Source: Aeromicrobium sp.
GTDB lineage: Bacteria > Actinomycetota > Actinomycetes > Propionibacteriales > Nocardioidaceae
Direction: 5' to 3'
Length of the DNA: 64,000 bases
Assembly (NCBI GenBank): GCA_045806885.1
Contig: JBJMIJ010000013.1
Location: 150,110-214,109 of the forward strand
The notes under the pieces were generated by a model. It saw only the letters and a list, made by a program, of their open reading frames with translations. It ran no database searches and had not been told where the DNA came from. Shown piece by piece: positions 1 to 64,000 of the stretch. The position numbers and the translations under genes were made by a program. Each line of letters begins with the position of its first letter. Within the stretch, counting starts at the first letter, position 1.

Positions 1-226
1 TGACGAGGACGTCAAGCCCGCCGAGCTCGGCCTCGACCCAGGTTCGGGCCGCGGCCCAGTCGGCGTCCGAGGTTACGTCGAGGCGGAGGTAGTCAGCGCC
101 GGGCGGCGGAGTGAAGTCGTCGGCCAGGTCCGTGACGAGCACCCGGTCCCCGCGCTTGAGGAACTCAGCGACCAGAGCGGCACCGAGCCCGGATGCGCCG
201 CCGGTGACAAGAACACGCCGGCTCAC
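1..226 (-). CDS. short-chain dehydrogenase/reductase, N-terminal part (gene runs off the left edge)
   Basis: Reverse translation from GTG (226..224) reads VSRRVLVTGGASGLGAALVAEFLKRGDRVLVTD, a TGxxxGxG Rossmann N-terminus. GTGA start/stop overlap with the upstream ACAD. Confidence 0.7.
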   Translation of the reverse strand, partial: MSRRVLVTGGASGLGAALVAEFLKRGDRVLVTDLADDFTPPPGADYLRLDVTSDADWAAARTWVEAELGGLDVLV

Positions 227-1497
227 CGCTCGTGCCCGTACTTCATGAGCTCGAGCCGTGCGATGAGACCGAGATGGACCTCGTCGGGACCGTCGGCAAA
301 GCGGAGCGAGCGCGCGCCCGTCCAGGCCGCCGCCAGCGGGAAGTCGTCGGTCAGGCCGCCGCCGCCGTGCAGCTGCATCGCGAAGTCGATGATCTCCAGT
401 GCCATCCGCGGCGCGGCCACCTTGATCTGCGAGACCTCGCTGATCGCGTTCATCGGGCCGCCTTGATCTAGCTTCCAGGCCGCGTTGAGCACGAGCAGCC
501 GGGTGGAGTCGATGGCGATGCGCGCTTGCGCGATACGCTCACGGTTGCCGCCCAGGTTCACGAGCGGCTTGCCGAACGCCACACGGTCGGTGCCGCGCTT
601 GCAGGCCAGCTCCAGCGCCTTCTCGGCCAGGCCGACCGTGCGCATGCAGTGGTGCACGCGACCCGGGCCGAGTCGGCCCTGCGCGATGGCGAAGGCCTCC
701 CCCGGGCCGCCGATGAAGTTCGTGATCGGGACCCGGACGTTCGTCAGCGAGACCTCACCGTGGCCGTGCGGCTCGTCGAAGTAGCCCATGGTGGTGAGCA
801 TCCGCTCGACCTTTACGCCGGCGGCGTCCCGTGGGACGAGCACCATCGAGTGCCGGCGGTGCCGGTTGGCCCCAGAATTTGGCTCAGAGTCGGTCAGGCC
901 CATGACGATGAAGATCTCGCAGTCTGGGTGGCCGACACCGGTGGAGAACCATTTGCGTCCGTTGAGGACGATCTCGTCGCCGTCGACGACCGCCGTGAGC
1001 TCCATGTTGGTGGCGTCGGACGACGCGACTCCGGGCTCGGTCATCAGGAAGGCGCTGCGAATGCGTCCGTCCAGCAGCGGGTCGAGCCAGCGGTCCTTCT
1101 GCTCCTGGGTGCCGTACTTGAGCAGCACCTCCATGTTGCCGGTGTCCGGCGCGTTGCAGTTGAAGACGTAGGGAGCCATGAACGACCGGCCGGTGAGCTC
1201 GGCTATCGGGGCGTAGTCGACGTTGGAGAGCCCGCTGCCACCGAGGGTGCCGTAGCGCTCGGCGTAGGGGCCCTCGTGACCGGTCGGTACGAAGAGGTTC
1301 CACAGGCCTTGGGCCCTGGCCTTGGCCTGCAGCTCGGCCATGATCGGCTGCTCGTGCCAGTTCTCGCCCTGGCCCGCCTCGCGGCGCCGCTTGATCTCGG
1401 CGAAGTACTCGGCCTCGATGGGTTCGATCTCGGTCTCGATGAACTGCTTGACCAGTGCGGTGAGCTCCCCGGCGCGTTCGGAAGGTGCAAAGTCCAT
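223..1497 (-). CDS. acyl-CoA dehydrogenase
   Basis: ORF 223..1650 trimmed to ATG 1497 (MDFAPSERAGELTALVKQFIE...). ACAD-like over its full length. The upstream 51 codons are Arg/Ser-rich and overlap the divergent TetR gene. Confidence 0.85.
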   Translation of the reverse strand: MDFAPSERAGELTALVKQFIETEIEPIEAEYFAEIKRRREAGQGENWHEQPIMAELQAKARAQGLWNLFVPTGHEGPYAERYGTLGGSGLSNVDYAPIAELTGRSFMAPYVFNCNAPDTGNMEVLLKYGTQEQKDRWLDPLLDGRIRSAFLMTEPGVASSDATNMELTAVVDGDEIVLNGRKWFSTGVGHPDCEIFIVMGLTDSEPNSGANRHRRHSMVLVPRDAAGVKVERMLTTMGYFDEPHGHGEVSLTNVRVPITNFIGGPGEAFAIAQGRLGPGRVHHCMRTVGLAEKALELACKRGTDRVAFGKPLVNLGGNRERIAQARIAIDSTRLLVLNAAWKLDQGGPMNAISEVSQIKVAAPRMALEIIDFAMQLHGGGGLTDDFPLAAAWTGARSLRFADGPDEVHLGLIARLELMKYGHER

Positions 1498-1518
1498 GGC
1501 TTGACTATGCCACAGTTG

Positions 1519-1533
1519 TTGAGCAATGCTCAA
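1519..1533. promoter_or_regulatory. perfect 6-3-6 palindrome TTGAGC-AAT-GCTCAA, probable TetR operator
   Basis: Read directly from the sequence. Lies in the 28-nt gap between the divergent ACAD and TetR genes and covers the TetR ATG. Confidence 0.5.
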
Positions 1534-2122
1534 TAGCGTGAGCGAATCCACGGCAGTCCGAACCCGGCTCAGCCCGGACGACCGGCGCCGGCAATTGCTC
1601 GGCATCGGGCTGCGGATGCTCGTGGAAAAGCCCATCCAGGACCTGTCCATCGATGCGGTCGCCGCCGAGGCCGGAATATCGCGCAGCCTGCTGTTCCACT
1701 ACTTCCCCACCAAGACCGACTACTACGACGCCGTCGTCGGCGCCGCGGTGCGCCGGGTGGTGCGGAACGTCTCGCCCGATGAGGGCGCTGCACCTGAGGT
1801 CGCCCTTCGGCAGTTCATCGAGCGCTTCTATGCGCAGATCGAGCGCCGCCGTCCGTTCTACCTGGCACTCGTCTTCGGCAGCGGCTCCCTGTCGCTGGGC
1901 AGCGAAGGCGTCGACTCGCTGCGGATGACCGCAGCCCGCCGCGTCATGGCTGCCGTCGGCGTCGACGAATCAGCCCTTCCGGCCGTCCACGGCTGGGCGG
2001 CCTACGTCGAGGACCGGGCGGTTCGGTGGTCGGGCACCTCGAAGGCCCACCGCGCAAAACTCGCCGCCGAGGTCGACCACTGCGCACAGGCGCTGCACGC
2101 CCTCCTGGACATCGACGCTTGA
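1526..2122 (+). CDS. TetR/AcrR family transcriptional regulator
   Basis: N-terminal HTH IDAVAAEAGISRSLLFHYFPTKTDYY. Alternative in-frame GTG start at 1538. Confidence 0.85.
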   Translation: MLNSVSESTAVRTRLSPDDRRRQLLGIGLRMLVEKPIQDLSIDAVAAEAGISRSLLFHYFPTKTDYYDAVVGAAVRRVVRNVSPDEGAAPEVALRQFIERFYAQIERRRPFYLALVFGSGSLSLGSEGVDSLRMTAARRVMAAVGVDESALPAVHGWAAYVEDRAVRWSGTSKAHRAKLAAEVDHCAQALHALLDIDA

Positions 2123-2151
2123 CCGCCCGCCGAGTGGAGCGCCTAGCGCGC

Positions 2152-3639
2152 TTACGCGAATTCGAGTGACTCGTCCTCGATCGGTTGGTGCTTGATGACG
2201 CGCTTGTCGAAGTACCAGTTGTTCTTCAGCCGCCACGGGTCCTTGTCGCCGGCGATCGGCATCGCTCCCTGCGCGCGCTGCAAGTAACCCGAGCTCAAGT
2301 CCATCAGCGGGCTCGGCGCGAGGCTGCCCCGAACGCGCGGGATGACCACCTGGAAGTTGTGCTCGTCCATGTAGTCGAGCAGCCGGACGACGTACTCGCA
2401 GACGAGGTCGGCCTTCAGCGTCCACGACGCGTTCGAGTATCCGATCGTGAACGCCGAGTTCGGGATGTCGTTGAGCATCAGCGCCTTGTAGGTGAAGTGC
2501 TCGCCGATCTTGACCGGCTCACCGTCGACCTCGAGGGCCGCCTTGCCCATCGTCACGACCTTGAGCCCGGTGGCGGTGATGATGATGTCCGCCTTCAGCT
2601 CACGCCCCGACTTGAGCCGGATGCCGTCGGCGGTGAAGGAGTCGATGTGGTCGGTGACCATGTCGACCTTGTGGCTGTGCATCGCCTTGAACAGGTCGCC
2701 ACCGGGGACGGCACAGAGCCGCTGTTCCCACGGGTTGTACGGCGGCGACAGGTGCGTGTCGTAGTCGAAGTCGGCCGGCAGGAAGGGCTGCGCGCTCCGC
2801 TTGATGATCGACTTGCCCAGCTTCGGATTGCGCCGCATGAGCTGGTAGGTACCGATCGTGATGCCTGCGTAGATCTTGTGCATCTGCTTGTTCGCCAGCT
2901 CGCGCGGCAGAACCTTGCGCGCAAGCTTGGCCGCCGGAAGCATCTGCGGCACGCTCATGATGTAGGTCGGCGTGCGCTGCAGCATCGTGATGTGGCCGGC
3001 GTCGCGGGACATCGACGGGATGAGAGTCACGGCAGTGGCGCCGCTGCCGATCACGACGACCTCCTTGCCGGTGTAGTCCAGGTCCTCCGGCCAGAACTGC
3101 GGGTGGATCACCTGGCCCTTGAAGTCCTCGACGCCGGGGAACTCCGGCGTGTAGGCCTCGTCGTAGTCGTAGTAGCCGGACGTCCACCAGACGAAGTCGG
3201 CGGTCAGCTTCGACGTCGCCCCCCGGTCGTTGGGGGTACCCCCTGCACCTTCGGTGCTTGGGGGATGTTCGACGTCGACGGTCCAGAGCTTGTCTGCGCT
3301 CGACCAGGACGCCTTGGTGACCTTGTGGTTGTACCTGATGCGCTCGTCGACACCGGTCTCGCGAGCGGCCTCCTTCAGGTAGGCCAGGATGTCGGGCCCG
3401 TCCGCGATCGCCACATCGCCGTTCCACGGCTTCCAGCCGAAGCCGAGGGTGAACATGTCGGAGTCGGAGCGGATCCCGGGGTACTTGAACAGACTCCACG
3501 TCCCACCGAGCTCGTGGCGTTGCTCCAGCACGGCGTAGTTGCGGCCGGGGAACGCCTTGGCGATGTGCGCCGCGGCGTCGATTCCGGACAGGCCGGCACC
3601 GATGATCAGGACGTCGAGGTGGGTGGCTTCACTCGTCAT
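2152..3639 (-). CDS. FAD-dependent Baeyer-Villiger-type monooxygenase (EthA-like)
   Basis: GxGxxG IIGAGLSGI, BVMO fingerprint FKGQVIHPQFWP, second Rossmann VIGSGATAV. ATG 3639 lies 4 nt after the upstream stop and is preferred over GTG 3657. Confidence 0.85.
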   Translation of the reverse strand: MTSEATHLDVLIIGAGLSGIDAAAHIAKAFPGRNYAVLEQRHELGGTWSLFKYPGIRSDSDMFTLGFGWKPWNGDVAIADGPDILAYLKEAARETGVDERIRYNHKVTKASWSSADKLWTVDVEHPPSTEGAGGTPNDRGATSKLTADFVWWTSGYYDYDEAYTPEFPGVEDFKGQVIHPQFWPEDLDYTGKEVVVIGSGATAVTLIPSMSRDAGHITMLQRTPTYIMSVPQMLPAAKLARKVLPRELANKQMHKIYAGITIGTYQLMRRNPKLGKSIIKRSAQPFLPADFDYDTHLSPPYNPWEQRLCAVPGGDLFKAMHSHKVDMVTDHIDSFTADGIRLKSGRELKADIIITATGLKVVTMGKAALEVDGEPVKIGEHFTYKALMLNDIPNSAFTIGYSNASWTLKADLVCEYVVRLLDYMDEHNFQVVIPRVRGSLAPSPLMDLSSGYLQRAQGAMPIAGDKDPWRLKNNWYFDKRVIKHQPIEDESLEFA

Positions 3640-3643
3640 GGGG

Positions 3644-4603
3644 TCATGCTGCCGCACGAGCCGGCTCGCTGCGATAGCGCGCCGGACGTCCGTCGATCTT
3701 CAACAGCTTCCAGACACGGCGCGACGCGGGGTTCATCAGGTTGGCGTCCTCGGCCAGCATGCGAACGTCGGAGAAGAGGTCGCGCAGCATCTTGCGGGAC
3801 TCCGGGGAGCTCCAGTAGAGCTCCTTGACCACCTTGCGGGGAACGCCATACTCCGCGACGAACTGCGGGGTCGGCTTGACGATGATGTCGCACAGCACCC
3901 GCATGACGATCGGGAACACCAGCGAGAACACGAACCGGTTGAGCGAGCCCATCCGGTCAGCCGTCCGCTTGAGGTATTCGTGCGCCCACGAGATGTGGCG
4001 GGCCTCCTCGGCGATGTGGATCTGCATGACGCGCCGCAGCAGCGGGTGCTGGTTCTCACCGGAGCGGATGATCAGCTTCTGCACGTGGTCGATCGGCTCC
4101 TCGCCGGCGAGCACGCCGGTGATGAAGATCGCCGGCAACCAGCGCCCGGCCAACGGCAGGAACGTCTGGATCGACTTGAACCACGGGCGCGCACCGGGGG
4201 TGTCGACGCCGATGCGGTTGACCAGCTCCTGGAACATCTGGATGTGGTGCGTCTCCTCGGTCACCTCGTGCATGAGGTAGCGGAACTGCGGGTCCTGGTT
4301 CTTCGACCAGAACGTGTACTCGAGGATGCCGCGGATCAGGACGCTCTCGAACTGCCAGCCGACCTTGGCTATGCCAGCCTGTCGCGCCATGCCGATCTCG
4401 ATCTGGCGGCCCAGCGGCAGCGAGCGGTACCAAGGGTGACTGCCGAGCGGGTCGACGGCGGGAAGAACCCACCGCGGGTCGTTCGGGACGACCGCGAATT
4501 CCGGGTCATCCCAGGCGATGTCCTCAAAGGCGTCGAAGTGCTTGTTGACCGAGCCCTCGGACAGTGTCCGCAGGAAGTCGGCGTACTCAGCGGTGGCAGT
4601 CAT
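3644..4603 (-). CDS. AurF-like diiron oxygenase family protein (paralog 1)
   Basis: Two ExxH pairs (VTEETHHIQMF, IAEEARHISWAH) typical of four-helix-bundle diiron carboxylate oxygenases. Clear paralog of 7119..8099, including a shared GRPxRYRSEP C-terminus. Confidence 0.7.
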   Translation of the reverse strand: MTATAEYADFLRTLSEGSVNKHFDAFEDIAWDDPEFAVVPNDPRWVLPAVDPLGSHPWYRSLPLGRQIEIGMARQAGIAKVGWQFESVLIRGILEYTFWSKNQDPQFRYLMHEVTEETHHIQMFQELVNRIGVDTPGARPWFKSIQTFLPLAGRWLPAIFITGVLAGEEPIDHVQKLIIRSGENQHPLLRRVMQIHIAEEARHISWAHEYLKRTADRMGSLNRFVFSLVFPIVMRVLCDIIVKPTPQFVAEYGVPRKVVKELYWSSPESRKMLRDLFSDVRMLAEDANLMNPASRRVWKLLKIDGRPARYRSEPARAAA

Positions 4604-4756
4604 GCGATGTGATCCTTCCCGCAGGTGGGAGAACTTGTGTGTAACACAATGTCACACTTACTATCGAGGCTGTCAACACAACCTGACCTGCAGTTATGTG
4701 GCACGCGCCACAGTTGAGCGGGCCAGCCCGACGCACGTCTCCGGAGAGGCCGACCG

Positions 4757-6331
4757 ATGCCCCACGTCGTCACCCAGCCCTGCTGCGCGGACGCCTCGTG
4801 CGTTCTCGCGTGCCCGGTCAACTGCATCCATCCCGCCCCCGGCGAACCCGGCTTCGGGACGGCCGAGATGGTCTTCATCGACCCGGCCGAATGCGTCGAC
4901 TGCGGCGCCTGCATCACCGCATGCCCGGTGGGCGCGATCAAGCCCCACGACAAGCTCGAGGTGCCGGAACAGCGATTCCTCGACCTCAACGCCGAGTACT
5001 TCGTCGCCAATCCGCACCCCGACCGCCCGCCGCTGGCACTCGTCGACAAGCACCCCAGTCCCCCGTGGGGGCACCTCCCGCGTGCGGGGGAGAACGTTTT
5101 TCGTGTCGCCATCGTCGGCGCCGGGCCGGCCGGGCTCTACGCGGCCGATGAGCTGCTGAAGTACCCCGGCGTCACGGTGGACGTCTACGACCGGCTGCTC
5201 ACTCCGCACGGGCTGGTGCGCGCCGGCGTCGCTCCCGACCACCAGCACACGAAGCTCATCCAGAACCTCTTCCGCAGCATCGAGGAGGAACAAGGTTTCG
5301 CGTATCACCTTGGCGTCGAGGTCGGGAAGGACATCACGCACGCGGAGTTGGCAGCGAGCCATGACGCCGTCGTCTATGCGGTCGGGGCAGCGACCGATCG
5401 CGCGCTCGGCATCCCCGGCGAGAACCTCGACGGGAGCATCTCGGCGACCGAGTTCGTGGCTTGGTACAACGGCCATCCCGACCAGGCCGGACGAACGTTC
5501 GACCTCAGCAACGAGCGCGCCGTTGTCATCGGCAACGGCAACGTCGCGCTCGACGTCGCGCGCGTGCTGACGCAGGACGTCTCACACCTGGAGAAGACGG
5601 ACATCAGCGACGCCGCACTGGAAGCCCTGCGGCACGAGAAGGTCACGGAGGTCATCGTGCTCGGTCGGCGCGGTCCTGCCGACGCCGCGTTCACGCTGCC
5701 CGAGCTGATCGGCCTGGCCGGCGTCGACCACATCGACGTCGTCGTCGAAGGGCCGCCGGTCGAGGTGACGTCCGACAAGACCGCGCTCCTCGCAGAGCTG
5801 CAGGCGCGACGCGTCCGGCCTGGCGTGCCGCGCATCATCTTCCGCTTCAACGCCGGCCCCACCGAGATCGTCGGCGACGCGTCCGGGCGCGTCCGCCGCA
5901 TCGAGACCGCAGCGGGCCCCATCGACACCGCACTCGTGATCCGGGCGATCGGATACCGCGCTCACCCGGTGGCCGACCTGCCGTTCGACGAAGAACGTGC
6001 TGTCGTCCCCAACGAGCACGGCCGGGTCAAGCCCGGCACGTACGTCACGGGGTGGATCAAGCGCGGCCCGAACGGGTTCATCGGGACGAACAAGACCGAT
6101 TCGGAGGACACCGTTGCCTCTCTACTCGCCGACGCCGAGGCGGGCCTGCTCAGCGCGCCGACGGCGGAACGCCCGACCCTTGCGGCCCTGGACCGGGACG
6201 GCTGGTTGCGCATCGACGCCGCTGAGCGCGCCGCTGGCACCGCAGCCGGGCGACCGCGGGTGAAATTCCTCGAAACTGAGGCGCTTCGCGCCGCCGCGAG
6301 CCCTCCAGCGCGGCGGGCACGCCGTCTGTAG
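4757..6331 (+). CDS. fprB: ferredoxin--NADP(+) reductase with fused N-terminal ferredoxin domain (FprB-type)
   Basis: N-terminal Cys clusters CCADASCVLACP and CVDCGACITACP, followed by the VAIVGAGPAGLYAA FAD/NADPH reductase module. SD GGAGAGG 7 nt upstream. Confidence 0.8.
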   Translation: MPHVVTQPCCADASCVLACPVNCIHPAPGEPGFGTAEMVFIDPAECVDCGACITACPVGAIKPHDKLEVPEQRFLDLNAEYFVANPHPDRPPLALVDKHPSPPWGHLPRAGENVFRVAIVGAGPAGLYAADELLKYPGVTVDVYDRLLTPHGLVRAGVAPDHQHTKLIQNLFRSIEEEQGFAYHLGVEVGKDITHAELAASHDAVVYAVGAATDRALGIPGENLDGSISATEFVAWYNGHPDQAGRTFDLSNERAVVIGNGNVALDVARVLTQDVSHLEKTDISDAALEALRHEKVTEVIVLGRRGPADAAFTLPELIGLAGVDHIDVVVEGPPVEVTSDKTALLAELQARRVRPGVPRIIFRFNAGPTEIVGDASGRVRRIETAAGPIDTALVIRAIGYRAHPVADLPFDEERAVVPNEHGRVKPGTYVTGWIKRGPNGFIGTNKTDSEDTVASLLADAEAGLLSAPTAERPTLAALDRDGWLRIDAAERAAGTAAGRPRVKFLETEALRAAASPPARRARRL

Positions 6332-6340
6332 GCTCACGGT

Positions 6341-7045
6341 GTGGCCGATCCCGTAGCGTCCTCCGGCCGCGCCGCGCGCTGGAAGGAACACAATGCCGAA
6401 CGACGCGAACGCGTCGTGGCGGCGGCCGTTCGCGTCATCGAGTCATCGCCGACGGATGCCGAGCTGAGCGTCCAGCGCGTTGCCGACGAAGCCGGCATCG
6501 TCCGGACCGTCATCTACCGCCACTTCGACGGCAAGCCCGAGCTCGTTCGCGCCGTCCAGGCGCACATCGTCGCCGAGCTGCGCGGCTCACTGGACGCCGA
6601 TCTTCGCCTCGACCGCAGCCTGCAGCAGATCATCAATGCGGCAGTCGCCACCTATGTCACCTGGGCCGACAAGAACCCAAACCTCTACGTCACCATCGAG
6701 CGCGAGGTGGGCGACGGCAAGCCGAGCGAGCTGTCCGGCGCCATCGAGCACATCGCGCAGCGCGTGCTCGCCATGGTGCGGCTCGGCGCCGACATGATGG
6801 AGATGGAGATCAGGGGCGTCGACTACGCCATTCTCGAGACGGTGGTCTACGGACTCATCGGCCAGATCCGCGGGACCGTCGGGCACTGGCTTCGGTCCAC
6901 GCCGCGGCAGCCTTCTGCGGACGACCTCGCGACGATCCTGTCGCGGTCGCTGTGGTTCCAGATGGCGGGCCAGGCCAAGGACATCGGCATCGAGCTCAAC
7001 CCGTCCACAGCCCTGCGCCAGCTCTTCGCCAGCGGTAATTCCTGA
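6341..7045 (+). CDS. TetR/AcrR family transcriptional regulator
   Basis: HTH VQRVADEAGIVRTVIYRHFDGKPEL. GTG start 9 nt after the fprB stop. Confidence 0.8.
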   Translation: MADPVASSGRAARWKEHNAERRERVVAAAVRVIESSPTDAELSVQRVADEAGIVRTVIYRHFDGKPELVRAVQAHIVAELRGSLDADLRLDRSLQQIINAAVATYVTWADKNPNLYVTIEREVGDGKPSELSGAIEHIAQRVLAMVRLGADMMEMEIRGVDYAILETVVYGLIGQIRGTVGHWLRSTPRQPSADDLATILSRSLWFQMAGQAKDIGIELNPSTALRQLFASGNS

Positions 7046-7118
7046 GCGTTATTGCCCCTGCGCCCATTACTGTGACACCTTGTAGCGGTTGTCAGGTAGT
7101 TTGACGTTTGGAGGTGCC

Positions 7119-8099
7119 ATGACGCTCATGGATCACAATGCCCCGGCGCTGCCCGGTCCATCGGTCGAATACCGCGAACGACTCCAGCTGCTCTCACAGG
7201 CGTCGGTCGAGCGCTCGTTCGCGGCGTTCAAGGATGTGCCCTGGGACGACCCGGCCTTCCAGATCCCCGATGACGACGACCGCTGGGTTCTGCCGGAAGC
7301 CGACATGCTCGGTGGGCATCCCTGGTACCGGGCGCTCCCCCGTGAACGCCAACTGGCCGTCGCCCGGCACCGCACGACCGCCATGACGAAGACGGGTGCC
7401 CAATTCGAGCAGCTCCTGCTCATGGGCGGCACCCAGTTCCTGCTCCGGCTGCGCAACCAGAACCCCGAGTTCCGCTACTTCCTACATGAACTGACCGAAG
7501 AGACCCACCACATCCAGATGTTCCAGGAGTTCACGAACCGGACGTGCCCGGAGGTATCCGGATGCCCCCGCTGGCTCGTGCGGGTCTTCCCATTCGTGGC
7601 CCACATCGGCACGTTCTGGCCCGGCCTGTTCTTTGCGATCATCCTCGCCGGCGAGGAGCCGATCGACCACTACCAAAAGATGATCCTGCGGACGAGCAAG
7701 ATTCCACCGCTGCTCCAGCGGATCATGGCGATCCACGCCGCCGAGGAGGCCCGTCACATCGGGTTTGCCCATGCCTGGCTGATCGAGCACACCCCCCGGA
7801 TGTCCTGGCTCAGCCGCATGGCCATTGCCATCCTCACGCCGATCGTCATGCGCATCGGGGCCGACGCGATCATCGTCCCGTCGCGCGCCGATCGGCAGAT
7901 GATGGGATTGCCGCGCAAGGTTGTCCGCGAGGTGTGGTTCCGCGGCGCGCAGGCCCGCCACGACCGGGCGCTGCTGTTCGCCGATGTCCGCATGCTCTTC
8001 GACCAGCTGGGCATGCGCACCCGCGCGACGCGTTGGATATGGCGTCTCGTCGGCGTCGATGGACGCCCGTCGCGGTACCGATCCGAACCGCGTTATTGA
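7119..8099 (+). CDS. AurF-like diiron oxygenase family protein (paralog 2)
   Basis: LTEETHHIQMF and AAEEARHIGFAH motifs. Start moved to ATG 7119, which has GGAGG 4 nt upstream, instead of TTG 7089. Confidence 0.7.
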   Translation: MTLMDHNAPALPGPSVEYRERLQLLSQASVERSFAAFKDVPWDDPAFQIPDDDDRWVLPEADMLGGHPWYRALPRERQLAVARHRTTAMTKTGAQFEQLLLMGGTQFLLRLRNQNPEFRYFLHELTEETHHIQMFQEFTNRTCPEVSGCPRWLVRVFPFVAHIGTFWPGLFFAIILAGEEPIDHYQKMILRTSKIPPLLQRIMAIHAAEEARHIGFAHAWLIEHTPRMSWLSRMAIAILTPIVMRIGADAIIVPSRADRQMMGLPRKVVREVWFRGAQARHDRALLFADVRMLFDQLGMRTRATRWIWRLVGVDGRPSRYRSEPRY

Positions 8100-8102
8100 G
8101 AC

Positions 8103-8936
8103 CTAGCGCGGTGCGCCACCCATGATGCGGGTGGCACCGGCGGCGAAGACGTTCTGGTACCGGGCCCCGGCGAACTTGGCGAACTGGTGGAGTGCGTGGG
8201 CGTCCAAGCCGACCAGAATGCGTGGCTTGTGGGCGAGCGCGGCGTCGAGGATGATCTGCGCCGCCTTGTCCGGAGTCGTGCGCGCGAGCTTGTCGAAGGT
8301 CTTGTCGAGGGCATCGGAGTCAAGCGACGCAACCTTGCGGCCGTTGCGCGCGATCCCGGTCTTGATGCCGCCGGGATGCACGCAGGTCACGCCGACCGGG
8401 TGCTTGCCGACCAGCATCTCCTCACGTATCGCCTCGGTGAAACCACGCACTGCGTACTTGGTCGCGTTGTAAGCGGACTGCTGCGGCATCGAGATGAGGC
8501 CGAACAGCGAGGAGATGTTGACCAGGTAGCCGTCGCCGGATGCGATGAGGTGCGGCAGGAACTCCTTGGTGCCGTTGACCACCCCGTTGAAGTTGATGCC
8601 CACGATCCAGTCGAACTCGTCGTACGACATCTCCAGGAAGTCGCCGGTCATGGAGACGCCGGCGTTGTTGACGACCATGTTGACCTGGCCGAAGTGAGCG
8701 GCAACGCCAGCGGCCCACGCCGCGATGGCCGCGCGATCGGCCACGTCGACCCGTGCGCTCGTGACCAGGGTTCCTGACTTGAGTAAGGCAACGGTCTCGG
8801 CGAGACCCACCTCGTTCCAGTCCGACAGCGCGAGCTTCGCACCGCGCTCTGCCGCGAGCTGCGCCAGCGCGCGTCCGATGCCACTGCCGGCGCCCGTGAT
8901 GGCGACGACCTTCCCGTTCAGATCACGCTTTGCCAT
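8103..8936 (-). CDS. short-chain dehydrogenase/reductase
   Basis: VVAITGAGSGIGRALA Rossmann motif and YNATKYAVRG catalytic YxxxK. Confidence 0.85.
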   Translation of the reverse strand: MAKRDLNGKVVAITGAGSGIGRALAQLAAERGAKLALSDWNEVGLAETVALLKSGTLVTSARVDVADRAAIAAWAAGVAAHFGQVNMVVNNAGVSMTGDFLEMSYDEFDWIVGINFNGVVNGTKEFLPHLIASGDGYLVNISSLFGLISMPQQSAYNATKYAVRGFTEAIREEMLVGKHPVGVTCVHPGGIKTGIARNGRKVASLDSDALDKTFDKLARTTPDKAAQIILDAALAHKPRILVGLDAHALHQFAKFAGARYQNVFAAGATRIMGGAPR

Positions 8937-8966
8937 GTCAGTCAGTATTCCCGTCGCTCGTGACCG

Positions 8967-11174
8967 TCACACCGCGGGCTTGGGCTCGGCGTCACGCGGC
9001 AGGCCGAGCATGCGCTCGCCGATGACGTTGAGCTGGACCTCGGTGGTACCGCCGTAGATGGTCGTTGCACGTCCGGAGATCAGCTGCTCTATGGCATGGT
9101 CGCTCCGCTCGCCCGGAACCGACACCGTGCCGGCCACGCCGAGCTCGGCGACGATGTACTCGGCGATCTTCTGGCTGATGCCCATCGCCAGCAGCTTGCC
9201 GGCGCTGGACGTCGTGCTCACGTCGGCACCAGCAAGCTGCTTCAGAACCACCCGAGTGCTGATGACGTCAATGGTCTGGCTCTCCGCGACGAGCTCGCCG
9301 AGGCGGTACTTCGCGATCGCGCTCAGCTCATGGCGCGCGGCGAACTTGAGCAGGTCACTGTCGTTGGCGTACGCCTCCATCTTCTGGCTCAGCGCCACCC
9401 GCTCGCCGGCCAGCGTCGTCCGCGCGACGGCCCAGCCGCCGTTGACCTCACCGACGACGTTCTCGTCCGGGATGAAGACGTCGTCGAGGAAGACCTCGTT
9501 GAACAGGGCCGAGCCCGTCATCTCGCGCAGCGGACGCACCTCGACGCCGGGCGTCTTCATGTCGAGCACGAAGTACGTGATGCCGGCGTGCTTGGGCGCG
9601 TCGGGGTCCGTGCGCGCGATGAGCATGGCCCAGTCGGAGAACTGCGCGACCGTGGTCCAGATCTTTTGCCCGGTGACCTGCCAGCCACCGTCGACCTTGA
9701 CCGCCTTCGTCTGCAGCGACGCCAGGTCGGATCCGGCCCCCGGCTCACTGAACAGCTGGCACCAGACGACCTCGCCGCGCAGGGTCGGGACGACGAGATG
9801 CTGTTTCTGCTGCTCGGTGCCGTGCGGAACGATCGCGCCGACGGCCCACGTGCCCATGAGCAGGTTGGGGACCAGGATGCCGGCGGCCTTGATCTCCTGG
9901 CCGATGACGATCTGCTCCAGCGGGCCGGCACCGCGGCCATGGGGCTTGGGCAGGTGCGGCTGGACCCAGCCGCCGTCGCCCAGCGCGACGAGCCGCTCCG
10001 TCTCGTCCTCGATGGCGGCGATGGCCGCCAGCTCTGGCCGGACGGCGGCGCGGATGGGCTCGGCCTCGTCCGGCAGCTCGATCTCGAGCTCGCGACGGAC
10101 GCCGGCCAGCGCCTGCTCGGCCAGCCGCAGCGCCCGCTCCTCGCGTCCGCCCAGGACACCACGGACGGCGAGCGCACGCCGGTAGTACAGGTGCACGTCG
10201 TGCTCCCAGGTGAACCCGATGCCGCCGTGCACCTGGATGCAGCTCTGCGCAACCTCGACCGCTGCTTCGGGCACGAAGACGGCGGCCACGTCGGCCGCGT
10301 AGTCGGCCGTGTCGTCGGCCTTGTCGAGGGCGGCGGCCGCATCCCAGATGGCGGCGCGGGCCTGCTCAAGTGCGATGCCCATACGGGCGCACGTGTGCTT
10401 GACGCCCTGGAACTGGCCGATCGGGCGGCCGAACTGGATACGGATCTTCGCGTACTCGGCGGCCTCAGCGACGCACCATGCCATGACGCCAACGGCCTCG
10501 GCGCCGAGGATCACGGCGGCGATCGAGCGGGCCCGCTCTACCGGCAGCGACTCCAAAAGCGCATCGGCGGCGAGCGTCAGCGCGTCCGCGACGACACGCG
10601 CCGAGCCGCGGACGACGTCGACGCTGTCCTGACGGCTCACCGTGACCGCGGCCGGATCGACGACGGCCCACACGGTCGCGCCGTTGATACCGACTGGGAG
10701 GAGGAGCACGTCAGCGTGCTCCCCGCCGAGGACGCCCTCCCAGGCGCCGGTCACGGTTCCGTTCTCGAGCGCGGGAACGCCAGAGGCCTCGAGGGCGACT
10801 GCGGCAGCGGTGGACCCGTCAATGAGCCGTGCGACCTCGTCCGATGCGCCAGCGGCCTGCAGGAAGGCCGAGGCGAGCACCGTGGGTACGAACGGGCCGG
10901 GCGCTGCGCGGCGGCCCAGGGCCTCCAGCGCCACGGCAAGGGTGAGCAGGCCACCCCCCGCTCCCGCAGCCGACTCGGCGACATGCAACCCGAGCAGGTC
11001 GTAGTCGACGAGCGCCTTCCAGAACGGCGGGAACTTCTCCTCGCCGTTCCGGTCGATGTCGGCGCGGATCACGTCGGACGTGATCTGGTCCTCGGCGAGG
11101 TCGGCGACCGCGTCGGCGAGCGCGCGGTGCTCCTCCGTCAGACCGATGCCGAGCTCATATGCCTGACGTGCCAT
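8967..11174 (-). CDS. tandem (fused two-domain) acyl-CoA dehydrogenase
   Basis: 735 aa made of two ACAD-length halves. Only the C-terminal half carries the FAD-contact motif QLFSEPGAGSDLASL. Confidence 0.8.
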   Translation of the reverse strand: MARQAYELGIGLTEEHRALADAVADLAEDQITSDVIRADIDRNGEEKFPPFWKALVDYDLLGLHVAESAAGAGGGLLTLAVALEALGRRAAPGPFVPTVLASAFLQAAGASDEVARLIDGSTAAAVALEASGVPALENGTVTGAWEGVLGGEHADVLLLPVGINGATVWAVVDPAAVTVSRQDSVDVVRGSARVVADALTLAADALLESLPVERARSIAAVILGAEAVGVMAWCVAEAAEYAKIRIQFGRPIGQFQGVKHTCARMGIALEQARAAIWDAAAALDKADDTADYAADVAAVFVPEAAVEVAQSCIQVHGGIGFTWEHDVHLYYRRALAVRGVLGGREERALRLAEQALAGVRRELEIELPDEAEPIRAAVRPELAAIAAIEDETERLVALGDGGWVQPHLPKPHGRGAGPLEQIVIGQEIKAAGILVPNLLMGTWAVGAIVPHGTEQQKQHLVVPTLRGEVVWCQLFSEPGAGSDLASLQTKAVKVDGGWQVTGQKIWTTVAQFSDWAMLIARTDPDAPKHAGITYFVLDMKTPGVEVRPLREMTGSALFNEVFLDDVFIPDENVVGEVNGGWAVARTTLAGERVALSQKMEAYANDSDLLKFAARHELSAIAKYRLGELVAESQTIDVISTRVVLKQLAGADVSTTSSAGKLLAMGISQKIAEYIVAELGVAGTVSVPGERSDHAIEQLISGRATTIYGGTTEVQLNVIGERMLGLPRDAEPKPAV

Positions 11175-11187
11175 GGGTCAGTTCCCT

Positions 11188-12057
11188 TCAGCCCAGCCGG
11201 TTGGCAAGTTCGTCGATGGTCCAAGGGCCATCGCTCTCGATGGTGCTCACGTCGTGCCAGCCGGCGAGCTCGGAGATGCCGCCACCCTGGACGGCGAAGA
11301 CCTTGCCGGTCAGCTTGCAGTCGGCGGCGGCGAGCCGGGCGACCAGCGGCGAGATGTTGGACGGGTGGAAGGCATCGAACTCGCCTTCGGGCACCTCGGC
11401 GGCGAACAACGCACCCATGCCGGGCGTCGCCAACGTGAGGCGGGTGCGGGCGATCGGCGCGATGGCATTGACGCGCACGCCGTAGCGCTCGAGCTCTTCG
11501 GCGGCGACCAGCGTCAAGGCCGCGATGCCGGCCTTCGCGGCGCCGTAGTTGGCCTGTCCGGCATTCGGCATGAACGTGCCGGACGCCGACGCGGTGTTGA
11601 TCACCGAAGCGCTGACCTCTTCGCCTGCCTTGCTCTGGGCCTTCCAGTAGGCGGCGGCGTGATGCAGCGGTGCGGCGTGGCCCTTGAGGTGAACCGTGAT
11701 GACCGCGTCCCACTGCTCCTCGGTCATGTTCGGGATGAAGGCGTCGCGCAGGATGCCGGCGTTGTTGATGAGCACGTCGAGCCGGCCGAACTCGTCGATC
11801 GCCTGACCGACCAGGCCTTCGGCGCCCTTCCACGACGCGATGTCGTCGGTGTTGGCGACCGCCTTGCCACCATTGGCCTTGATCTCGTTGACCACCTCTT
11901 GCGCGGGACCGGCGTCGGCGCCGTCGCCTTCGTTCGAGCCACCGAGGTCGTTCACGACGACGCTCGCGCCCTCCTTCGCCACCAGCAGTGCGTGCTCACG
12001 GCCGATGCCCCGGCCGGCGCCGGTGACGATCGCGACGCGTCCATCCAAGGTGCCCAT
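11188..12057 (-). CDS. SDR family 3-hydroxyacyl-CoA dehydrogenase-like oxidoreductase
   Basis: ORF 11188..12558 trimmed to ATG 12057 (MGTLDGRVAIVTGAGRGIG...). Catalytic NYGAAKAG. The upstream extension is Arg-rich out-of-context sequence. Confidence 0.85.
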   Translation of the reverse strand: MGTLDGRVAIVTGAGRGIGREHALLVAKEGASVVVNDLGGSNEGDGADAGPAQEVVNEIKANGGKAVANTDDIASWKGAEGLVGQAIDEFGRLDVLINNAGILRDAFIPNMTEEQWDAVITVHLKGHAAPLHHAAAYWKAQSKAGEEVSASVINTASASGTFMPNAGQANYGAAKAGIAALTLVAAEELERYGVRVNAIAPIARTRLTLATPGMGALFAAEVPEGEFDAFHPSNISPLVARLAAADCKLTGKVFAVQGGGISELAGWHDVSTIESDGPWTIDELANRLG

Positions 12058-12101
12058 GGAAATCCCTTCGAAGTGGTGTGAGTGTTCGGTTGCGCGGAGC
12101 C

Positions 12102-12953
12102 CTACCCCGCGAAGACGGCGAGCCCATCTTTGATGACGGCGGCATCGCCGACGCTGGTCTCGAAGCCGTAGGACCCGGCGCCGAGATCCCAGAACCGGGT
12201 GGTCATGTCCTGGCCGGGCAGCACCGGCTTGGCGAACCGGACGGCGAAGCGGCGGAGCCTGGAGACGTCGCCGTCCGCGAACTCGGTGAGGGCGGCCCAC
12301 GACGTGAACGCCATCGTGCAGAGGCCGTGGTTGATGATGCCCGGCAGGCCAGACATCCGCGCGATCTCGTCGTCCAGGTGGATCGGCATGGGGTCGCCCG
12401 ACGCCGGTGAGTACCGGAACGTCTGGTCGTCGTCGATGTGCTGTTCGACGACGGCCGCCGGAACCGATGACGTGACGGCGGGGTCGAGCTCGTGGCCAGG
12501 AGCCTGGCCACCGACGGTCTTGCCGGCGTCGGCGCCGCGGAAGAACGCCGTGATCCACTGCTCGTTGACCAGCTCGCCGTCGGCGCCGCGCGTCTCGGCG
12601 TACACCGCGACGGTCGAGCCCGTACTGACAGCCGCATAGCCCGTGGCCCTGCTGCGGCAGGTCAGGACGTCGCCCGGCCGGATCGGCCGGTGGAAATGGA
12701 AGTCCTGCTTGCCGTGGACCAGCTTCATCAGCAGGTCGACGGGTGCGACCTCGAGCGCCGCCGGAGCCATCGAGAAGAAGGTCGGCACGACCGCGAACAC
12801 CGGCGAGGCAACCTCACCCTTGAGGTGCGCCTCGATCGGGTCATTGGTCGCCGCCGCGTACTCGGCCATGCGCTCGGCGCTGACCTCGAAGACGAGGTCG
12901 TCAGTCCAACTGTCGAGGCCCGCGTCGTTGAAGGCCACCGCCGTCAGAGTCAT
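12102..12953 (-). CDS. double hot-dog MaoC-like (R)-specific enoyl-CoA hydratase
   Basis: 283 aa, two hot-dog halves. Hydratase-2-like motif YSPASGDPMPIHLDDEIA in the C-terminal half. Confidence 0.8.
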   Translation of the reverse strand: MTLTAVAFNDAGLDSWTDDLVFEVSAERMAEYAAATNDPIEAHLKGEVASPVFAVVPTFFSMAPAALEVAPVDLLMKLVHGKQDFHFHRPIRPGDVLTCRSRATGYAAVSTGSTVAVYAETRGADGELVNEQWITAFFRGADAGKTVGGQAPGHELDPAVTSSVPAAVVEQHIDDDQTFRYSPASGDPMPIHLDDEIARMSGLPGIINHGLCTMAFTSWAALTEFADGDVSRLRRFAVRFAKPVLPGQDMTTRFWDLGAGSYGFETSVGDAAVIKDGLAVFAG

Positions 12954-13384
12954 GCGGCGACGAGCTCGGCCAGCTTCGCGAGCGACGCCTCGAGATCAGC
13001 CGAGGCGTTCTTGGCCACGGCCGCGCCGATCGGGCCCACGATCATCGCGCCACTGAAGTCGGCGTCGATCGTCGCGGTCGAGCCCGCGTCGGCCGGCGCG
13101 ACGGACAGCGTGAACTTGATCTTGACGCCGGCCATTCCGGTGCCCTCGATGGTGACCGTGTTCGGCACGTCGAGCTCGGTGATGGTCCAGTCGATCTTGT
13201 TGGCCATGCCCATGACCGAGACAACCTCGGTGACCTGGGTGCCGACCGAGATCTCGGACGGGAGCTCGCTCTTCCAGCTCTGGTGGATACTCAGCCAGTT
13301 CTCCCAACCGGCCAGGTCGGACAGGTTGTCCCACGCGGTCTGCGGGTCGACGGGCAGGGCCTGGGTGACGGAAACGCTTGTCAT
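12950..13384 (-). CDS. SRPBCC (START/polyketide-cyclase-like) ligand-binding protein
   Basis: ORF trimmed to ATG 13384 (MTSVSVTQALPVDPQTAWDNLSDLAGWENWL...). ATGA overlap with the MaoC gene start. Confidence 0.7.
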   Translation of the reverse strand: MTSVSVTQALPVDPQTAWDNLSDLAGWENWLSIHQSWKSELPSEISVGTQVTEVVSVMGMANKIDWTITELDVPNTVTIEGTGMAGVKIKFTLSVAPADAGSTATIDADFSGAMIVGPIGAAVAKNASADLEASLAKLAELVAA

Positions 13385-13392
13385 GATTCTCC

Positions 13393-14592
13393 TCAGTTGG
13401 CTTTCTTGTAGGCGGTGACGACGACGGCGCCGCCGAGGCCGATGTTGTGCTGGAGCGCGACGCCGCCGGGCTGCGCGGTGCGCTCGACCTGGCGGGCGTC
13501 GGCGGTGCCGCGCAGCTGCCAGGTGAGCTCGCTGCACTGGGCGAGGCCAGTGGCACCAAGCGGGTGGCCCTTCGAGATCAGGCCGCCCGACGGGTTGACG
13601 ACCCAGCGGCCGCCGTACGTCGTGTCGTCGTTGTCGATGAGCTTGCCGGCGTCGCCGTCGGCGCACAGCCCGAGGGCTTCGTAGGTCAGCAGCTCGTTGG
13701 CCGAGAAGCAGTCGTGCAGCTCGATGACGGACACGTCCTCCGGGGTGATGCCGGCCTGGCCGTAGACCTCCTGGGCCGCGCGACGCGTCATCTCCTTGCC
13801 CACCAGCGACTGCGCAGACTTGTCGGCGAAGGTGCTCTCCATGTCCGTGACCATTGCCTGGCCGATGATCTCGACCGCCTGGCCGCCCAGCCCGTGCTTG
13901 TCGACGAAGGCCTCGCTGGCCAGGATCGCGGCGCCGGAGCCATCCGACGTCGGCGAGCACTGCAGCTTGGTGAGCGGGCTGTAGATGACCGGGGCGTTCA
14001 GGATGTCGTCGAGGCTGTACTCGACCTGGAACTGTGCATACGGGTTGTTGACGGAGTGCTTGTGGTTCTTGTAGCCCACCTTGGCGAACTGCTCGAGCGT
14101 CGTCCCGTACTTCTCCATGTGCTCACGACCGGCAGCACCGAACATGTACGGCGCCGGCGGCATCGCGAACTCCTGCAGCTCGGCGAGGGCCAAGAGGTGC
14201 TTCATCATCGGCTGCTCGCGGTCGTCGAAGGTCGAGCCGAGCGAGCCCGGCTGCATCTTCTCGAAGCCGAGGGCGAGCGTGCAGTCGGCGAGGCCGCCAC
14301 GGATCGCCTGTGCCGCGAGGTACAGCGCGGTCGAGCCGGTCGAGCAGTTGTTGTTGACGTTGACGACCGGCAGCCCGGTCATACCGAGCTCGTAGACGGC
14401 GCGCTGCCCGGACGTCGATTCGCCGTACACGTAGCCGACGTAGGCCTGCTGCACCTCGCGGTAGTCGATGCCGGCGTCCTCAAGCGCCTTGGTGCCCGAC
14501 TCGCGGGCCATGTCTGGATAGTCCCAGTCCTTGGATCCGGGCTTCTCGAACTTCGTCATGCCGACGCCGACGACGTAAACCTTGTGGGACAC
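13393..14592 (-). CDS. SCP2/SCPx-type thiolase (lipid-transfer protein Ltp-like)
   Basis: [11 protein letters not shown] active-site Cys loop and thiolase C-terminal GLGGAVV. GTG 14592 with GGAAGG 8 nt upstream ([15 protein letters not shown]). Confidence 0.85.
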
Positions 14593-14778
14593 AGGAATAC
14601 CTTCCGAATTAAGTGGAACACCCTGTCGCGGACAAATTACGTGCCGCTGCGGCATCAGTCAAATCGACACACCCACGGTATTCCGGTGTTAAATCGCAGG
14701 TCAAGTGGGATTTCGATGAACATATCGCTACAGTTTGTCACGGTTGTAAATCCACGATTCGTCCGAAGGAACCTTCCG

Positions 14779-15939
14779 ATGCCTGCACGCCGCCCCACCT
14801 GGATGAACCAGGAACTCGACGATCTCCGCGATCTCGCCCGCACGTTCAGCGAGAAGGAGATCAAGCCGAACATCGAGACGTTCATCAAGAACAAGCAGGT
14901 CGACCGTGAGCTGTGGACCAAGGCCGGCGCGCTCGGCCTGCTCTGTATCTCCATCCCGGAGGAGTACGGCGGAGGCGGCGGAACGTTCGCCCACGAGACG
15001 GTCATCATCGAGGAGCAAGCGCGGGTCGGCGACAGCTCATGGGGCGTCGCGCTGCACAACGGGATCGTGGCGCACTATCTCCTCGCGTACGGCACCGAGG
15101 AGCAGAAGCACTACTGGCTGCCCAAGATGGCCAGCGGTGAGGTCGTCGGCGCCATCGCCATGACCGAGCCCGGCACCGGGTCGGACCTCCAGGGCATCAA
15201 TACGAAGGCCATCCGCGAGGGCGACCAGTACGTCGTCAACGGCGCGAAGACGTTCATCACCAACGGCGTCCAGGCCGACATGGTCATCGTCGCGGCCAAG
15301 ACGAACCCGGAAGAGGCCGCCGCCGGCATCTCACTGGTCATAGTCCCGACCGACGCCGAGGGCTTCCGCCGCGGGCGCGCGTTGGACAAGATCGGCATGA
15401 AGGGCCAGGACACCTGCGAGCTGTTCTTCGACAACGTCCGCATCCCGACGGCCAACCTGCTGGGCACCGAAGAGGGCCAAGGCTTCATCCAGCTGATGTC
15501 GCAGCTGCCGCAGGAGCGCCTGATCGTCGCCGTGAGCTGCGTAGCCGCGATGGAATTGTGCCTCGATCAGACGCTGGAGTACGTCCACACCCGCACGGCG
15601 TTCAACCGGCCGATCTTCGCGTTCCAGAACACCAAGTTCGAACTCGCTGAGATCGCCACCGAGGCGCGCGTATCGCGCTCGTTCGTCGACGAGTGCCTCG
15701 AGCTGCACCTCAAGGGTGAGCTCGACATCCCGACGGCCGCCATGGCGAAGTACTGGGCGTCGGAGCGAGCCGGCATCGTCGTCGACAAGTGCCTGCAGCT
15801 GTTCGGCGGCTACGGCTTCATGGAGGAGTACCCGATCGCGCGGGCGTACACCGATTTGCGCGTGTCGCGGATCTACGCCGGCACGACGGAGATCATGAAG
15901 GAGATCATCAGCCGCACGCTGCCGACACCGCAGTTGTAA
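14779..15939 (+). CDS. acyl-CoA dehydrogenase
   Basis: Frame of ORF 13447..15939. ATG 14779 preceded by GAAGGA. AMTEPGTGSDL FAD motif and C-terminal ARAYTDLRVSRIYAGTTEIM. Alternative ATG at 14803. Confidence 0.85.
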   Translation: MPARRPTWMNQELDDLRDLARTFSEKEIKPNIETFIKNKQVDRELWTKAGALGLLCISIPEEYGGGGGTFAHETVIIEEQARVGDSSWGVALHNGIVAHYLLAYGTEEQKHYWLPKMASGEVVGAIAMTEPGTGSDLQGINTKAIREGDQYVVNGAKTFITNGVQADMVIVAAKTNPEEAAAGISLVIVPTDAEGFRRGRALDKIGMKGQDTCELFFDNVRIPTANLLGTEEGQGFIQLMSQLPQERLIVAVSCVAAMELCLDQTLEYVHTRTAFNRPIFAFQNTKFELAEIATEARVSRSFVDECLELHLKGELDIPTAAMAKYWASERAGIVVDKCLQLFGGYGFMEEYPIARAYTDLRVSRIYAGTTEIMKEIISRTLPTPQL

Positions 15940-15959
15940 CGCCACTAGGCTCCGGGACC

Positions 15960-17810
15960 ATGGATACGTCGCGGAACTGGGGCCACGAGCTCATCGATTC
16001 GCTGATTTGGCTGTCGTGGGTCTTCCCCCTCACCTTCGTCGTCTCGATCGTCGTGATCGCCATCTTGCTGCGGACGACGAAGTGGGGACGCCAGGTGTGG
16101 GCGGTCTCGGGCGGCTATTTCCGCGGCAGGGACGCCTTGCCGGTGTACGCCATGCTGGCCCTGCTGCTGTTCTTCTCGCTGTTCGCCGTGCGCCTCAACG
16201 TCCTGTTCTCCTACTGGAGCAACGACTTTTACAACTCACTGCAGTTCGCCGCTCAGGCCATCGCGACGAAGGACCACGCCAGCCTCGACAAGTCGGTGGC
16301 GTTCTTCTGGAGCTCACTCGGGCTGTTCGGCATCCTGGCCGCCATCCACGTCGTTCGGTCCCTGATCGCCTACTTCGTGGGCGAAGCGTTCGAGATCCGC
16401 TGGCGGCTCTGGCTCACCGACCACGTCACGGCCGACTGGCTCACCGGCAACGCCTACTACCGCAACCGCTTCATCGACGAGACCATCGACAATCCCGACC
16501 AGCGCATCCAAGCCGACATCACCGCCTTCGTCGGCTCGTCGCGCTCGCTGGCGTTCGGCGCGATCAGCTCCGTCGTCACGATCTTCGCGTTCATCCCGGT
16601 GCTCTGGAAGCTGTCGGGCACCCTCACGGTCTTCGGCGTCGACATCCCGCGCGCGATGATGATCATCGTCCTCGGCTACGTGCTGGTGACGACCGTGATC
16701 GCCTTCTGGCTGGGCCGTCCGCTGATCCGGCTGAACTTCATGTACGAGGCGGTGACGGCCACCTTCCGCTATGCGTTGGTCCGCGTCCGCGAAGGAGCCG
16801 AGAACATCGCCTTCTACCGCGGTGAGAACGTCGAGCGGACCGGATTGTTCGCCCGGTTCCGCGCGGTCATCGCCCAGTACTGGCGCATCGTCTACCGGAC
16901 GCTGAAGTTCGACGGCTGGAACCTGTCGGTCAACCAGCTGGCCGTGATCTTCCCCTGGCTCATCCAGGGACCCCGGTTCTTCGCCGGCCAGGTCACCTTC
17001 GGTGACGTCACCCAGACCGACCAGGCGTTCAGCCAGATCCACGACTCTCTCTCGTTCTTCCGTGAGGCGTACTCGGACTTCGCGGCCTACCGCGCCTCCA
17101 CCATCCGTCTCTACGGCCTGCTCGAGGCCGACCAAGAATCGCGCGATCTCCCGAAGATCACGGCCAACGACAGCGAGGCCGGAGTCCAGATCTCCAAGGT
17201 CGACGTCCGGCGCCCGGACGGCGTGGCACTGATCGACGACCTCGACCTGCGTCTCGTCGCCGGCGAGGCGCTGGTCATCAAGGGCGCATCCGGGACGGGC
17301 AAGACGACACTGCTGCGCACGCTCGCACAGATCTGGCCGTACACCGATGGCTCAATGAGCGCCCCGGCCGGCAACGAGACGCTTTTCCTCTCGCAGATCC
17401 CGTACCTGCCGCTCGGCGACCTGCGCACCGCCGTGGCCTATCCGGCGCAGGCATCGGACATCGACGACGAGACGCTCAAGGCGACCTTGGTGAAGGTCTC
17501 GCTGCCCAACCTGGTCGACCATCTCGACGAGGCCGAGGACTGGTCGAAGGTGCTGTCGCCGGGCGAGCAGCAGCGCATCGCGTTCGCCCGCATCCTGCTG
17601 ATCCGGCCGAAGGTCGTCTTCCTGGACGAGGCGACGTCGGCGATCGATGAGGGTCTCGAGTACGCGCTCTACCAGCTCGTTCGCACCGAGCTGCCGCAGA
17701 CGATCTTGGTCAGCGTCGCCCACCGCAGCACCGTCGACGTGCACCACACGCAGCGCCTGGAGCTGTCCGGCACCGGAGCTTGGGAGCTGTCTGCCGTCGG
17801 AGCTAGCTGA
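15960..17810 (+). CDS. SbmA/BacA-like transmembrane domain fused to ABC ATPase (Rv1819c-type transporter)
   Basis: ATG 15960 (MDTSRNWGHELIDSLIWLSW...). Six-TM N-terminal half. Walker A GASGTGKTT, signature LSPGEQQR, Walker B VVFLDEATSA. Confidence 0.8.
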   Translation: MDTSRNWGHELIDSLIWLSWVFPLTFVVSIVVIAILLRTTKWGRQVWAVSGGYFRGRDALPVYAMLALLLFFSLFAVRLNVLFSYWSNDFYNSLQFAAQAIATKDHASLDKSVAFFWSSLGLFGILAAIHVVRSLIAYFVGEAFEIRWRLWLTDHVTADWLTGNAYYRNRFIDETIDNPDQRIQADITAFVGSSRSLAFGAISSVVTIFAFIPVLWKLSGTLTVFGVDIPRAMMIIVLGYVLVTTVIAFWLGRPLIRLNFMYEAVTATFRYALVRVREGAENIAFYRGENVERTGLFARFRAVIAQYWRIVYRTLKFDGWNLSVNQLAVIFPWLIQGPRFFAGQVTFGDVTQTDQAFSQIHDSLSFFREAYSDFAAYRASTIRLYGLLEADQESRDLPKITANDSEAGVQISKVDVRRPDGVALIDDLDLRLVAGEALVIKGASGTGKTTLLRTLAQIWPYTDGSMSAPAGNETLFLSQIPYLPLGDLRTAVAYPAQASDIDDETLKATLVKVSLPNLVDHLDEAEDWSKVLSPGEQQRIAFARILLIRPKVVFLDEATSAIDEGLEYALYQLVRTELPQTILVSVAHRSTVDVHHTQRLELSGTGAWELSAVGAS

Positions 17811-18450
17811 CCTCGCCGAGTTCAGCCCGCAAGCGCGCCACCCACTTCGGCTCGTCGCCGTATCGCTGAGTCTTGATGAGCCTGCCGGCGGCGCAGTTCT
17901 CGACCAATTCGGCCATGCGACGATCGCGCGTCGCCTGTTGCTTCGCCGACAGGACCCAGCTCTTGGCGTGCTTCCGGTACGACGGTGTCGCGGCCGCCCA
18001 GAACCGGGCGGCACGCGGTTCGGCATCAATCAGCCGGGCGTACTCATCGGGCAGGTCTGGGTCGGAGTTCTCGTAGAAGTAGATGCCTGACCGCTCCGGC
18101 TTACGCCGCTCGAATGCGGCAAGCCCGGATGGTTGCATGCGGCCTTCGGCCGTGAGGCGGGCGACGAGGTCGATGTTGACCCGGCTCCAGACGCTCGACG
18201 TCCGGCGCGGGGTCCACCGCTGTCGGACGGCGTCCTCGTCGATGCGTTCGACCCGTGAGTCGATCCAGCCGAAGCAGAGCGCCTCCGGCACGGCCTGCTC
18301 CCATGTCAGACCGCGCTGGTCGACGTGCTTCTTGTGGAGGCCCATCCACAGCTCGGTCGCGGTGTCGTGGTTGGCCGCGAGCCAGGCTCGGAACTCGTCA
18401 GCATCGGCAAAGAAAGTCGCCGGTCGCTCGGGGGTGCCGCCGGTGTGCAT
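17803..18450 (-). CDS. YdeI/OmpD-associated family protein
   Basis: ORF trimmed to ATG 18450 (MHTGGTPERPATFFADADEFRAWLAANH...LWMGLHKK...GWIDS), the typical family N-terminus. Confidence 0.65.
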   Translation of the reverse strand: MHTGGTPERPATFFADADEFRAWLAANHDTATELWMGLHKKHVDQRGLTWEQAVPEALCFGWIDSRVERIDEDAVRQRWTPRRTSSVWSRVNIDLVARLTAEGRMQPSGLAAFERRKPERSGIYFYENSDPDLPDEYARLIDAEPRAARFWAAATPSYRKHAKSWVLSAKQQATRDRRMAELVENCAAGRLIKTQRYGDEPKWVARLRAELGEVS

Positions 18451-18479
18451 GGGTCCAGCCTGCCAAAGCCCCCCGAGGC

Positions 18480-19118
18480 TTAGGAGAGCCCGAGGTCTTC
18501 GCGAGTGAGCGGACGGCCCGGCAGCGGCTCCCGGGGGCCTGCACGCAACGCGTCGAGCATGAGCGCGAGCAGGCGCTGCGAGGACATCGGTGCCGCCTCG
18601 ATGTGCGGCGCCGTGATGCGACGCGCAAGAAAGACGAACGCCATGGCCACGTCGCCGGTCCCGATGTCGGTGCGGATCGAGCCCTCCGTTTGCGCCCGCC
18701 GGACGACCTCGTCGAAGACGGCCATCATCTGACGCTTCAACACGGCCGCGTCCGCGTCGTCCTCGAGGACGCGCCGGGCCGAGGGCGAATCGAGCGCAAA
18801 CCGCATGGCGAGCCGGAGATGCTGGGACTGGCCGAAGATGCGCACCAGCGCATCCCATCCCGTCGGCTCTTCCTGGGCGGCCGCCTGAACCTCCGTCACC
18901 GTCTTGGCGAAGTTCATCAGGGCCACGCCGCGGATGAGCGCCTGCCGGTCGGGGAATCGTCGGTACAGCGTTCCCACCGCGACGCCGGCAGCCGTCGCGA
19001 TCTCCTCGACCGGGGTGTCCGGGCCGCTGCGCGCGAAGGCCTCGGCGGCCGCTTCCAGGATGCGGTCGCGATTCCGCTGGGCGTCAGCGCGGAGCGCGGG
19101 ACTCGGCGTGGATGTCAC
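18480..19118 (-). CDS. TetR/AcrR family transcriptional regulator
   Basis: HTH VEEIATAAGVAVGTLYRRFPDRQAL. GTG 19118 has GAAGGAGAG 8 nt upstream, whereas GTG 19127 abuts the SD. Confidence 0.85.
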   Translation of the reverse strand: MTSTPSPALRADAQRNRDRILEAAAEAFARSGPDTPVEEIATAAGVAVGTLYRRFPDRQALIRGVALMNFAKTVTEVQAAAQEEPTGWDALVRIFGQSQHLRLAMRFALDSPSARRVLEDDADAAVLKRQMMAVFDEVVRRAQTEGSIRTDIGTGDVAMAFVFLARRITAPHIEAAPMSSQRLLALMLDALRAGPREPLPGRPLTREDLGLS

Positions 19119-19151
19119 GCGAATCACTCTCCTTCGGCCGCCGATCGGCCA

Positions 19152-19180
19152 TTGCGTCGGCCGTTACTGGCTAGTATAAG
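19152..19180 (+). promoter_or_regulatory. housekeeping-type promoter candidate TTGCGT-N17-TATAAG for the adaptor/MFS operon
   Basis: Read in the unusually AT-rich 19128..19233 intergenic region. Confidence 0.3.
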
Positions 19181-19233
19181 TGGAAGACGAGTCTCTCATT
19201 TATTCTTCTTCCCAGTCTTGCAGGAGTTTGACG

Positions 19234-20739
19234 ATGGTGCGCCCTCCCCTCAGGCACGTGGTGGCAGGTGTCGCGGTGGCGATCCTCGCGACCGCGGGCA
19301 TCCTCACGTCGTGCGGATCCTCGGAGGACGCCCGGCCGACGACGGCCGCCGTGCAGATGACTGCGTTCTCGCCGGGTATCGCGTCGACCGGGTCGCTGTC
19401 GGCCCACAGCGAGCAGAACCTCGGATTCGCGAAGGGTGGGCAGCTGACTTCCGTCCTGGTCAAGGTCGGCGACCACGTCGAGGCCGGGCAGGAACTGGCC
19501 AGCATCGACCCCCTGCCGGCCAAGCAGGCCCTCGCCGCGCAGCGGGCGCAGCTCCAGGCGGCCGTGGCGCAACTCGACAAGGCCAAGGACTCCCCCGCGG
19601 TGGACGACGCCGAGGACTCACTGGACCAGGCCAAGGATGTCCTCGACGCCGTGCGCAACCAGGTCGCCCAGCAGGAGCAGGCTGACCAGGTCGCCGTGGA
19701 CAACGCGCAGCAGCAGTTCGCCGCCGACCAGAACTCCGCGGCCAGCGCCGCAAGCGTCCGGAGCACCGCGTGCATGAGTGGCCCGTCGCCGAACTGCACG
19801 AGCGCCCAGGCGTCCGAGTCGGCGGCGAACCAGAAGGCGCTCAGCTCGCAGAACGCTCTCCGGTCGGCTGAGCAGAAGCTCCAGATCGACCAGGCCTCCG
19901 GGCAGGTGAGCATCGAGAATGCCCAGCAGGGCGTCGTCATGGCCCGGAACAGCGTCGACACCTCTTCCTCCGATCGCCCGCACACGATCGACCAGCAGCA
20001 GGCCTTGGTCGCGGCCGCACGAGCCGCTGTCGTACAGGCCGAACGCGACCTCGCGAACACGACGCTGCGCGCCCCGGTCGCCGGCACGGTGACCGCTCTC
20101 AACGGCGCGGTCGGCGAATACGTCGCACCGAGCACGGGGACGAGCGCACTCGCACCGGGGAGCGACGCGGCCATCCCGGGCGCCAGCGGATCCTCCAGCG
20201 GCGGCTCGGCCTCCAGCGCCAACCCGGCTGCGGCAACGTCCCCGGCCCGGCCGGGCGGCGCGCAGTTCCTGGTCCTGAGCGACGTGCACCAGCTGCAGGT
20301 CGTGGCCCTGTTCAACGAGAGCGACGCTGCTGCACTCGAGCAGGACGAGTCCGTGGACGTCACGTTCGACGCGCTGCCGGACCTCACGGTCCCGGGCACC
20401 GTGGCCTCCGTCGCCCCGAGCGGCACCTCGGTCGCCGGCGTGATCAGCTACTACGTCACCGTCAACCTGGACGACACCGATCCGCGTCTCAAGGCCGGCC
20501 AGACCGCCACCGTCAGCGTGTCGAACGGCGACTCCGACGAGGCGCTGACGGTGCCGACGCCCGCCGTCCACACCTACCAGGGCCGGACCGCCGTCACCGT
20601 GGTGGAGGGCGACAAGACCCGCAACGTCACCATCGAGACCGGAACCGTGAAGAACGGCCGCACTGAGGTGCTCTCCGGACTCCGTGCTGGCCAACGGGTC
20701 GCGCTTCCGTCCGGCAATCAGGGAGGTGGCCGCTCATGA
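19234..20739 (+). CDS. HlyD-family periplasmic adaptor (membrane fusion) lipoprotein
   Basis: ATG 19234 with AGGAG upstream. Signal peptide plus lipobox LTSCGSS. Long Ala/Gln coiled-coil region and C-terminal beta-barrel (TVVEGDKTRNVTIETGTVKNGRTEV). Confidence 0.75.
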   Translation: MVRPPLRHVVAGVAVAILATAGILTSCGSSEDARPTTAAVQMTAFSPGIASTGSLSAHSEQNLGFAKGGQLTSVLVKVGDHVEAGQELASIDPLPAKQALAAQRAQLQAAVAQLDKAKDSPAVDDAEDSLDQAKDVLDAVRNQVAQQEQADQVAVDNAQQQFAADQNSAASAASVRSTACMSGPSPNCTSAQASESAANQKALSSQNALRSAEQKLQIDQASGQVSIENAQQGVVMARNSVDTSSSDRPHTIDQQQALVAAARAAVVQAERDLANTTLRAPVAGTVTALNGAVGEYVAPSTGTSALAPGSDAAIPGASGSSSGGSASSANPAAATSPARPGGAQFLVLSDVHQLQVVALFNESDAAALEQDESVDVTFDALPDLTVPGTVASVAPSGTSVAGVISYYVTVNLDDTDPRLKAGQTATVSVSNGDSDEALTVPTPAVHTYQGRTAVTVVEGDKTRNVTIETGTVKNGRTEVLSGLRAGQRVALPSGNQGGGRS

Positions 20740-21494
20740 CCGACGGCTCGATCGAAGAGGCAACCGCGCTGAGCGGCGCCGCAACCCACGGCGACGATGA
20801 GGAGTCCCCTGCCGAGGAGGGCTCCAAGCGCCGGCCGCTCAAACCGTCGACCCGCCGGGCGCTGATCGTCGTGGGGATCGTCGCCGTCCTGATCGTCGTC
20901 GGCCTCATCTACGTCTACGTGATCGAGGGCAGCAAGTACGTCACGACCGACAACGCCCAGATCGACGGCGACCAGATCTCGGTCAACGCGCCCGCCAGCG
21001 GCACGCTGATCGACTGGTCAGCCACCCAGGGAACCGAGCTCACCAAGGACCGCGTCGTCGGGCACATCCGGATCCAGGGCGGCTTCGCCCAGCCGCAGCA
21101 GCCGATACGCGCACCGGGCAACGGCACGGTCGCGGTGGACAACGGGGTCGAGGGCGCCTTCGTCTCGGCCGGGACGCCGCTGGCCATCGCCTACGACTTC
21201 TCCAAGATCTTCGTCACGGCACGCGTGGACGAGACGGACATCGACGAGGTCCGGCCCGGCCAGATCGTCGACATCTCCGTCGACGCCTTCCCGGATGCCG
21301 ACCTCACCGGCACGGTCACCGAGGTTCAGGGTGGTGCGGCCGGCGTGTTCTCCGCGTTCCCCCAGTCGAACACGGCCGGCAACTACCAGAAGGTCACGCA
21401 GGTGATCCCGGTCAAGATCACCCTCGACAATGCCGACGGCCTCGAGCTCGTGCCGGGCATGAACGTGACGGTGAAAATCCACAAGAGCGACTAG
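20736..21494 (+). CDS. HlyD/EmrA-family secretion adaptor with N-terminal TM anchor
   Basis: ATGA overlap with the previous gene. TM helix ALIVVGIVAVLIVVGLIYVYV. Lipoyl-like and barrel motifs (DGDQISVNAPASGTL, VPGMNVTVKI). Confidence 0.75.
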   Translation: MTDGSIEEATALSGAATHGDDEESPAEEGSKRRPLKPSTRRALIVVGIVAVLIVVGLIYVYVIEGSKYVTTDNAQIDGDQISVNAPASGTLIDWSATQGTELTKDRVVGHIRIQGGFAQPQQPIRAPGNGTVAVDNGVEGAFVSAGTPLAIAYDFSKIFVTARVDETDIDEVRPGQIVDISVDAFPDADLTGTVTEVQGGAAGVFSAFPQSNTAGNYQKVTQVIPVKITLDNADGLELVPGMNVTVKIHKSD

Positions 21495-21507
21495 ATGAGC
21501 CCCTCGT

Positions 21508-23034
21508 ATGAGCACTGACCATCAGGAGCGCTGGGGCATCCCGCTCGCCGTCCTCGTCTCCGGCATGTTCATGTCGGTGCTCGACACGAGCATCGTCAAC
21601 GTCGCCGTGCCGACCATCGAGACGACGTTCGGCGCCACGACGGACGAAGTCGCCTGGATCGTCACGGCCTACGCGCTGGCGCTCGGTGTCGTCGTGCCGC
21701 TGTCGGCCTGGCTGGCCGCGCGCTTCGGGCCGGCTCGCGTCTACGCGGCCGCGCTGTTCATGTTCGGGGCGGCGTCCGCGCTGTGCGGACTTGCGTGGAA
21801 CCTGGAGAGCCTCATTGCATTCCGGGTGCTGCAGGCCGTCCCGGGCGGCATCCTGCCGCCGCTGTCCATGGCGATGCTCTACCGGATCGTCCCGCCGCAG
21901 AAGATCGGGCGCGCGATGGGCATGTACGGCCTGGGCATCATCGTCGCTCCGGCGATCGGCCCGACGCTGGGCGGCTACCTGGTCGAATACGTCGACTGGC
22001 GGTTGATCTTCTTCATCAACGTGCCCGTCGGGCTTGCCGCGACCTTCGCCGCGATCACCATCCTGCCGAAGTTCCCGCCGAGCGGCCGCCCCAAGTTCGA
22101 CGTCATCGGCTTCATTGCCATCGCCAGCGGCTTCTTCTCCCTCCTGCTCGCGCTGTCGGAGGGCGAGTCGTGGGGATGGACGTCGTTGCCGACCGTGGCG
22201 CTGCTCTGCTACGCCGTGCTCGCGTTGGCGATCTTCGCCATCTGGGAGCTCGAGACCGACGAGCCACTGCTCGACATTCGTGTCTTCAAGTACTGGGAGT
22301 ACACGAACTCGCTGCTGATCATCTCGGTGCTGTCGATCGGCATGTTCACGGTGCTGTTCTATGTACCGGTCTTCCTGCAGGTGGCCCAGGGACTCGGGGC
22401 GTTCAGGGCAGGATTCGTGCTGCTGCCCCAAGCGCTCATCATGGCCGTCATGATGCCGATCGCCGGCCGCATCTACGACCGCCTCGGGCCACGCCTGCCA
22501 GCGCTCGTCGGGCTGGCGATCTGCACCCTCGGGTCCTTCCTGCTGCACGGCCTTTCGGTCGACACGTCGCGGGGCACCGTCGCCCTCTTGCTGATGCTCC
22601 GAGCCGCCGGGATGGGCATGGCGATGATGCCGATCATGACGGGCGGACTTGCAGCCGTGCCGCCCGAAATCGTCCCGTCGGGCAGCGCGTTCAACAACGT
22701 CGTCCAGCGCGTTTCGGCCTCGCTCGGGCTTGCCATCCTCGGCGCCGTGCTGAGCACGAGCAATGCCCAGTTCCTCGCCGACCGCGGCGGACTGCTGACC
22801 GACACCAGCGCCGTGCCGTCACTCGGGCCCGGCCCGCAAGGACACATGTTCGGGCTGTACTTCACGTACCGGCACACCGCCAATCAGGTGTTCGTCGACT
22901 CCGTCGACAACCTGATGATCCTGACCACCATCGTCACGGCCATCGGGTTCCTGCTCGCGCTGTTCCTGCGCTCGGGCGCCAAGGACCACTCGGCGACCGA
23001 TGCCGAACCCGGCCACGCCATGGCCGTGGAGTGA
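21508..23034 (+). CDS. DHA2 (EmrB/QacA) family MFS efflux transporter, 14 TM
   Basis: MFMSVLDTSIVNVAVPTI N-terminal signature; 508 aa. Confidence 0.85.
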   Translation: MSTDHQERWGIPLAVLVSGMFMSVLDTSIVNVAVPTIETTFGATTDEVAWIVTAYALALGVVVPLSAWLAARFGPARVYAAALFMFGAASALCGLAWNLESLIAFRVLQAVPGGILPPLSMAMLYRIVPPQKIGRAMGMYGLGIIVAPAIGPTLGGYLVEYVDWRLIFFINVPVGLAATFAAITILPKFPPSGRPKFDVIGFIAIASGFFSLLLALSEGESWGWTSLPTVALLCYAVLALAIFAIWELETDEPLLDIRVFKYWEYTNSLLIISVLSIGMFTVLFYVPVFLQVAQGLGAFRAGFVLLPQALIMAVMMPIAGRIYDRLGPRLPALVGLAICTLGSFLLHGLSVDTSRGTVALLLMLRAAGMGMAMMPIMTGGLAAVPPEIVPSGSAFNNVVQRVSASLGLAILGAVLSTSNAQFLADRGGLLTDTSAVPSLGPGPQGHMFGLYFTYRHTANQVFVDSVDNLMILTTIVTAIGFLLALFLRSGAKDHSATDAEPGHAMAVE

Positions 23035-23046
23035 CCGCAGCGAACC

Positions 23047-24150
23047 TCAGCTGACCAGCGTCGGGTAGTCGGTGTAGCCGGCTTCGCCGCCGCCGTAGAA
23101 CGTCGACAGGTCCGGCGCGTTCAGCTCCGCGCCCGTGCGCAGGCGCTCCGGCAGGTCGGGGTTGGCGATGAAGGCGCGACCGAAGGCGACGGCGTCCACC
23201 AGGTCGGCATCGAGCAGTCGTTCAGCCTTCTCCGGCGTGTAGTTGCCGGCGCCGACGATCACTCCGTCGTACGCCCCGCGGAGACGCTGTCGGAAGCCGT
23301 CGTCGACGGCCGGGCCGCCCGCCCAGTCCGGCTCGGACAGGTGGACGAAGGCGAGGCCCCTCTTGGCGAACTCGGCCGCCAGGTACAGGGCCATCGGCTC
23401 GCCGTCGACCTCGTCCAAGCCGTTGAAGGAGCCGAAGGGAGAGATGCGGATGCCGACGCGGGACGCGTCCCACGCGCCGATCACGGCATCGACCACCTCC
23501 AGGACGAGGCGCGCCCTGTTCTCCAGCGAGCCGCCGTATTCGTCGTCACGGTGGTTGCTGGTCGCGCTCGTGAACTGGTGCAGCAGGTAGCCGTGTGCGC
23601 CGTGGATCTCGACGGCGTCGAAGCCGGCGGCGCGCGCGTTCTCGGTCGCCCGGCGATAGTCCTCGACGGTCTCGGCGATCTCGGCGACGCTGAGCGCGCG
23701 CGGCGTCGGACAGTTGACCCGGGTCGGCTCACCGTCCTCACCGCGGACGGTGGTGCGATTCCGGTACGGCAGGGCCGAGGCCGAGACCGGCAGCTCGCCA
23801 TCGTGGAACGACTCGTGCGACACCCGCCCCACGTGCCAGAGCTGGGCCGCGATGTGGCCGCCCTCGGCGTGCACCGCGTCGGTGACCTTTCGCCAGCCGG
23901 CCACCTGCGCGTCACTGTGGATGCCGGGCGTGTCCATGTATCCCTTGCCCATCGGCGAGATCTGGGTGCCCTCGCTGACGATGAGACCGGCACCGGCACG
24001 CTGCCGGTAGTACTCGACCATCAGGTCGTTGGGGACGTCGTCAGGCTGCGTGGCGCGCATCCGGGTGAGGGGCGCCATCACGACCCGATTGCCGAGTTCG
24101 AGGTCGCCGAGCGCCAGCGGCGCGAAGAGGTTCGTCACAGGGACGACCAA
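23047..24150 (-). CDS. Old Yellow Enzyme family NADH:flavin oxidoreductase (NemA-like)
   Basis: NRVVMAPLTRMRA, GAGLIVSEGTQISP and HGAHGYLLHQF motifs. Confidence 0.85.
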   Translation of the reverse strand: MVVPVTNLFAPLALGDLELGNRVVMAPLTRMRATQPDDVPNDLMVEYYRQRAGAGLIVSEGTQISPMGKGYMDTPGIHSDAQVAGWRKVTDAVHAEGGHIAAQLWHVGRVSHESFHDGELPVSASALPYRNRTTVRGEDGEPTRVNCPTPRALSVAEIAETVEDYRRATENARAAGFDAVEIHGAHGYLLHQFTSATSNHRDDEYGGSLENRARLVLEVVDAVIGAWDASRVGIRISPFGSFNGLDEVDGEPMALYLAAEFAKRGLAFVHLSEPDWAGGPAVDDGFRQRLRGAYDGVIVGAGNYTPEKAERLLDADLVDAVAFGRAFIANPDLPERLRTGAELNAPDLSTFYGGGEAGYTDYPTLVS

Positions 24151-24189
24151 CCGCGCCGCCGGCTCGGCTATTCCCGATGAGGCCGGCGA

Positions 24190-24990
24190 CTAGGCGGCCA
24201 ACGCCTCGCGGAACCCGCGGAGGATGCGGGACTCCACCCGCGAGACCTGCATCTGGCTGATGCCGATGCGCTTGCCGACCTCGCTCTGCGTCATGCCGTT
24301 GAAGAACCGCAGGACGATGAGCTTGCGATCCCTCGGAGGCAGCTGGTCAAGCAGCGGCTCGATCAGGACCCGAGCCTCGGCTTGGTCGAAACCGGCGTCC
24401 TCGCCGCCCGTCCCATCTCCGACGGTGGCGGCGCGGCCGTCGTCACCCTTGGGCCGGTCGAGGCTCTCTGGCCGGTAGCAGTGATCGGCACCGCGGGCGT
24501 CGCTCACGGTATCCGGGTCGAGGCCCGTCTCGGCAGCCAGCTCGTCCACGGTGGGGTCACGCCCCAGCGCATTGCTCAGGTCGCTCTGGATCTCGTTGAT
24601 CGCCAAGCGGGCTTCCTGGATCCGGCGCGGCGGGCGCACCATCCAACCCATGTCGCGGAAGTAGCGCTTGAGCTCGCCCCGAATGCTCGGCACGGCGTAC
24701 GCGAGGAACGAATGCTCCCCCGCACCGTGGAACCGACGCATCGCCTGAACCAACGCCGTCCGCGCGACCTGGCGGAGGTCATCCATCGGAACGCCTCGTC
24801 CGCCGTAGTGCGCGGCCAGCCGGTCAGCGACCGGCAATGTGCGTTCGATGATCTGGTTGCACAACTGCTGCCGACGCTGGATCTCGTCGGCCGTGCGGCC
24901 AGAACAATCACCCAGCTGTTCGAGCAGGGTTGACGTGGAAACGTCCGACTCCGGGATGGTGTCGGACGGTGTTGCAAGGGTGCCGTTCAT
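24190..24990 (-). CDS. SigB/SigF-like group 3 sigma-70 factor
   Basis: Region 2 (SIRGELKRYFRD), region 3, and region 4.2 HTH (MTQSEVGKRIGISQMQVSRVESR). SD GAGGAG 6 nt upstream. Confidence 0.8.
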   Translation of the reverse strand: MNGTLATPSDTIPESDVSTSTLLEQLGDCSGRTADEIQRRQQLCNQIIERTLPVADRLAAHYGGRGVPMDDLRQVARTALVQAMRRFHGAGEHSFLAYAVPSIRGELKRYFRDMGWMVRPPRRIQEARLAINEIQSDLSNALGRDPTVDELAAETGLDPDTVSDARGADHCYRPESLDRPKGDDGRAATVGDGTGGEDAGFDQAEARVLIEPLLDQLPPRDRKLIVLRFFNGMTQSEVGKRIGISQMQVSRVESRILRGFREALAA

Positions 24991-25061
24991 GTCGGCTCCT
25001 CACAAGGAGGTACAGACCCCGCGCGGCCGACTGTGTGACCGCAGGTCTGACTCCAGACCTA

Positions 25062-25086
25062 CTACCCGAGGGGTTCAATTTCAAAC
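25062..25086 (-). promoter_or_regulatory. SigB/F-type promoter candidate GTTT-N15-GGGTAG upstream of the sigma gene
   Basis: Minus-strand -35 at 25086..25083 and -10 at 25067..25062, 71 nt upstream of the ATG. Confidence 0.55.
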
Positions 25087-25089
25087 TTT

Positions 25090-25416
25090 TCAGCGGCCCA
25101 CCGCCCGCTCCAGTTGAGCCTTGTTCATCCTGGAGCGTCCCTTGATTCCCTTCCGCTTCGCCTCGGCGTAAAGCTGATCGCGGGTCCGGCCGCCCTCGCC
25201 CTTGTGGGACCTCAGGCCGCCGCGCCGACCAGAGGAAATGTCCTCGGTCGAGGTCCGCGACGCCTCCTTCGCCTCGCCGTGGCGAGCCCGCTCCTTGTTG
25301 ACCGTCCGAGCCGCGATCTCCTCCGCCTCGTCTGCGCCGTGCCCGCGCTCGCGAAGCGACTCCTTGATGTGGTCGTACTGCCGTTCACGCTTGTCATTCC
25401 AGGCACCCTGCGGCAT
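25090..25416 (-). CDS. Rho_N (SAP-like) domain-containing small stress protein
   Basis: C-terminal RDQLYAEAKRKGIKGRSRMNKAQLERAV matches the Rho N-terminal-domain motif. ATG 25416 has GAGGGG 8 nt upstream. Confidence 0.65.
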   Translation of the reverse strand: MPQGAWNDKRERQYDHIKESLRERGHGADEAEEIAARTVNKERARHGEAKEASRTSTEDISSGRRGGLRSHKGEGGRTRDQLYAEAKRKGIKGRSRMNKAQLERAVGR

Positions 25417-25461
25417 GGCGATCACCCCTCATCTCGACGGATCGAACCTCCCGCGGCTCCC

Positions 25462-25486
25462 CTACCCACCCGCGGCGGAGGCATGC
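25462..25486 (-). promoter_or_regulatory. promoter candidate GCAT-N15-GGGTAG for 25090..25416
   Basis: Minus-strand -35 at 25486..25483 and -10 at 25467..25462, counted base by base. Confidence 0.5.
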
Positions 25487-25505
25487 CCGGTCGGCGAACG
25501 GGTAC
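25481..25505 (+). promoter_or_regulatory. promoter candidate GCAT-N15-GGGTAC for 25534..25731
   Basis: -35 at 25481..25484 and -10 at 25500..25505. Shares the GCATGC palindrome with the divergent promoter. Confidence 0.5.
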
Positions 25506-25533
25506 GCCTGATCGCGAAGGAAAGGACACCACA

Positions 25534-25731
25534 ATGGGAATTGGAACAGGCATCGTCCTGCTGCTTCTCGGACTGATCCTGCTGCTGGGCGTCGTCAACG
25601 TCGACCTGCCGTGGATCGACGACTACCAGCTCGGCCTCCTGCTGACGATCCTCGGGGCCGTTGCCCTCGTGCTCGTCATGGTGCTGGGGGCCCGCCGCCG
25701 GTCGACGGTGATCGAGCGCGACGTGACGTGA
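25534..25731 (+). CDS. small two-TM membrane protein (DUF6458-like)
   Basis: ATG 25534 with GAAGGAAAGGA upstream. MGIGTGIVLLLLGLILLLGVVNVDLPW... Confidence 0.6.
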   Translation: MGIGTGIVLLLLGLILLLGVVNVDLPWIDDYQLGLLLTILGAVALVLVMVLGARRRSTVIERDVT

Positions 25732-25755
25732 CGACCCGGCCGACCGCGGTCGGCC

Positions 25756-25781
25756 GCATGGCTCGGCGCCTGCATGGGTAG
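25756..25781 (+). promoter_or_regulatory. promoter candidate GCAT-N16-GGGTAG for the csbD-like gene
   Basis: -35 at 25756..25759 and -10 at 25776..25781. A second GGGTAA lies at 25796..25801. Confidence 0.45.
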
Positions 25782-25831
25782 TGCGAGCCACGTAAGGGTA
25801 AACATCCACACATCGATCCCAGGAGGATTCC

Positions 25832-26038
25832 ATGGGCGACTTTGAGAACAAGACTGACGAATGGCAGGGCGAGGTCAAGGAGACCGTCGGCGACGCAACC
25901 GACAACGAGGATCTCCAGGCCGAAGGCGCCGCCGAGAAGGTCAAGGCCAGGACCAAGCAGACGTTCGAGGACGCCAAGGACAACCTTGAGGACGCGACGG
26001 ACGCCGCGAAGGACAAGATCCGGAGCACGCTGGACTAA
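25832..26038 (+). CDS. CsbD family general stress protein
   Basis: 68 aa, KxxGxxKExxGxxTxN-type repeats (WQGEVKETVGDATDNEDLQAEG). SD AGGAGGA. Confidence 0.8.
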   Translation: MGDFENKTDEWQGEVKETVGDATDNEDLQAEGAAEKVKARTKQTFEDAKDNLEDATDAAKDKIRSTLD

Positions 26039-26208
26039 TGACCTCTGTTCTTGTGGGCGGGATCGCCCTGCTCGTGGTCGTCGCGGCTGCGTTCATGATC
26101 CTCTGGGTCGTGGACGCACGCCGCGCCGACCGCGTCGCGGCGGACCCCGAACGCGTACAGGGACACCCGCCCCGCCGGCGCTGGTGGGCGCACTCGCGGC
26201 AACGCTGA
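26038..26208 (+). CDS. hypothetical small single-TM protein (56 aa)
   Basis: Own translation: MTSVLVGGIALLVVVAAAFMILWVVDARRADRV... TAATG overlap with the csbD stop. Below the ORF-track size cutoff. Confidence 0.35.
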   Translation: MTSVLVGGIALLVVVAAAFMILWVVDARRADRVAADPERVQGHPPRRRWWAHSRQR

Positions 26209-26217
26209 GCGCCCGCC

Positions 26218-26736
26218 ATGCCCAGCAGCTATGACAAGCGGCTCAGCCGCAACTGGCACGAGCTCCTTCAAGAACTCCGCGTCACCCAGACCGGAACGCA
26301 GATCCTGACCGGTTTCCTCTTGACGCTGCCTTTTACGTCGCGCTTCGTCGAACTGGACGAGCGGCAAAAGCTCACCTTTCTGGTAACGATCGTGGGATCG
26401 GTCATCACGACGGGCCTCATCGTGGCGCCGGTTGCGTTTCACCGCGTCCTGTTCCACAAGCGGCAGCGGCCGTGGCTCGTCGCTGCGGCGGACATCACGG
26501 CCAAGATCGGCCTGTTCATGTTGGCACTGACCACGTCGGCGGTGATCCTGCTGGTCTTCGACGTGGTCCTCTCCTGGCGAGCCGCGCTCATGGCCGCGCC
26601 AACCACCTTCGTCGGGTTGATCGCGCTGTGGGGAGTCACGCCCTGGCTCGCCCGCCGCAACGGGCGGCTGGACGCCTACTCAACAGAGCCCGGCGCGGGG
26701 CCCTCAATCCGGAAGGCTTCGCCGCGACACCAGTAG
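26218..26736 (+). CDS. DUF6328-like integral membrane protein
   Basis: NWHELLQELRVTQTGTQILTGFLLTLPF N-terminus followed by TM helices. Confidence 0.6.
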   Translation: MPSSYDKRLSRNWHELLQELRVTQTGTQILTGFLLTLPFTSRFVELDERQKLTFLVTIVGSVITTGLIVAPVAFHRVLFHKRQRPWLVAAADITAKIGLFMLALTTSAVILLVFDVVLSWRAALMAAPTTFVGLIALWGVTPWLARRNGRLDAYSTEPGAGPSIRKASPRHQ

Positions 26737-27378
26737 CTGCGCGACATCGCGCAGCTTGAGGTTCTTGCCCTGCGAGTAGCGCAGCAGGACGGCGAAGGCC
26801 TGGTCGGCGTTCAGGTCGAAGCGCTCCATCAGGATGCCCTGCGCCTGACCCACGAGCTTGCGGGCGTCGATGGCCATCCAGAGGTTCTCGGCCCGGCGCG
26901 CTGAGACGAGTGCAGCCGCCGCGTGGCGCGCCAGGATCGAGGCGACCGCCTCGTCGTCTGCGTCGAAGGCGTCGGGCTCGGTGTGGAAGAGGTTCAGGGT
27001 GCCCAAGTCACCTTGCGTCGTCGACAGCTTCGCGACGAGAACGCTGCGGACGCCGTGGTCGGCCACCCGACGCGCCCATTCATCCCACCGTCGATCCAGC
27101 TTGGTGTCCGAGACACGCAGCGTCATTCGTTCGCTGAGGTCGAGGCCCGGACCTTCACCACACTCGATCTGGATGAGGTCGAGCTGCTCGACGAGTGGGT
27201 CGGTGGCGGCTGCTGTCTCTACCTTGTTTCCGTCATGGACGAGCATGACGCCGGCGTACTGGCAGTCGACTGCCTTGAGCGCGTAGTGAACGACGTAGTC
27301 GACCGTCTCGACGACGGTCGGCTCGTCGTGCAACCGAACGGCGAGGTCGGCGAAGTCCGACGCGGTCACCTCGAGCAC
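26704..27378 (-). CDS. GAF + ANTAR domain RNA-binding antitermination regulator
   Basis: GTG 27378 with GAGGAGG 5 nt upstream. C-terminal ANTAR motif IDARKLVGQAQGILMERFDLNADQAFAVLLRYSQGKNLKLRDVA. Confidence 0.75.
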   Translation of the reverse strand: MLEVTASDFADLAVRLHDEPTVVETVDYVVHYALKAVDCQYAGVMLVHDGNKVETAAATDPLVEQLDLIQIECGEGPGLDLSERMTLRVSDTKLDRRWDEWARRVADHGVRSVLVAKLSTTQGDLGTLNLFHTEPDAFDADDEAVASILARHAAAALVSARRAENLWMAIDARKLVGQAQGILMERFDLNADQAFAVLLRYSQGKNLKLRDVAQLLVSRRSLPD

Positions 27379-27410
27379 GGCGCCTCCTCTCGGCCGGCGG
27401 ATGCATCCGC

Positions 27411-27435
27411 GCATGACGCCTGACCAATGGGGTAT
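27411..27435 (+). promoter_or_regulatory. promoter candidate GCAT-N15-GGGTAT for 27478..27819
   Basis: -35 at 27411..27414 and -10 at 27430..27435. Confidence 0.45.
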
Positions 27436-27477
27436 GGGGCCAGCAAGAGCCGACGGGCGGAACGAGAGGAAACAGTC

Positions 27478-27819
27478 ATGGCCATGTACCCCTCCGACGG
27501 CGGAACACTGACAGGGACTCCAGACAAGGTTTATAACATTCTTTGGTTCACCGAGGCCTGTCTCAGCAACGTTTTGCGCCTCGACCAGTACATCGCCGAT
27601 GCCTTCGATGCCAACGATCAGGAACTGGTCGAATTCTTTCGCAGAGCCCAGCGGGAAAGCCGCAGGGGCGCGGAGGAAGCCAAGCAGCTGCTGGCCGCGC
27701 GGATTACTCACGCGCCTAGTCACAACTGTGGCGACCACCGGGCGAATCCAGGCATCAGGTGCACCACATCGGAGATGTCCCGGACATCCGACCAGTCGAC
27801 CAGGAACGTGTCGCGCTGA
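27478..27819 (+). CDS. hypothetical protein (helical N-terminal ~75 aa; C-terminal tail doubtful)
   Basis: ATG 27478 with GAGAGGAAA upstream. The last ~33 codons overlap the convergent PRC-barrel gene. Confidence 0.4.
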   Translation: MAMYPSDGGTLTGTPDKVYNILWFTEACLSNVLRLDQYIADAFDANDQELVEFFRRAQRESRRGAEEAKQLLAARITHAPSHNCGDHRANPGIRCTTSEMSRTSDQSTRNVSR

Positions 27820-28043
27820 CGCCACGCGAAGTAGCGGTTCACCAGAGCAGGGCGGTCAGTCGACCGGCGCTCATAACCCAAGAACACTGGTCCGCGGCGG
27901 CGACCAACCACGAGGCCCAGGAGTTCTGGCCGGCCCGGCGCGTCGCCGTCCGTCTCGGCGACCACGAATCGGGCATCGACGACGCGGCCGACCTCCTCGT
28001 CCCCGGCCAGCACCCGCAACTCGAGCAACTCACTCAGGATCAT
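27720..28043 (-). CDS. PRC-barrel domain protein
   Basis: ATG 28043 with GGGAGGG upstream. MILSELLELRVLAGDEEVGRVVDARFVV resembles a PRC-barrel N-terminus. Confidence 0.55.
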   Translation of the reverse strand: MILSELLELRVLAGDEEVGRVVDARFVVAETDGDAPGRPELLGLVVGRRRGPVFLGYERRSTDRPALVNRYFAWRQRDTFLVDWSDVRDISDVVHLMPGFARWSPQL

Positions 28044-28416
28044 GGCGCCCTCCCGGGATGTGGCTGATGACGTGCTTGCGCAGCCAACGTTCACGCTCGG
28101 TTGTCTTGACGTCGTCGCGGGACACCGTCAGACGAAGCGCAGCCTCAATGGCGGCGATCGACCCCCACTGAACTCGCTCGGTCAAATCTGCGCGGCCCCG
28201 CCCACGCCGAAGGGGCGCAAGGACTCCTGAGCTGACGTCGAGGTGGGTGATCACCGGACGGCCTGCCCCGGCGAGGTCGATCTCGAGGTCGTCGACGATC
28301 CCGATCGGGACGTCGTTGCGGTCGGTCACCGTCCGGTTCAGCAGGTGGAGCGAAGCATCGAGCAGGCGATCCTGCGCGTCGGGCGGCCGATCAGGATGCT
28401 GCGGGAAGGTCTTCAC
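28030..28416 (-). CDS. PRC-barrel-like domain protein
   Basis: GTG 28416 forms a GTGA overlap with the Nramp stop. LLNRTVTDRNDVPIGIVDDLEIDL motif. Confidence 0.5.
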   Translation of the reverse strand: MKTFPQHPDRPPDAQDRLLDASLHLLNRTVTDRNDVPIGIVDDLEIDLAGAGRPVITHLDVSSGVLAPLRRGRGRADLTERVQWGSIAAIEAALRLTVSRDDVKTTERERWLRKHVISHIPGGRHDPE

Positions 28417-29639
28417 GATGACCCCATCCCGGTCAGGATCGTCAGCGGGATCGCCGCCACCGCGGCTACCACGATGAACACGAGAAGCACCATCGCGAGG
28501 CCGTTCATGACGTGCCCATTGACGCGCTCGCCGACGTACTGCGGATCGTTCGCCACGATGAGAACCGGCGCGTAGGTCAGTGGCAGCCCAACCGCGCTGA
28601 ACACGACCGAGACCTCCGTGACCTTGATCGGGTCGACGCCCGTCGCCAGGATCGCGACGGCCAGCGCGATCGACGCGAGCATCGTCACGTGGAACTGGGG
28701 TGCCGCGACCGGCCGCAGCCGCTTGCCCCACGGCCATCCGGCGTACTGGGCGAGACCGTAGCCGCAGGACAAGGCCGTCTCCAGGGCCGCGCCCGCGGTT
28801 GCGGCGAGGATGCCCAGGAGCACGATCGCCAGGCCCGCCGTCCCGAGCGCGATGCTCACGGGGTGCACGACATCGCCCATGGTTTCGACGGTTTTGCCGG
28901 CCGGCCGGAACACCAGTGCGGCACAACCCGCGATGCCGACCGAGAGCAATCCGCCGAGCGGGAAGCCGACGCCGGAGTTGAGCCGAGACAACATGAGGTC
29001 GCGCGGACCCCAATGCTCCTCGGCCGCGCCGGAGGAGAAGAAGAACACCTCGTAGGGCGTCATGGCCGCGCCGAAGAGCGCCACCACGAAGTACCAATAG
29101 GAGAGGCTGCCGAACGGGGCGTCCTGGGCGGTCACCTGACGCGCAACGGTCGACCATCCGGGCTCGAGCGCGACGAACGCCACCACAAAGACGATCAGCG
29201 TCAGTCCCAGCAGGCCGGCGACCGTCTCCATGATCGAGAACTTGACCGACCACAGCACGAGCCAGACAGCCGCGGCAGCGAGGCCGATCCAGACCGCTGG
29301 CGGGGCTCCGGTCATCAGCTGCAGCGCCAGCGCCATGCCGCCGATCTCGGCGGTGAGCGTCAAGAGGGTCATCAGCATCGTGGCCGCGAGGTTCGCGAAC
29401 GCCGCCCGCGCGCCAAGCCGCTCACGGATGACCTCGAACGTCGCGCGCCCGCTGAGGGCCATGACCTTCCCGGCCATGTGTGCATACAGCGTGATGGCGA
29501 CGACGCCCACGACGACGACCCACACCAGCGAGAGCCCGAACCGTGATCCGGCCACCGCGTTGGTGACCAAGTCACCGGCGTCCACAAAGCCACCGACGGC
29601 CGTCAGGATGCCGAGCGTCACGGCCAGGTAGCGCTTCAC
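28413..29639 (-). CDS. Nramp-family metal ion transporter, non-canonical binding-site variant
   Basis: 408 aa, about 11 TM. TM1 reads FVDAGDLV (canonical DPGN) and TM6 reads GAAMTPYEV (canonical AxxMPH). GTG start. Confidence 0.75.
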   Translation of the reverse strand: MKRYLAVTLGILTAVGGFVDAGDLVTNAVAGSRFGLSLVWVVVVGVVAITLYAHMAGKVMALSGRATFEVIRERLGARAAFANLAATMLMTLLTLTAEIGGMALALQLMTGAPPAVWIGLAAAAVWLVLWSVKFSIMETVAGLLGLTLIVFVVAFVALEPGWSTVARQVTAQDAPFGSLSYWYFVVALFGAAMTPYEVFFFSSGAAEEHWGPRDLMLSRLNSGVGFPLGGLLSVGIAGCAALVFRPAGKTVETMGDVVHPVSIALGTAGLAIVLLGILAATAGAALETALSCGYGLAQYAGWPWGKRLRPVAAPQFHVTMLASIALAVAILATGVDPIKVTEVSVVFSAVGLPLTYAPVLIVANDPQYVGERVNGHVMNGLAMVLLVFIVVAAVAAIPLTILTGMGSS

Positions 29640-29646
29640 GCCTCGT

Positions 29647-29672
29647 GACTACCCATCGCGCCACGCGGGTAC
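29647..29672 (+). promoter_or_regulatory. promoter candidate GACT-N16-GGGTAC for the small ORF 29698..29856
   Basis: -35 at 29647..29650 and -10 at 29667..29672. Confidence 0.35.
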
Positions 29673-29674
29673 TC
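29649..29674 (-). promoter_or_regulatory. promoter candidate GAGT-N16-GGGTAG, 9 nt upstream of the Nramp GTG
   Basis: -10 at 29654..29649 and -35 at 29674..29671. Confidence 0.4.
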
Positions 29675-29697
29675 ACGGGTCAGGAGGCACACACACC

Positions 29698-29856
29698 ATG
29701 CGAAAAGCGAAGCGGCACGAACAGCGGACGCACCCGGATGACAGCGGGCCGGAGCCCGACGCCGAGTCGGAGGAGGACCTGCAGCCCAAGGACCCCGGGG
29801 AGGTCCCCCGCGCACCGCAGAACCCGGTGAACCCGGGTCCGGAAGTGGCGAGCTAG
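29698..29856 (+). CDS. hypothetical 52-aa acidic/proline-rich protein
   Basis: Own translation: MRKAKRHEQRTHPDDSGPEPDAESEEDLQPKDPGEVPRAPQNPVNPGPEVAS. SD CAGGAGG 9 nt upstream. About 88% G/C at third positions. Confidence 0.4.
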   Translation: MRKAKRHEQRTHPDDSGPEPDAESEEDLQPKDPGEVPRAPQNPVNPGPEVAS

Positions 29857-29993
29857 CCGCTTGTGAAGAGGCACCCCGCGGCGGTCGGTTCTTCACGTTT
29901 CAGATCCGCTCAACCCTGAATCAGCCACCGCCGCCGGGTCCGGACGCGGCCGCAGGCTCCTGTCGGGGGCGGTGAATTGCGGGAGATCGCGAG

Positions 29994-31382
29994 CTAATCG
30001 CTTGCGTGCTGCTTCATCGGGCGAACGGCCGGGCCCTCGATCACCGCACCGTCCGGGGTGAAGCGCGATCCGTGCAGCGGGCAGTCCCACGTGCTCTCCG
30101 CGTCGTTCCAGCACAGCACGCCGCCGAGGTGACTGCAGATCGGCCGCTCGCCGGAAACTCTCGACGGGAGCGATCGGACGAGATGGCTCGCGACACTGCC
30201 GTTGAAGGTGGCCAAGTCCTTGAGCGACCGCGGCGTGACGTGGGCGGACAGCTGCTGAGCCCATTGCGGCTTCTCGCCCAGCGTGTCTGCACTGATGGTG
30301 AGCGCCGCGGCAACCCCATTCGTCAGGCCCCACTTGCCGTAGCCCGTCGCGACGTGGATACGGCCGTCGGACCACGGCAGGACCTCCACCTCTGGCAGCT
30401 GGTCAAACCGCGCATAGTCCTGCGCAGACCACGACGCCACCTCCGTGGCATCCGGGAACGTCCGCAAGGCCCACGACCGAAGTCGCTCGACGTGCGCGAG
30501 ATCGGAATCGGCTCGCCCGGTCACGTGGCCGAATCCCCCCACCAGCACGAGCCCCCGCTCCGGCACGTCACGCACGGAGACCGTGTTGGGACTACCGATC
30601 GACAGGAACATTCCATCTGGCGGTTCGGCGTCGGCGAGGGCGATGAGGTACGAACGCTGGGCCTGCAACTTGGCGAAGTCCAGCCCACGGTCGAGGACCG
30701 GCGTGCCGGTGGCCAGCACGACGTGAGCGGCCGAGACCTGCTCACCGTCGGCGAACGTGACGCGCACCAGGTCGCCGGACGGGTCGATGTCCACGGCACG
30801 GCGGAACACGCAGATCGAACCGTCATGCTTCTGCACTTGGTCGGCAAGCACCTCGGCGACGAGGAACGGGTCGACCTGCGCCTGGTCCTCCAGGACGATG
30901 GCTGCGTGCACCTCGAACGGGGCAGGCAGCTGCGGCATCCACGTCGACTCAAGGCCGAGCTGTTGCTCCACCTCGAACTCCCGCTCGACCGCCGAGACCG
31001 CCTCGGGACGTTCGGCGAACGTGATGGCGCGCCGCCGCTGGAAGGGCACGCCATGCTCCTCGCAGAAGCGGAGCAGCCACGCCTGGCCCTCGCGATTCGC
31101 CGCCAGATAGGCGGCGCCGACGGACGTCGGATGCCGCTGAGCGATCTCGGACAGGCGGCTGCCGTGCAGCAGGCTGACCTTGGCCGAGCTCGCGCCAGTT
31201 GTCCCTGAACCGACACCTCCGGCATCGACGACGGCGACCCGGCGGCCTGCGCGGGCCAGCAGCAGACCGGTGACCAGTCCGGTGAGTCCAGCCCCGATGA
31301 CGAGGTCTTGAACCTGCTCAGGAAGCTCATCACCGATGACCGTCGACGGACGTTCTCGCCAGATCGAACCTGTTTGCCGCAT
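29994..31382 (-). CDS. FAD-dependent oxidoreductase fused to a C-terminal Rieske [2Fe-2S] domain
   Basis: DLVIGAGLTGLVTGLLLA dinucleotide fold. Rieske CSHLGGVLCW...CPLHGSRF. ATG 31382 chosen (10 nt after GGGTAG); alternative ATG at 31415. Confidence 0.75.
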   Translation of the reverse strand: MRQTGSIWRERPSTVIGDELPEQVQDLVIGAGLTGLVTGLLLARAGRRVAVVDAGGVGSGTTGASSAKVSLLHGSRLSEIAQRHPTSVGAAYLAANREGQAWLLRFCEEHGVPFQRRRAITFAERPEAVSAVEREFEVEQQLGLESTWMPQLPAPFEVHAAIVLEDQAQVDPFLVAEVLADQVQKHDGSICVFRRAVDIDPSGDLVRVTFADGEQVSAAHVVLATGTPVLDRGLDFAKLQAQRSYLIALADAEPPDGMFLSIGSPNTVSVRDVPERGLVLVGGFGHVTGRADSDLAHVERLRSWALRTFPDATEVASWSAQDYARFDQLPEVEVLPWSDGRIHVATGYGKWGLTNGVAAALTISADTLGEKPQWAQQLSAHVTPRSLKDLATFNGSVASHLVRSLPSRVSGERPICSHLGGVLCWNDAESTWDCPLHGSRFTPDGAVIEGPAVRPMKQHASD

Positions 31383-31392
31383 GGTTTTCCGG

Positions 31393-31417
31393 CTACCCCA
31401 AAGGGCGCTCCGCATGC
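31393..31417 (-). promoter_or_regulatory. promoter candidate GCAT-N15-GGGTAG for the FAD-Rieske gene
   Basis: -35 at 31417..31414 and -10 at 31398..31393. Confidence 0.45.
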
Positions 31418-31426
31418 GCGTGCGGC

Positions 31427-31453
31427 GGTTTCGGGGCCCTGCCCGACGGGTAC
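31427..31453 (+). promoter_or_regulatory. SigB/F-type promoter candidate GGTTT-N16-GGGTAC for the NTase operon
   Basis: -35 at 31427..31431 and -10 at 31448..31453. GTG 31464 lies 10 nt downstream. Confidence 0.55.
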
Positions 31454-31463
31454 GTCCGAAGGC

Positions 31464-32033
31464 GTGCCCACCTTTCAGGAACAGCGTGAAGTACTGAAGT
31501 CCGTCGCGACTTCTCTCAAACGCGAGGAGATACCGTTCGCGCTGGCCGGCGGATACGCCGTCTGGGCTCGCGGCGGCCCGGAGAGCGACCACGACGTGGA
31601 CTTCGTCGTACAACCCGAAGCCGCGGAGGCGGCGCGCAAGGTGCTGTTGCGGGACGGCCACGAGCCCGTGGTCTCCAACGAGGACTGGCTGGACAAAGTG
31701 AGCCAGGACGGCATCGTCGTCGACATCATCCATCGCCTTCCCATCGGGGACGTCGACGAGGCACTGTTCGGACGGTGCGACCTGTTGGCCGTGGACTCGG
31801 TACGGATGCTCGTCATGCCGCCCACCGACCTGCTCCTGTGCCGTCTACTGGCGCTCGGCGAGAACTCCTGCAACTTCGCGCCGCTGCTCGGCTGGTCCCG
31901 CTCGCTCCGCGAGCAGATCGACTGGCCGGAGATCGAGCGGCGGGCCGGCGACAGCCCCTTCGCCCGCAGCTTCCTCGACCTGCTCGTCGCGCTCGGGGTG
32001 ATTGACTCGGAGGCTTTCCATGCCCGGCCGTGA
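31464..32033 (+). CDS. minimal nucleotidyltransferase-fold protein
   Basis: FALAGGYAVWARGGPESDHDVDFVV (GG...DxD pol-beta-type NTase motif). Start is uncertain: GTG 31464 is inferred from the promoter spacing. Confidence 0.55.
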   Translation: MPTFQEQREVLKSVATSLKREEIPFALAGGYAVWARGGPESDHDVDFVVQPEAAEAARKVLLRDGHEPVVSNEDWLDKVSQDGIVVDIIHRLPIGDVDEALFGRCDLLAVDSVRMLVMPPTDLLLCRLLALGENSCNFAPLLGWSRSLREQIDWPEIERRAGDSPFARSFLDLLVALGVIDSEAFHARP

Positions 32034-32784
32034 CACTCCGGTGAGGATCGCCGCCGTCGGCGACGTCCACATGGCGGACGACCTGCGCGGACGGTACTCG
32101 CCCGCGCTGGCGACCCTCCCCGAGCAGGCTGACGTCCTGCTCGTCGCCGGCGACCTCACTCAACACGGAACCTTGGCCGAAGGAGCCGCCTTCGCCGAGG
32201 AGTTCAGCCCGACCACCTGCGGGATCCCGGTGTTCGCCGTACTCGGAAATCACGACCACCACTCCGGCCTCGAGGCTGAGATCCGCGAGTTGATCGAGCG
32301 ATCCGGCATCACCGTCCTGGAAGGCGAGGGGCGTCACGTCGACACACCGGCCGGGCGCATCGGCATCGCCGGCGCCAAGGGTTTCTGCCTCGGGTTCACC
32401 GGACGCTGCGCCGCCAACTTCGGGGAGACCCAGATGAAGGCGTTCACCCAGCACGGCATCGACAGCGCCGGCCTGCTCCGTCGGGGGTTCGACGAACTCG
32501 ACGCCGACGAGCGCAAGCCGGACATCCTCATCGCCCTGACGCACTTTTCCCCCACGACGACGACTCTGCGCGGCGAGCCGGCGGAGATCTGGCCCTTCCT
32601 CGGCAACCACATGCTCGGCGAGGTCATCGATGACGCCAGGGCCCACTTCGCCGTCCACGGCCACGCGCACGGCGGCAGCGAACGCGGCCAGACCGAAGGC
32701 GGCGTGCCCGTCCGGAACGTCGCGCAGCCGGTGATCCGGAGCGCATTCCGCATCTACGAAGTCCCCGTGAAGGTGCCGGCATGA
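32020..32784 (+). CDS. metallophosphoesterase
   Basis: GDVH, GDLTQHG and GNHDHH motifs. ATG 32020 with GGAGG upstream. 14-nt overlap with the NTase gene. Confidence 0.8.
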   Translation: MPGRDTPVRIAAVGDVHMADDLRGRYSPALATLPEQADVLLVAGDLTQHGTLAEGAAFAEEFSPTTCGIPVFAVLGNHDHHSGLEAEIRELIERSGITVLEGEGRHVDTPAGRIGIAGAKGFCLGFTGRCAANFGETQMKAFTQHGIDSAGLLRRGFDELDADERKPDILIALTHFSPTTTTLRGEPAEIWPFLGNHMLGEVIDDARAHFAVHGHAHGGSERGQTEGGVPVRNVAQPVIRSAFRIYEVPVKVPA

Positions 32785-33035
32785 ACACGTCACACGCCAA
32801 TCAGCGGCTCGAACAGGCCATCGCGAACGACCTGCGGACCAACGAACTGGGCATCCGCGTGCAGGTCATCGACCATCGGGTCGTTCTACGCGGCGAAGTG
32901 GCCAGCGAGGAGCGCCGCGCGGCGGTGCTCACGGTCGCACAGGAGCACATGCCCGCGTCGCACATCATCGACGAAATCCGGCTCAGCGACGCGGCCGATC
33001 CACCCGACGGCACCGAACGCGTCGATCCGCTCTGA
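32781..33035 (+). CDS. BON domain protein
   Basis: 84 aa; LEQAIANDLRTNELGIRVQVIDHRVVLRGEVASEERRAAV. ATGA overlap. Confidence 0.7.
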   Translation: MNTSHANQRLEQAIANDLRTNELGIRVQVIDHRVVLRGEVASEERRAAVLTVAQEHMPASHIIDEIRLSDAADPPDGTERVDPL

Positions 33036-33055
33036 ACCACCGGGGCAGCGGAGAA

Positions 33056-33093
33056 CCTCCGGGGGCGGACGGGTGGTTGCCCGCCCCCGGAGG
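33056..33093. terminator. bidirectional stem-loop (13-bp perfect stem CCTCCGGGGGCGG / CCGCCCCCGGAGG, 12-nt loop)
   Basis: Lies between the convergent BON and hemerythrin genes. No U-tract. Confidence 0.55.
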
Positions 33094-33114
33094 TGGTCTC
33101 GTGCTCCGGTTCCG

Positions 33115-33693
33115 CTAGCTGGCGTTACGCAGCGCGTCGCGGGCGCGATCGATGATCGACGCAACGGGCAGGCTTGCAATTGTCGCGAGCGGATGTCCGG
33201 CGACGCTCGGATGCGGATGGGTCGGCGCGATGTTCTCGGTCGCCCGGAGGAGCTTGCCCATGCGCTGTCGCTCTTCGATCGTGTAATCGGCAACGATCGC
33301 CGGGAACTCCTCGACCTCCTCGGCCTCGGCGTGGTCGCTCACGGCCTTCTCGAAGTCGGCGAAACTGGCCGCGAAGGCCGGTGAGTCGACATCGAGGTGC
33401 TCCAACTCGGCCAAGGCCTTGGTGGCCTCGATCTCTTCCTCGGTCCTCGCCTTGGCGATCCGCTCGTTCACCTTCTCGGCGGTATTCGGCCGCAGCACGA
33501 TCTGCTCAGCGGTCTCATGGACTGCCAGCAGGGCGCGCAACTCGTTGAACCGGTCGCGCTTCTCATCGCTGGAGGCTCCACGCACCGCTTCGAAAAGCTC
33601 CTTGATGCGGGCGTGCTGCTCCAGCAGGATTCCCACGACGTCGCCCTCGGGCAGCATCGCAGCCGTCAGTCGATCCTGCAGTGGGTCACCCAT
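33115..33693 (-). CDS. hemerythrin domain protein
   Basis: ATG 33693 with AGGAGAGG upstream. HxxxE-type motifs (EQHARIKELF, VHETAEQ, DHAEAEE). Confidence 0.75.
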   Translation of the reverse strand: MGDPLQDRLTAAMLPEGDVVGILLEQHARIKELFEAVRGASSDEKRDRFNELRALLAVHETAEQIVLRPNTAEKVNERIAKARTEEEIEATKALAELEHLDVDSPAFAASFADFEKAVSDHAEAEEVEEFPAIVADYTIEERQRMGKLLRATENIAPTHPHPSVAGHPLATIASLPVASIIDRARDALRNAS

Positions 33694-33732
33694 GGTGAAA
33701 TCACCTCTCCTGATTGGTGGGTTACTTCGCGC

Positions 33733-33757
33733 ATACCCATGCGCCCGGGACTCATGC
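33733..33757 (-). promoter_or_regulatory. promoter candidate GCAT-N15-GGGTAT for the hemerythrin gene
   Basis: -35 at 33757..33754 and -10 at 33738..33733. Confidence 0.5.
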
Positions 33758-33786
33758 GCGGCCCAACGCATGGGTACGCATCCGCC

Positions 33787-33969
33787 GTGACCATTCCGGA
33801 AGACGACACCATCGAATTTCCCGAGCCGGCGCCTGCGACGCATCGGGCGTCGAAGCACGGGCTCAAGGCGTTCCTGGCCGCCGGTGCCGTGGCCTCCGCC
33901 GTCGCGTGCGGCGCGCGGTACCGCCGCAGGCGCGCCGCCGCAGGTCAGAGGGCGAATACGGACTCCTGA
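33787..33969 (+). CDS. hypothetical 60-aa protein with C-terminal hydrophobic segment (candidate leaderless)
   Basis: GTG 33787 lies 9 nt after GGGTAC (33772..33777), in frame with ORF 33397..33969. VTIPEDDTIEFPEP...LKAFLAAGAVASAVACGARYRRRR. Confidence 0.3.
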   Translation: MTIPEDDTIEFPEPAPATHRASKHGLKAFLAAGAVASAVACGARYRRRRAAAGQRANTDS

Positions 33970-33978
33970 CGTGGGTAA
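33954..33978 (+). promoter_or_regulatory. promoter candidate GAAT-N15-GGGTAA
   Basis: -35 at 33954..33957 and -10 at 33973..33978, upstream of the small ORF 34022..34183. Confidence 0.35.
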
Positions 33979-34021
33979 TCGCTGACTGATACGAAATCCG
34001 TGACTCGGGAGGCGGCAGACC

Positions 34022-34183
34022 ATGCCCGACATCGTCAGATGCGTGGCCCTGTTGTGTGCACCGGCTATGGCCGTGGTGGCGCGCTTGGCCGATTCGCCCG
34101 ACGACCGGCGCGATCGCGCTCGGCGCCACCAGTTGACCCACCTGTGGGAGCAGTTTCAGGAAGACCATCCAGCCGCTCCATGA
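34022..34183 (+). CDS. hypothetical 53-aa protein
   Basis: Own translation: MPDIVRCVALLCAPAMAVVARLADSPDDRRDRARRHQLTHLWEQFQEDHPAAP. GGGAGG 9 nt upstream. Antisense to the 3' tail of the DUF72 gene. Confidence 0.25.
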   Translation: MPDIVRCVALLCAPAMAVVARLADSPDDRRDRARRHQLTHLWEQFQEDHPAAP

Positions 34184-34979
34184 GTCGGAGGGCGTCGCGT
34201 GGGGCATGACCGCGCGCATCGTTGTCGAAGTAGACGAAAACCGGGCCGCCGCGTGCCCACGTACGACACCGCTCGGCCCACTGGTCGAGTGATCGACTGC
34301 TGTAGCGACTCGCATAGAGCTCGCTGTGGCCGTGCAGTCGCACGTACGTGAAAGTCGCCGGACCGGGTTCGAACAAGGGCCATCGCGGGCTGTCCGACAC
34401 GACAAATGCCATGTCGCGGTCCGCCAGCAGGCCCCGGAACTCGGCGGTGTCGAAACTCGGGTTTCGCGGCTCCAGGGCGTGGCGTATCGGCAGGTTCTCT
34501 TCGTAGGCCACGTGCGCCCGGCCCTTGAGCTTGGCATCGTGCCGACTGCCAAGCGCGCTGGCGGCAGCCATCGACGTCGGCAGCAGGGCCAGGAAACGCC
34601 GGACGGTTTCTTCCTCGAACGTCATCGCCGCCGGGAGCTGCCAGAGGACCGGGCCCAGCTTGCGGCCCAACGCGAGCGGGCCGGACGCAAAGAAGTTCGC
34701 GAGACCCTGCTCCACGTCCCGGAGACGCCGAAGATGCGTGATGTAGCGGCCGCCCTTCAGCGCGAAGCAGAAGCCAGCAGGCGTCGCGTCGCGCCACCGT
34801 TCGTACGTGGACGGCCGCTGCAGCGAGTAGAACGACCCGTTGACCTCAATCGTCGGGAAATGCTGGGCGGCGAAGGGCAGACGCTCGCGCGCCGGGAGTC
34901 CGCGCGGATAGAAATCGCCCTGCCAGGCCGGGTAGTCCCAGCCGGACAACCCGATCCGAATCGCGTGCTCCTCGCGCAT
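34065..34979 (-). CDS. DUF72 family protein
   Basis: ATG 34979 (MREEHAIRIGLSGWDYPAWQGDFYP...), the typical DUF72 N-terminus. The ~40-aa Pro/Gly/Arg C-terminal tail is atypical. Confidence 0.75.
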   Translation of the reverse strand: MREEHAIRIGLSGWDYPAWQGDFYPRGLPARERLPFAAQHFPTIEVNGSFYSLQRPSTYERWRDATPAGFCFALKGGRYITHLRRLRDVEQGLANFFASGPLALGRKLGPVLWQLPAAMTFEEETVRRFLALLPTSMAAASALGSRHDAKLKGRAHVAYEENLPIRHALEPRNPSFDTAEFRGLLADRDMAFVVSDSPRWPLFEPGPATFTYVRLHGHSELYASRYSSRSLDQWAERCRTWARGGPVFVYFDNDARGHAPRDALRLMERLDGLPETAPTGGSTGGAERDRAGRRANRPSAPPRP

Positions 34980-34987
34980 GCCGACGA

Positions 34988-34993
34988 CTACCC
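34988..34993 (-). promoter_or_regulatory. -10-like GGGTAG, 8 nt upstream of the DUF72 ATG
   Basis: Read on the minus strand. No convincing -35. Confidence 0.3.
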
Positions 34994-35027
34994 GATCGAG
35001 CCTTGGACGCCACATCCACCGCGTCCC

Positions 35028-35052
35028 TCATGCCTCAGCGTCGATCGGGTAC
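35028..35052 (+). promoter_or_regulatory. promoter candidate TCAT-N15-GGGTAC for the SRPBCC gene
   Basis: -10 at 35047..35052. Confidence 0.4.
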
Positions 35053-35079
35053 CGAAGCCACCCAAGGAAAGGAGCAACG

Positions 35080-35568
35080 ATGAGTGTCATCGAGAAGTCC
35101 ATTGAGGTTGACGTCCCGCGACGCACGGCCTACGACCAGTGGACGCAGTTCGAGAGCTTCCCCGAGTTCATGGAGGGGGTTGAGGACGTCCGCCAGATCG
35201 ACGACAGCCATCTCCACTGGAAGGGCGAGATCGCTGGGGTGGAACGCGAGTGGGATGCCGAGATCGTGCACCAGGAGCCGGATGAACGCGTGACCTGGCG
35301 TGCCACGAGCGGCGCCAAGAACGACGGCACCGTGTCCTTCGGATCGATCAACCCCGAGCGGACGCAAGTGACGTTGCGGCTCGACTTCGAGCCGGAAGGC
35401 TTCGCCGAGAAGGCCGCCGACGTCCTGCACATCGTCGACCTGCGGGTCGACAAGGACCTCCACAACTTCAAGAGGTTCATCGAGGAGCGGGAGACGGAGA
35501 CCGGCGCGTGGCGCGGGTCGGTGAAGCCGACCGGTGAGGTCGACTCAGGGCCCGAACAGACGCCCTAA
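35080..35568 (+). CDS. SRPBCC family (cyclase/dehydrase-like) protein
   Basis: ATG 35080 with AAGGAAAGGAG upstream. SIEVDVPRRTAYDQWTQFESFPEFMEGV. Confidence 0.75.
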   Translation: MSVIEKSIEVDVPRRTAYDQWTQFESFPEFMEGVEDVRQIDDSHLHWKGEIAGVEREWDAEIVHQEPDERVTWRATSGAKNDGTVSFGSINPERTQVTLRLDFEPEGFAEKAADVLHIVDLRVDKDLHNFKRFIEERETETGAWRGSVKPTGEVDSGPEQTP

Positions 35569-35596
35569 CCGGCAGTCTCGCTGAGCCGGCCGAGCG

Positions 35597-35902
35597 TCAC
35601 GCGCCGGCCGGCTCAGAGCCTGGTTGACGACGGGATTCGGTCACCACGGTCAAGACGACTGGCCGCCGAAGCCCGTCGGGCGCGAGCCGGTGGCTTCCGT
35701 CGCACCATGGCTTCCTTCGGCTGAAGCCGCAGTTGCACACGGCGACCAGCGGGCGCTCAACGTCGACCGAATCACCCTCCGGACCGCGCAGCGCCGACGC
35801 GAACCGGACAAGTGCCGGACCGTCAGGCACGCATTCGATCTCGATCGGTCGATCCGCAAGGACCTCGTACCGACGCACGCGCTGCTTGTCACCTGATGCC
35901 AC
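35597..35902 (-). CDS. CDGSH iron-sulfur domain protein
   Basis: CNCGFSRRKPWCDGSH matches the CxCx2(S/T)x3PxCDG(S/A/T)H signature. GTG 35902 lies 9 nt after GGGTAC. Confidence 0.75.
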   Translation of the reverse strand: MASGDKQRVRRYEVLADRPIEIECVPDGPALVRFASALRGPEGDSVDVERPLVAVCNCGFSRRKPWCDGSHRLAPDGLRRPVVLTVVTESRRQPGSEPAGA

Positions 35903-35911
35903 ACCGTCGCC

Positions 35912-35937
35912 GTACCCAGACACCTGCCACAGCAGTC
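35912..35937 (-). promoter_or_regulatory. promoter candidate GACT-N16-GGGTAC for the CDGSH gene
   Basis: -10 at 35917..35912 and -35 at 35937..35934. Confidence 0.4.
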
Positions 35938-35942
35938 GCTCC

Positions 35943-35967
35943 GAATCGCACCGGCACCACCGGGTAA
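35943..35967 (+). promoter_or_regulatory. promoter candidate GAAT-N15-GGGTAA for the haem-oxygenase-like gene
   Basis: -35 at 35943..35946 and -10 at 35962..35967. GTG 35977 lies 9 nt downstream. Confidence 0.4.
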
Positions 35968-35976
35968 TTGGAGGGT

Positions 35977-36942
35977 GTGCGCCTGCCCGCCCCACGTGGC
36001 CCCTACAGCGAAGAGCTCTTCGACAGCTTGGCGAATCGCACCCGGCTCTTCGCCCCGCCGGACGAACTCGCCGACGACGACCGGCACATCGCCCTGTGGG
36101 CCCTGTACGAGCTGCACTATCGCGGATTCGCCGGCGTCGACGAGGACCGGGAATGGGACCCCGTGCTGCTGCGGGCGCGCGCAGGCTTGGAGGCACCCTT
36201 CGAGGCGGACCTGCGCGCCCGGTCCGCAGAGGTGGTCAAGCGCACGCTGTCGGAGGGCAGCGGCGTCGTCGAGCAGCTGGGCATCATCGCCACGCGTCGT
36301 GGCTCGGGATTGCCCACATTCCTGGAGCGCAGTGCGACCGAGGCGCAGTTCGCCGAGTTCCTGACCATGCGCAGCGTCTACACGCTCAAGGAGTCCGATC
36401 CGCACGCGTGGGCACTGCCGAGGATCACCCATCATGCGAAGGCGGCCCTCGCCGAGCTCCTGTACGACGAGTTCGGCAGCGGCTCGGGCAACCGCGTACA
36501 CCAGGAGCTGTTCGCCGCCGCTCTTCGCGAAGCGGGCCTAGACCCCATCTACGGCGCGCTGGTCGACCAGGCTCCAGCACACGTTCTCGCCGTCAACAAC
36601 GCGATGAGCCTGTTCGGCCTGCATCACCGCCTGCGTGGCGCCCTGCTCGGCCACCTCGCCGCATTCGAGATGACGAGCACGACACCGTGCCGACGGATCG
36701 CGAAGGGGGCTCAGCGACTCGGTCTCGGCCCTGCCGTCCTGAGGTACTACGAGGAGCACATCGAGGCCGACGCCGTCCACGAGCAGCTCGCGTCCCGCTC
36801 GATCTGCGGCGCGTTGGTCGACGCCGAACCCGCCCTGCACGATGACGTGCTCCTCGGCGCAGCCACCTGCGTCGTGCTGGAGAAGACGTCGGGCATCGCG
36901 ATGCTGAAGGCGTGGGCTGACGGTCGGTCAGCCCTGCGCTGA
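35977..36942 (+). CDS. iron-containing redox enzyme family (haem-oxygenase-like diiron oxidase fold) protein
   Basis: All-helical, about 320 aa. DDDRHIALWALYELHYRGF and EEHIEADAVHEQ resemble this family. The start could also be TTG 35968. Confidence 0.55.
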   Translation: MRLPAPRGPYSEELFDSLANRTRLFAPPDELADDDRHIALWALYELHYRGFAGVDEDREWDPVLLRARAGLEAPFEADLRARSAEVVKRTLSEGSGVVEQLGIIATRRGSGLPTFLERSATEAQFAEFLTMRSVYTLKESDPHAWALPRITHHAKAALAELLYDEFGSGSGNRVHQELFAAALREAGLDPIYGALVDQAPAHVLAVNNAMSLFGLHHRLRGALLGHLAAFEMTSTTPCRRIAKGAQRLGLGPAVLRYYEEHIEADAVHEQLASRSICGALVDAEPALHDDVLLGAATCVVLEKTSGIAMLKAWADGRSALR

Positions 36943-36948
36943 GCCTCG

Positions 36949-37674
36949 TCAGCGGGCCAGCAGCGTCTCCCATGCGTACGCGAGCTCTTTCCACTCGTCG
37001 CGGCACAGTTTGGCGCGGTACTTGGTGAGGGGATCCCCGTCGACGAGGTGCTTCCACGCCTTGGGCTCGGACCCGTACAGCCAGCAGTAAAGGTTCACGG
37101 CGCGCTGGCCGTCGCTGCCGTGCTCGTCGTCGTCGGTCTGCTCGTAGAGGTCATTGTCGATCTGATACTCATACGCGTCCGACAGCACGATGTCCGGGTC
37201 CTTCAGGCCGACGATGGCCTGCCAGACCGCGAACTGGTCGGCCGCGTCCTCTTCGCGCCCCGTCACCGGCAGATGACGGACGTCGATCAGGGCGTGGCCA
37301 AGCTCATGCAGCAGCGTGCCCTCCGCGACACCGAGCATCGTCCCGCGGATGTCCTTCTCGCCGCCGTCCTTGATCGCCTTCTTGGTGTCGACGAAGTCCT
37401 GCAGGCACAGTTCCACGACACCCTCGCCGGTGACGTATCCCGTGCCGTCGGTGCAGGACTTGAGGCGCACGACGATGTCGTCCGGCGGATGACCAACGCG
37501 CGCGGCTTGCCGGGCTGCGCGCTCGAGGACACCGCTCTTGCGCAGCATCGTCTGCATGGGACGCAGTTCTTTCTTGACCTTCGGGTATTCGACGGTGACA
37601 TCGCCGTCGCCCGACAGGGCGGGCGAGCAACCGCCTAGGAGGAGCAACGCGGCCAGCAGGAATCGCATGCTCAT
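36949..37674 (-). CDS. DUF4344-like putative zinc metallopeptidase lipoprotein
   Basis: Signal peptide plus lipobox LLLLGGCS. HELGHAL zinc motif. 11 nt downstream of the arsC stop. Confidence 0.65.
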   Translation of the reverse strand: MSMRFLLAALLLLGGCSPALSGDGDVTVEYPKVKKELRPMQTMLRKSGVLERAARQAARVGHPPDDIVVRLKSCTDGTGYVTGEGVVELCLQDFVDTKKAIKDGGEKDIRGTMLGVAEGTLLHELGHALIDVRHLPVTGREEDAADQFAVWQAIVGLKDPDIVLSDAYEYQIDNDLYEQTDDDEHGSDGQRAVNLYCWLYGSEPKAWKHLVDGDPLTKYRAKLCRDEWKELAYAWETLLAR

Positions 37675-37685
37675 CGTCTACACCA

Positions 37686-38087
37686 TCAGGACCCGTCGAG
37701 GTCGGCGATCAGCGCCTTGACCCGCTCCTTGATCGCGTCGCGGATCGGCCGGACGGCGTCGATCCCCTGCCCAGCCGGGTCATCCAGGTCCCAGTCCTCG
37801 TACCGCTTGCCCGGGTAGAACGGGCAGGTGTCGCCGCACCCCATCGTGATGACGACGTCCGATTCCTGCACGGCGGCGTCGGTCAGGAGCTTGGGCTGCC
37901 CGCCCGCGATGTCGATGCCCTCTTCGGCCATCGCCTGGACCGCGACCGGATTGATCTGGTTGCCGGGCTGGGACCCGGCGGACACCACGTCGATGCGGTC
38001 GCCGGCCAGGTACTGCAGGTAGCCGGCAGCCATCTGCGACCGGCCGGCGTTGTGCACGCAGACGAAGAGAACGGTGGGCTTGGTCAT
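37686..38087 (-). CDS. arsC: arsenate reductase, LMW-PTP type
   Basis: CVHNAGRS (CX5R P-loop) and downstream Cys pair GCGDTCP. ATGA overlap with the channel gene. Confidence 0.85.
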   Translation of the reverse strand: MTKPTVLFVCVHNAGRSQMAAGYLQYLAGDRIDVVSAGSQPGNQINPVAVQAMAEEGIDIAGGQPKLLTDAAVQESDVVITMGCGDTCPFYPGKRYEDWDLDDPAGQGIDAVRPIRDAIKERVKALIADLDGS

Positions 38088-38761
38088 GGCAGGGCTCTCG
38101 TCGGGAAGGTGAGGCGGACGAACAGCAGGCCCAGCAGGCCGCCGAGCGCCTGCATGAGCACGAAATACAGGACCGAGCTCGGCGCGATGCCGGCGAAGGT
38201 GTCGGAGAACATCCGGGCGACGGTGACCGCCGGGTTGGCGAAGCTCGTGGACGACGTGAACCAGTAGGCCGCGGCGATGTACCCACCCACGGCGAAGGCG
38301 ATGGTCTCGGAACGACCGGTGCGGATCGACCCGAAGATGACGACCACCAGGCCGAAGGTGGCGACGACCTCTCCGAGCCAGAGGCCCGAGCCGGAACGCT
38401 CGTGGCCGGAGAAATGAACGGCCGGCAGGTCGAACATCAGGTTCGCGACCATGGCACCCAGGATGCCGCCTGCCAGCTGCGCGACGATGAGAACCAGGGC
38501 GCTGACGACCTTCAGTTGGCCAAGGGCCACCTCAATGAGCGTGACGACCGGATTGAAGGCGGCCGAGACGGGTTGCAAGGCCAGGATCAGGGCGACGAGT
38601 GCAGCGCCCGTTGCGACGCTGTTCTCCAGGAGCTGCAGGCCGACGTCGTCGGACAGCCGGCTGGCCATGATTCCCGACCCGATGACGGTCGCGACCAGGA
38701 AGGCGGTGCCAACGAACTCGGCAGCGACCTTCCGCGGAAGGTGATACGTCGGGGGCGCCAT
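38084..38761 (-). CDS. MIP-family channel (aquaglyceroporin, AqpS-like arsenite channel)
   Basis: ATG 38761. NPV (AAFNPVVT) and NPA (SFANPAVT) boxes. Six TM. Confidence 0.8.
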   Translation of the reverse strand: MAPPTYHLPRKVAAEFVGTAFLVATVIGSGIMASRLSDDVGLQLLENSVATGAALVALILALQPVSAAFNPVVTLIEVALGQLKVVSALVLIVAQLAGGILGAMVANLMFDLPAVHFSGHERSGSGLWLGEVVATFGLVVVIFGSIRTGRSETIAFAVGGYIAAAYWFTSSTSFANPAVTVARMFSDTFAGIAPSSVLYFVLMQALGGLLGLLFVRLTFPTRALP

Positions 38762-39114
38762 CAGGCTCCCCCGATCAGCGCCGCGAGGTCGGCCAGGGCG
38801 TCTCCGCGCACCGCGTAGTACACCCACGTCGCGCGCTTCGTCCGGTCGAGCAGGCCCGCCTCGTGCAGGACCTTGAGATGGTGGCTGATCGTCGGCTGCG
38901 ACAGGTCGAAGGCCTCCTGCAGCTCGCACACGCAGGCCTCCCGCCCTTCATGCGCCGCGACGAGCGACAACAGACGCAGCCGGACGGGGTCGGCGATGGC
39001 CTTGAGCAGCGGCGCAATGCGCTCGGCCTGGTCGGCAGACAGCGGGGACGACGTCAGAGGCGAACAGCACGCGACGGTCTCGATCGGCGTGAGCTGAAGA
39101 ACGGACTTCGACAC
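38761..39114 (-). CDS. arsR: ArsR/SmtB family metalloregulator
   Basis: ACVCELQ As(III)-site-like CVC, wHTH LSQPTISHHLKVLHEAGLL. GTG 39114 preferred, because the longer form to ATG 39189 would translate the AT-rich operator region. Confidence 0.8.
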   Translation of the reverse strand: MSKSVLQLTPIETVACCSPLTSSPLSADQAERIAPLLKAIADPVRLRLLSLVAAHEGREACVCELQEAFDLSQPTISHHLKVLHEAGLLDRTKRATWVYYAVRGDALADLAALIGGA

Positions 39115-39131
39115 ACATACATATTGACACA

Positions 39132-39174
39132 CGTCGATATAGCGTGGTGCGATGTATCGATGAACATCTATATA
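39132..39174. promoter_or_regulatory. AT-rich ars control region with direct repeats TATAT(C/A)GA(C/T)G spaced 33 nt (minus-strand reading)
   Basis: Plus-strand cgtcgatata at 39132..39141 and catctatata at 39165..39174. Local GC is far below the surroundings. Confidence 0.4.
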
Positions 39175-39187
39175 CGAGGAGGTCGAC

Positions 39188-39226
39188 ATGTGCTGCGATG
39201 ACTGCTGCCCCGGCGGCTGCTGCTGA
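39188..39226 (+). CDS. 12-codon cysteine-rich micro-ORF MCCDDCCPGGCC
   Basis: GAGGAGG (39176..39182), 5-nt spacer, ATG 39188, six TGC codons, TGA 39224. Followed by a GC-rich stem-loop. Confidence 0.35.
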   Translation: MCCDDCCPGGCC

Positions 39227-39252
39227 GCTCGCCCGCGTGCGCGGCGACTGAG

Positions 39253-40581
39253 TCAGCGCGGCGCGAGCGAGATCTCGGCCGGGTAGACGTCGAACGCGTA
39301 CGGGAGCCGTTGGTTCCGGCGCAGGCGTGGGCCCGCTGTCAGTTTGGGCTCCGCCTGCGTGACGAGCTGTCCGAGGAAGGCCTGCCCGAGGAAGATCGAC
39401 AGTCCAGCGCCGGGACATCCCTGCGGGCCATGGCTGAAGAAGTTGAAGGACCAGTCGGAACCCGCGTTGCCCTCGCTCCACTCCTGCGGCGCGAAGTCGT
39501 CGGCGTACGGGATTCGTCCGCGATTGCGGTGGTTGAACAGGTTGTGAATGAGCAGCGGCGTGCCCGCCGGGGTCTTCTGGCCGTTCTCCCAGCGGTAGTC
39601 CTCGGCCTGGACGCGGCCGAACAACGCCGTCGTGGGCCAGAGGCGCATGGCCTCCAGGATGCATCCGGCCAGATACGTCGACTCGGTGACCGTCTTCACG
39701 GTGGTGAGCTTCTTGGAGCCGATCTCGTCCCGGGCACGCTGCAGCGCATCGGGATGTGTCGCCAGCAACGCGAGCACCCTGAACAGGTTGGTCGGCAGAG
39801 TGTCGCCCATGGCGAACAGCCAGTGGATGAGCTGGCCGGGAACATCGGTCTCGGCGTCCGCGGGTGCCCCCGCGATCATGCCGGTCAGCGCGTTCGCGTC
39901 AGGGGTGTCGACGTATGCGGCGATGTGCGCGTGGAAGCGGTCGTAGCCGGCAGCCGGCTTGCCCGGCATCTTGTTGCCGGCGGCCATCAGCTCGCCCAGC
40001 TGCGCGGTGAGCTCCGTGTCGTCCGCCGCCGCATCGCCGAAGACGACGCGTCGCGCGAGTCGCTGGAAAGCGGCGTTGAGGTCGTCAAAGCGCAGCGGAC
40101 CCTCGCCGGCCAGCAGGTGATCGGCCGTCTCGACCGCGATGGTGGCGAAACGACGCGCCAACGGGTGTGCGGGCGACTCCGGCTTCAGCACCGCCTCGGC
40201 GAAGGCCCGGCGCTTGGCCCACACGTCGCCCCGCGAGATCGTCAGGGCATCGGGCTGGAACGCCGCCATGCCCTTGCGCTTGGCCTCGGGATCGGCGGCG
40301 AAGGGACTGGGTGATCCCCCGAGGACCGTTCTGATGTCGTCCGGATGCGTGAGCAGCAGGGTCTCCTCAGCGCCGACGCGCACCCAGAACGGGTCCGGGC
40401 CGTACTTGCGGGCCAGGCCTTCGACCAGCCGGTAGGCCAGGGCCTCGGCCGGCAGCTTGCTCACCACCGTGACCACGGCCTCCCGCTTGCGGAACAGACC
40501 CTGGGCGACGTTGGGAATGCCCACCTGCGCGGTGAAGCGAACGCCCTCGACGATCGAGGCGTGCTTGAAGTCCAGCGTCAT
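39253..40581 (-). CDS. cytochrome P450
   Basis: ATG 40581. Haem loop FSHGPQGCPG, ExxR (EAMR), I-helix AMGDT. Confidence 0.85.
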   Translation of the reverse strand: MTLDFKHASIVEGVRFTAQVGIPNVAQGLFRKREAVVTVVSKLPAEALAYRLVEGLARKYGPDPFWVRVGAEETLLLTHPDDIRTVLGGSPSPFAADPEAKRKGMAAFQPDALTISRGDVWAKRRAFAEAVLKPESPAHPLARRFATIAVETADHLLAGEGPLRFDDLNAAFQRLARRVVFGDAAADDTELTAQLGELMAAGNKMPGKPAAGYDRFHAHIAAYVDTPDANALTGMIAGAPADAETDVPGQLIHWLFAMGDTLPTNLFRVLALLATHPDALQRARDEIGSKKLTTVKTVTESTYLAGCILEAMRLWPTTALFGRVQAEDYRWENGQKTPAGTPLLIHNLFNHRNRGRIPYADDFAPQEWSEGNAGSDWSFNFFSHGPQGCPGAGLSIFLGQAFLGQLVTQAEPKLTAGPRLRRNQRLPYAFDVYPAEISLAPR

Positions 40582-40603
40582 GCCCCCACCTTGATGTGCA
40601 CGG

Positions 40604-42433
40604 TCAGCCCCACGGCAGGTAGGACTTGACCGTGTCCGCCGCGCGCACGATGACCGGCTTCTTGCCCGGCTCGGTGGCACCCAGCTCGTGCCACGGCGCG
40701 AAGACGCGCTCGACGTCGCCGATGACCGGCTCCAGCTCCGGGTAGTGCCGCAGCAGGACGTCCTTCATCGATGTGTGGTTGACCCAGTCGAAGCCGGTTT
40801 TCGTGTAGATCTCCGGGCGGAAGTCCGTGGTGAAGAATCGGTCGCTCTTGAGCCGGCGCGACGCCATCAGGATGAAGATGCGGAACGCGGTGTCGGAGAA
40901 GCCGAAGCCCTTTGGCGGCTGCTCGGCCTGCATGCCGATCTGCAGGTCGACGGCGTCGACGTCGCCGTTGTAGATCTCGTTCATCTCCTTGGCCCACTGT
41001 TTGTTCGGCGTGATGTCGTCGATGCTCTTGCGCCGCGGCATCCGCAGGACTTCGCGGAAGTCGTTGTAGCGCGGGATGCCACGCTCGCGGTCGCGCACGA
41101 TGTCGAGCGTCGCGAGGTCGGTGATCTGGCCGTCGATGCGCGTCAGGTTGCGCAGAGCGTTCGGGTAGTTGTGCAGGCACACCGCCCCCGCGCTCGCCTT
41201 GCCGATGGAGTACCACTGGTCGCCCATCGTCATGCTGTCCATGAAGTCGCGGGTGAAGCGGCCCTGGATGTCGGTGAAGTACGCGTCGCGCAGGTGCTCG
41301 CCCGACTCCACCGAGTAGAAGGACCAGTCGTCCGGGATGAGCGGGTGCATCCGGTAGACCGACACGAACTCCTCGGTCAGCGAGAACGGTGCGCTGTGGT
41401 GGTCGGTTGCGGAGCCGATGATGCCGGAGAGCGTCTCGCTGTCGCCGATGCGGCCGATCTTGCCCTTGAACGTCTCGCCGAGGGCGCCGAACCAGTTGGC
41501 GTTCATGCCGATCTGCAGCGCCGGGTGCCGCAGGACGCAGGTCGTCCACTCGACGGTGTGAATCTTGGCGATGAGCGCCGAGACGACGAGAACGCCGAGC
41601 TCGAACAGGCGCTGGTCGCTCAGCTCCGGCTGCGCCTTCTTGATGGCCTCGACCACGGAATTGTGCTCGCGGGCGAACAGGGTGTGCAGCAGACCGGGAC
41701 CGAACCAGTAGTTCTCCTGCATGCCCGTCAGGTCGACGCCCGGGATGTCGCTCGCCGGCAGGCGGCCGTTGTCGTCGACCTTGATCTTGCCGTCGACGAA
41801 CGTGCGAATCGTGCCCTGCTTGTCGGCGCCGCTGCCGTAGATCTGCGAGCCGTCCCACCAGTGCGTCTCGGCGTTGGCGAACACGGGGGCCGGGCAGCCG
41901 TCCTTGATCTCGCCGTGCATGGGAATGGTCTCGCGGATCCGCATCGGGTTCTCGGGGAAGTCGTCGCCCGGCTGGAGCGGGATCTCGATGACGTGGTCGG
42001 CAAGGCCGTTGCCGTGGAAGAACCAGTTGTGGTTCTCAAACTGCAGCCAGGCCGCGCCAAGCGCGTTGAGGATGCCGGCCGGCTTGAAGTCGTCGCGCGC
42101 CATCAACACCCGGCTGATCTCGCGCGGGTCGGGCGTCAGCAGCCGCTTGCGATCGACGATCGTCTTCTCGATCGGCGCGTTGCGACCGAAGCCCGTGCCC
42201 TTCGCCCCCATCGCCGGGCAGCCGAGGTCGTTGTACGTGCCATCCGGCATGCGGGCCGTGAGCGCCTCCTCCGGCGGCTCGGCGCTGCCCCCCTCCGGAC
42301 GGATGTCCTCGTGCTCGAACAGGTTTTTCTCCCGCAGGTCGTCACGCTCCGACGACAGGGCCGACAGCTGCAGTACCAGTGAAGGGTGCTCGTACCACTG
42401 CAGATGGAGGGGGTTCGGGATCCGTGGGGTCAT
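40604..42433 (-). CDS. animal-haem-peroxidase superfamily protein, fatty-acid alpha-dioxygenase/COX-like
   Basis: ATG 42433 with AAGGAG 6 nt upstream. Distal-His motif ETHWWDGSQIYG and Tyr-x-x-His motif VYRMHPLIP. Confidence 0.75.
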   Translation of the reverse strand: MTPRIPNPLHLQWYEHPSLVLQLSALSSERDDLREKNLFEHEDIRPEGGSAEPPEEALTARMPDGTYNDLGCPAMGAKGTGFGRNAPIEKTIVDRKRLLTPDPREISRVLMARDDFKPAGILNALGAAWLQFENHNWFFHGNGLADHVIEIPLQPGDDFPENPMRIRETIPMHGEIKDGCPAPVFANAETHWWDGSQIYGSGADKQGTIRTFVDGKIKVDDNGRLPASDIPGVDLTGMQENYWFGPGLLHTLFAREHNSVVEAIKKAQPELSDQRLFELGVLVVSALIAKIHTVEWTTCVLRHPALQIGMNANWFGALGETFKGKIGRIGDSETLSGIIGSATDHHSAPFSLTEEFVSVYRMHPLIPDDWSFYSVESGEHLRDAYFTDIQGRFTRDFMDSMTMGDQWYSIGKASAGAVCLHNYPNALRNLTRIDGQITDLATLDIVRDRERGIPRYNDFREVLRMPRRKSIDDITPNKQWAKEMNEIYNGDVDAVDLQIGMQAEQPPKGFGFSDTAFRIFILMASRRLKSDRFFTTDFRPEIYTKTGFDWVNHTSMKDVLLRHYPELEPVIGDVERVFAPWHELGATEPGKKPVIVRAADTVKSYLPWG

Positions 42434-42503
42434 GCGTGCTCCTTGACGGTGGGGCTCGTTGTGCACTTTAGGCACTCGGACGGCTTGGTGGGCTCGATTC
42501 GGG

Positions 42504-43145
42504 CTAGGGGGTGCGGAGAGCGAAATATCCGATGCGCTCGAAGCGCGAGTCGCCCACCAACGACGGAACGCGGAAGAAGATCTTCCCGAGATAGGCGCCC
42601 GGGACGAGCTCGACCAGCTCGTCACGGATGCTCTTGATCACGAGCTTCGGGTTGTCCGGGACGCTCGCATAGTCGATGACGAGGACGCTGACGTCAGGGT
42701 CCTCGACGCCGGCCTCGACGTACGTGTTGAAGTCGAACGCGGACCTGCCGTCGGCGTCCGTCCGCATCCCGTAGACCGGCCACAGGATCTTGCCGACGAG
42801 GCGCGACGACTCGGTCATCCGGTTGTCGCCTGTCGATGAGTCCGCGTCGAAGCGCTTGCCTCGCCACGGCATCCACACGCTCGTCAGGGCTTTGACCGCC
42901 GCATCCAGCGCCCGGTTCGTTGTCGTCGCGACGAGGATCCCGTCGGTCGCTCCGTCGAGACCGGTCGGGACGGCGCCGGCCGCGAACAGCTCGTTGAGGA
43001 TTGGCTCAGCGGCATCCGTGTCGTGCTGCGCGAGGTCCTGCAGCGCGACGAGGATCGACCAGGCATCGTCCGCCGTGACCGCCGCGTCGCCGCGCAGCGC
43101 GTCGAGGGTGGACTGGGCGTCCGAGGAGAGCTGCGATGCCGTCAT
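42504..43145 (-). CDS. GXWXG / DUF4334-like protein
   Basis: ATG 43145. MPWRGKRFDADSSTGDN and C-terminal IDYASVPDNPKLVIKSIRDELVELVPGAYLGKIFF...YFALR resemble the two-domain family. Confidence 0.45.
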   Translation of the reverse strand: MTASQLSSDAQSTLDALRGDAAVTADDAWSILVALQDLAQHDTDAAEPILNELFAAGAVPTGLDGATDGILVATTTNRALDAAVKALTSVWMPWRGKRFDADSSTGDNRMTESSRLVGKILWPVYGMRTDADGRSAFDFNTYVEAGVEDPDVSVLVIDYASVPDNPKLVIKSIRDELVELVPGAYLGKIFFRVPSLVGDSRFERIGYFALRTP

Positions 43146-43220
43146 GGGACCCCCTGGTGCGCTGGCGAAACACGTGTGACCCACGTCACGGTGCGTGACT
43201 GAAGCACCCTAGCGCGCGGG

Positions 43221-44321
43221 TTGCCGGTGTGCCACGGTGGCGGAATGGGTGATCGGCTGGAGCGCGTCGCGACGCTTGTTGGCGAGCTGGCGGTCGAGGA
43301 GGCGGGGCTGCTGACCGGCCATCCAGTTGTCTTGTGGCCGAGCCTCTACTGCGACGCGATGGTCTTCGCCGACCAGGTCGCGGCATTGGCGGACACACAC
43401 CGTCTGCTCGTCCTCGATCCGCCCGGGCACGCACGCAGCGGCCTTCCGCCCGTCCGGTTCAGCCTGGCGGACACCGCGCAGGCCACCTTCCAGGTGCTGG
43501 ATGCCTTCGGCATCGAGCGGGCTGCATTGATCGGCGGCGCCTGGGGCGGGATGGTCGGCGTCCAGATGGCTGCGCTTCATCCGGCTCGGCTGTCTGCCAT
43601 CGTGCTCATCAACAGCCCACTTGACTGCTGGCGCGGATGGCAGCGCGTCGAGATGACCGGTCTGCTGGCCCTGATTCGCGTAGGCACCGGCACCGAACTG
43701 GACGGCCGGATCCTCAAAACCATCCTGGACGCCTACACCGCACCCCGCCGTGACCACCTCGACCCCGCCGAAGACCCGTACGAGACCCACGAACACAAGC
43801 AGGGCATCGCGTTCAGCCAGCTGCTCCAACACATCCCAACCGACCAGCTCCCCACCAGCGGTGGCACCCCCATCCGGGTCGTCGTCACCATCGACGAGTC
43901 AAAGCTGCAGTCGAAGGTGGCTGCAGCCACGTTGGCCACCGGCGAACGCATCTCCGCCGGCGAGCTGCGCCGGCTGGCCGCCAACCACGGCATCATCCCC
44001 ATGGTCCTCGGCAGCGATTCAGTGCCCATCGACCTCGGCCGCACCCAACGCCTCTTCACCAAAGCCCAACGCGACGCCCTGGCCGTCATGGACGGCGGCT
44101 GCACCGCCCCCGGCTGCGACCTGCCACCCAGTTGGTGCGAAGTCCAACACACTGATCCCTGGCAAACCGGCGGGATGACCAACCTCGACAACGCCACCCT
44201 GCACTGCAGCGCCTGCCACCACCGCGCAGACCAAGAACACTGGAAATACAAGAGAATCCGTGGCCGCATCCACATCAACCGCGGCAAAGGCTGGGAAACC
44301 AACCACCGGTATAGGCCCTAA
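43221..44321 (+). pseudogene. chimeric ORF: truncated alpha/beta-hydrolase (nucleophile Ser replaced, GGAWGG) fused in frame to the C-terminal half of a DUF222/REP13E12-type HNH endonuclease
   Basis: N-terminal ~165 aa are hydrolase-like (VVLWPSLYCD...LIGGAWGGMVG). The C-terminal ~190 aa carry GCTAPGCDLPPSWCEVQHTDPW...NLDNATLHCSACHH. Codon usage shifts (CAA/AAA/GAA, ACC-rich) from about 43710. Confidence 0.6.
43750..44321 (+). mobile_element. remnant of a DUF222-HNH (13E12-repeat-like) element; left boundary approximate (43700-43760)
   Basis: HNH motif and typical flanking sequence (IIPMVLGSDSVPIDLGRTQRLFTKAQRDAL). Lacks the N-terminal DUF222 half. Confidence 0.5.
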
Positions 44322-45142
44322 ACCGAATGAGCCGCGTCGTAGACCGTCTTGCGGCGCACCCCAGTCTCCTTCGCCACAGCAGCGACCGCGTCCTTGCTGG
44401 ACATGCCGGTGGCTTGGCGCTCGGCAACGAGTCGACGCAGCTCGGCCGCATCGAATTCACGCTGCTCGGCGCCGGCAACCACCAACGTCACCTCGCCCCG
44501 CACGCCCTGCTCCTGGACATCCGCCCACCCGAGGAGGTCCGCGAGGCTGCCGCGGACGACTTCCTCGTGCGTCTTCGTGAGCTCCCGGCAGAGCGCGGCC
44601 CGGCGGTCAGCGCCGAAAGCCTCTGCCATCGCGGCGAGCGCCTCGTCGGTTCGCCGCGGCGACTCGAAGAACACCATCGTCCGCCGCTCGTCGGCCAGCT
44701 CGGCCAACTGTGACCGGCGCTCGCCGGACTTCCGGGCCAGGAAGCCCTCGAAGGTGAAGCGATGCACCGGTAGGCCGCTGACGGCCAGCGCCGTGAGCAC
44801 TGCGGACGGACCCGGGATCGCGGTCACCTCGAGCCCGGCCTCCATGCACGCCGCCACCAGCCGGTATCCGGGGTCGGCGACGCTTGGCATGCCGGCGTCC
44901 GTGACCAGGACGACGTCCAGCCCGTCCCCCACGGCCTGGACGAGTTCCGGCGTCCGCTCCCGCTCGTTGCCGTCGAAGTAGGAGACGACGCGGCCGCTGA
45001 CGGTGACGCCGAGATCAGCCGCGAGTCGGCGGAGACGACGAGTGTCCTCAGCGGCAACCACGTCGGCCGCTGCCAAGGCCTCCCGCAGCCGCGGCGACGC
45101 GTCATCGGGCCGCCCGATCGGCGTGGCCGCGAGGATCAACAC
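44318..45142 (-). CDS. rsmI: 16S rRNA (cytidine1402-2'-O)-methyltransferase
   Basis: GTG 45142 (VLILAATPIGRPDDASPRLREALAAADVVAAEDTR...TDAGMPSVADPG). The upstream ORF extension is Arg-rich. Confidence 0.85.
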   Translation of the reverse strand: MLILAATPIGRPDDASPRLREALAAADVVAAEDTRRLRRLAADLGVTVSGRVVSYFDGNERERTPELVQAVGDGLDVVLVTDAGMPSVADPGYRLVAACMEAGLEVTAIPGPSAVLTALAVSGLPVHRFTFEGFLARKSGERRSQLAELADERRTMVFFESPRRTDEALAAMAEAFGADRRAALCRELTKTHEEVVRGSLADLLGWADVQEQGVRGEVTLVVAGAEQREFDAAELRRLVAERQATGMSSKDAVAAVAKETGVRRKTVYDAAHSV

Positions 45143-45195
45143 GCCCCCATCCAACCAGCCCGCAATCCCCCGCGCTGAGTCCTTAGGCTTGCGGG

Positions 45196-46737
45196 GTGAC
45201 CGAGCGGGCCAAGGGCTGGTACTACTCCAGCGTCGTGAGCCTGTTCGCCCTCGGGCTGCGGATGTGGCACCTCGACCGGCCACGCAGCCTGTCGTTCGAC
45301 GAGCGGTACTACGCCGAGAACGCCTGGTCGATGCTGCACGTCGGGTACGCGCAGGATTTCGTGGACGGCGCCGAGAAGCGCATCGCACACGGCGACCTCA
45401 CCAACCTCTTCGTCGTCGGCCAGCCCACGCAGGTCGTCCACCCGGACGCAGGCAAGTGGCTGATCGCGGTGGGCGAGGCGGCCTTCGGGTTCAACTCGTT
45501 CGGCTGGCGCATCGCGTCCGCGATCGTCGGCGCCCTCACCGTGCTGGTGGTCTGCCGGCTTGTCCTGCGGCTGACGCACTCCGTGCCGTTCGCTTGTCTC
45601 GCCGGCTTCCTCGTCGCGCTCGATGGCCTCCACCTGACGATGTCGCGGCTGGCGCTGCTCGACATCTTCGTCACGTTCTGGACGGTCTGCGCGGTCGCCT
45701 GCCTGGTCGCCGACCGCGACTGGATCGCGGCCCGCATCGTGGGCCCGGACGCCCGGTTCCGGGTCTGGCGACCCTGGCAGCTCGCCGCGGGCGTCTGCTT
45801 CGGCCTGGCCTGCGGCAGCAAGTGGAACGGCGTATACGCACTCGCTGCATTTGGCCTGACGATCGTCCTGTGGGAAGTCGTCCTGCGCCGGTCGCGCGGT
45901 GACGGCCGCCCCATCCGGACCACGCTCGCCGTCGGGCTCCCCGCCTTCGGCTGGCTGGTCGTCGTCGCAGCTGCCGTCTACTTGGTGACGTGCCTCGGCT
46001 GGCTCGTCAGCCACCAGGTCTACGAGCAGCGCTTCGGCCACGGCTACGGCGACGAGCCGAAGTGGGGCGCCTACGTCGACCATCCCGCCGCCGGCCCGGT
46101 GGGCCAGACGACGGACGCACTGCGCTCGCTATGGCACTACCAGGGCATGTCGTATCGCTTCCACACCGGCGAATACCTGGCAAAGCAGACACACCCCTAT
46201 GAGTCCCACGCCATCGGCTGGCTCGTGCAATGGCGCCCGGTGAGCGCCGCCGTGGACCTCCACCTGAAGGCCGACCGCTGCGGGGCGCCGAAGGGCTCGT
46301 ACTGCATGCGCGAGACCTTGCTGATGGGCAACCTCGCCGTGTGGTGGTCAGGTGTGCTCGCCGTGATCGTGTGTGCGGCCGCGTGGCTGAACCCGCGCCG
46401 GCAGCGGGCGGCAGCCACCGAACGCTGGAAGTACTCCGTCCCGGTCGTCGGCGTACTGGCCACGTGGCTGCCGTGGCTGCCGATCACCGATCGGCCCGTC
46501 TTCTCCTTCTACGCCGTGACGACGCTGCCGTTCCTCGCCATCGCACTCGCCCTGGTGCTGCATGCGGAGACGCAGCGAGCGAAGACCCCCCGGCAGCGCT
46601 ACCTGGCCGCGCTCAACGTCGGCCTGCTCGTCACACTGACCATCGCCGCGGCGGTCTACTTCTGGCCGATCTGGACGCACCAGCTCATCCCGTGGAACGC
46701 GTGGAACTCCCGGATGTGGCTGCGGACGTGGGTCTAG
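45196..46737 (+). CDS. pmt: dolichyl-phosphate-mannose--protein mannosyltransferase
   Basis: LGLRMWHLDRPRSLSFDERYYAENAW N-terminal loop with the DE motif. Polytopic. Divergent from rsmI, as in mycobacteria. Confidence 0.8.
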   Translation: MTERAKGWYYSSVVSLFALGLRMWHLDRPRSLSFDERYYAENAWSMLHVGYAQDFVDGAEKRIAHGDLTNLFVVGQPTQVVHPDAGKWLIAVGEAAFGFNSFGWRIASAIVGALTVLVVCRLVLRLTHSVPFACLAGFLVALDGLHLTMSRLALLDIFVTFWTVCAVACLVADRDWIAARIVGPDARFRVWRPWQLAAGVCFGLACGSKWNGVYALAAFGLTIVLWEVVLRRSRGDGRPIRTTLAVGLPAFGWLVVVAAAVYLVTCLGWLVSHQVYEQRFGHGYGDEPKWGAYVDHPAAGPVGQTTDALRSLWHYQGMSYRFHTGEYLAKQTHPYESHAIGWLVQWRPVSAAVDLHLKADRCGAPKGSYCMRETLLMGNLAVWWSGVLAVIVCAAAWLNPRRQRAAATERWKYSVPVVGVLATWLPWLPITDRPVFSFYAVTTLPFLAIALALVLHAETQRAKTPRQRYLAALNVGLLVTLTIAAAVYFWPIWTHQLIPWNAWNSRMWLRTWV

Positions 46738-47357
46738 GGCACGGTGACGCGCGCCGCCGCCTGGATGCCGGCGATCGCCAGCTCGACAAGTTGGGCGATG
46801 TCGGCAGCCGCGTCGGCCGGCGGCTTCGACGGCCGGACGACGTGCGACAGCACCAGCCGCACGATGGCCTCGGCAGCCATGTCCAGCTCAGTGGCGCTGA
46901 AGGGCAACGGCGAGTAGATCTCGATGACGTTGGCCCGCACGGCCTCGACCGCCGTGTCGACGATGAACCCGGAGTCGATTGTGAGCAGCTTGAGCAGCTC
47001 GTCGTCCGTCTCGTGCGGGATGGAGCCGAGGACCGTGCGCAGCAGCAGGTTCCGCTCGGCCTGCTCGAGGACGCCCTGGGCGGCTGACCGAATGCCGGCG
47101 ACCAGGTCGGTCTCGGCGGCAAGCCGCGCATGGACGAACGTGAGGAAGTCGAACAGCTCACGCTGGACGAGGGACTCGGCCAGCTGATGCTTGGTGCCCA
47201 GCTCGGTGTGCGCCGTCTGCCGGCTCACGCCCACGACCGCCGCCAGCTTGCCCATGGTGACCGAGCCCCAACCGGACTTCTCGATCAGCTGCTTGGCAGC
47301 ATCGAGCAGCCGCTCACGAATGGAGCCGGGCTTTGCGTCGGGCAGAGCGAGGTCCAT
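46734..47357 (-). CDS. TetR family regulator downstream of alkB-rubredoxin (AlkU-like)
   Basis: HTH MGKLAAVVGVSRQTAHTELGTKHQL. 12 nt after the rubredoxin stop. Confidence 0.8.
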   Translation of the reverse strand: MDLALPDAKPGSIRERLLDAAKQLIEKSGWGSVTMGKLAAVVGVSRQTAHTELGTKHQLAESLVQRELFDFLTFVHARLAAETDLVAGIRSAAQGVLEQAERNLLLRTVLGSIPHETDDELLKLLTIDSGFIVDTAVEAVRANVIEIYSPLPFSATELDMAAEAIVRLVLSHVVRPSKPPADAAADIAQLVELAIAGIQAAARVTVP

Positions 47358-47369
47358 GGCGCGGCCAGA

Positions 47370-47600
47370 CTACTGACTCGCCTGCGAGCGAGTCTCCGCC
47401 GAGATGATCTGGCCGTCCTGATCGTTGTGGACGAACTCCTCGATCGGGATGAAGTCGACCTGCTCGCGCACGCCGCAGTCGGGGCACGTCCATGCGGGGT
47501 CGATCTCGGCGAACGCCGTGCCCGCCGGCCACCCCTCGTGGGGGTCGCCGATGGCCTCGTCGTAGACGTATTCACAGTTGGGGCAGATGAACTGGCTCAT
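47370..47600 (-). CDS. rubA: rubredoxin
   Basis: ATG 47600 (ATGA overlap with the alkB stop). CPNC...CPDC iron site. Confidence 0.85.
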   Translation of the reverse strand: MSQFICPNCEYVYDEAIGDPHEGWPAGTAFAEIDPAWTCPDCGVREQVDFIPIEEFVHNDQDGQIISAETRSQASQ

Positions 47601-48826
47601 GCGGCCACCTCTTCGGACGCCTCCGGCACCGGGTACTTCGCCAGATACTTCGCAGCGGTCCGCGGATGCAGGTTGGCCTGCGAGATGTCGCCGTCGAAGT
47701 GTGCGACGACCTTCTTGTCCATGACCCGGCGCCAGAACGGCGTCGCGTAGGCAAGGACGATCATGCCCGCGTAGCCGGTGGGCAGCACCGGAGCCTGCGG
47801 GAAGTCGCGCAGCGCCTGGTACCGCCGCGTCGGGTTGGCGTGGTGGTCGCTGTGCCGCTGCAGGTGGTACAGCAGGATGTTCGTGCCGATGTTGTTGCTG
47901 TTCCAGCTGTGGCTGGGGTTGACCCGCTCGTACCGGCCGGAGTCGAGCATCTTGCGCTTCATGCCGTAGTGCTCGAGGTAGTTGACCGCCTCCAGCAGGC
48001 TGATGCCGATGGCCGCCTGAACGACCAGGTACGGGAGGATCTGCCAGGTCTGCAGGCCGAGCACGGCGTTCACGACCATGGCGGCGCCCCAAAGGATCGG
48101 CGTGAACATCCAGGCGTTGATCAGGTCGCTGTGGAAGCTCCACGGCGACTGGCCCTTGCGGGCGAGGCGCGTCTTCTCCAGGTCCCAAGCGCTCTTGAGG
48201 CTGCCGAGGACGGTGCGGGGCAGGAATTCGTAGATGGTCTCGCCGAGCTTGGAGCTGGCCGGGTCCGGCGGCGTGGCCACGCGGACGTGGTGGCCCCGGT
48301 TGTGCTCGATGTAGAAGTGGCCGTATGCCGTCTGCGCCAGCGCGATGCGGGCGTACCAGCGCTCGAGCTTCTCCTTCTTGTGGCCCAGCTCGTGCGCGGT
48401 GTTGATGCCGATGCCGGCGACCATTCCCATGCCAGTGGCCAGGCCGAGCTTCTGCACCCAGGTCAGCGACTCGGTGACCGTCCAGAGAGTGCCGCCGCCA
48501 AGCAGGTAGCAGCCCCAGAGGAAGCCGACGATCTGCAGCGGGATGAACAGGTAGGTGACCCAGCGGTAGAAGCGGTCGTTCTCCACCATCTCGATGATCT
48601 CGTCCGGGGGGTTGTTCGGATCGAGACCGAGGACGAGGTCCATCAGCGGAATGATGACGAAGACGAAGAACGGCCCGAAGAACCAGATCGGCGTCCAGTG
48701 GGTCGCGCCCCACATCGGCATGATGAGGAACGGGATCAGCGGGATGATGCCGCTCAGGATCCAGAAGTAACGCTTCGGGTCGCGCCAGGTGATCTTCTGG
48801 CCTTCTGCGGTCACTGCTTCATACAT
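47597..48826 (-). CDS. alkB: alkane 1-monooxygenase
   Basis: His boxes HELGHK, EHNRGHH and LQRHSDHH. ATG 48826 with GGGGAGA upstream. Confidence 0.9.
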   Translation of the reverse strand: MYEAVTAEGQKITWRDPKRYFWILSGIIPLIPFLIMPMWGATHWTPIWFFGPFFVFVIIPLMDLVLGLDPNNPPDEIIEMVENDRFYRWVTYLFIPLQIVGFLWGCYLLGGGTLWTVTESLTWVQKLGLATGMGMVAGIGINTAHELGHKKEKLERWYARIALAQTAYGHFYIEHNRGHHVRVATPPDPASSKLGETIYEFLPRTVLGSLKSAWDLEKTRLARKGQSPWSFHSDLINAWMFTPILWGAAMVVNAVLGLQTWQILPYLVVQAAIGISLLEAVNYLEHYGMKRKMLDSGRYERVNPSHSWNSNNIGTNILLYHLQRHSDHHANPTRRYQALRDFPQAPVLPTGYAGMIVLAYATPFWRRVMDKKVVAHFDGDISQANLHPRTAAKYLAKYPVPEASEEVAA

Positions 48827-48864
48827 GGAAAATCTCCCCTGCCGTTCAATACTGCTGACGAGCA

Positions 48865-48901
48865 CTTGACATCAACGTACGACATGTCAAGCAACTTGAC
48901 A
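48865..48901. promoter_or_regulatory. inverted repeat CTTGACAT-N11-ATGTCAAG plus a third CTTGACA copy; probable alkB operator/promoter
   Basis: 48865..48872, 48884..48891 and 48895..48901; 39-75 nt upstream of the alkB ATG. Confidence 0.5.
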
Positions 48902-48978
48902 AGTGGCTCTGGAATGTAAAGCGCGAGATTTTCGCGCACACGTCGAGACGGTCGGCTGCGGCGCGACATAGTGAGGGT

Positions 48979-49524
48979 GTGACCGATGAGTTGACGCAGC
49001 TGGCAAAGGCGCAGGTCGGGGACCGGGACGCCTTTGCCGGTCTCTACGACCGCCACGTGCGGCCGGTGTACTGGCAGGCGTACTCCGTGGTGCGGGATCG
49101 CGAGATCGCCGAGGACGTGACGCAGGAGGTCTTCGTCACGACGTGGCGCCGCATCCGCACCATCGCCCCGGTCGACGGCTCGATCCTGCCGTGGCTGCTC
49201 TTGACCGCGCGGTACACCGCCTACAACACCGCGCGGAAGGAACGCCGCCGGCCGGCGGACGGGCTCGACACCGACCCGGTCGGCGGGCACGGCGCCGACG
49301 TCGACGCCGAGGCGTCCTTCGTCCGGGCCGAGATCGACAAGGCCGTTGCCGCCCTCTCCCCCGTCGACCAGCAGCTGTACGCGCTCTGCGTCGACGGCGG
49401 CGCCACGTACGAGCAAGCCGCCAAGGAGCTCGGCGTGAGCCACAGCGTCGTCCGCAATCGCATCCATCGACTCCGCACGCGCTTGCGTGCGGATCTCAGC
49501 GCCCTGAGGGGGGCCGCATCATGA
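48979..49524 (+). CDS. ECF (group 4) sigma-70 factor
   Basis: Region 2 (AEDVTQEVFVTTWRR) and region 4 (YEQAAKELGVSHSVVRNRIHRLR). GTG start. Confidence 0.8.
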   Translation: MTDELTQLAKAQVGDRDAFAGLYDRHVRPVYWQAYSVVRDREIAEDVTQEVFVTTWRRIRTIAPVDGSILPWLLLTARYTAYNTARKERRRPADGLDTDPVGGHGADVDAEASFVRAEIDKAVAALSPVDQQLYALCVDGGATYEQAAKELGVSHSVVRNRIHRLRTRLRADLSALRGAAS

Positions 49525-50507
49525 ACGTTCAGCTTTCCGACGACCGCATCGACGCGATGCGGTCCAACCTGCTCGACAACATCGACGACGAGATCGCCCG
49601 GCGCGGCCGCCGTACCCGCAACGCCATCGCCGGCGGCGTGGGGGCGCTCGCGCTCGTCACCGTGCTCGGCGTGGGCATCCCAGCGCTCACCGGGAGCCCT
49701 TCACAGGAAGTCGCCGCCTCACGCGGCGCCGACAGCTCGACGGGAACCGTCGCGATGCCGGCGCCCGCGGGTGGGGCGCCCGAGGCGTCGACGATGAAGG
49801 ACATGGCGCCGGTTCCCCCGCCGGACCAGCCGCTGACCGCGCCCGGCAAGCACCGCGAAGTCGTCACGACCGGATCGGCCACCGTGACGGTGAAGGATCC
49901 GGCCGACCGCGCCACCCGGTTCACCGCGTGGGTCGAGAACCACGGCGGACGCGTCGATGCCCGCAGCGAGTCGCGGGACGACGAGGGCCACACGTCGGCC
50001 CACATCGTCGCCCGCATCCCGAGCAAGCAGGTCTCGGCCGCCGTCACCGTGCTGCGCACGTATGGCGTGGTGGAGTCCGTTGACCTGCAGCGCGATGATG
50101 TCACCGCCCAAGGCCAGGATCTCGACGCCCGGATCAAGGCGCTCAAGATCTCTGTCGCGCGGCTCGAGGGAATCTTGCAGCGGGCCGGATCGAGCAGCGA
50201 CGTCATCGACGCCGAAACCGCCCTCAGCGAGCGTCAGCAGGAGCTGGAGTCGTTGCAGCTGCAGCGTCGATCGCTGAACGACCAGGTCTCGCTTTCCACG
50301 ATCTCGGTGTCGTTCATGCAGGACGCCAAGCCGGGCGCCGTCGCTCCCGGCGGATTCCGCGGCGGCCTGGTGAAGGGCTGGAACGCCCTCGTCGACACCG
50401 TCAACGCGATCGTGACGGCGGCCGGCGCTGCCGTCCCGTGGCTCGGCATCGCCGGTGCCGTCGCGCTGGCGTGGTGGGGCGTCCGCCGCGCCCGCCGGCG
50501 GACGTAA
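49521..50507 (+). CDS. DUF4349 domain membrane protein (probable cognate anti-sigma partner)
   Basis: ATGA overlap with the sigma stop. N-terminal cytoplasmic segment, TM helix, DUF4349-like coiled coil, C-terminal TM. Confidence 0.65.
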   Translation: MNVQLSDDRIDAMRSNLLDNIDDEIARRGRRTRNAIAGGVGALALVTVLGVGIPALTGSPSQEVAASRGADSSTGTVAMPAPAGGAPEASTMKDMAPVPPPDQPLTAPGKHREVVTTGSATVTVKDPADRATRFTAWVENHGGRVDARSESRDDEGHTSAHIVARIPSKQVSAAVTVLRTYGVVESVDLQRDDVTAQGQDLDARIKALKISVARLEGILQRAGSSSDVIDAETALSERQQELESLQLQRRSLNDQVSLSTISVSFMQDAKPGAVAPGGFRGGLVKGWNALVDTVNAIVTAAGAAVPWLGIAGAVALAWWGVRRARRRT

Positions 50508-50508
50508 C

Positions 50509-51036
50509 TCAGTCCGCTGGCCCGGGATAGGTCACATCCACTCCGCCGACGACCGCGAATGGCGTCAGCCGGCGCAGCGTCGGCTCACCAGCGTTGATGA
50601 TGTCGAAGACGCGAACGCCCCGCGCGATCAGTGCGTCGGCCACCAGCGAGCGGTGGCAGCGCCACGGCACAGCCTCGGCGCACATGATCGCGGTCGGCGC
50701 CGACTCGCTCACATGGAGCAGCTCGGCCAGGCCATGCCGGAACTGCTCGGTCTGCATATAGTCGGCGTAGTTGCGGAACGACTGGTTCCGCCAGCCGGCG
50801 TTCGACGATTCCGAAACCTTCGGCCGCAGTCCGCCGAGCGCCTTCAGGTAGACGTATGCAATCCCGGCCTCGGTCAATGCCGTTGCGAGTGCGTCCTGCT
50901 CGTACTGCGGGTTGTGTCGGGTGCGCGGCACCGTACGGATGTCGACAAGCTGCGTGATCGCCTGCGCCTGCAGCAGGCCGATGAACTCGTCGATGGGGCG
51001 CGTCGAGTGACCGATCGTGTAGACGGGCTGGCTCAC
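50509..51036 (-). CDS. DUF488 family protein
   Basis: VYTIGHSTRPIDEFIGLL...VDIRTVPRTRHNPQY. Confidence 0.7.
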   Translation of the reverse strand: MSQPVYTIGHSTRPIDEFIGLLQAQAITQLVDIRTVPRTRHNPQYEQDALATALTEAGIAYVYLKALGGLRPKVSESSNAGWRNQSFRNYADYMQTEQFRHGLAELLHVSESAPTAIMCAEAVPWRCHRSLVADALIARGVRVFDIINAGEPTLRRLTPFAVVGGVDVTYPGPAD

Positions 51037-51043
51037 TCCGCCA

Positions 51044-51706
51044 TCATCGCTGCGACGGATCGCCGGCCTGGACGACGGCGGGCACGAGGAACGCCCGGAT
51101 GATTGCGCGTGTGGCGTCCGGGTCGTCGAGGGCGATAGTGCTGTCGGGAGTCAGGGCGAAGGAGACGGCAAGGCGGGCCATGACCTCGGCGAGCGGCTCA
51201 ACGTCGTACGGCGGCAGCTTCCCCTCCCGTTGCAGCCCGTGCATGAACTCATTGAGGTAGTCGCGACCCAGCGCGATGATGGGCCCGCCGTTCACGGTCA
51301 GCAGGGGCAGCACGATCTCGGGTTCGGTGCGCAGGAGGCGTTGCAGCAGCTTGTTGCGCCGGATTCCGTCGATGACGGCGAAGCCCAGTTCGGTCAGGAG
51401 CGTCTCGACGTCGGCGTCCTGGGACTGGAGCTCGGCGAGCAGGTCGTCGGCATCGGCCAGGAAGCGGCGGACCTCCCGGAGGCCGACAGCCTGGACGATG
51501 GCTGACTTGCTGGCGAAGCGGCGGTAGAGAGTGGCCGGGCTGATGCCGCTGCGGCGGGCGATGTCGCTCATGCTGGTGCGACGCATGCCGAGGTCGACGA
51601 AGGCCGCCAGCGCGCCGTCGAGCACGGAGCCGCGGCTGGCGTCCGCGTCTGCTGCGTGATCCGAGCCGCGGACGAGGCTGAGCAGGCGATCTGGCTTGGT
51701 GGCCAC
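51044..51706 (-). CDS. TetR/AcrR family transcriptional regulator
   Basis: HTH MSDIARRSGISPATLYRRFASKSAI. Confidence 0.85.
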   Translation of the reverse strand: MATKPDRLLSLVRGSDHAADADASRGSVLDGALAAFVDLGMRRTSMSDIARRSGISPATLYRRFASKSAIVQAVGLREVRRFLADADDLLAELQSQDADVETLLTELGFAVIDGIRRNKLLQRLLRTEPEIVLPLLTVNGGPIIALGRDYLNEFMHGLQREGKLPPYDVEPLAEVMARLAVSFALTPDSTIALDDPDATRAIIRAFLVPAVVQAGDPSQR

Positions 51707-51750
51707 GGCTAACCCCTCCTTGACAGTGTGCCGAACGATACCTTGACGCG

Positions 51751-51779
51751 ATGAGAGAATTATTGCATTGTTCTCTCAT
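51751..51779. promoter_or_regulatory. inverted repeat ATGAGAGAA-N11-TTCTCTCAT, probable TetR operator
   Basis: Perfect 9-bp arms in the AT-rich gap between the divergent TetR and MpaB-like genes. Confidence 0.5.
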
Positions 51780-51792
51780 GGGTGCCGAACCG

Positions 51793-52683
51793 ATGATCAG
51801 CGATGTCCCGGAGCAAGACTTCACGCAGGGCGACGACCAAGAGTCCGCCTACTCCGACGAGCTGACCGAGGCGCAGGTCAAGCTCCTGAACCGCCGGACT
51901 GACGGGATCGCGATCTTCCTGGCCGGACCTGCGAATGTGGCCATCCAGCTCGCCCTCCTGCCGGTCGGGCGCGGAGTCGTTGAAAGCACGGTCTACTCCG
52001 GCCAGGCCACCCGGCATCCGTTCAAGCGCTTCCGCACCACGATCGGCTATCTCGACATCGCGATGCGCGGTGACGACAAGCTGCGCGCCGACTACCGCCA
52101 TGCGGTGAACACCTCGCACCGCCCGGTGCGGTCCGGACCGGACAGCCCGGTGAAGTACAACGCCTTCAACCGCGAGTTGCAGCTGTGGGTCGCCTCCTCC
52201 ATCTACTACGGCTACCGCGACAGCATGATCCGGATGCACGGACCGTTCTCGGCCGAGGAAGAGGAACTGCTCCTTCAGGCCTCCCGTCGGCTCGGCACAA
52301 CACTGCAGGTGCCGGCCGAGATGTGGCACGCCAATCGCGCCGAGTTCGAGGCGTACTGGAAAAAGGGACTCGACCAGATCGAGGTCGATGGTCAGACCAA
52401 GGCCTACCTGCGCGATCTCATCGCCCTGAAGATCCTGCCCAGCCCGCTGAACCGCGTGTTCGGCCCGCCGCTGCGGTTCTTCAACGTCGGTTACCTGCCG
52501 CCCGAGGTGCGCGATGCGCTCGGGTTCAGCTGGTCCGATCAGCAGGAGCAGAGGTTCAACACGATCCTGCGCACGTTGGGCGCCCTCAGTCGACCGCTCC
52601 CGCCCGTCGTCCGTCGCGTCCCGATGAACTGGATGACCATGAACATCCGAGCGCGACGAGCCCTGGGCAAGCCGCTCGTCTAG
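51793..52683 (+). CDS. oxygenase MpaB/DUF2236 family protein (Lcp-related fold)
   Basis: Family-like core (GPANVAIQLALLPVGRGV...RTTIGYLDIA...). Start set to the third ATG, outside the palindrome; 51751 and 51778 are also possible. Confidence 0.6.
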   Translation: MISDVPEQDFTQGDDQESAYSDELTEAQVKLLNRRTDGIAIFLAGPANVAIQLALLPVGRGVVESTVYSGQATRHPFKRFRTTIGYLDIAMRGDDKLRADYRHAVNTSHRPVRSGPDSPVKYNAFNRELQLWVASSIYYGYRDSMIRMHGPFSAEEEELLLQASRRLGTTLQVPAEMWHANRAEFEAYWKKGLDQIEVDGQTKAYLRDLIALKILPSPLNRVFGPPLRFFNVGYLPPEVRDALGFSWSDQQEQRFNTILRTLGALSRPLPPVVRRVPMNWMTMNIRARRALGKPLV

Positions 52684-54341
52684 GCGGGCAGGCGTAGGGC
52701 GCCCGGCGCGTGCTCCGGCACGGCCGGATGGCGGGGTTCCACGGGCGCGACACGTCGATACGGCGAGCCCAAGGCTGGCCGCGGATCCGCCTCGCCCTTG
52801 TTGGGCCAGAAGGCCATCGCGCGTTCCGCCTGTGCCGTGATCGTGAGCGAGGGATTCACGCCCAGGTTCGCCGTGATGGCACTGCCGTCGGCGATGTGCA
52901 GGCCCGGGTAGCCGTGGACGCGCTGGAACCCGTCGATGACGCCGGTCTCCGGCCCGTCGCCGATCGTGCAGCCGCCGATGTAGTGCGCGGTGGCCGGGAT
53001 GTTGAAGATGTCGGTGATGACGTTGCCGGTGAAGCCGTCCGCGTGTGCGGCGTACTCCCGGGCGATGTCGTGCGCGAGCGGAATCCAGTCGGGATTCGGC
53101 TCTCCCGTCCCCTGCTTGGTCACCAGACGGCCGCGCCGGAGGTAGGACGTCAGCGAGTTGTCGAGCGACTGCATCACCAGCAGGATCACCGAGCGCTCGG
53201 AGGCGCGGTAGACGTTCTGCGTGCGCAGGAAGTTCACCGGATGCAGCACGATCGACAGCAGGAACCGCAGGAAGCGGAACGCACCGCCGTCGATCATGGG
53301 CACGGTCTGCAGCTGAAGCGCGTTTTGCCCCTTGCCGAACGTGCACACCTCGACGTGCGTCTGCGGCTCCGGGTGGATCGAGGACGTGATCGCGACGCCT
53401 TGCGAGAAGTCCATGCGACTCGTGCTCCCGACGCCGATGATCGCCTCGGAGTTGCTGCGAGTGAGCTCGCCCAGACGCGGCGACAGCTCGGCGAGAGTCC
53501 CGTTGTTGCGGAGCCGATGCAGGAGCCGCTGGGTGCCGAGTGCGGCCGCGGCGAACACGACTTGCTCGGCGGTGAAGGTCCGGCGCCCCTTGCTCAGGTG
53601 CCCGTTCGAGCGAATCGTCTCGACGACGTAACCGCCCTTGCCGTCCGGTGCCACCGACGTGACCGTCGTCAGCGGGTGGATCTCAGCGCCGTTGGCCTCG
53701 GCGAGGTGGAGGTAGTTGGTCGTCGTGGTGTTCTTGGCATTGTGCTTGCAGCCGGTGAAGCACTCCGAGCAGTGGATGCAGCCGGCCCGACGCGGTCCGG
53801 CGCCGCCGAAGTACGGGTCATCGACCTCGACACCCTCCTGGCCCTCGTTGAAGAACACGCCGACGTCGGTGTGGTGGAACGTGTCGGCGACACCGCGGTC
53901 CTGCGCGACCTGCAGCAGCACGTCGTCCTTGGGTCCCGTGCGCGGATTGGGGACGACGCCGAGCATGCGCTTGGCCTGGTCGTAGTAGGGCGCCAGCTCA
54001 TCCTTCCAGTCGGTGACATGCGCCCAGGCCTTGTCCTTGTAGAAGTCAGGCAGCGGCTCGTACAGCGTGTTGCCGTAGATGAGCGAGCCGCCGCCGACAC
54101 CGCAGCCGCTGAACACGAGGCACTTGCCCAGCGAGCTGATCTGCTGGGTCCCGGTGAGACCGAGCCGCGGCGCCCAGATCGACTTCCGGATGTTCCAGTT
54201 CGTCTTTGGGTAGTCGCCAACGTCCCAACGGCGGCCCGATTCGAGCACGCCGACGCGGTAGCCCTTCTCGGTCAGCCGCAGCGCCGTGACGCTTCCGCCG
54301 AAGCCCGAGCCGACGACGATGACGTCATAGTCGTAAGCCAT
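52680..54341 (-). CDS. GMC family oxidoreductase (cholesterol-oxidase ChoD-like)
   Basis: YDVIVVGSGFGGSVTALRLTEKGYRVGVLESG FAD fold. C-terminal HIADGSAITANLGVNPSLTI. Confidence 0.8.
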   Translation of the reverse strand: MAYDYDVIVVGSGFGGSVTALRLTEKGYRVGVLESGRRWDVGDYPKTNWNIRKSIWAPRLGLTGTQQISSLGKCLVFSGCGVGGGSLIYGNTLYEPLPDFYKDKAWAHVTDWKDELAPYYDQAKRMLGVVPNPRTGPKDDVLLQVAQDRGVADTFHHTDVGVFFNEGQEGVEVDDPYFGGAGPRRAGCIHCSECFTGCKHNAKNTTTTNYLHLAEANGAEIHPLTTVTSVAPDGKGGYVVETIRSNGHLSKGRRTFTAEQVVFAAAALGTQRLLHRLRNNGTLAELSPRLGELTRSNSEAIIGVGSTSRMDFSQGVAITSSIHPEPQTHVEVCTFGKGQNALQLQTVPMIDGGAFRFLRFLLSIVLHPVNFLRTQNVYRASERSVILLVMQSLDNSLTSYLRRGRLVTKQGTGEPNPDWIPLAHDIAREYAAHADGFTGNVITDIFNIPATAHYIGGCTIGDGPETGVIDGFQRVHGYPGLHIADGSAITANLGVNPSLTITAQAERAMAFWPNKGEADPRPALGSPYRRVAPVEPRHPAVPEHAPGALRLPA

Positions 54342-55786
54342 CAGGACACCGCCTCGTAGTCGGCCGGATCGAACTTAGCCTGCTTTTTGTACTGGATCCC
54401 GAGGAACGGCCAGTTGACCGTGATGCGGCCGTCGGACGTGCGATACCAAGAGTTGCACTGGGTCCAGACGCTGTCGGCCAGCCCAGCCTGGATCCGGCGG
54501 TCATGGGCCTCGCCGACCTCGAGCCGCAGGTCCAGCGGCATCCGCCGGCGCGCGACCTCCTCGACCAGTTCGCCCAGATAGCGGGCCTGCGCTTCGAGGA
54601 AGTAGACGACCGAGCCGCCGCCGGTGTTGGTGTTCGGGCCGTACATGATGAACAGGTTGGGGAAGTGCGCAACGGTCATGCCGAAGTACGCGTGCGCTCC
54701 GCCGGACCACTCTTCGTGCAGGTCGCGTCCGCCCGCACCGGTGATCTTCATCGGCGCGAGAAACTCGGTGGCCTTGAACCCGGTGCCCCAGACCAGGACA
54801 TCGGCCTCGTGCTCGGTGCCGTCCTCGGTACGGACGCCGGTGGGCGTGATCTCGGCGATCCGGTCGGTCACGACGTCGACGTGCGGCTCCGCGAGCGCGG
54901 GCAGGTAATCGTTGGAGAAAAGGACGCGCTTGCAGCCGATCGGGTAGTCCGGCCAGACCTTCTCGAACAGCCCGGGCTTCGCGCGCGCTCCCCGCTTCAT
55001 ATGCCAGCGCGAAGAGACCTTGAGGACCGAGGCCACCAGGCGGGAGTACACCCAGGCGATGCTGAGCGTCTCGACCATGCCGTACCAGGTGCCGCGTTCG
55101 ACGAGCTGGGTGACGGGGAGCTTCTCGAACACCCGGTGGTGCAGCGGGGAGAACTCCCGGTCGGGCCGAAGCAGGAGGTAAGGCGCCGAGCGCTGGAACA
55201 GCGTCAGGTGGCTCACCTCGGGCACGATCGCCGGGACGAACTGGATCGAGCTCGCGCCGGTGCCGATGACGGCAACCCGCTTGCCGGTCAGGTCGACATC
55301 GTGGCGCCACGTCGCCGAGTGGAACGACGGCCCCTTGAAGTCGTCCCGCCCCGGGATGTTTGCGTAAGCGGGCCGGGACAACTGGCCGACGGCCGACACG
55401 AGAACGTCGACTTCGATCGACTCCCCCGTGCTGAGATCGACTCGCCACGTCCGTGCGTCGTCGTCATACGTCGCGGCAACGACCTCGGTGCCGAACTGGA
55501 TGTGGCGTCGGACGTCGTACTTGTCAGCGACGTGACGCAGGTAGTCGAGGATGGCCGGCTGCCGCGAGAAGCGGTGCGGCCAGCGCGGGTTGGGCTCAAA
55601 GGAGAACGAATAGAAGGGGGACGGCACATCACAGGCGGCTCCCGGATAGGTGTTCTCCCGCCAGACGCCGCCGACGTCGTCTGCCTTCTCGATCACGACG
55701 ATGTCGTCGTATCCGCGCTTCCTCAGCTCGATGGCAGCGGCGAGCCCGCCGAAGCCTGCTCCGATCACGGCGACCTTGGGCGTCAT
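54341..55786 (-). CDS. flavin-containing/Baeyer-Villiger-type monooxygenase
   Basis: VAVIGAGFGGLAAA, fingerprint FKGPSFHSATWR, second Rossmann VAVIGTGASSIQ. Confidence 0.8.
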   Translation of the reverse strand: MTPKVAVIGAGFGGLAAAIELRKRGYDDIVVIEKADDVGGVWRENTYPGAACDVPSPFYSFSFEPNPRWPHRFSRQPAILDYLRHVADKYDVRRHIQFGTEVVAATYDDDARTWRVDLSTGESIEVDVLVSAVGQLSRPAYANIPGRDDFKGPSFHSATWRHDVDLTGKRVAVIGTGASSIQFVPAIVPEVSHLTLFQRSAPYLLLRPDREFSPLHHRVFEKLPVTQLVERGTWYGMVETLSIAWVYSRLVASVLKVSSRWHMKRGARAKPGLFEKVWPDYPIGCKRVLFSNDYLPALAEPHVDVVTDRIAEITPTGVRTEDGTEHEADVLVWGTGFKATEFLAPMKITGAGGRDLHEEWSGGAHAYFGMTVAHFPNLFIMYGPNTNTGGGSVVYFLEAQARYLGELVEEVARRRMPLDLRLEVGEAHDRRIQAGLADSVWTQCNSWYRTSDGRITVNWPFLGIQYKKQAKFDPADYEAVS

Positions 55787-55851
55787 GCGCAGACATTAGC
55801 AACGACGACCGTGGACCGTTACACCTGCGCTGCCAACATCACTGCGCCACG

Positions 55852-57186
55852 TCAGCGGCCTAGTCGCCGGCACACCCGCGTCACGCCGCCCTTGTGCGGC
55901 GCGGTGGCGACGCCGCGATTGTGGAACCGCTCATCTCGGGCATCGGTCTGCACCAGTTCGAAGTCGGTGAGGAGCGTCCGCAGCACCACGTTCAGCTCCA
56001 TGTCGGCGAAAGCTGCCCCGATGCAACGTCGGACTCCCCCACCGAACGGGACCCAGGAGTACAGGTCGGGGTGCTGGCCGACGAAGCGGTCCGGGTCGAA
56101 CCGCTCGGCGTGCGGGAACACCCTGTCGTCGGTGTGGATCAGGTCGAGTCCGACGATCACCTTGTGCCCGCGCGGGATCCGGTACGGGCCCAGCTCCAAC
56201 ACATCCGCACGCACGGTGCGCCCCGCGAAGTCGATCACCGGGCGGATGCGTTGGGTCTCGTAGATCGTGGCGCGACGCAGCTCGTCTCCGCCGGCCCGAT
56301 TCTCCGCGACCAGGCGATCCCACACGTCGGGGTGGCGTCGAAGTCGTTCGACCAGCCACGCCAAAGTGGTGGCTGTCGTCTCGTGCCCGGCGGCCAGCAT
56401 GGTGAGCAGTTCGTCCGCCAGGTCGCTCGTCGTCATGGCGGTGCCGTCGTCGTACCGGGCGCGAATGAGGATCGACAGCACGTCGGCGCGTTCGTCGAGA
56501 TTGGGGTCAGCCTTGGCCTTGCTCACCAGACTGCCGACGAGGGAGTCGAACTCGGCGCGATACTCGGTGAACCGACGCCCCGGGCTCCATCGTCCGAGGT
56601 CGCGAGACAGCCCAGGGACGACGGCGAAGCGCGAACCCAGTTCGACGAACGGCGGGAGGACCCGGCGCAGGCCGTCGAACTCCTCGCCCTCGGCGCCGAA
56701 CACGGCGCGCAGGATGGCGTTGAGCGTGACTCGCATGGTGGACGGCAGGATCGGGAACTCTCGATCCTCGGGCCAGGTGGCGGCCTCGGCCCGGAACTCT
56801 TCCTCGATGATCTGTTCGTACTCGAGCATCCGCTTGCCGTGGAACGGCGGGGCGAGCAGCTTGCGTCGGTTCTTGTGGGCGGTCTTCTCAAGGTTGAAGA
56901 TCGAGCCCTCCCCCAGCACCCGCCCGAGGTTGGGGTCAATGTTGCTCACGATCTCGTCGCTGGTCTTGAACAGCTGCTTGGCAAGTACTGGGTCGCTCAC
57001 GAACATCGTGCGTCCGAACATCGGCAGGTCGATCACGAACTCCGAGCCGTGGCGCCTGCGCAACGCGTGCGTGAGCCGACGACGGTTGGCGAGGAACCCC
57101 GCCGCAACCATCGGCTTCGGCAGCCTCGAGGCCGGGGGCAAGCGAAGGTCCGCGACGGAGCTTTCCGGCGTGACGGTGGCGACCAT
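55852..57186 (-). CDS. cytochrome P450
   Basis: ATG 57186. AAGHETT I-helix, ETQR (ExxR), haem loop FGGGVRRCIG. Confidence 0.85.
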   Translation of the reverse strand: MVATVTPESSVADLRLPPASRLPKPMVAAGFLANRRRLTHALRRRHGSEFVIDLPMFGRTMFVSDPVLAKQLFKTSDEIVSNIDPNLGRVLGEGSIFNLEKTAHKNRRKLLAPPFHGKRMLEYEQIIEEEFRAEAATWPEDREFPILPSTMRVTLNAILRAVFGAEGEEFDGLRRVLPPFVELGSRFAVVPGLSRDLGRWSPGRRFTEYRAEFDSLVGSLVSKAKADPNLDERADVLSILIRARYDDGTAMTTSDLADELLTMLAAGHETTATTLAWLVERLRRHPDVWDRLVAENRAGGDELRRATIYETQRIRPVIDFAGRTVRADVLELGPYRIPRGHKVIVGLDLIHTDDRVFPHAERFDPDRFVGQHPDLYSWVPFGGGVRRCIGAAFADMELNVVLRTLLTDFELVQTDARDERFHNRGVATAPHKGGVTRVCRRLGR

Positions 57187-57194
57187 TCCTCCAC

Positions 57195-57210
57195 GGTACG
57201 CTTGCGTACC
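57195..57210. promoter_or_regulatory. 7-2-7 palindrome GGTACGC-TT-GCGTACC, probable TetR operator
   Basis: Fills most of the 24-nt gap between the divergent P450 and TetR start codons. Confidence 0.5.
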
Positions 57211-57795
57211 ATGGAGGACAACGTGACCGCGGCCACATTCCGCGAGCGTCTCCTCGTCGGCCTTGCCGCCTCGATCGCGGAGCGCGGGTTCGCCGCGACG
57301 ACCATCGCCGACATCGTCCGGGAGGCGCAGACATCGCGCCGCACGTTCTACGCCGAGTTCGCCACTCGCGAGGACTGCTACGTCGAACTCCTCCGCACCA
57401 TCAACGAAACGCTCGCTCAGCGGATCGCCGACGGAGTCGATCCTGACGCCTCGTGGCGCACCCAGGTCAGACAGGCGGTGGACGCGTACGTCGACGCCAC
57501 GTCGCCGGAGCGACACCTCACCCTGACCTGGATCCGCGAGCTCCCGGCACTGGGCGCACTGGGCCACGATGTGCAGAAGGCTGCCACCGACACGATGGTC
57601 GATCTCGTCGTGGTGCTGAGTCGGGGCCAGCAGTTCGCCGAGGCCGGGATCCCGCCGCTGACGCTCCCCCAGGCTCGGCTCCTGATCGGCGGGATCCGCG
57701 AGCTCACGGCACGGACGTTGGAAGATGGCGAGGACCTCGTCACCCTGCGCGCCACGATTGGGCAGGCTGCCACGGCCTTGCTTGCCGGGAGGTGA
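57211..57795 (+). CDS. TetR/AcrR family transcriptional regulator
   Basis: ATG 57211, in frame with ORF 55894..57795. HTH IADIVREAQTSRRTFYAEFATRED. Confidence 0.85.
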   Translation: MEDNVTAATFRERLLVGLAASIAERGFAATTIADIVREAQTSRRTFYAEFATREDCYVELLRTINETLAQRIADGVDPDASWRTQVRQAVDAYVDATSPERHLTLTWIRELPALGALGHDVQKAATDTMVDLVVVLSRGQQFAEAGIPPLTLPQARLLIGGIRELTARTLEDGEDLVTLRATIGQAATALLAGR

Positions 57796-57876
57796 GTGGA
57801 AACGGTCGCCTTGCTCTAGCGAGCGAGTCCGGCTTGAGGCAGTCGCCCGTGAAACTCCGTCAGCACCAAGTCGAAG

Positions 57877-58836
57877 CTATTTGGGCATGAGCCTGGTTCC
57901 GGTGCGGATGGTGGAGCGTCGAAGCCTCTCCGCGAGTCGGGCCATCGAGCTCCCCACGCCCGAAGCGTGCGGCGGGTCGAAGTCGACCTCATCACCGACC
58001 GACAGCATGCCACCGGCAGCCACATCGGCATAGACGCCGAAGCACCGTTCGCCGTGGCGCGAGAGGGTCTTGACCACGGCGGGGTCAGCCTTCAGCCCGG
58101 GCTGTTCACGGAGCGGCACTGAGCATCGGATTGCCGGTATCTCGACGTTGATCGACACATCGGCCGAGTGCAGCTGCCCGCCGAACCACTCCAACTCAGG
58201 GAGACCAGCGCCGGGCGTCTCCACGAGGATGTTCGGCCGGAACCGACGCACGTTGAAGTCGCCGCCGTGCTCGGCCATGGTTGCAAGTCCCGAGGTCGTG
58301 ACGATGTGGACCGGGTAGGCGTCGGCGAAGATTCCAATCGGAGTTGCGAAGATGGCTAGTTCGGCCATCTTCCGGATAGGGAACATCGTGAAGTCCGGAA
58401 GTGGCTCGTCTGGCCCCAAGTCCCACTGCTGTCGGATGTCGCGCTTACTGGCTAGGACGCCTCGGTATGCCGCCTTGTCATGCAGTGGCGGAAGCGGCAC
58501 AAGCGCGACTGGCTTGCCGACCAACTCTGACAGCGCAGCGTTCATCCGGTCCGGTTCGGTGCTCTGCACCTGAGAACCGTCGGGGAAGGTCACCACTACG
58601 TCGGAGACGTTTCCTGGACCGACACCGACTGGAGGTTCGCTGATGAAACGCGCCGTACAGCCGAGCAGGAGCGGCAGTCGCCGCGCCGTGGTGACGGCGT
58701 TCAACTCAAGGTCACGAACCGCCCATAAGCGGTCGGCGTGAAACGCTCGTTGATCCACGATCGAGGTGGTGAGCTCCTCGCCCCCCATTGATTTCACGGG
58801 GTAGCGCCACAATCCAGCAATCGTGCCAACGGCCAT
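57877..58836 (-). CDS. MOSC domain protein
   Basis: MAVGTIAGLWRYPVKSMGGEEL N-terminal beta-barrel and C-terminal MOSC (RCSVPLREQ...GVYADV). Visibly lower GC than its neighbours. Confidence 0.75.
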   Translation of the reverse strand: MAVGTIAGLWRYPVKSMGGEELTTSIVDQRAFHADRLWAVRDLELNAVTTARRLPLLLGCTARFISEPPVGVGPGNVSDVVVTFPDGSQVQSTEPDRMNAALSELVGKPVALVPLPPLHDKAAYRGVLASKRDIRQQWDLGPDEPLPDFTMFPIRKMAELAIFATPIGIFADAYPVHIVTTSGLATMAEHGGDFNVRRFRPNILVETPGAGLPELEWFGGQLHSADVSINVEIPAIRCSVPLREQPGLKADPAVVKTLSRHGERCFGVYADVAAGGMLSVGDEVDFDPPHASGVGSSMARLAERLRRSTIRTGTRLMPK

Positions 58837-58926
58837 CGGGTGACCATAGCGCGGCCCGGCCACTGGCCGAAGCTGAATTGGTCAGGGCAATTCCTCAATG
58901 AAGTGCAGGCCTGACGGCGGTGCCGG

Positions 58927-58944
58927 GTGGAGCATAGGAGATTC
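58927..58944. repeat. 18-nt direct copy of the 3' end of tRNA-Ala (gtggagcataggagattc; second copy at 59056..59073)
   Basis: Identical strings read in both places, 129 nt apart. Confidence 0.8.
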
Positions 58945-59024
58945 TCCCCCCAGCTCTCCGGGCCTACGACGCTCCGAGCAGGGGCGCACACCCCACGCCG
59001 CGCGTACGACTTGTCCCACAACGC

Positions 59025-59047
59025 AAAAGGGCCGGCAAAGCCGGCCC
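59025..59047 (-). terminator. intrinsic terminator of tRNA-Ala (GGGCCGGC-TTT-GCCGGCCC followed by TTTT on the minus strand)
   Basis: Perfect 8-bp stem at 59029..59047, with the T-tract as complement of 59025..59028. Confidence 0.6.
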
Positions 59048-59056
59048 ACTGCGTTG

Positions 59057-59129
59057 TGGAGCATAGGAGATTCGAACTCCTGACCTCTTCGATGCGAACG
59101 AAGCGCGCTACCAACTGCGCCAATGCCCC
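59057..59129 (-). tRNA. tRNA-Ala (anticodon CGC)
   Basis: Folds by hand: acceptor GGGGCAT/ATGCTCC with the G3:U70 Ala identity pair, D arm GCGC/GCGC, anticodon stem CTTCG/CGAAG with loop TTCGCAT, T arm AGGAG-TTCGAAT-CTCCT. 73 nt, CCA not encoded. Confidence 0.9.
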
Positions 59130-59153
59130 AAGGGCATCGAGAATATCAGGCGG

Positions 59154-60089
59154 TCACTCGCCGGCAGCGCGGCGCTGACCGTCGGCTGCGGAGTCCTCGG
59201 AGGCGGCCGCCGGCAGCTCGGTTTCTTCGCCCTCGACGTGGCCTGACGTCCACACGCCGGGCGCGTCGAAGTCGATCGTCCGTACGGTCCGGCCCGCCCT
59301 TGGCTTGGTCACATAGGTCGGCAAGGTGACGGGCAGCGGGTCCCACACCATCGCGCCGTGGCTGGCCGCCGACGGCACCGCGATGACCAGTTGCTCGTCG
59401 AGCGCATCGGCCTCCAGCGGCACGTTCTCCATGATGTGCTTGCGGTCCGGCTCGACGTCCTCCAGCTGGCCGGACACCTGGACGGTGTCCTCCTCGACCG
59501 CGGCCGAGGTGCTCAACCGGACGACGTGCGCCATGCGCGGCTTGATGGACTTGAGCGAGATGCTCGGCATCCGGACCGCGCGTTCGGTGACGATGCCGTA
59601 CTCATGGCGAACCTGGACGCGGCACGCCACGAGCCACGCCACCAGCAACGCAGCCGGGATGGCGATGCTCCAGACCGGGACGACCTGGAAGGCCAGCAGC
59701 ACGCCGACGATCACGTTGGCGCCGAGCAACGTCAGCAGGACCCGACGACGTCGACGCGCGGCGACGCGCGCAGTCGTGCGGGTGTGACCCGCACGAGCGG
59801 CACGGGGCGCCCTCACGACAGGCGCGGAAGCATCTTCGGCGGCCTCGACGCTGTCCTCAACATCATCGACGTCGTCGACCTCGACGGCGGCAACGTCCCT
59901 GGCCGACGAGCGGCGAATGACCCGGCTCAGCGGGGTCAGGACCTCGAGAGCCGAGTTGTTGTGCGCCTCGTCGTAGCGACGCAGCGCAAGCGGTACGAAA
60001 TACGCCGCCCACACGGTGACGACGAATGCGACTATCAAGCCGGTGCCCACGGAAAAACCGTAGGCCCGCGGCGGCGAGATTCCCGGCAA
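59154..60089 (-). CDS. membrane protein, SepX/GlpR-like by position and architecture
   Basis: N-terminal TM (GLIVAFVVTVWAAYFVPLALRRYDEA), acidic linker, Arg-rich segment, two more TMs. Sits beside the moeA/glp-type gene cluster. Confidence 0.45.
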   Translation of the reverse strand: MPGISPPRAYGFSVGTGLIVAFVVTVWAAYFVPLALRRYDEAHNNSALEVLTPLSRVIRRSSARDVAAVEVDDVDDVEDSVEAAEDASAPVVRAPRAARAGHTRTTARVAARRRRRVLLTLLGANVIVGVLLAFQVVPVWSIAIPAALLVAWLVACRVQVRHEYGIVTERAVRMPSISLKSIKPRMAHVVRLSTSAAVEEDTVQVSGQLEDVEPDRKHIMENVPLEADALDEQLVIAVPSAASHGAMVWDPLPVTLPTYVTKPRAGRTVRTIDFDAPGVWTSGHVEGEETELPAAASEDSAADGQRRAAGE

Positions 60090-60118
60090 CGCGGCCGTGT
60101 CGCGTGGAAGTTGTGGGA

Positions 60119-60715
60119 CTACTGGTGCTTGGGCAACCTGTCGACGACCTTGGCTTCGACGTCATCGACGACCAGCTGGAACAGCCGATGGTCGCGCCAC
60201 TGCCCGGCGATGTGCAGGTAACTGGGCGCCAGGCCGACCTCGGTGAAGCCGAGCTTCTCGACCACGCGGAGGCTCCGCTCGTTCTCCGGCCGGATGGCGA
60301 TCTCGATGCGATGCAGCTGGGCCACCTCGAACAGGTGGTCGCAGATCATCGCCACTGCAGTCGGGATGATGCCTCGGCCGGCGTGCGTCCGCGTCACCCA
60401 ATAGCCCAGGTTGGCGCTGCGGCTGGAGCCCAGGATGATCCCGTTGACCGTCAGCAGGCCGACCATGTCGCCCTCCCACGTCACCACGAACGGCAGCGAT
60501 TGCCCCGTCCGCGCGCGGGCGAGCATCGCCTTGACCATCGCCCGGTGCGACGCGAACGGAGGCTGGGTGTCGGGCGGCAGCGTCGCCTCCCACGGGCCGA
60601 GCCAGTCCACCTGTGCACCGCGCAGCTGCTGCCACGTACCTGCGTCGCGCAGCCGCAGGGACCGTACGCCGACCGGACCGCGCCGAAGCGATACGGGCCA
60701 GAGCGCCCCGCTCAG
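60119..60715 (-). CDS. rimJ: RimJ/RimL-like GNAT N-acetyltransferase; start codon unresolved (CTG 60715 proposed; first canonical start is GTG 60610)
   Basis: GNAT core (GYWVTRTHAGRGIIPTAV...HRIEIAIRPENERSLRVVEKLGF...GQWRDH). 35 in-frame upstream codons encode the conserved first strand (VGVRSLRLRDAGTWQQL) with no ATG, GTG or TTG. Confidence 0.6.
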   Translation of the reverse strand: MSGALWPVSLRRGPVGVRSLRLRDAGTWQQLRGAQVDWLGPWEATLPPDTQPPFASHRAMVKAMLARARTGQSLPFVVTWEGDMVGLLTVNGIILGSSRSANLGYWVTRTHAGRGIIPTAVAMICDHLFEVAQLHRIEIAIRPENERSLRVVEKLGFTEVGLAPSYLHIAGQWRDHRLFQLVVDDVEAKVVDRLPKHQ

Positions 60716-61182
60716 TGGTCGACCCCGCGGATCTGGCTGACCGCGTGCGGGACGACGTCGGCCAGCACCTCGATCGCGTCCTTCACGCCGCCGCGGGAGC
60801 CGGGCAGGTTGACGACGAGGGTCTCCCCCGCCACGCCGGCGACGCCGCGCGACAGCGCAGCCGTCGGCACGCCCTTGGCGATGCCGAAGGCGCGAATCGC
60901 CTCGGCCACGCCCGGGAGCTCGCGGTCCAGCACAGTCGTCGTGACCTCCGGAGTCCGGTCGGTCGGGCTGATGCCGGTGCCACCCGTGGTGAGCACCACG
61001 GCCACCTGATCGGCGATGGCTTCGCGCAGGGCATCAGCCACTGGCTCGCCGTCAGGCACCACGACCGGCGCTGGCGTCTCGAATCCCCAGTTCGTCAGCG
61101 CCTCGACGATGAGGGGTCCGGTGTCGTCGGCGTAGACGCCCGCCGCCGCCCGGTTGGACGCGACGATCACCCGAGCCTTCAC
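60712..61182 (-). CDS. MogA/MoaB family molybdenum cofactor biosynthesis protein
   Basis: VVLTTGGTGISPTDRTPE motif; 156 aa. Confidence 0.85.
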   Translation of the reverse strand: MKARVIVASNRAAAGVYADDTGPLIVEALTNWGFETPAPVVVPDGEPVADALREAIADQVAVVLTTGGTGISPTDRTPEVTTTVLDRELPGVAEAIRAFGIAKGVPTAALSRGVAGVAGETLVVNLPGSRGGVKDAIEVLADVVPHAVSQIRGVDH

Positions 61183-61643
61183 TCGGCGCTCCAGTCCCCA
61201 CTGCGGCCGCCCGACTTCCCGACGACGCGGACGTCGGTGATGCGCGCGTGCTTGTCGACTGCCTTCACCATGTCGATGACCGTCAGCGCGGCCACGGTGA
61301 CGGAGGTGAGCGCCTCCATCTCCACGCCGGTGCGGGCGGTCGTGCGGACCTCGGCCCGGATCTCGACGGCGTCATCGACAACGTCAAGGTCGACGGTGAC
61401 TCCATCGATCGCCAGCGGGTGGCACAGCGGCACGAGGTCGGGCGTTCGCTTGGCCGCCTGGATTCCGGCGACGCGTGCGACGGCGAGAGCGTCGCCCTTG
61501 GGCACGCCCTCTCCGCGCAGGAGCCGCACGACCTCCGCAGAGACGTTGACGCGGCCCCTGGCGACGGCCGTGCGGACGGTGACGTCCTTGCCCGACACAT
61601 CGACCATACGAGCGGCCCCCGCGTCGTCGACGTGCGAGAACAT
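61179..61643 (-). CDS. moaC: cyclic pyranopterin monophosphate synthase
   Basis: MVDVSGKDVT...LVPLCHPL...TGVEMEALT motifs. ATGA overlap downstream and TGATG overlap upstream. Confidence 0.9.
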   Translation of the reverse strand: MFSHVDDAGAARMVDVSGKDVTVRTAVARGRVNVSAEVVRLLRGEGVPKGDALAVARVAGIQAAKRTPDLVPLCHPLAIDGVTVDLDVVDDAVEIRAEVRTTARTGVEMEALTSVTVAALTVIDMVKAVDKHARITDVRVVGKSGGRSGDWSAE

Positions 61644-62929
61644 CAGAACGGCCTGTCGAGGACGAGCGTGCGGACGGTCTCGCCCATGTTGAGCGCGGTC
61701 TCGTCCTCACCCACGACGATGAGGGCGTTCGCCTTGGCGAGGGCGCCGATGCGATGCGACTCGTGGCCGAGGATGGGCGTGACCTTGGCGCCGCGGTGCG
61801 TGACCTCGAAGAACCCTCGGACGTACTGCCGGAAGCCGGGCTTCGACTGGATGTCGGACGCCAGGACGGCATGGACCATCGGGCGTCGGTACGGCGTCCG
61901 GCCCATCATCCGGCGGATGGCCGGCAGGACGAACACTTCGAACGACACGTAGGCAGACACCGGGTTGCCGGGCAGCGTGACGATCGGCGTCTCCTCCTCG
62001 AAGAGCGTGCCGAAGCCCTGCGGCTTGCCCGGCTGCATCGCGACCTTGTCGAACTGGACCGTCCCGAGGCTGGTCAGAAACTGCTTGACGACGTCCTTCT
62101 CGCCCTCGCTCACACCGCCGCTCGTCACGACGAGGTCAGCGCGCACGAGCTGCTCGGCGAGCGACTCCTGCAGCACGCGCGGGTCGTCGGCCACCGCCCC
62201 GACGCGGTAGGCAATGGCACCGGCGGCCCGCACGGAGGCCGCCAGCATGTAGCTGTTGCCGTCGTAGATCGAGTCGTACTCGAGGTGTGCACCGGGCTCG
62301 CGCAGCTCATTGCCCGTGGACAGGACGACGACGCGCGGCCGCGGCCTGGCCCGTACACGGGACGACCCGAGCGATGCGAGCAACCCGATCTCCCGCGGGC
62401 CGAGCACCGTCCCGGCCGGCAGCACGAGGTCGCCGGCCTGGACGTCCGCGCCGGTCATTCGGACGTTTGCCCCGGCCTCCACCGCCTGGCGGATCTCGAC
62501 GCTCGTAGAACCGCGGTTCGTCTGCTCGAAGGGGACCACCGCGTCGGCCCCGCGCGGCACCGGAGCCCCGGTCATGATCTTGACTGCCGTGCCCGCGCTG
62601 ATCGCGAACGGCTTTCCGCCGCCGGCATGGATCTCGCCGACGACCGGCAGTGTCACGGCACTGTTCTTCGACGCGCCGGCGACGTCCTCGGCGCGCACGG
62701 CGTAACCGTCCATCGCCGAGTTGTCGAACCGCGGCAGGTCGATCGGCGCAATCAAGTTCTCGTGCAACGGGAGCCCGAGCGATTCGACGACTGGCTGGTC
62801 GTAGGCCTCGAGTGGCCCAAGCGCGCGCAGGATGCGCTCAAGGTGGTCCTCGACGGTGATCAGTCCGTCCGGAACGCTCGACGGCTTGACCCGCGCCGAA
62901 CCATCGGAGGGGGGCGCCATGGACTTCAC
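61643..62929 (-). CDS. moeA: molybdopterin molybdotransferase MoeA family (could equally be the gephyrin-like Glp paralog)
   Basis: NSAMDGYAV, TGAPVP and STGNEL motifs; 428 aa. Confidence 0.8.
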   Translation of the reverse strand: MKSMAPPSDGSARVKPSSVPDGLITVEDHLERILRALGPLEAYDQPVVESLGLPLHENLIAPIDLPRFDNSAMDGYAVRAEDVAGASKNSAVTLPVVGEIHAGGGKPFAISAGTAVKIMTGAPVPRGADAVVPFEQTNRGSTSVEIRQAVEAGANVRMTGADVQAGDLVLPAGTVLGPREIGLLASLGSSRVRARPRPRVVVLSTGNELREPGAHLEYDSIYDGNSYMLAASVRAAGAIAYRVGAVADDPRVLQESLAEQLVRADLVVTSGGVSEGEKDVVKQFLTSLGTVQFDKVAMQPGKPQGFGTLFEEETPIVTLPGNPVSAYVSFEVFVLPAIRRMMGRTPYRRPMVHAVLASDIQSKPGFRQYVRGFFEVTHRGAKVTPILGHESHRIGALAKANALIVVGEDETALNMGETVRTLVLDRPF

Positions 62930-64000
62930 CCTAGCCGGGTGTGATCCGGGACTCGGCGCGCCGTTCCGTCATCCTCGAGCCGCACGTCGGCGGTGACGGC
63001 TACGTCCGAACCCAGCGTCCAGTCGCCCTCGACCGTGAACGACGTGGCGTCCCGCAGGGACGGCGCCGCCGGGACCCGCGCCTCGAAATCGGCGATCGTC
63101 TTGAAGAAGCGCGGGTCGAGCCGGACGAGCGGTGGGTCGACCACCGCATGCAACACGCCGTCCTCCCCCATGTCGTAGACGTCGGAGCGCACGAGCAGCA
63201 GGTCGTTCGTGGACTTCACCGGACGCATGCGCGACCGGCTCACTTCGATCGCCACGGCGCCCTCGAACACCTCGACGGCTGCGCCCATCGCGGACTCGAT
63301 CTGCACGACCGGCGGCGTGGACGCGTCGGTGGGGTCGACCGTCTTGACGTTACGAATGAGCGGGAGGCCCAGCACGCCGGACCGCTCGGCCAGCGCGGCC
63401 GCGAGCTGCTCGAGGTCGAACCAGAGGTTGTTGGTGTTGAAGTAGCGATGGCGCTCGATGTCTGCGGCGAACTCGGCATCCTCCGGGGGCGTCTGCGCGG
63501 TCTCGCGGAGCACGAGCCGGCCGTCCGAGCGCCGGACGACCAGCTGGCCGCCCTTCACGTCGGCGGCCGTGCGGCGACTGACCTCCATCGCGAACGGCGC
63601 ACCGCTGGCGGCGAACCACGCCATCATCGCCGGATCCGGGACCGCACCGAGGTTGTCCGAGTTGGAGACCGACGCGTAGCGGATCCCCGCATCCAGCAGG
63701 GCACGCAGCACGCCCGATGTCTCGAGCGCGGTGTAGAGGTCGCCGTGACCGGGCGGGCACCACTCGAGTCGGGGGTCGGCCGGCCACTCGATCGGCGTCA
63801 GGTCGTCCAGCCTGAGCTTGGGCTCCTGGTTCTGAAGGAACGCCAACGGCAGGCCGTCGACCTCGAGCCCGTATGGCTTGAGCGCGGCGAGCGTGTCGTC
63901 GTGCGTCGCGAAGCTGTTCATGAACATGATCGGCAACCGGACGCCCAGCGACTCGCGGACGTGCTGCACCTGGCGGACGATGATGTCGAGGAACGTGAGC
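62926..64000 (-). CDS. UDPGP-family (eukaryotic-type) UTP--glucose-1-phosphate uridylyltransferase, 5' end outside the window
   Basis: MNSFATHDDT, PPGHGDLY and NSDNLG motifs. The frame stays open to position 64000. Confidence 0.7.
   Translation of the reverse strand, partial: LTFLDIIVRQVQHVRESLGVRLPIMFMNSFATHDDTLAALKPYGLEVDGLPLAFLQNQEPKLRLDDLTPIEWPADPRLEWCPPGHGDLYTALETSGVLRALLDAGIRYASVSNSDNLGAVPDPAMMAWFAASGAPFAMEVSRRTAADVKGGQLVVRRSDGRLVLRETAQTPPEDAEFAADIERHRYFNTNNLWFDLEQLAAALAERSGVLGLPLIRNVKTVDPTDASTPPVVQIESAMGAAVEVFEGAVAIEVSRSRMRPVKSTNDLLLVRSDVYDMGEDGVLHAVVDPPLVRLDPRFFKTIADFEARVPAAPSLRDATSFTVEGDWTLGSDVAVTADVRLEDDGTARRVPDHTRLG

What the first reader, a model, noticed from the sequence alone, without database searches (positions are those of the whole stretch)
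24190..36942. 12-kb general-stress island defined by 16 GNNT-N15/16-GGGTA promoter-like elements next to a SigB/SigF-like sigma factor
Sites, counted base by base:
- GTTT-N15-GGGTAG, 25086..25062 (the sigma gene)
- GCAT-N15-GGGTAG, 25486..25462 (Rho_N protein)
- GCAT-N15-GGGTAC, 25481..25505 (DUF6458)
- GCAT-N16-GGGTAG, 25756..25781 (CsbD)
- GCAT-N15-GGGTAT, 27411..27435
- GAGT-N16-GGGTAG, 29674..29649 (Nramp)
- GACT-N16-GGGTAC, 29647..29672
- GCAT-N15-GGGTAG, 31417..31393 (FAD-Rieske)
- GGTTT-N16-GGGTAC, 31427..31453 (NTase operon)
- GCAT-N15-GGGTAT, 33757..33733 (hemerythrin)
- GAAT-N15-GGGTAA, 33954..33978
- TCAT-N15-GGGTAC, 35028..35052 (SRPBCC)
- GACT-N16-GGGTAC, 35937..35912 (CDGSH)
- GAAT-N15-GGGTAA, 35943..35967 (HO-like diiron)
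- -10-only sites at 33772..33777 and 34993..34988
This is the architecture of Bacillus SigB, Mycobacterium SigF and Streptomyces SigB-family promoters. The cargo is classic general-stress content: CsbD, BON, hemerythrin, PRC-barrel, SRPBCC and small membrane proteins. GGGTA alone is expected roughly once per kb per strand at this GC. The signal is therefore its position relative to start codons and the coupled -35, not the pentamer count.
Basis: partly seen in the sequence, partly recalled or inferred. Interest (0 to 1): 0.75.

Follow-up and report, generated by a model that had tools for sequence, protein, structure and literature searches.

The report
SigB-type stress regulon gene cluster
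An 11-kb run of about 25 small stress, iron and redox genes in an Aeromicrobium-like actinobacterium carries 16 matching promoter signatures of the SigB/SigF alternative sigma-factor type, next to the gene for such a sigma factor; this is a real and tidy example of a kind of regulon already known from mycobacteria and Streptomyces.

Summary
All 16 sites exist as written. The composite motif is far above chance: CATG-N14/15-GGGTA occurs 8 times against 0.25 expected. GGGTA occurs 17 times in 2 kb of cluster non-coding DNA against 3 in 8.5 kb elsewhere. It is the top dyad in an unbiased search of the window's non-coding DNA, and every site points at a gene start. In related Nocardioidaceae loci the -35 and -10 blocks are kept while spacers diverge. 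Seven sites lie 8-10 nt before a conserved ATG/GTG (leaderless mRNAs); the others lie 25-71 nt upstream. The neighbouring gene is a group-3 SigB/F/G-type sigma.

This is a SigB/SigF-type regulon cluster, the counterpart of the SigF-dependent cluster beside M. smegmatis sigF.

Corrections:
- The real -35 is (G/T)CATG at 8 sites, not a generic GNNT.
- One "-10-only" site has a TCATG -35 and drives an uncalled leaderless 60-aa gene.
- The sigma gene's own site is the least secure.
- PRC-barrel is not confirmed.
- No anti-sigma, STAS or PP2C gene lies in the 64 kb.
- It is not a mobile island.

The sigma mRNA also has a conserved, covarying structured leader that masks its ribosome-binding site, with no Rfam match. 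Sigma dependence and stress induction remain untested.

The parts
24190..24990 (-). Group-3 sigma factor gene (266 aa), SigB/SigF/SigG type; region 4.2 recognition helix is ISQMQVSR
   Evidence: Pfam regions 2, 3 and 4. TIGR02980 scores 229.5 bits against a cut-off of 234.35. PDB 8x6g_H 1e-34 and 1l0o_C 2e-28. Helix comparison.
24991..25059 (-). Structured 5' leader of the sigma mRNA. It has a 13-bp interrupted stem with an invariant 8-nt loop ACAYAGYC, then a hairpin pairing the Shine-Dalgarno GGAG with an upstream CUCC
   Evidence: In 11 loci, 90.9% of cells are paired, 9 of 19 pairs show compensatory change, and 0 of 500 shuffles reach the observed value. The covariance model finds it in two held-out loci, ending exactly at the sigma start codon. 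No Rfam match.
25062..25086 (-). Site 1: GTTT-N15-GGGTAG, 71 nt before the sigma ATG. This is the least secure site
   Evidence: GGGTA is kept in L006, L008 and L135 but is GGGGAG or CGGGAG in L009, L001 and L002. An overlapping TTGNNN-N17-TAGRNN arrangement is kept in 9 loci.
25090..25416 (-). 108-aa hydrophilic protein with a weak Rho_N-like C-terminus, always directly upstream of the sigma gene
   Evidence: Pfam Rho_N scores 16.5 bits, below the cut-off. 83-91% identical and syntenic in 5 loci. No terminator-like site before the sigma gene.
25462..25486 (-). Promoter GCATG-N14-GGGTAG for the 108-aa gene (45-nt leader). It shares the palindromic GCATGC -35 (25481-25486) with the next promoter
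   Evidence: The footprint is conserved in 5 loci.
25481..25505 (+). Promoter GCATG-N14-GGGTAC for the DUF6458-like gene (28-nt leader)
25534..25731 (+). 65-aa membrane protein, weak DUF6458 match
   Evidence: 21.3 bits, cut-off 27
25756..25781 (+). Promoter GCATG-N15-GGGTAG for the CsbD operon (50-nt leader)
25832..26736 (+). Operon of CsbD (25832-26038), a 56-aa membrane protein (26038-26208) and DUF6328 (26218-26736)
   Evidence: Pfam; ortholog tblastn
26704..27378 (-). GAF-ANTAR regulator. It is the only transcription unit of the cluster without a GGGTA promoter, and it is conserved in all related clusters
   Evidence: Pfam. The upstream region has no GGGTA. Synteny.
27411..27435 (+). Promoter GCATG-N14-GGGTAT for the conserved 80-aa gene (42-nt leader)
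27478..27819 (+). Conserved small protein. It is 78-80 aa in relatives, but here it reads on to 113 aa past the junction with the Nramp block
   Evidence: no Pfam family
27720..29639 (-). Nramp transporter (28413-29639) followed by two unassigned ORFs (28030-28410 and 27720-28094). This block is absent from relatives
   Evidence: Pfam Nramp 156.9 bits. No Pfam hit for the two ORFs, so the PRC-barrel label is not confirmed. L006 keeps only about 30 Nramp codons.
29649..29674 (-). Promoter with -10 GGGTAG 9 nt before the Nramp GTG (leaderless). It overlaps the next promoter completely
   Evidence: the pair is conserved in L006
29647..29672 (+). Promoter with -10 GGGTAC, 25-nt leader, for the 52-aa gene 29698-29856
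29994..31382 (-). FAD oxidoreductase (DAO) with a C-terminal Rieske domain
   Evidence: Pfam; the start is fixed by orthologs
31393..31417 (-). Promoter GCATG-N14-GGGTAG, 10 nt before the ATG (leaderless)
   Evidence: The -10 to ATG distance is 9-10 nt in 5 loci.
31427..31453 (+). Promoter GGTTT-N16-GGGTAC, 10 nt before the GTG (leaderless)
31464..33035 (+). Operon of NTP_transf_5 nucleotidyltransferase, Metallophos phosphoesterase and a BON-domain protein
   Evidence: Pfam; orthologs
33039..33110 (.). 30-nt inverted repeat with a 12-nt loop between the convergent BON and hemerythrin genes; a likely two-way terminator
   Evidence: I23; function is inferred
33115..33693 (-). Hemerythrin-domain protein (192 aa)
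   Evidence: Pfam; orthologs
33733..33757 (-). Promoter GCATG-N14-GGGTAT for hemerythrin (39-nt leader). Its CATG core (33753-33756) is shared with the next promoter
33752..33777 (+). Promoter TCATG-N15-GGGTAC.
   Evidence: TCATG-N14-GGGTAC is present in L006 and L008.
33787..33969 (+). Uncalled leaderless gene for a 60-aa protein with one hydrophobic segment; its GTG lies 9 nt after the -10
   Evidence: (third-position GC). The start codon is 9 nt after the -10 in L006 and L008 as well. No Pfam family.
33954..33978 (+). Promoter GAATA-N14-GGGTAA for the 53-aa gene 34022-34183 (43-nt leader)
34065..34979 (-). DUF72 protein
   Evidence: Pfam 224.6 bits; orthologs
34988..34993 (-). -10 GGGTAG 8 nt before the DUF72 ATG (leaderless), with no recognisable -35
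35028..35052 (+). Promoter TCATG-N14-GGGTAC for the SRPBCC gene 35080-35568 (27-nt leader)
   Evidence: TCATG and CGGGTACCG are kept in all 5 loci.
35597..35902 (-). CDGSH iron-sulfur protein (101 aa)
   Evidence: Pfam; start placed
35912..35937 (-). Promoter GACTG-N15-GGGTAC, 9 nt before the GTG (leaderless)
35943..35967 (+). Promoter GAATC-N14-GGGTAA, 9 nt before the GTG at 35977 (leaderless)
35977..36942 (+). Haem-oxygenase-like diiron enzyme (Haem_oxygenas_2)
   Evidence: Pfam 178.7 bits

Best explanation
The stretch 24190-36942 is a chromosomal regulon cluster of an Aeromicrobium-like (Nocardioidaceae) bacterium.

RNA polymerase carrying a group-3 SigB/SigF-type sigma factor binds 16 bipartite promoters. 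The factor is most likely the one encoded at 24190-24990, possibly together with close paralogs. Region 4.2 reads a -35 element G(C/T/A)(A/T)TG, most often (G/T)CATG. Region 2.4 reads a -10 element GGGTA(G/C/T/A) placed 14 (sometimes 15) nt further on. This is the hexamer spacing of 13-14 nt seen for B. subtilis SigB.

Transcription starts about 8-10 nt after the -10 hexamer. At seven promoters that position is the ATG/GTG itself, giving leaderless mRNAs: Nramp, DAO-Rieske, the NTase operon, the 60-aa gene, DUF72, CDGSH and the HO-like gene. At nine promoters there is a 25-71 nt leader with a Shine-Dalgarno sequence. Twelve promoters form six compact divergent pairs. In two pairs one palindromic CATG serves as the -35 for both directions. 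In one pair the two promoters overlap completely, so they must compete.

The cargo is small hydrophilic or membrane proteins and iron, oxygen and redox proteins: CsbD, BON, DUF6328, SRPBCC, hemerythrin, CDGSH, a diiron HO-like enzyme, a Rieske flavoprotein and Nramp. The cluster would therefore switch on together when the sigma becomes active, by analogy under stationary-phase, osmotic, oxidative or low-oxygen stress.

The sigma is probably fed by read-through from the CATG-type promoter of the upstream 108-aa gene, which would be positive feedback, and by a promoter in the 99-nt gap. Its translation is probably gated by a conserved structured leader that pairs the ribosome-binding site.

Shown by sequence: the motif, its enrichment, position, conservation and spacing; the protein families; and the leader's covariation. 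Inferred: which sigma reads the sites, the start sites, the inducing signals, the feedback and the leader's role.
For: - Sites and statistics.
- Orientation and distance to start codons.
- The cluster, with the same gene families, lies beside the orthologous sigma (62-87% identity) in L002, L006, L008, L009, L012, L133 and L135. CATG-N14/15-GGGTA is 20-130-fold enriched in most of these: 4-8 observed against 0.05-0.15 expected in six loci. L012 carries mostly GTTT-type sites instead.
- Phylogenetic footprint: ortholog pair identity is 0.61-0.75 at -20..-14 and 0.67-0.76 at +5..+8 of the -10, against 0.33-0.46 in the spacer.
- The -10-to-start distance of 9-10 nt is conserved while the intervening bases change.
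- No sigma-70-type promoter was found in 13.5 kb.
- Sigma family assignment.
- Literature match: SigB GTTTAA-N12-14-GGG(A/T)A(A/T); Streptomyces SigB homologues with a near-invariant GGG.A -10 and a loose GNNT -35, including GCATAA-N14-GGGTAT (PMC8346170).
- M. smegmatis SigF uses GTTT-N14-19-GGGTA. It has a dense dependent cluster, MSMEG_1758-1790, beside rsbW-sigF, with consensus-to-start distances of 8-11 or 27-69 (PMC4694148).
- GGGTA is the -10 at mapped, hypoxia-induced start sites. About 24% of mycobacterial mRNAs are leaderless, and ATG or GTG is sufficient for them (PMC6448022).
- Sigma leader.
Against: - There are no transcript or binding data, so start sites and sigma dependence are inferred.
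- The same genomes hold paralogous SigB-like sigmas with the same recognition helix (P0087 in the L002 genome). Their neighbourhoods also carry CATG-N14-GGGTA (L011: 3 against 0.08; L134: 3 against 0.11). The cognate factor is therefore not uniquely identified.
- The sigma gene's own site is not conserved as GGGTA in three relatives.
- L012 has the same helix but mostly GTTT-type -35 elements.
- TIGR02980 is missed by 5 bits, and the SigF and SigB equivalog models are far below cut-off.
- No anti-sigma kinase, STAS or PP2C gene was found in 64 kb, so the activating signal path is unknown.
- 'General stress' rests on domain names and analogy only.
Confidence: 0.8

Rival explanations
1. The promoters are real SigB/F-type promoters, but another SigB-like paralog encoded elsewhere reads them mainly or jointly. 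The adjacent sigma gene would be one more target, giving a sigma cascade or cross-recognition as in Streptomyces.
For: - A paralog with 53% identity lies on the same 2.68-Mb contig as the ortholog.
- All 120 closest homologs share the S/TQMQ(V/I)SR helix.
- CATG-N14-GGGTA also occurs near paralogs (L011, L134).
- The nine S. coelicolor SigB homologues cross-recognise promoters, and a SigB-to-SigL hierarchy is described (PMC8346170).
- The sigma gene's own site has a different -35 (GTTT) from most of the cluster.
Against: - The cluster and this sigma ortholog stay linked in at least 7 genomes despite gene gain and loss.
- The 108-aa gene just upstream has a CATG-type promoter, and no terminator-like site precedes the sigma gene.
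- This rival overlaps with the main explanation rather than excluding it.
Confidence: 0.25
2. GGGTA is the sigma's -10, but the CATG/GCATGC element is the operator of a separate DNA-binding regulator that happens to sit where a -35 would be.
For: CATG is palindromic, and at 25481-25486 it forms GCATGC between divergent genes. This is the usual look of a dimeric regulator site.
Against: - The distance to GGGTA is fixed at 14-15 nt at every CATG-type site in the window and across the related loci.
- Most copies are not extended palindromes.
- Sites with GTTT, GAAT or GACT at the same position share G at position 1 and T at position 4, as in SigB-family -35 elements.
- Sporulation sigma-F, which has the same Gln-containing helix, uses a GCAT/GYAT-type -35 (own knowledge; a GTTTA example is in PMC5829568).
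Confidence: 0.06
3. The pattern is a chance or compositional by-product of AT-richer intergenic DNA, or copies of a dispersed repeat.
For: GGGTA alone is only mildly over-represented in the whole window: 42 against 31, with 3 of 100 shuffles reaching 42.
Against: - The density in cluster non-coding DNA is 24 times that in other non-coding DNA of the same window.
- The composite pattern was never reached in shuffles.
- It is the top dyad of an unbiased search.
- The sites are conserved in orthologous positions with diverged spacers.
- No repeat family covers the sites.
Confidence: 0.01

Closest known systems
SigF regulon of Mycobacterium smegmatis, especially the SigF-dependent cluster MSMEG_1758-1790 next to chaB-rsbW-sigF (PMC4694148; PMC6448022)
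   Same: - A group-3 sigma with a GGGTA -10.
- G..T in the -35 with 15-16 nt between the tetramer and GGGTA.
- Tens of small 'conserved hypothetical' and redox genes packed beside the sigma gene, each unit with its own promoter.
- Consensus-to-start distances fall in two classes, 8-11 nt (leaderless) and about 27-69 nt.
- A small hydrophilic protein gene sits just upstream of the sigma operon.
- Relatives of the cluster (L133) even carry a type IB topoisomerase, as MSMEG_1784 does.
   Different: - The -35 here is mostly (G/T)CATG rather than GTTT.
- There is no rsbW anti-sigma gene beside the sigma, and no STAS antagonist in 64 kb.
- The recognition helix has Gln where M. tuberculosis SigF has His.
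- The sigma gene has a structured leader.
- Nothing here is tested experimentally.
SigB and its eight homologues in Streptomyces coelicolor (PMC8346170)
   Same: - Actinobacterial SigB-like sigmas with a near-invariant GGG.A -10 and a loose GNNT -35 for the osmotic-stress group.
- One mapped promoter is GCATAA-N14-GGGTAT.
- There are several paralogs per genome with overlapping promoter recognition.
   Different: - Streptomyces targets are scattered rather than concentrated beside the sigma gene.
- All nine homologues are reported to share the B. subtilis SigB recognition residues, whereas this clade differs at one helix position.
- The Streptomyces factors are controlled by many RsbW, RsbV and PP2C homologues.
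General stress regulon of Bacillus subtilis SigB
   Same: - Consensus GTTTAA-N12-14-GGG(A/T)A(A/T).
- CsbD is a founding SigB-controlled gene (own knowledge).
- The nearest solved structure is a sigma-B-type factor (8x6g_H).
   Different: - The organism is a firmicute, and the sigB operon encodes its own partner-switching regulators.
- The -35 is GTTTAA.
- The target genes are dispersed.
Forespore sigma-F/sigma-G of Bacillus and Geobacillus
   Same: - Same TIGR02980 family.
- The region 4.2 helix carries Gln at the position where SigB and mycobacterial SigF have His (1l0o_C ISQVQMSR against this protein's ISQMQVSR).
- The sigma-F -35 is of GCAT/GYAT type (own knowledge, not verified in the held library).
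   Different: - The -10 is different (GG..A.A.T type).
- It belongs to the sporulation programme and is controlled by SpoIIAB/SpoIIAA.
- A GTTTA -35 is also used by sigma-F (PMC5829568), so the link between Gln and CATG is only suggestive.

Membership tests
SigB/SigF/SigG family of group-3 sigma-70 factors | Sigma-70 regions 2, 3 and 4 present, with no long N-terminal region 1 | tested here: met
   Pfam Sigma70_r2, r3 and r4 within a 266-aa protein
SigB/SigF/SigG family of group-3 sigma-70 factors | Score above the curated cut-off of TIGR02980 (SigBFG) | tested here: inconclusive
   229.5 bits against a cut-off of 234.35. It is the best-scoring family by far, but the equivalog models for SigB, spore SigF and SigG fall far below their cut-offs.
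SigB/SigF/SigG family of group-3 sigma-70 factors | Closest solved relatives are SigB- or SigF-type factors | tested here: met
   8x6g_H 1e-34, 1l0o_C 1.8e-28, and SigF region 4 (8jzt_A) 1.5e-17
SigB/SigF/SigG family of group-3 sigma-70 factors | Control by an RsbW/SpoIIAB-type anti-sigma kinase with a STAS antagonist, usually encoded nearby | tested here: not met
   No HATPase_c_2, STAS or SpoIIE domain was found in about 70 ORFs covering the 64-kb window. Relatives at 53-62% identity do have them nearby (L134, L137). Such genes could lie elsewhere in this genome.
SigB/SigF-type promoter | -10 element GGGTA (GGG[A/T]A) | tested here: met
   16 of 16 sites. T at position 4 is invariant in the cluster sites of all loci, though those sites were selected for GGGTA.
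SigB/SigF-type promoter | -35 element GTTT/GNNT, 14-16 nt upstream of GGGTA | tested here: met
   Of the 16 sites, 2 are GTTT, 6 GCATG, 2 TCATG, 2 GAAT and 1 GACTG. Another 2 match only as the complement of an overlapping -10, and 1 has none. Strict GTTT is met at only 2 sites.
SigB/SigF-type promoter | Located upstream of, and oriented toward, a gene, at a distance compatible with a start site | tested here: met
   16 of 16 sites; distances are 8-10 nt (7 sites) or 25-71 nt (9 sites)
SigB/SigF-type promoter | Mapped transcription start 6-10 nt downstream of the -10 | not testable with these tools
   No RNA data. Indirect support comes from start codons at a conserved 9-10 nt in orthologs.
SigB/SigF-type promoter | Transcription depends on the sigma factor | not testable with these tools
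   Needs a mutant, overexpression or in vitro transcription
Horizontally acquired genomic island | Deviant composition, mobility genes, a tRNA or repeat border, and patchy presence | tested here: not met
   - GC is 0.66-0.68, like the flanks.
- There is no integrase or transposase.
- The only tRNA is at 59057.
- The same cluster lies between the same flanking genes in relatives.
- Only the Nramp block varies.
ANTAR-target RNA (for the sigma leader, given the GAF-ANTAR gene in the cluster) | Two stem-loops 2-25 nt apart, each with a hexanucleotide loop carrying A at position 1 and G at position 4 | tested here: not met
   Two stem-loops 3 nt apart are present, and the second holds the ribosome-binding site. 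However, loop 1 is an invariant 8-mer ACAYAGYC and loop 2 is 2-9 nt (criteria from PMC8164766). The leader also occurs in loci without a nearby GAF-ANTAR gene (L134, L136).

The most novel reading that the evidence does not exclude
This Nocardioidaceae clade of SigB-like sigmas has Gln instead of His in the region 4.2 recognition helix. It may have its own -35 specificity centred on the palindrome CATG, which would let one -35 serve two divergent promoters.

Its output may be set not by the classical partner-switching module but by a previously undescribed structured leader RNA on the sigma mRNA. That leader masks the ribosome-binding site and carries an invariant 8-nt loop for a still unknown ligand, protein or RNA.
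Probability: 0.2. Interest if true: 0.55.

Novelty: new member of a known kind. Interest (0 to 1): 0.35.

Why it matters
The cluster is an unusually clean, self-contained picture of an alternative-sigma regulon in a poorly studied actinobacterial family. Sixteen promoters lie in 11 kb, with a defined consensus, (G/T)CATG-N14-GGGTA(G/C), and a clear split into leaderless and leadered genes.

What it offers:
- A ready matrix for annotating stress regulons and small uncalled genes in Nocardioidaceae genomes and metagenome bins.
- A natural series of promoter variants for testing how region 4.2 reads the -35.
- A set of co-regulated iron, oxygen and redox proteins of unknown function whose shared control hints at a common physiological role.

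The conserved sigma leader is a candidate new cis-regulatory RNA. None of this overturns current understanding, because the principle is already established in Mycobacterium, Streptomyces and Bacillus.

Tried and rejected
- Metagenome scan with the leader core CGGTCACANAGTCGGC.
- Dyad enumeration on the whole window. It was dominated by codon-periodic patterns of coding DNA, so it was repeated on non-coding DNA only.
- Rfam at gathering and at permissive thresholds. It found only a tRNA and one sub-threshold sRNA hit, and nothing for the leader or any ANTAR target.
- Literature searches for 'GCATR', for GGGTA in Nocardioidaceae, for GCATG+GGGTA and for a SigB-RNAP structure paper. No relevant paper was found, and Humpel 2010 is not held.
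- Sigma-70-type promoter scan of the cluster. It found 0 sites, and the terminator-like sites were no more frequent than in shuffles.
- PRC-barrel label for 27720-28410. No Pfam hit even at E<=1.
- The second GGGTA upstream of csbD (25796) and the palindrome GCGGATGCATCCGC (27397-27410) are not conserved in orthologs, so both were set aside.
- GGGTA at 27491(-) and 34930(+) lies in coding sequence. The first encodes the conserved Tyr-Pro of the 80-aa protein in all loci, so these are not promoters.
- The site at 54188 (GGATG-N15-GGGTA) is inside a coding region and scores below threshold with the matrix.
- A strict rule of His for GTTT and Gln for CATG. It is supported by L004 (His, with GTTTGC-type neighbours) but weakened by L012 (Gln, mostly GTTT) and by a GTTTA sigma-F promoter.
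- Repeat searches found nothing linking the sites.

Full report
**Observation.** Every one of the 16 strings is present at the stated position and strand.
- GCATG-N14-GGGTA occurs 5 times against 0.07 expected from dinucleotide shuffles.
- GNNT-N15-GGGTA occurs 8 times against 1.8, and GNNT-N16-GGGTA 7 times against 1.7. 14 of these 15 lie between 25.0 and 36.0 kb.
- CATG-N14/15-GGGTA occurs 8 times against 0.25.
- Plain GGGTA is only mildly enriched in the window as a whole, 42 against 31.
- The distribution is extreme. 17 copies lie in 2,018 bp of non-coding DNA inside the cluster, 3 in 8,454 bp of non-coding DNA elsewhere, and 22 in 53.5 kb of coding DNA.

- GGGTA and GCATG are the commonest 5-mers in the 16 upstream regions.
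- CATG-N15-GGTA is the top-ranked of about 0.9 million dyads in all non-coding DNA of the window.
- A weight matrix built only from other genomes hits 8 claimed sites and nothing else in 64 kb.

**Genes.** The window is about 67% G+C throughout. I placed genes by third-position GC, Pfam and NCBIfam, and tblastn of the genes called in related loci.
- The sigma (24190-24990, minus strand) has regions 2, 3 and 4. It scores 229.5 bits on TIGR02980 SigBFG against a cut-off of 234.35. Its nearest solved structures are a sigma-B-type factor and Geobacillus sigma-F.
- Its closest named homologs are from Aeromicrobium, family Nocardioidaceae.
- The cluster holds a 108-aa hydrophilic protein, a DUF6458-like protein, CsbD with a 56-aa protein and DUF6328, GAF-ANTAR, and a conserved 80-aa protein.
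- It also holds Nramp plus two unassigned ORFs, a 52-aa protein, a DAO-Rieske flavoprotein, and an NTP_transf_5-Metallophos-BON operon.
- The remaining genes are hemerythrin, two small proteins, DUF72, SRPBCC, CDGSH and a Haem_oxygenas_2 enzyme.
PRC-barrel was not confirmed, and the Rho_N and DUF6458 hits are sub-threshold.

**Position of the sites.** Each of the 16 -10 elements points at a gene start.
- Seven lie 8-10 nt before an ATG or GTG: Nramp 9, DAO-Rieske 10, NTase 10, DUF72 8, CDGSH 9, HO-like 9, and a new 60-aa ORF 9.
- The other nine lie 25-71 nt upstream, and a Shine-Dalgarno sequence is visible in several leaders.
It is followed after 9 nt by a GTG opening a 60-aa ORF with high third-position GC and one hydrophobic segment, at 33787-33969.
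- Twelve promoters form six divergent pairs in gaps of 58-117 nt. At 25481-25486 and 33753-33756 one palindromic CATG is the -35 core of both partners. At 29647-29674 the two promoters overlap completely, and there the apparent -35 matches are simply each other's -10 on the opposite strand.
- Only the GAF-ANTAR gene has no such promoter.
- No sigma-70-type promoter is found in the 13.5 kb.

**Comparative evidence.** The same cluster, with gene gain and loss, lies next to the orthologous sigma in L006 (87% identity), L008 (85%), L009/L003 and L135 (75%), L002 (76%), L012 (64%) and L133 (63%).
- CATG-N14/15-GGGTA is enriched 20-130-fold in most of them. L012 has mainly GTTT-type sites.
- Alignments of orthologous intergenic regions show the classical footprint. 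The -35 and -10 blocks are kept and the spacers diverge.
- Anchored on GGGTA, ortholog pair identity is 0.61-0.75 at -20..-14 and 0.67-0.76 just after the pentamer, against 0.33-0.46 in the spacer.
- At the leaderless genes the start codon stays 9-10 nt from the -10 while the bases between them change.

**Mechanism.** The best explanation is a regulon cluster transcribed by RNA polymerase carrying a SigB/SigF-type sigma.
- The -35 is G(C/T/A)(A/T)TG, the spacing is 14-15 nt, the -10 is GGGTAN, and transcription starts about 8-10 nt further on.
- The adjacent sigma is the obvious candidate because the linkage is conserved. However, paralogs with the same recognition helix exist in the same genomes, and their neighbourhoods carry the same motif. 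Joint or hierarchical use cannot be excluded.
- The sigma gene probably receives read-through from the CATG-type promoter of the 108-aa gene, since no terminator-like site lies between them.
- Its own site (GTTT-N15-GGGTAG) is the weakest of the 16. In L009, L001 and L002 the pentamer is GGGGA or CGGGA, while an overlapping TTGNNN-N17-TAGRNN arrangement is kept in nine loci.
- No anti-sigma kinase, STAS or PP2C gene is present in the 64 kb. Relatives at 53-62% identity do have them.

**Region 4.2.** This protein and all 120 closest homologs read S/TQMQ(V/I)SR in the recognition helix. M. tuberculosis SigF (8jzt_A) and the sigma-B-type chain 8x6g_H read SQMHVSR, and Geobacillus sigma-F reads SQVQMSR.
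- A Phytomonospora relative with His has GTTTGC-N15-GGGTA neighbours.
- This suggests that Gln goes with CATG-type -35 elements.
- L012 (Gln, mostly GTTT) and a GTTTA sigma-F promoter weaken the rule. I treat it as a hypothesis only.

**Known relatives.** The consensus fits the following:
- B. subtilis SigB: GTTTAA-N12-14-GGG(A/T)A(A/T).
- The S. coelicolor SigB homologues: GGG.A nearly invariant in the -10, a -35 of GTTT or only GNNT, and one promoter GCATAA-N14-GGGTAT (PMC8346170).
- M. smegmatis SigF: GTTT-N14-19-GGGTA (PMC4694148), with GGGTA as the -10 at mapped, hypoxia-induced start sites (PMC6448022).

The closest precedent for the architecture is the SigF-dependent cluster MSMEG_1758-1790 beside rsbW-sigF. 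Its consensus-to-start distances fall in the same two classes, 8-11 and 27-69. The finding is therefore a new member of a known kind. It has a variant -35, it lacks a linked partner-switching module, and it is not a mobile island.

**Side finding.** The 69 nt between the sigma gene's -10 and its ATG fold into a conserved structure. A 13-bp interrupted stem is capped by an invariant loop ACAYAGYC, followed after 3 nt by a hairpin pairing CUCC with the Shine-Dalgarno GGAG.
- In 11 loci, including paralogs, 90.9% of cells pair and 9 of 19 pairs show compensatory change. No shuffle reaches this, and slid controls pair at 33-47%.
- A covariance model finds the element nowhere else in the window. 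It does find it in two held-out paralog loci, ending exactly at the sigma start codon (4e-9 and 7e-11).
- Rfam has no match, and the ANTAR-target criteria are not met.
- The single-sequence fold of the window copy prefers an alternative 5' hairpin, so competing structures are possible. The function is unknown. Translational gating of sigma synthesis is my inference.

**Limits.** There are no expression data. The complete genome was not available, so I cannot say whether the regulon extends beyond the cluster or where the sigma's regulators are. 'General stress' rests on domain content and analogy.

Noticed in passing
window 24991-25059 (minus strand): The 5' leader of the sigma mRNA is a conserved structure with covariation. 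It has an invariant 8-nt loop ACAYAGYC and a hairpin that pairs the Shine-Dalgarno sequence. A covariance model finds it in two held-out paralog loci, ending exactly at the sigma start codon. There is no Rfam family and it is not ANTAR-type, so it is a candidate new cis-regulatory RNA.
   Followed up: partly
window 25040-25090 (minus strand); L009, L001, L002, L011, L012 upstream of sigma: The GGGTA of the sigma gene's own site is replaced by GGGGA or CGGGA in three relatives. An overlapping TTGNNN-N17-TAG(A/G)NN arrangement is kept in nine loci, including a paralog with a perfect TTGACA. A second kind of promoter may therefore drive the sigma gene.
   Followed up: partly
window 33787-33969 (+): An uncalled leaderless ORF of 60 aa with one hydrophobic segment starts 9 nt after a TCATG-N15-GGGTAC promoter. 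Start codons lie at the same distance in L006 and L008.
   Followed up: yes
window 27715-29650; L006 7050-7136: The block of Nramp plus two ORFs is present only in the window. L006 keeps the promoter pair and the first ~30 Nramp codons (90% identical), so relatives lost the block by deletion. In the window the neighbouring 80-aa gene has lost its usual stop codon and reads on to 113 aa.
   Followed up: partly
window 26704-27378 (-): The GAF-ANTAR RNA-binding regulator is the only gene of the cluster without a GGGTA promoter. It is paired divergently with the 80-aa gene in every related cluster. Its RNA target was not found.
   Followed up: partly
window 33039-33110: A 30-nt inverted repeat with a 12-nt loop lies between the convergent BON and hemerythrin genes. 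It is probably a two-way terminator without a T-run.
   Followed up: no
window 24136-24189 (minus strand): A 7-bp GC hairpin, CGCCGGC...GCCGGCG, lies in the 54-nt gap between the sigma stop codon and the Old-Yellow-Enzyme-type flavin oxidoreductase gene (23047-24135). That gene follows the sigma in all orthologous loci and may or may not be co-transcribed.
   Followed up: no
L011 8794-9051, L136 6797-7078, L137 6794-7075; L134 10800-13164: Paralogous sigmas (53% identity) are followed by an overlapping 85-93-aa ORF with no Pfam family, a possible dedicated partner. A 62% relative is followed by STAS, HATPase_c_2 and GAF-SpoIIE genes, a classical partner-switching module absent from the window.
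   Followed up: no
window 39253-42625 (-): A bacterial animal-haem-peroxidase-family protein (302 bits) lies next to a cytochrome P450, just beyond an ArsR-MIP-LMWPc arsenic-type operon. This is an unusual pairing and was not examined further.
   Followed up: no
window 3644-4603 (-) and 7089-8099 (+): Two AurF-type diiron N-oxygenase paralogs lie in inverted orientation (71-78% complementary over 65-140 nt). They flank a ferredoxin-reductase-like gene and a TetR gene.
   Followed up: no
window 48979-49524 (+): A separate ECF-type sigma factor gene lies 24 kb from the cluster, followed by unassigned ORFs that could include its anti-sigma.
   Followed up: no
L004 6090-8300 (Phytomonospora endophytica): A distant SigB-like sigma (42% identity, His-type helix) also has a local group of GTTTGC-N15-GGGTA sites: 4 observed against 0.01 expected. 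Clustering of targets beside SigB-like sigma genes may therefore be common in Actinomycetota.
   Followed up: partly

What the first reader, a model, noticed from the sequence alone, without database searches (positions are those of the whole stretch)
39176..39250. 12-codon Cys-rich micro-ORF (MCCDDCCPGGCC) with a consensus Shine-Dalgarno, divergent from arsR
GAGGAGG (39176..39182), a 5-nt spacer and ATG 39188 are followed by TGC TGC GAT GAC TGC TGC CCC GGC GGC TGC TGC TGA. Six of 12 residues are Cys, arranged as three CC pairs. No in-frame start lies upstream (TGA at 39161). The ORF is followed by a GC-rich stem-loop (GCTCGCCCGCG...CGCGGCGCGAGC) and then the 3' end of the convergent P450, so it is not a leader for a downstream gene. 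Vicinal thiols are the ligand chemistry of As(III), Cd and Cu. The ORF sits in the only AT-rich, operator-like stretch of the ars locus. Two roles are possible: a metalloid-binding micropeptide, or a Cys-codon-rich sensor of thiol or Cys-tRNA depletion.
Basis: seen in the sequence. Interest (0 to 1): 0.65.

Follow-up and report, generated by a model that had tools for sequence, protein, structure and literature searches.

The report
Tiny cysteine-pair gene beside arsR
A 12-codon gene for a peptide that is half cysteine (MCCDDCCPGGCC) sits where related bacteria carry the arsenic/cadmium enzyme gene arsI/cadI; similar tiny genes recur at that spot in about a dozen related soil actinobacteria, so it is very probably a real, unannotated arsenic- or cadmium-binding micro-protein.

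Summary
GAGGAGG, a 5-nt spacer and ATG 39188 lead a 12-codon ORF, MCCDDCCPGGCC, ending at TGA 39224-39226. It is the only ORF of its kind in the 2.75-Mb genome.

It is not a chance string. In about 154 informative loci around close ArsR relatives (Nocardioidaceae genomes and soil metagenomes), the same divergent position behind the same conserved control region holds:
- an ArsI/CadI gene in 117 loci;
- a Shine-Dalgarno-led micro-ORF of 7-27 codons with vicinal Cys pairs in 11 loci, where chance predicts about 0.03.

A syntenic relative carries MDGEDCCPDGGCC, which differs by an in-frame indel.

Of 61 ArsI/CadI proteins checked, 57 end in an acidic tail with CC pairs, usually ...CC-stop. The micro-ORFs look like that tail alone. 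One locus has the enzyme plus a separate micro-ORF. On the ArsR tree the micro-ORF state arose at least 4-7 times. The window's genome has no ArsI/CadI and no Acr3.

Best reading (confidence about 0.6): an ArsR-repressed, free-standing thiol peptide that binds As(III), organoarsenicals or Cd(II). Its CC-P-G-G-CC core resembles the synthetic tetracysteine tag CCPGCC, which binds biarsenical dyes.

The Cys-sensing leader idea is not supported, because no co-oriented gene lies downstream. No expression data could be obtained.

The parts
39188..39226 (+). 12-codon micro-ORF MCCDDCCPGGCC plus TGA stop
   Evidence: unique in the genome. Homologues at the same position are shown.
39176..39182 (+). 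Shine-Dalgarno GAGGAGG, 5 nt before the ATG
   Evidence: All 11 micro-ORFs at this position have a GGAG/GAGG/AGGA/AAGG core matched 4-8 nt upstream of the start by the scan pattern, which reported only the first core it matched; the printed upstream sequences show stronger GGAGG or GAGGAGG runs, in the window 5 nt before the ATG.
39121..39140 (.). Operator-like element 1, ATATTGACACACGTCGATAT. It contains a conserved TTGACA (39124-39129), a likely -35 box for the micro-ORF promoter.
   Evidence: The alignment of 25 intergenic regions gives the consensus aTC.ATaTTGACAga.gTCgATgT, shared by micro-ORF and ArsI/CadI loci. The promoter role is inferred; the strict sigma-70 scan found nothing.
39154..39173 (.). 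Operator-like element 2, GTATCGATGAACATCTATAT, between the presumed -10 region and the SD
   Evidence: Conserved as AcAT.GAc...CATC.ATaT in the same alignment. It forms an inverted pair with element 1 (TCGATA ... TATCGA). ArsR binding is inferred, not tested.
38761..39114 (-). arsR (117 aa, GTG start). It has an N-terminal CC (Cys16-17) and a CVC motif.
   Evidence: Pfam HTH_5, E = 2e-16. The best NCBIfam match is the Rv2640c-family ArsR, at 95.6 bits, below the 155-bit cut-off. The start position is aligned with relatives.
38084..38761 (-). MIP/aquaglyceroporin gene. Its start overlaps the arsR stop by 1 nt.
   Evidence: Pfam MIP, E = 2e-19. The same arsR-MIP-arsC order is annotated on a Streptomyces plasmid.
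37686..38087 (-). arsC, a low-molecular-weight phosphatase-type arsenate reductase
   Evidence: Pfam LMWPc, E = 3e-22. NCBIfam arsenate reductase models match below their cut-offs.
39228..39271 (+). GC-rich hairpin after the micro-ORF. It overlaps the stop of the convergent P450 and may be a bidirectional terminator.
   Evidence: -28.3 kcal/mol but z = -1.2. Much stronger palindromes follow the micro-ORF in L064, L099, L199 and L147.

Best explanation
The ORF is a real, self-contained micro-gene. It has an ArsR-type operator and promoter, a strong ribosome-binding site, 12 codons and a hairpin.

It is the free-standing form of the acidic, vicinal-cysteine C-terminal tail that ArsI/CadI enzymes carry. 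It stands exactly where arsI/cadI stands in related arsI<->arsR-MIP-arsC loci.

Proposed working, all inferred:
1. Without metalloid, ArsR sits on the two operator-like repeats and shuts both divergent promoters.
2. As(III), or Cd(II) or an organoarsenical, releases ArsR.
3. The peptide is then made together with the channel and the arsenate reductase.
4. Its three CC pairs chelate As(III) through three thiolates, or R-As(III) or Cd(II) through a CC pair or four thiolates.
5. This buffers the arsenite produced by ArsC until it leaves through the passive aquaglyceroporin, or hands it on.

Shown here: the sequence features, the conservation, the position it occupies and the likeness to the tail. 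Inferred: repression by ArsR, translation and metal(loid) binding.
For: Uniqueness and enrichment:
- The ORF is unique in the genome.
- 11 SD-led CC-pair micro-ORFs lie 72-101 nt from the arsR start among about 154 informative loci. About 0.03 are expected by chance.
- Only one unrelated hit occurs elsewhere in 1.35 Mb of locus sequence (both strands counted).

Same control region and same position as arsI/cadI:
- The control region is homologous between micro-ORF loci and ArsI/CadI loci.
- The position holds ArsI/CadI in 117 loci. These proteins match NCBIfam NF041414.
- PGAP annotation of a Streptomyces plasmid shows arsI/cadI divergent from arsR-MIP-arsC.

Likeness to the enzyme tail:
- 57 of 61 ArsI/CadI proteins have a CC-bearing tail, mostly ending in CC-stop.
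- L075 has the enzyme plus a separate SD-led MPDCCQDNYDCCSDDCC followed by a hairpin.
- L143 reads MSRLLDLTN...DDCCDDDCCGTGCC and keeps an ArsI-like N-terminus.

Signs of selection on the reading frame:
- The syntenic L142 has MDGEDCCPDGGCC, differing by a 3-nt indel and a synonymous CCC>CCG change.
- In the window's clade of four (window, L003, L142, L143) the ORFs are 12, 11, 13 and 27 codons long, all in frame and all ending GCC-stop.
- The micro-ORF state needs 7 changes on the ArsR tree, and at least 4 are forced by well-supported branches.
- Among 37 loci lacking the enzyme, 11 have the micro-ORF and only one has a start-less tail remnant. Random deletion would not give this.

Independence from the enzyme and chemistry:
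- The window's genome has no ArsI/CadI and no Acr3, so the peptide must act without the enzyme.
- CC-P-G-G-CC resembles the CCPGCC tetracysteine motif that binds biarsenical dyes (PMC6710359).
- Vicinal Cys pairs bind arsenicals in ArsI (PMC6514093) and in ArsD (PMC12607644).
Against: - There is no transcript, ribosome-profiling or peptide evidence.
- No strict sigma-70 promoter or U-tract terminator was found.
- The window's hairpin is not better than shuffles.
- The micro-ORF is a minority state (11 of about 154 loci). It is absent from 34 of 36 same-genus genomes under the strict pattern.
- The peptides vary widely in length and sequence. Repeated origin from arsI/cadI could also reflect repeated decay.
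- A 12-residue peptide may be unstable in the cell.
- The inducer of this ArsR subfamily is not established.
Confidence: 0.6

Rival explanations
1. It is a non-functional remnant. Internal deletions of arsI/cadI happened to leave the start codon joined to the Cys-rich tail, and the remaining ORF is translated or not without consequence.
For: - ArsI/CadI is the majority and deeper state.
- L143 keeps an ArsI-like MSRL...N start.
- L061 shows a genuine start-less remnant...AGACC-stop.
- The micro-ORF state is scattered on the tree.
- The peptides are poorly conserved apart from Cys.
Against: - 11 of 37 enzyme-less loci keep SD, start, in-frame CC pairs and stop, against one start-less remnant.
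- A clade of four with ArsR at 84-89% identity keeps the frame through indels in multiples of three.
- No VOC fragments flank any micro-ORF.
- L075 has a separate micro-ORF beside an intact enzyme.
- Dedicated strong palindromes follow several copies.
Confidence: 0.17
2. It is a Cys-codon-rich regulatory leader. Ribosome stalling at six TGC codons when Cys or Cys-tRNA is scarce would change termination at the following hairpin. This would work like the polycysteine sORF attenuators of mycobacteria, or would drive antisense transcription into the P450 operon.
For: - Consecutive Cys codons act as Cys-responsive attenuators in mycobacteria (bioRxiv 10.1101/834739).
- A hairpin follows the ORF.
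- Arsenite stress drains thiols (general knowledge).
Against: - The ORF is SD-led, not leaderless.
- There is no co-oriented downstream gene in the window or in syntenic L142. The next genes are the convergent P450 and peroxidase.
- Downstream neighbours differ in every lineage.
- No Cys-metabolism genes are nearby.
- The Asp/Glu and Pro/Gly positions are patterned, and the ORF ends in CC-stop as the enzyme tails do.
Confidence: 0.08
3. It is a chance ORF. GCTGC-rich strings arise in 68% GC DNA, and the SD belongs to nothing.
For: - TGCTGC and CTGCTG strings are very common. A loose pattern gave as many hits as its reversed control in 400 genomes.
- The exact pattern is absent from 60 relatives.
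Against: - The ORF is unique in the genome.
- Enrichment at one fixed position is about 400-fold over background.
- The frame, SD and stop are conserved in a syntenic orthologue.
Confidence: 0.03

Closest known systems
C-terminal Cys-pair tail of ArsI/CadI family enzymes (NCBIfam NF041414; Thermomonospora curvata ArsI, Mycobacterium tuberculosis CadI Rv2641)
   Same: - Same genomic position: divergent from an Rv2640c-like arsR, behind the same operator-like repeats.
- Same composition: Asp/Glu, Gly, Pro and vicinal CC pairs.
- Same ending...CC-stop.
   Different: - The VOC catalytic domain is entirely absent, and the genome has no ArsI/CadI at all.
- The tail's own function has not been described in the papers I could read.
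- The crystallised ArsI chains (PDB 5C4P and related) are only 123-126 residues long and align to the enzyme no further than residue 122, so they lack the tail.
Bacterial metallothioneins under ArsR/SmtB repressors (cyanobacterial SmtA with divergent smtB; mycobacterial MymT). This comparison rests on my own knowledge.
   Same: - A small Cys-rich product.
- A gene divergent from an ArsR/SmtB-family repressor.
- Presumed thiolate binding of soft metals.
   Different: - 7-27 residues against 53-56.
- No histidines and no zinc-finger-like fold.
- Cys arranged as vicinal pairs rather than CxC or CxxC.
- No detectable sequence relation; the peptide is too short for profile searches.
- An arsenic-locus context.
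Synthetic tetracysteine tag CCPGCC for biarsenical dyes (FlAsH, ReAsH)
   Same: The cores of the natural peptides are close to the tag: CC-PGG-CC (window), CC-EPG-CC (L003), CC-PPG-CC (L006) and CC-PDG-CC (L147). In the tag, a Pro-Gly turn lets each CC pair hold one arsenic (PMC6710359).
   Different: - The tag is an engineered motif inside larger proteins, selected for a rigid biarsenical ligand.
- The natural spacer is 3-4 residues, not 2.
- Binding by the natural peptides is untested.
Polycysteine leaderless sORF attenuators of mycobacteria (Canestrari et al., bioRxiv 10.1101/834739)
   Same: An unannotated actinobacterial micro-ORF with consecutive Cys codons.
   Different: - SD-led, not leaderless.
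- No downstream operon and no Cys-metabolism genes.
- ArsR-type control region.
ArsD arsenic metallochaperone
   Same: Vicinal Cys pairs serve as As(III) ligands: Cys12-13, 112-113 and 119-120 (PMC12607644). Both are encoded in ars loci.
   Different: ArsD is a folded protein of about 120 residues that works with the ArsA ATPase. No arsA or arsD lies in this locus.

Membership tests
Polycysteine leaderless sORF attenuators (mycobacteria) | Two or more consecutive Cys codons in a short ORF | tested here: met
   Three TGC-TGC pairs.
Polycysteine leaderless sORF attenuators (mycobacteria) | Leaderless mRNA: the start codon lies at the transcript 5' end, with no SD | tested here: not met
   The consensus SD GAGGAGG lies 5 nt upstream. 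A conserved TTGACA lies 58 nt upstream of the ATG. The transcription start itself was not mapped.
Polycysteine leaderless sORF attenuators (mycobacteria) | Lies upstream of co-oriented operon genes, typically for cysteine or sulfur metabolism, whose expression it attenuates | tested here: not met
   The next genes are the convergent P450 and haem peroxidase. The same holds in syntenic L142.
Metallothionein (bacterial SmtA/BmtA or MymT type) | Small protein with a high Cys content | tested here: met
   6 of 12 residues are Cys. Relatives have 4-8 Cys in 7-27 residues.
Metallothionein (bacterial SmtA/BmtA or MymT type) | Sequence or profile homology to a metallothionein family | not testable with these tools
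   The family-scan tool is described as taking proteins of 20 residues or more, so it was not tried on the 12-residue peptide.
Metallothionein (bacterial SmtA/BmtA or MymT type) | Demonstrated metal-thiolate cluster and metal-induced expression | not testable with these tools
   Needs biochemistry and expression data.
ArsI/CadI family (NF041414) | VOC/glyoxalase fold with Fe(II) ligands and the core TCCYA Cys pair | tested here: not met
   No VOC-like sequence in the locus or anywhere in the genome.
ArsI/CadI family (NF041414) | Acidic C-terminal tail with vicinal CC pair(s), usually ending in CC-stop. This feature was observed here and is not a curated criterion. | tested here: met
   57 of 61 enzymes have such a tail. 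The micro-ORF matches its composition and its ending.
ArsI/CadI family (NF041414) | Position divergent from an Rv2640c-like arsR, behind shared operator-like repeats | tested here: met
   Alignment of 25 intergenic regions and the annotated Streptomyces plasmid locus.
ArsD metallochaperone | Thioredoxin-like fold of about 120 residues, partnered with ArsA | tested here: not met
   The product is 12 residues long. None of the genes scanned with Pfam in 35968-42430 is an arsA or arsD.

The most novel reading that the evidence does not exclude
These 7-27-residue CC-pair peptides may form an undescribed class of ars/cad gene. They would be the smallest gene-encoded metal(loid) binders known, and natural counterparts of the CCPGCC tetracysteine tag. 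They would have arisen repeatedly when arsI/cadI was reduced to its tail. That history would show that the Cys-pair tail of arsenic enzymes is an autonomous module. The module would capture As(III), methylarsenite or Cd(II) and buffer it or pass it on, working fused to an enzyme, split from it, or alone.
Probability: 0.45. Interest if true: 0.8.

Novelty: new variant of a known kind. Interest (0 to 1): 0.66.

Why it matters
- If the peptide is made and binds arsenicals, ars loci contain a gene class that annotation pipelines miss because it is far below their length limits.
- It would give the unexplained Cys-rich tails of ArsI/CadI, and apparently of other arsenic enzymes, a testable function.
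- It would extend the lower size limit of gene-encoded metal(loid)-binding proteins to about 10 residues.
- It offers a clean example of a micro-protein gene born by loss of the enzyme domain.
- Practically, such peptides are ready-made, genetically encodable arsenic- or cadmium-binding tags for biosensing or bioremediation.
- They are simple to test with synthetic peptides.

Tried and rejected
- The exact CC-x2-CC-x3-CC-stop DNA pattern was searched in 60 relatives. Only the window matched. The family is too variable for one pattern.
- A loose pattern, GGAG...CC...CC-stop, was searched over 400 genomes of the order. Chance CTGCTG strings swamped it, and the reversed control was equally frequent. 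I abandoned it and anchored on arsR instead.
- A search for VOC remnants around the micro-ORFs and for ArsI/CadI in the window's genome found none.
- The strict sigma-70 promoter and U-tract terminator scan found nothing. The promoter assignment therefore rests only on the conserved TTGACA.
- Folding of the 141-nt region and of the hairpin gave results no better than shuffles in the window.
- The papers on the ArsI structure and crystallisation (PMC4051532, PMC4989922) are not held.
- Six plasmid arsR loci were inspected and none has a micro-ORF.
- Literature searches for a Cys-rich micro-ORF next to arsR found nothing relevant.

Full report
**The observation**

GAGGAGG lies at 39176-39182, the spacer is TCGAC, and the ATG is at 39188.
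- Eleven further codons follow (TGC TGC GAT GAC TGC TGC CCC GGC GGC TGC TGC), then TGA at 39224-39226.
- In-frame translation gives ...YR*TSIYEEVD-MCCDDCCPGGCC*. The upstream in-frame stop is at 39161-39163, and no alternative start lies between it and the ATG.
- The region 39100-39179 drops to 44% GC in a locus that otherwise runs at 60-76%.
- A hairpin at 39228-39271 (-28.3 kcal/mol) overlaps the stop of the convergent P450. It is no better than shuffled sequence (z = -1.2).
- In the whole 2.75-Mb genome (67.7% GC) this is the only ORF of 6-60 codons with at least 5 Cys and at least 40% Cys.

**Surroundings**

On the minus strand lie four genes:
- arsR, 38761-39114. It has a GTG start, the HTH_5 domain, an N-terminal CC and a CVC motif. 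Its best NCBIfam match is the Rv2640c family, below the cut-off.
- A MIP/aquaglyceroporin, 38084-38761.
- A phosphatase-type arsC, 37686-38087.
- A DUF4344 lipoprotein, 36949-37674.

Downstream of the micro-ORF, the P450 (39253-40581) and an animal-haem-peroxidase homologue are convergent. No co-oriented gene follows the micro-ORF. The genome has no Acr3 and no ArsI/CadI homologue.

**Related loci**

I collected 110 arsR loci from genomes and 80 from metagenomes. Most are Nocardioidaceae or soil actinobacteria.
- Reading outward from the arsR start, nearly all share one control region. Its order is: the arsR start (GACTTCGACAT on the strand shown), aTC.ATaTTGACAga.gTCgATgT, a gCAA..T box, AcAT.GAc...CATC.ATaT, then an SD and a start codon 60-100 nt from arsR.
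- In 117 of about 154 informative loci, that start codon opens an ArsI/CadI-family VOC gene beginning MSRLQLALNVDDL..., with the core Cys pair TCCYA. It matches NCBIfam NF041414 at E = 5e-57 (state counts).
- A Streptomyces plasmid annotated by PGAP shows the full form: arsI/cadI divergent from arsR-MIP-arsC.

In 11 loci the same position instead holds an SD-led micro-ORF:

| Locus | Peptide |
|---|---|
| window | MCCDDCCPGGCC |
| L003 | MDDDCCEPGCC |
| L006 | MACDCTCCPPGCCE |
| L064 (Nocardioides sp. Root240) | MDDCCTGTGCC |
| L083 | MCDCGCC |
| L099 | MNCCDVTDEQGCCGSSTSGSCCCPTS |
| L199 | MNCCDVTDEQDCCGSTTTESCCCPAS |
| L142 | MDGEDCCPDGGCC |
| L143 | MSRLLDLTNRGGSDDCCDDDCCGTGCC |
| L147 | MPIDDCCDDTCCPDGCC |
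| L200 | MMKELELLYPCCGDVPCDGSCCGSDCC |

The alignment consensus is M-x-CC-D-x-D-CC-x-x-G-CC.

**Chance**

- The same filter was applied genome-wide: an SD-like core, a start codon, 35 codons or fewer, at least 3 Cys and at least 20% Cys. It finds 18 Arg-rich junk ORFs in 5.5 Mb of strand.
- That rate predicts about 0.03 hits in the 50-nt position across the loci. Eleven are observed.
- In the 1.35 Mb of locus sequence searched (both strands counted), only one hit lies outside the position or its extension in L075.

**Relation to ArsI/CadI**

- 57 of 61 ArsI/CadI proteins have an acidic, Gly/Pro/Ser-rich C-terminal tail with one or two vicinal CC pairs. Most end in CC-stop or in CC plus one to three residues. 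Examples are ...GQECCTSALIEASPAQATAAACC...SAEPACC and ...DDDGAACCAGAC.
- The micro-ORFs have the same composition and the same ending.
- L075 carries the enzyme with its tail and, about 85 nt further on, a separate SD-led MPDCCQDNYDCCSDDCC followed by a hairpin.
- L143 begins MSRL....N, as the enzyme does. This suggests an internal deletion that joined the first codons to the tail.
- No VOC fragments flank any micro-ORF.
- On an ArsR tree of 166 sequences the micro-ORF state needs 7 changes, at least 4 of them forced by well-supported branches. The state therefore arose several times from enzyme-bearing ancestors.
- The window groups with L003, L142 and L143.
- L142 is syntenic with the window: arsR, then the micro-ORF, then the convergent P450. 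It differs by a 3-nt insertion, a synonymous CCC>CCG change and replacements in the first CC pair, while keeping DCCP..GGCC-stop.
- Among the 37 loci without the enzyme, 11 keep an intact SD-led micro-ORF. Only L061 shows a start-less tail remnant. The rest have lost everything beyond the first operator-like repeat. Random deletions would rarely join a start codon in frame to the tail, so retention appears to be selected.

**Gene-like organisation**

- All 11 micro-ORFs have an SD-like core upstream of the start. The scan pattern placed its first matching 4-5-nt core 4-8 nt before the start, and the printed upstream sequences show stronger GGAGG or GAGGAGG runs, in the window 5 nt before the ATG.
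- L064, L099, L199 and L147 are followed by long, near-perfect palindromes of 19-30 bp. L064 gives z = -3.6.
- Downstream neighbours differ between lineages: a convergent P450 in the window and L142, dinB in L006, and other genes elsewhere.
- This fits a self-contained transcription unit, not a leader for a particular gene.

**Mechanism**

The steps below are inferred from the ArsR/SmtB paradigm.
- ArsR probably binds the two operator-like repeats, which flank the presumed -10 region of a promoter with a conserved TTGACA. Metalloid binding at its Cys sites would release it.
- The peptide would then be made together with the channel and the reductase.
- The chemistry is plausible. Vicinal Cys pairs bind trivalent arsenicals in ArsI (Cys98-99 in T. 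curvata; PMC6514093) and in ArsD (PMC12607644).
- The engineered CCPGCC motif holds one arsenic per CC pair across a Pro-Gly turn (PMC6710359). The natural cores CC-PGG-CC, CC-EPG-CC, CC-PPG-CC and CC-PDG-CC are very close to it.
- This genome has only a passive channel for As(III) exit (no Acr3) and no ArsI. The most economical role is therefore an inducible thiol buffer or carrier for As(III) made by ArsC. It could equally serve for Cd(II), since CadI is named for cadmium induction.

**Rivals**

- *Neutral remnant of arsI/cadI (0.17).* It explains the origin of the ORF but not its retention.
- *Cys-sensing leader of the mycobacterial polycysteine type (0.08).* Such leaders are leaderless sORFs upstream of Cys-metabolism operons (bioRxiv 10.1101/834739). 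This ORF fails the leaderless test and has no downstream gene.
- *Pure chance (0.03).* Conservation excludes it.

**Novelty**

- I found no paper describing a Cys-pair micro-ORF in ars loci, or a function for the ArsI/CadI tail. A large 2024 review of bacterial metal handling does not mention one in the part held.
- Earlier unchecked notes of this scan report similar micro-ORFs before or after arsI/cadI in other phyla, and a similar tail on an arsenic flavoprotein. I saw a comparable case myself in L075, and a CC-bearing flavoprotein tail in L053 and L018. These notes agree with my reading but are not independent proof.

**Limits**

- There is no expression or binding evidence of any kind.
- The promoter, the operators and the terminator are inferred from conservation alone.
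- The peptides are too short for profile or structure methods.

Noticed in passing
L053 (Nocardioides nematodiphilus) and L018, at the position divergent from arsR: In a few loci the position holds a flavoprotein (MTGLPVIVIGAGPQG...). Its C-terminal region also carries a vicinal Cys pair in an acidic/Gly stretch (...CGGSGLYDDPEGASAGGCCAP...). The CC tail is therefore not confined to ArsI/CadI.
   Followed up: no
L061 (Nocardioides panacihumi), 13-65 nt from the arsR start: A start-less remnant...AGACC-stop, follows directly after the first operator-like repeat. It looks like a genuine deletion scar of arsI/cadI and is a useful contrast to the intact micro-ORFs.
   Followed up: partly
L099, L199, L147 and L064, just after their micro-ORFs: Very long, near-perfect palindromes (19-30 bp stems, -40 to -64 kcal/mol) follow the stop codon. 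They could be terminators or a repeated palindromic element.
   Followed up: partly
whole genome G000: The 96%-complete genome has no Acr3 and no ArsI/CadI. The arsR-MIP-arsC operon with a passive channel therefore seems to be its only recognisable arsenic system. ArsB was not searched.
   Followed up: partly
window 39112-39189: The long arsR ORF that starts at ATG 39189 over-extends into the control region. Alignment with relatives places the real start at GTG 39114 (MSKS...), directly next to the first operator-like repeat, so arsR may be leaderless or nearly so.
   Followed up: partly
L006 (genome G032), about 35 nt after the micro-ORF: A DinB/DNA polymerase IV-like gene (MTTGTVLHADLDSFFASVEVRDDP...) follows the micro-ORF on the same strand. 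It might be co-transcribed from the ArsR-controlled promoter in that organism.
   Followed up: no
window 36949-37674 (-): A DUF4344 putative metallopeptidase lipoprotein starts 11 nt after arsC and looks like a fourth gene of the ars operon.
   Followed up: no
L225 (Streptomyces sp. NBC_01136 plasmid, NZ_CP108633.1): PGAP annotates the same arsR-MIP-arsC operon with a divergent ArsI/CadI gene, whose tail reads ...GDACCSSNAQEAELAPAAAGCACG. This is the full-length counterpart of the window's locus.
   Followed up: yes
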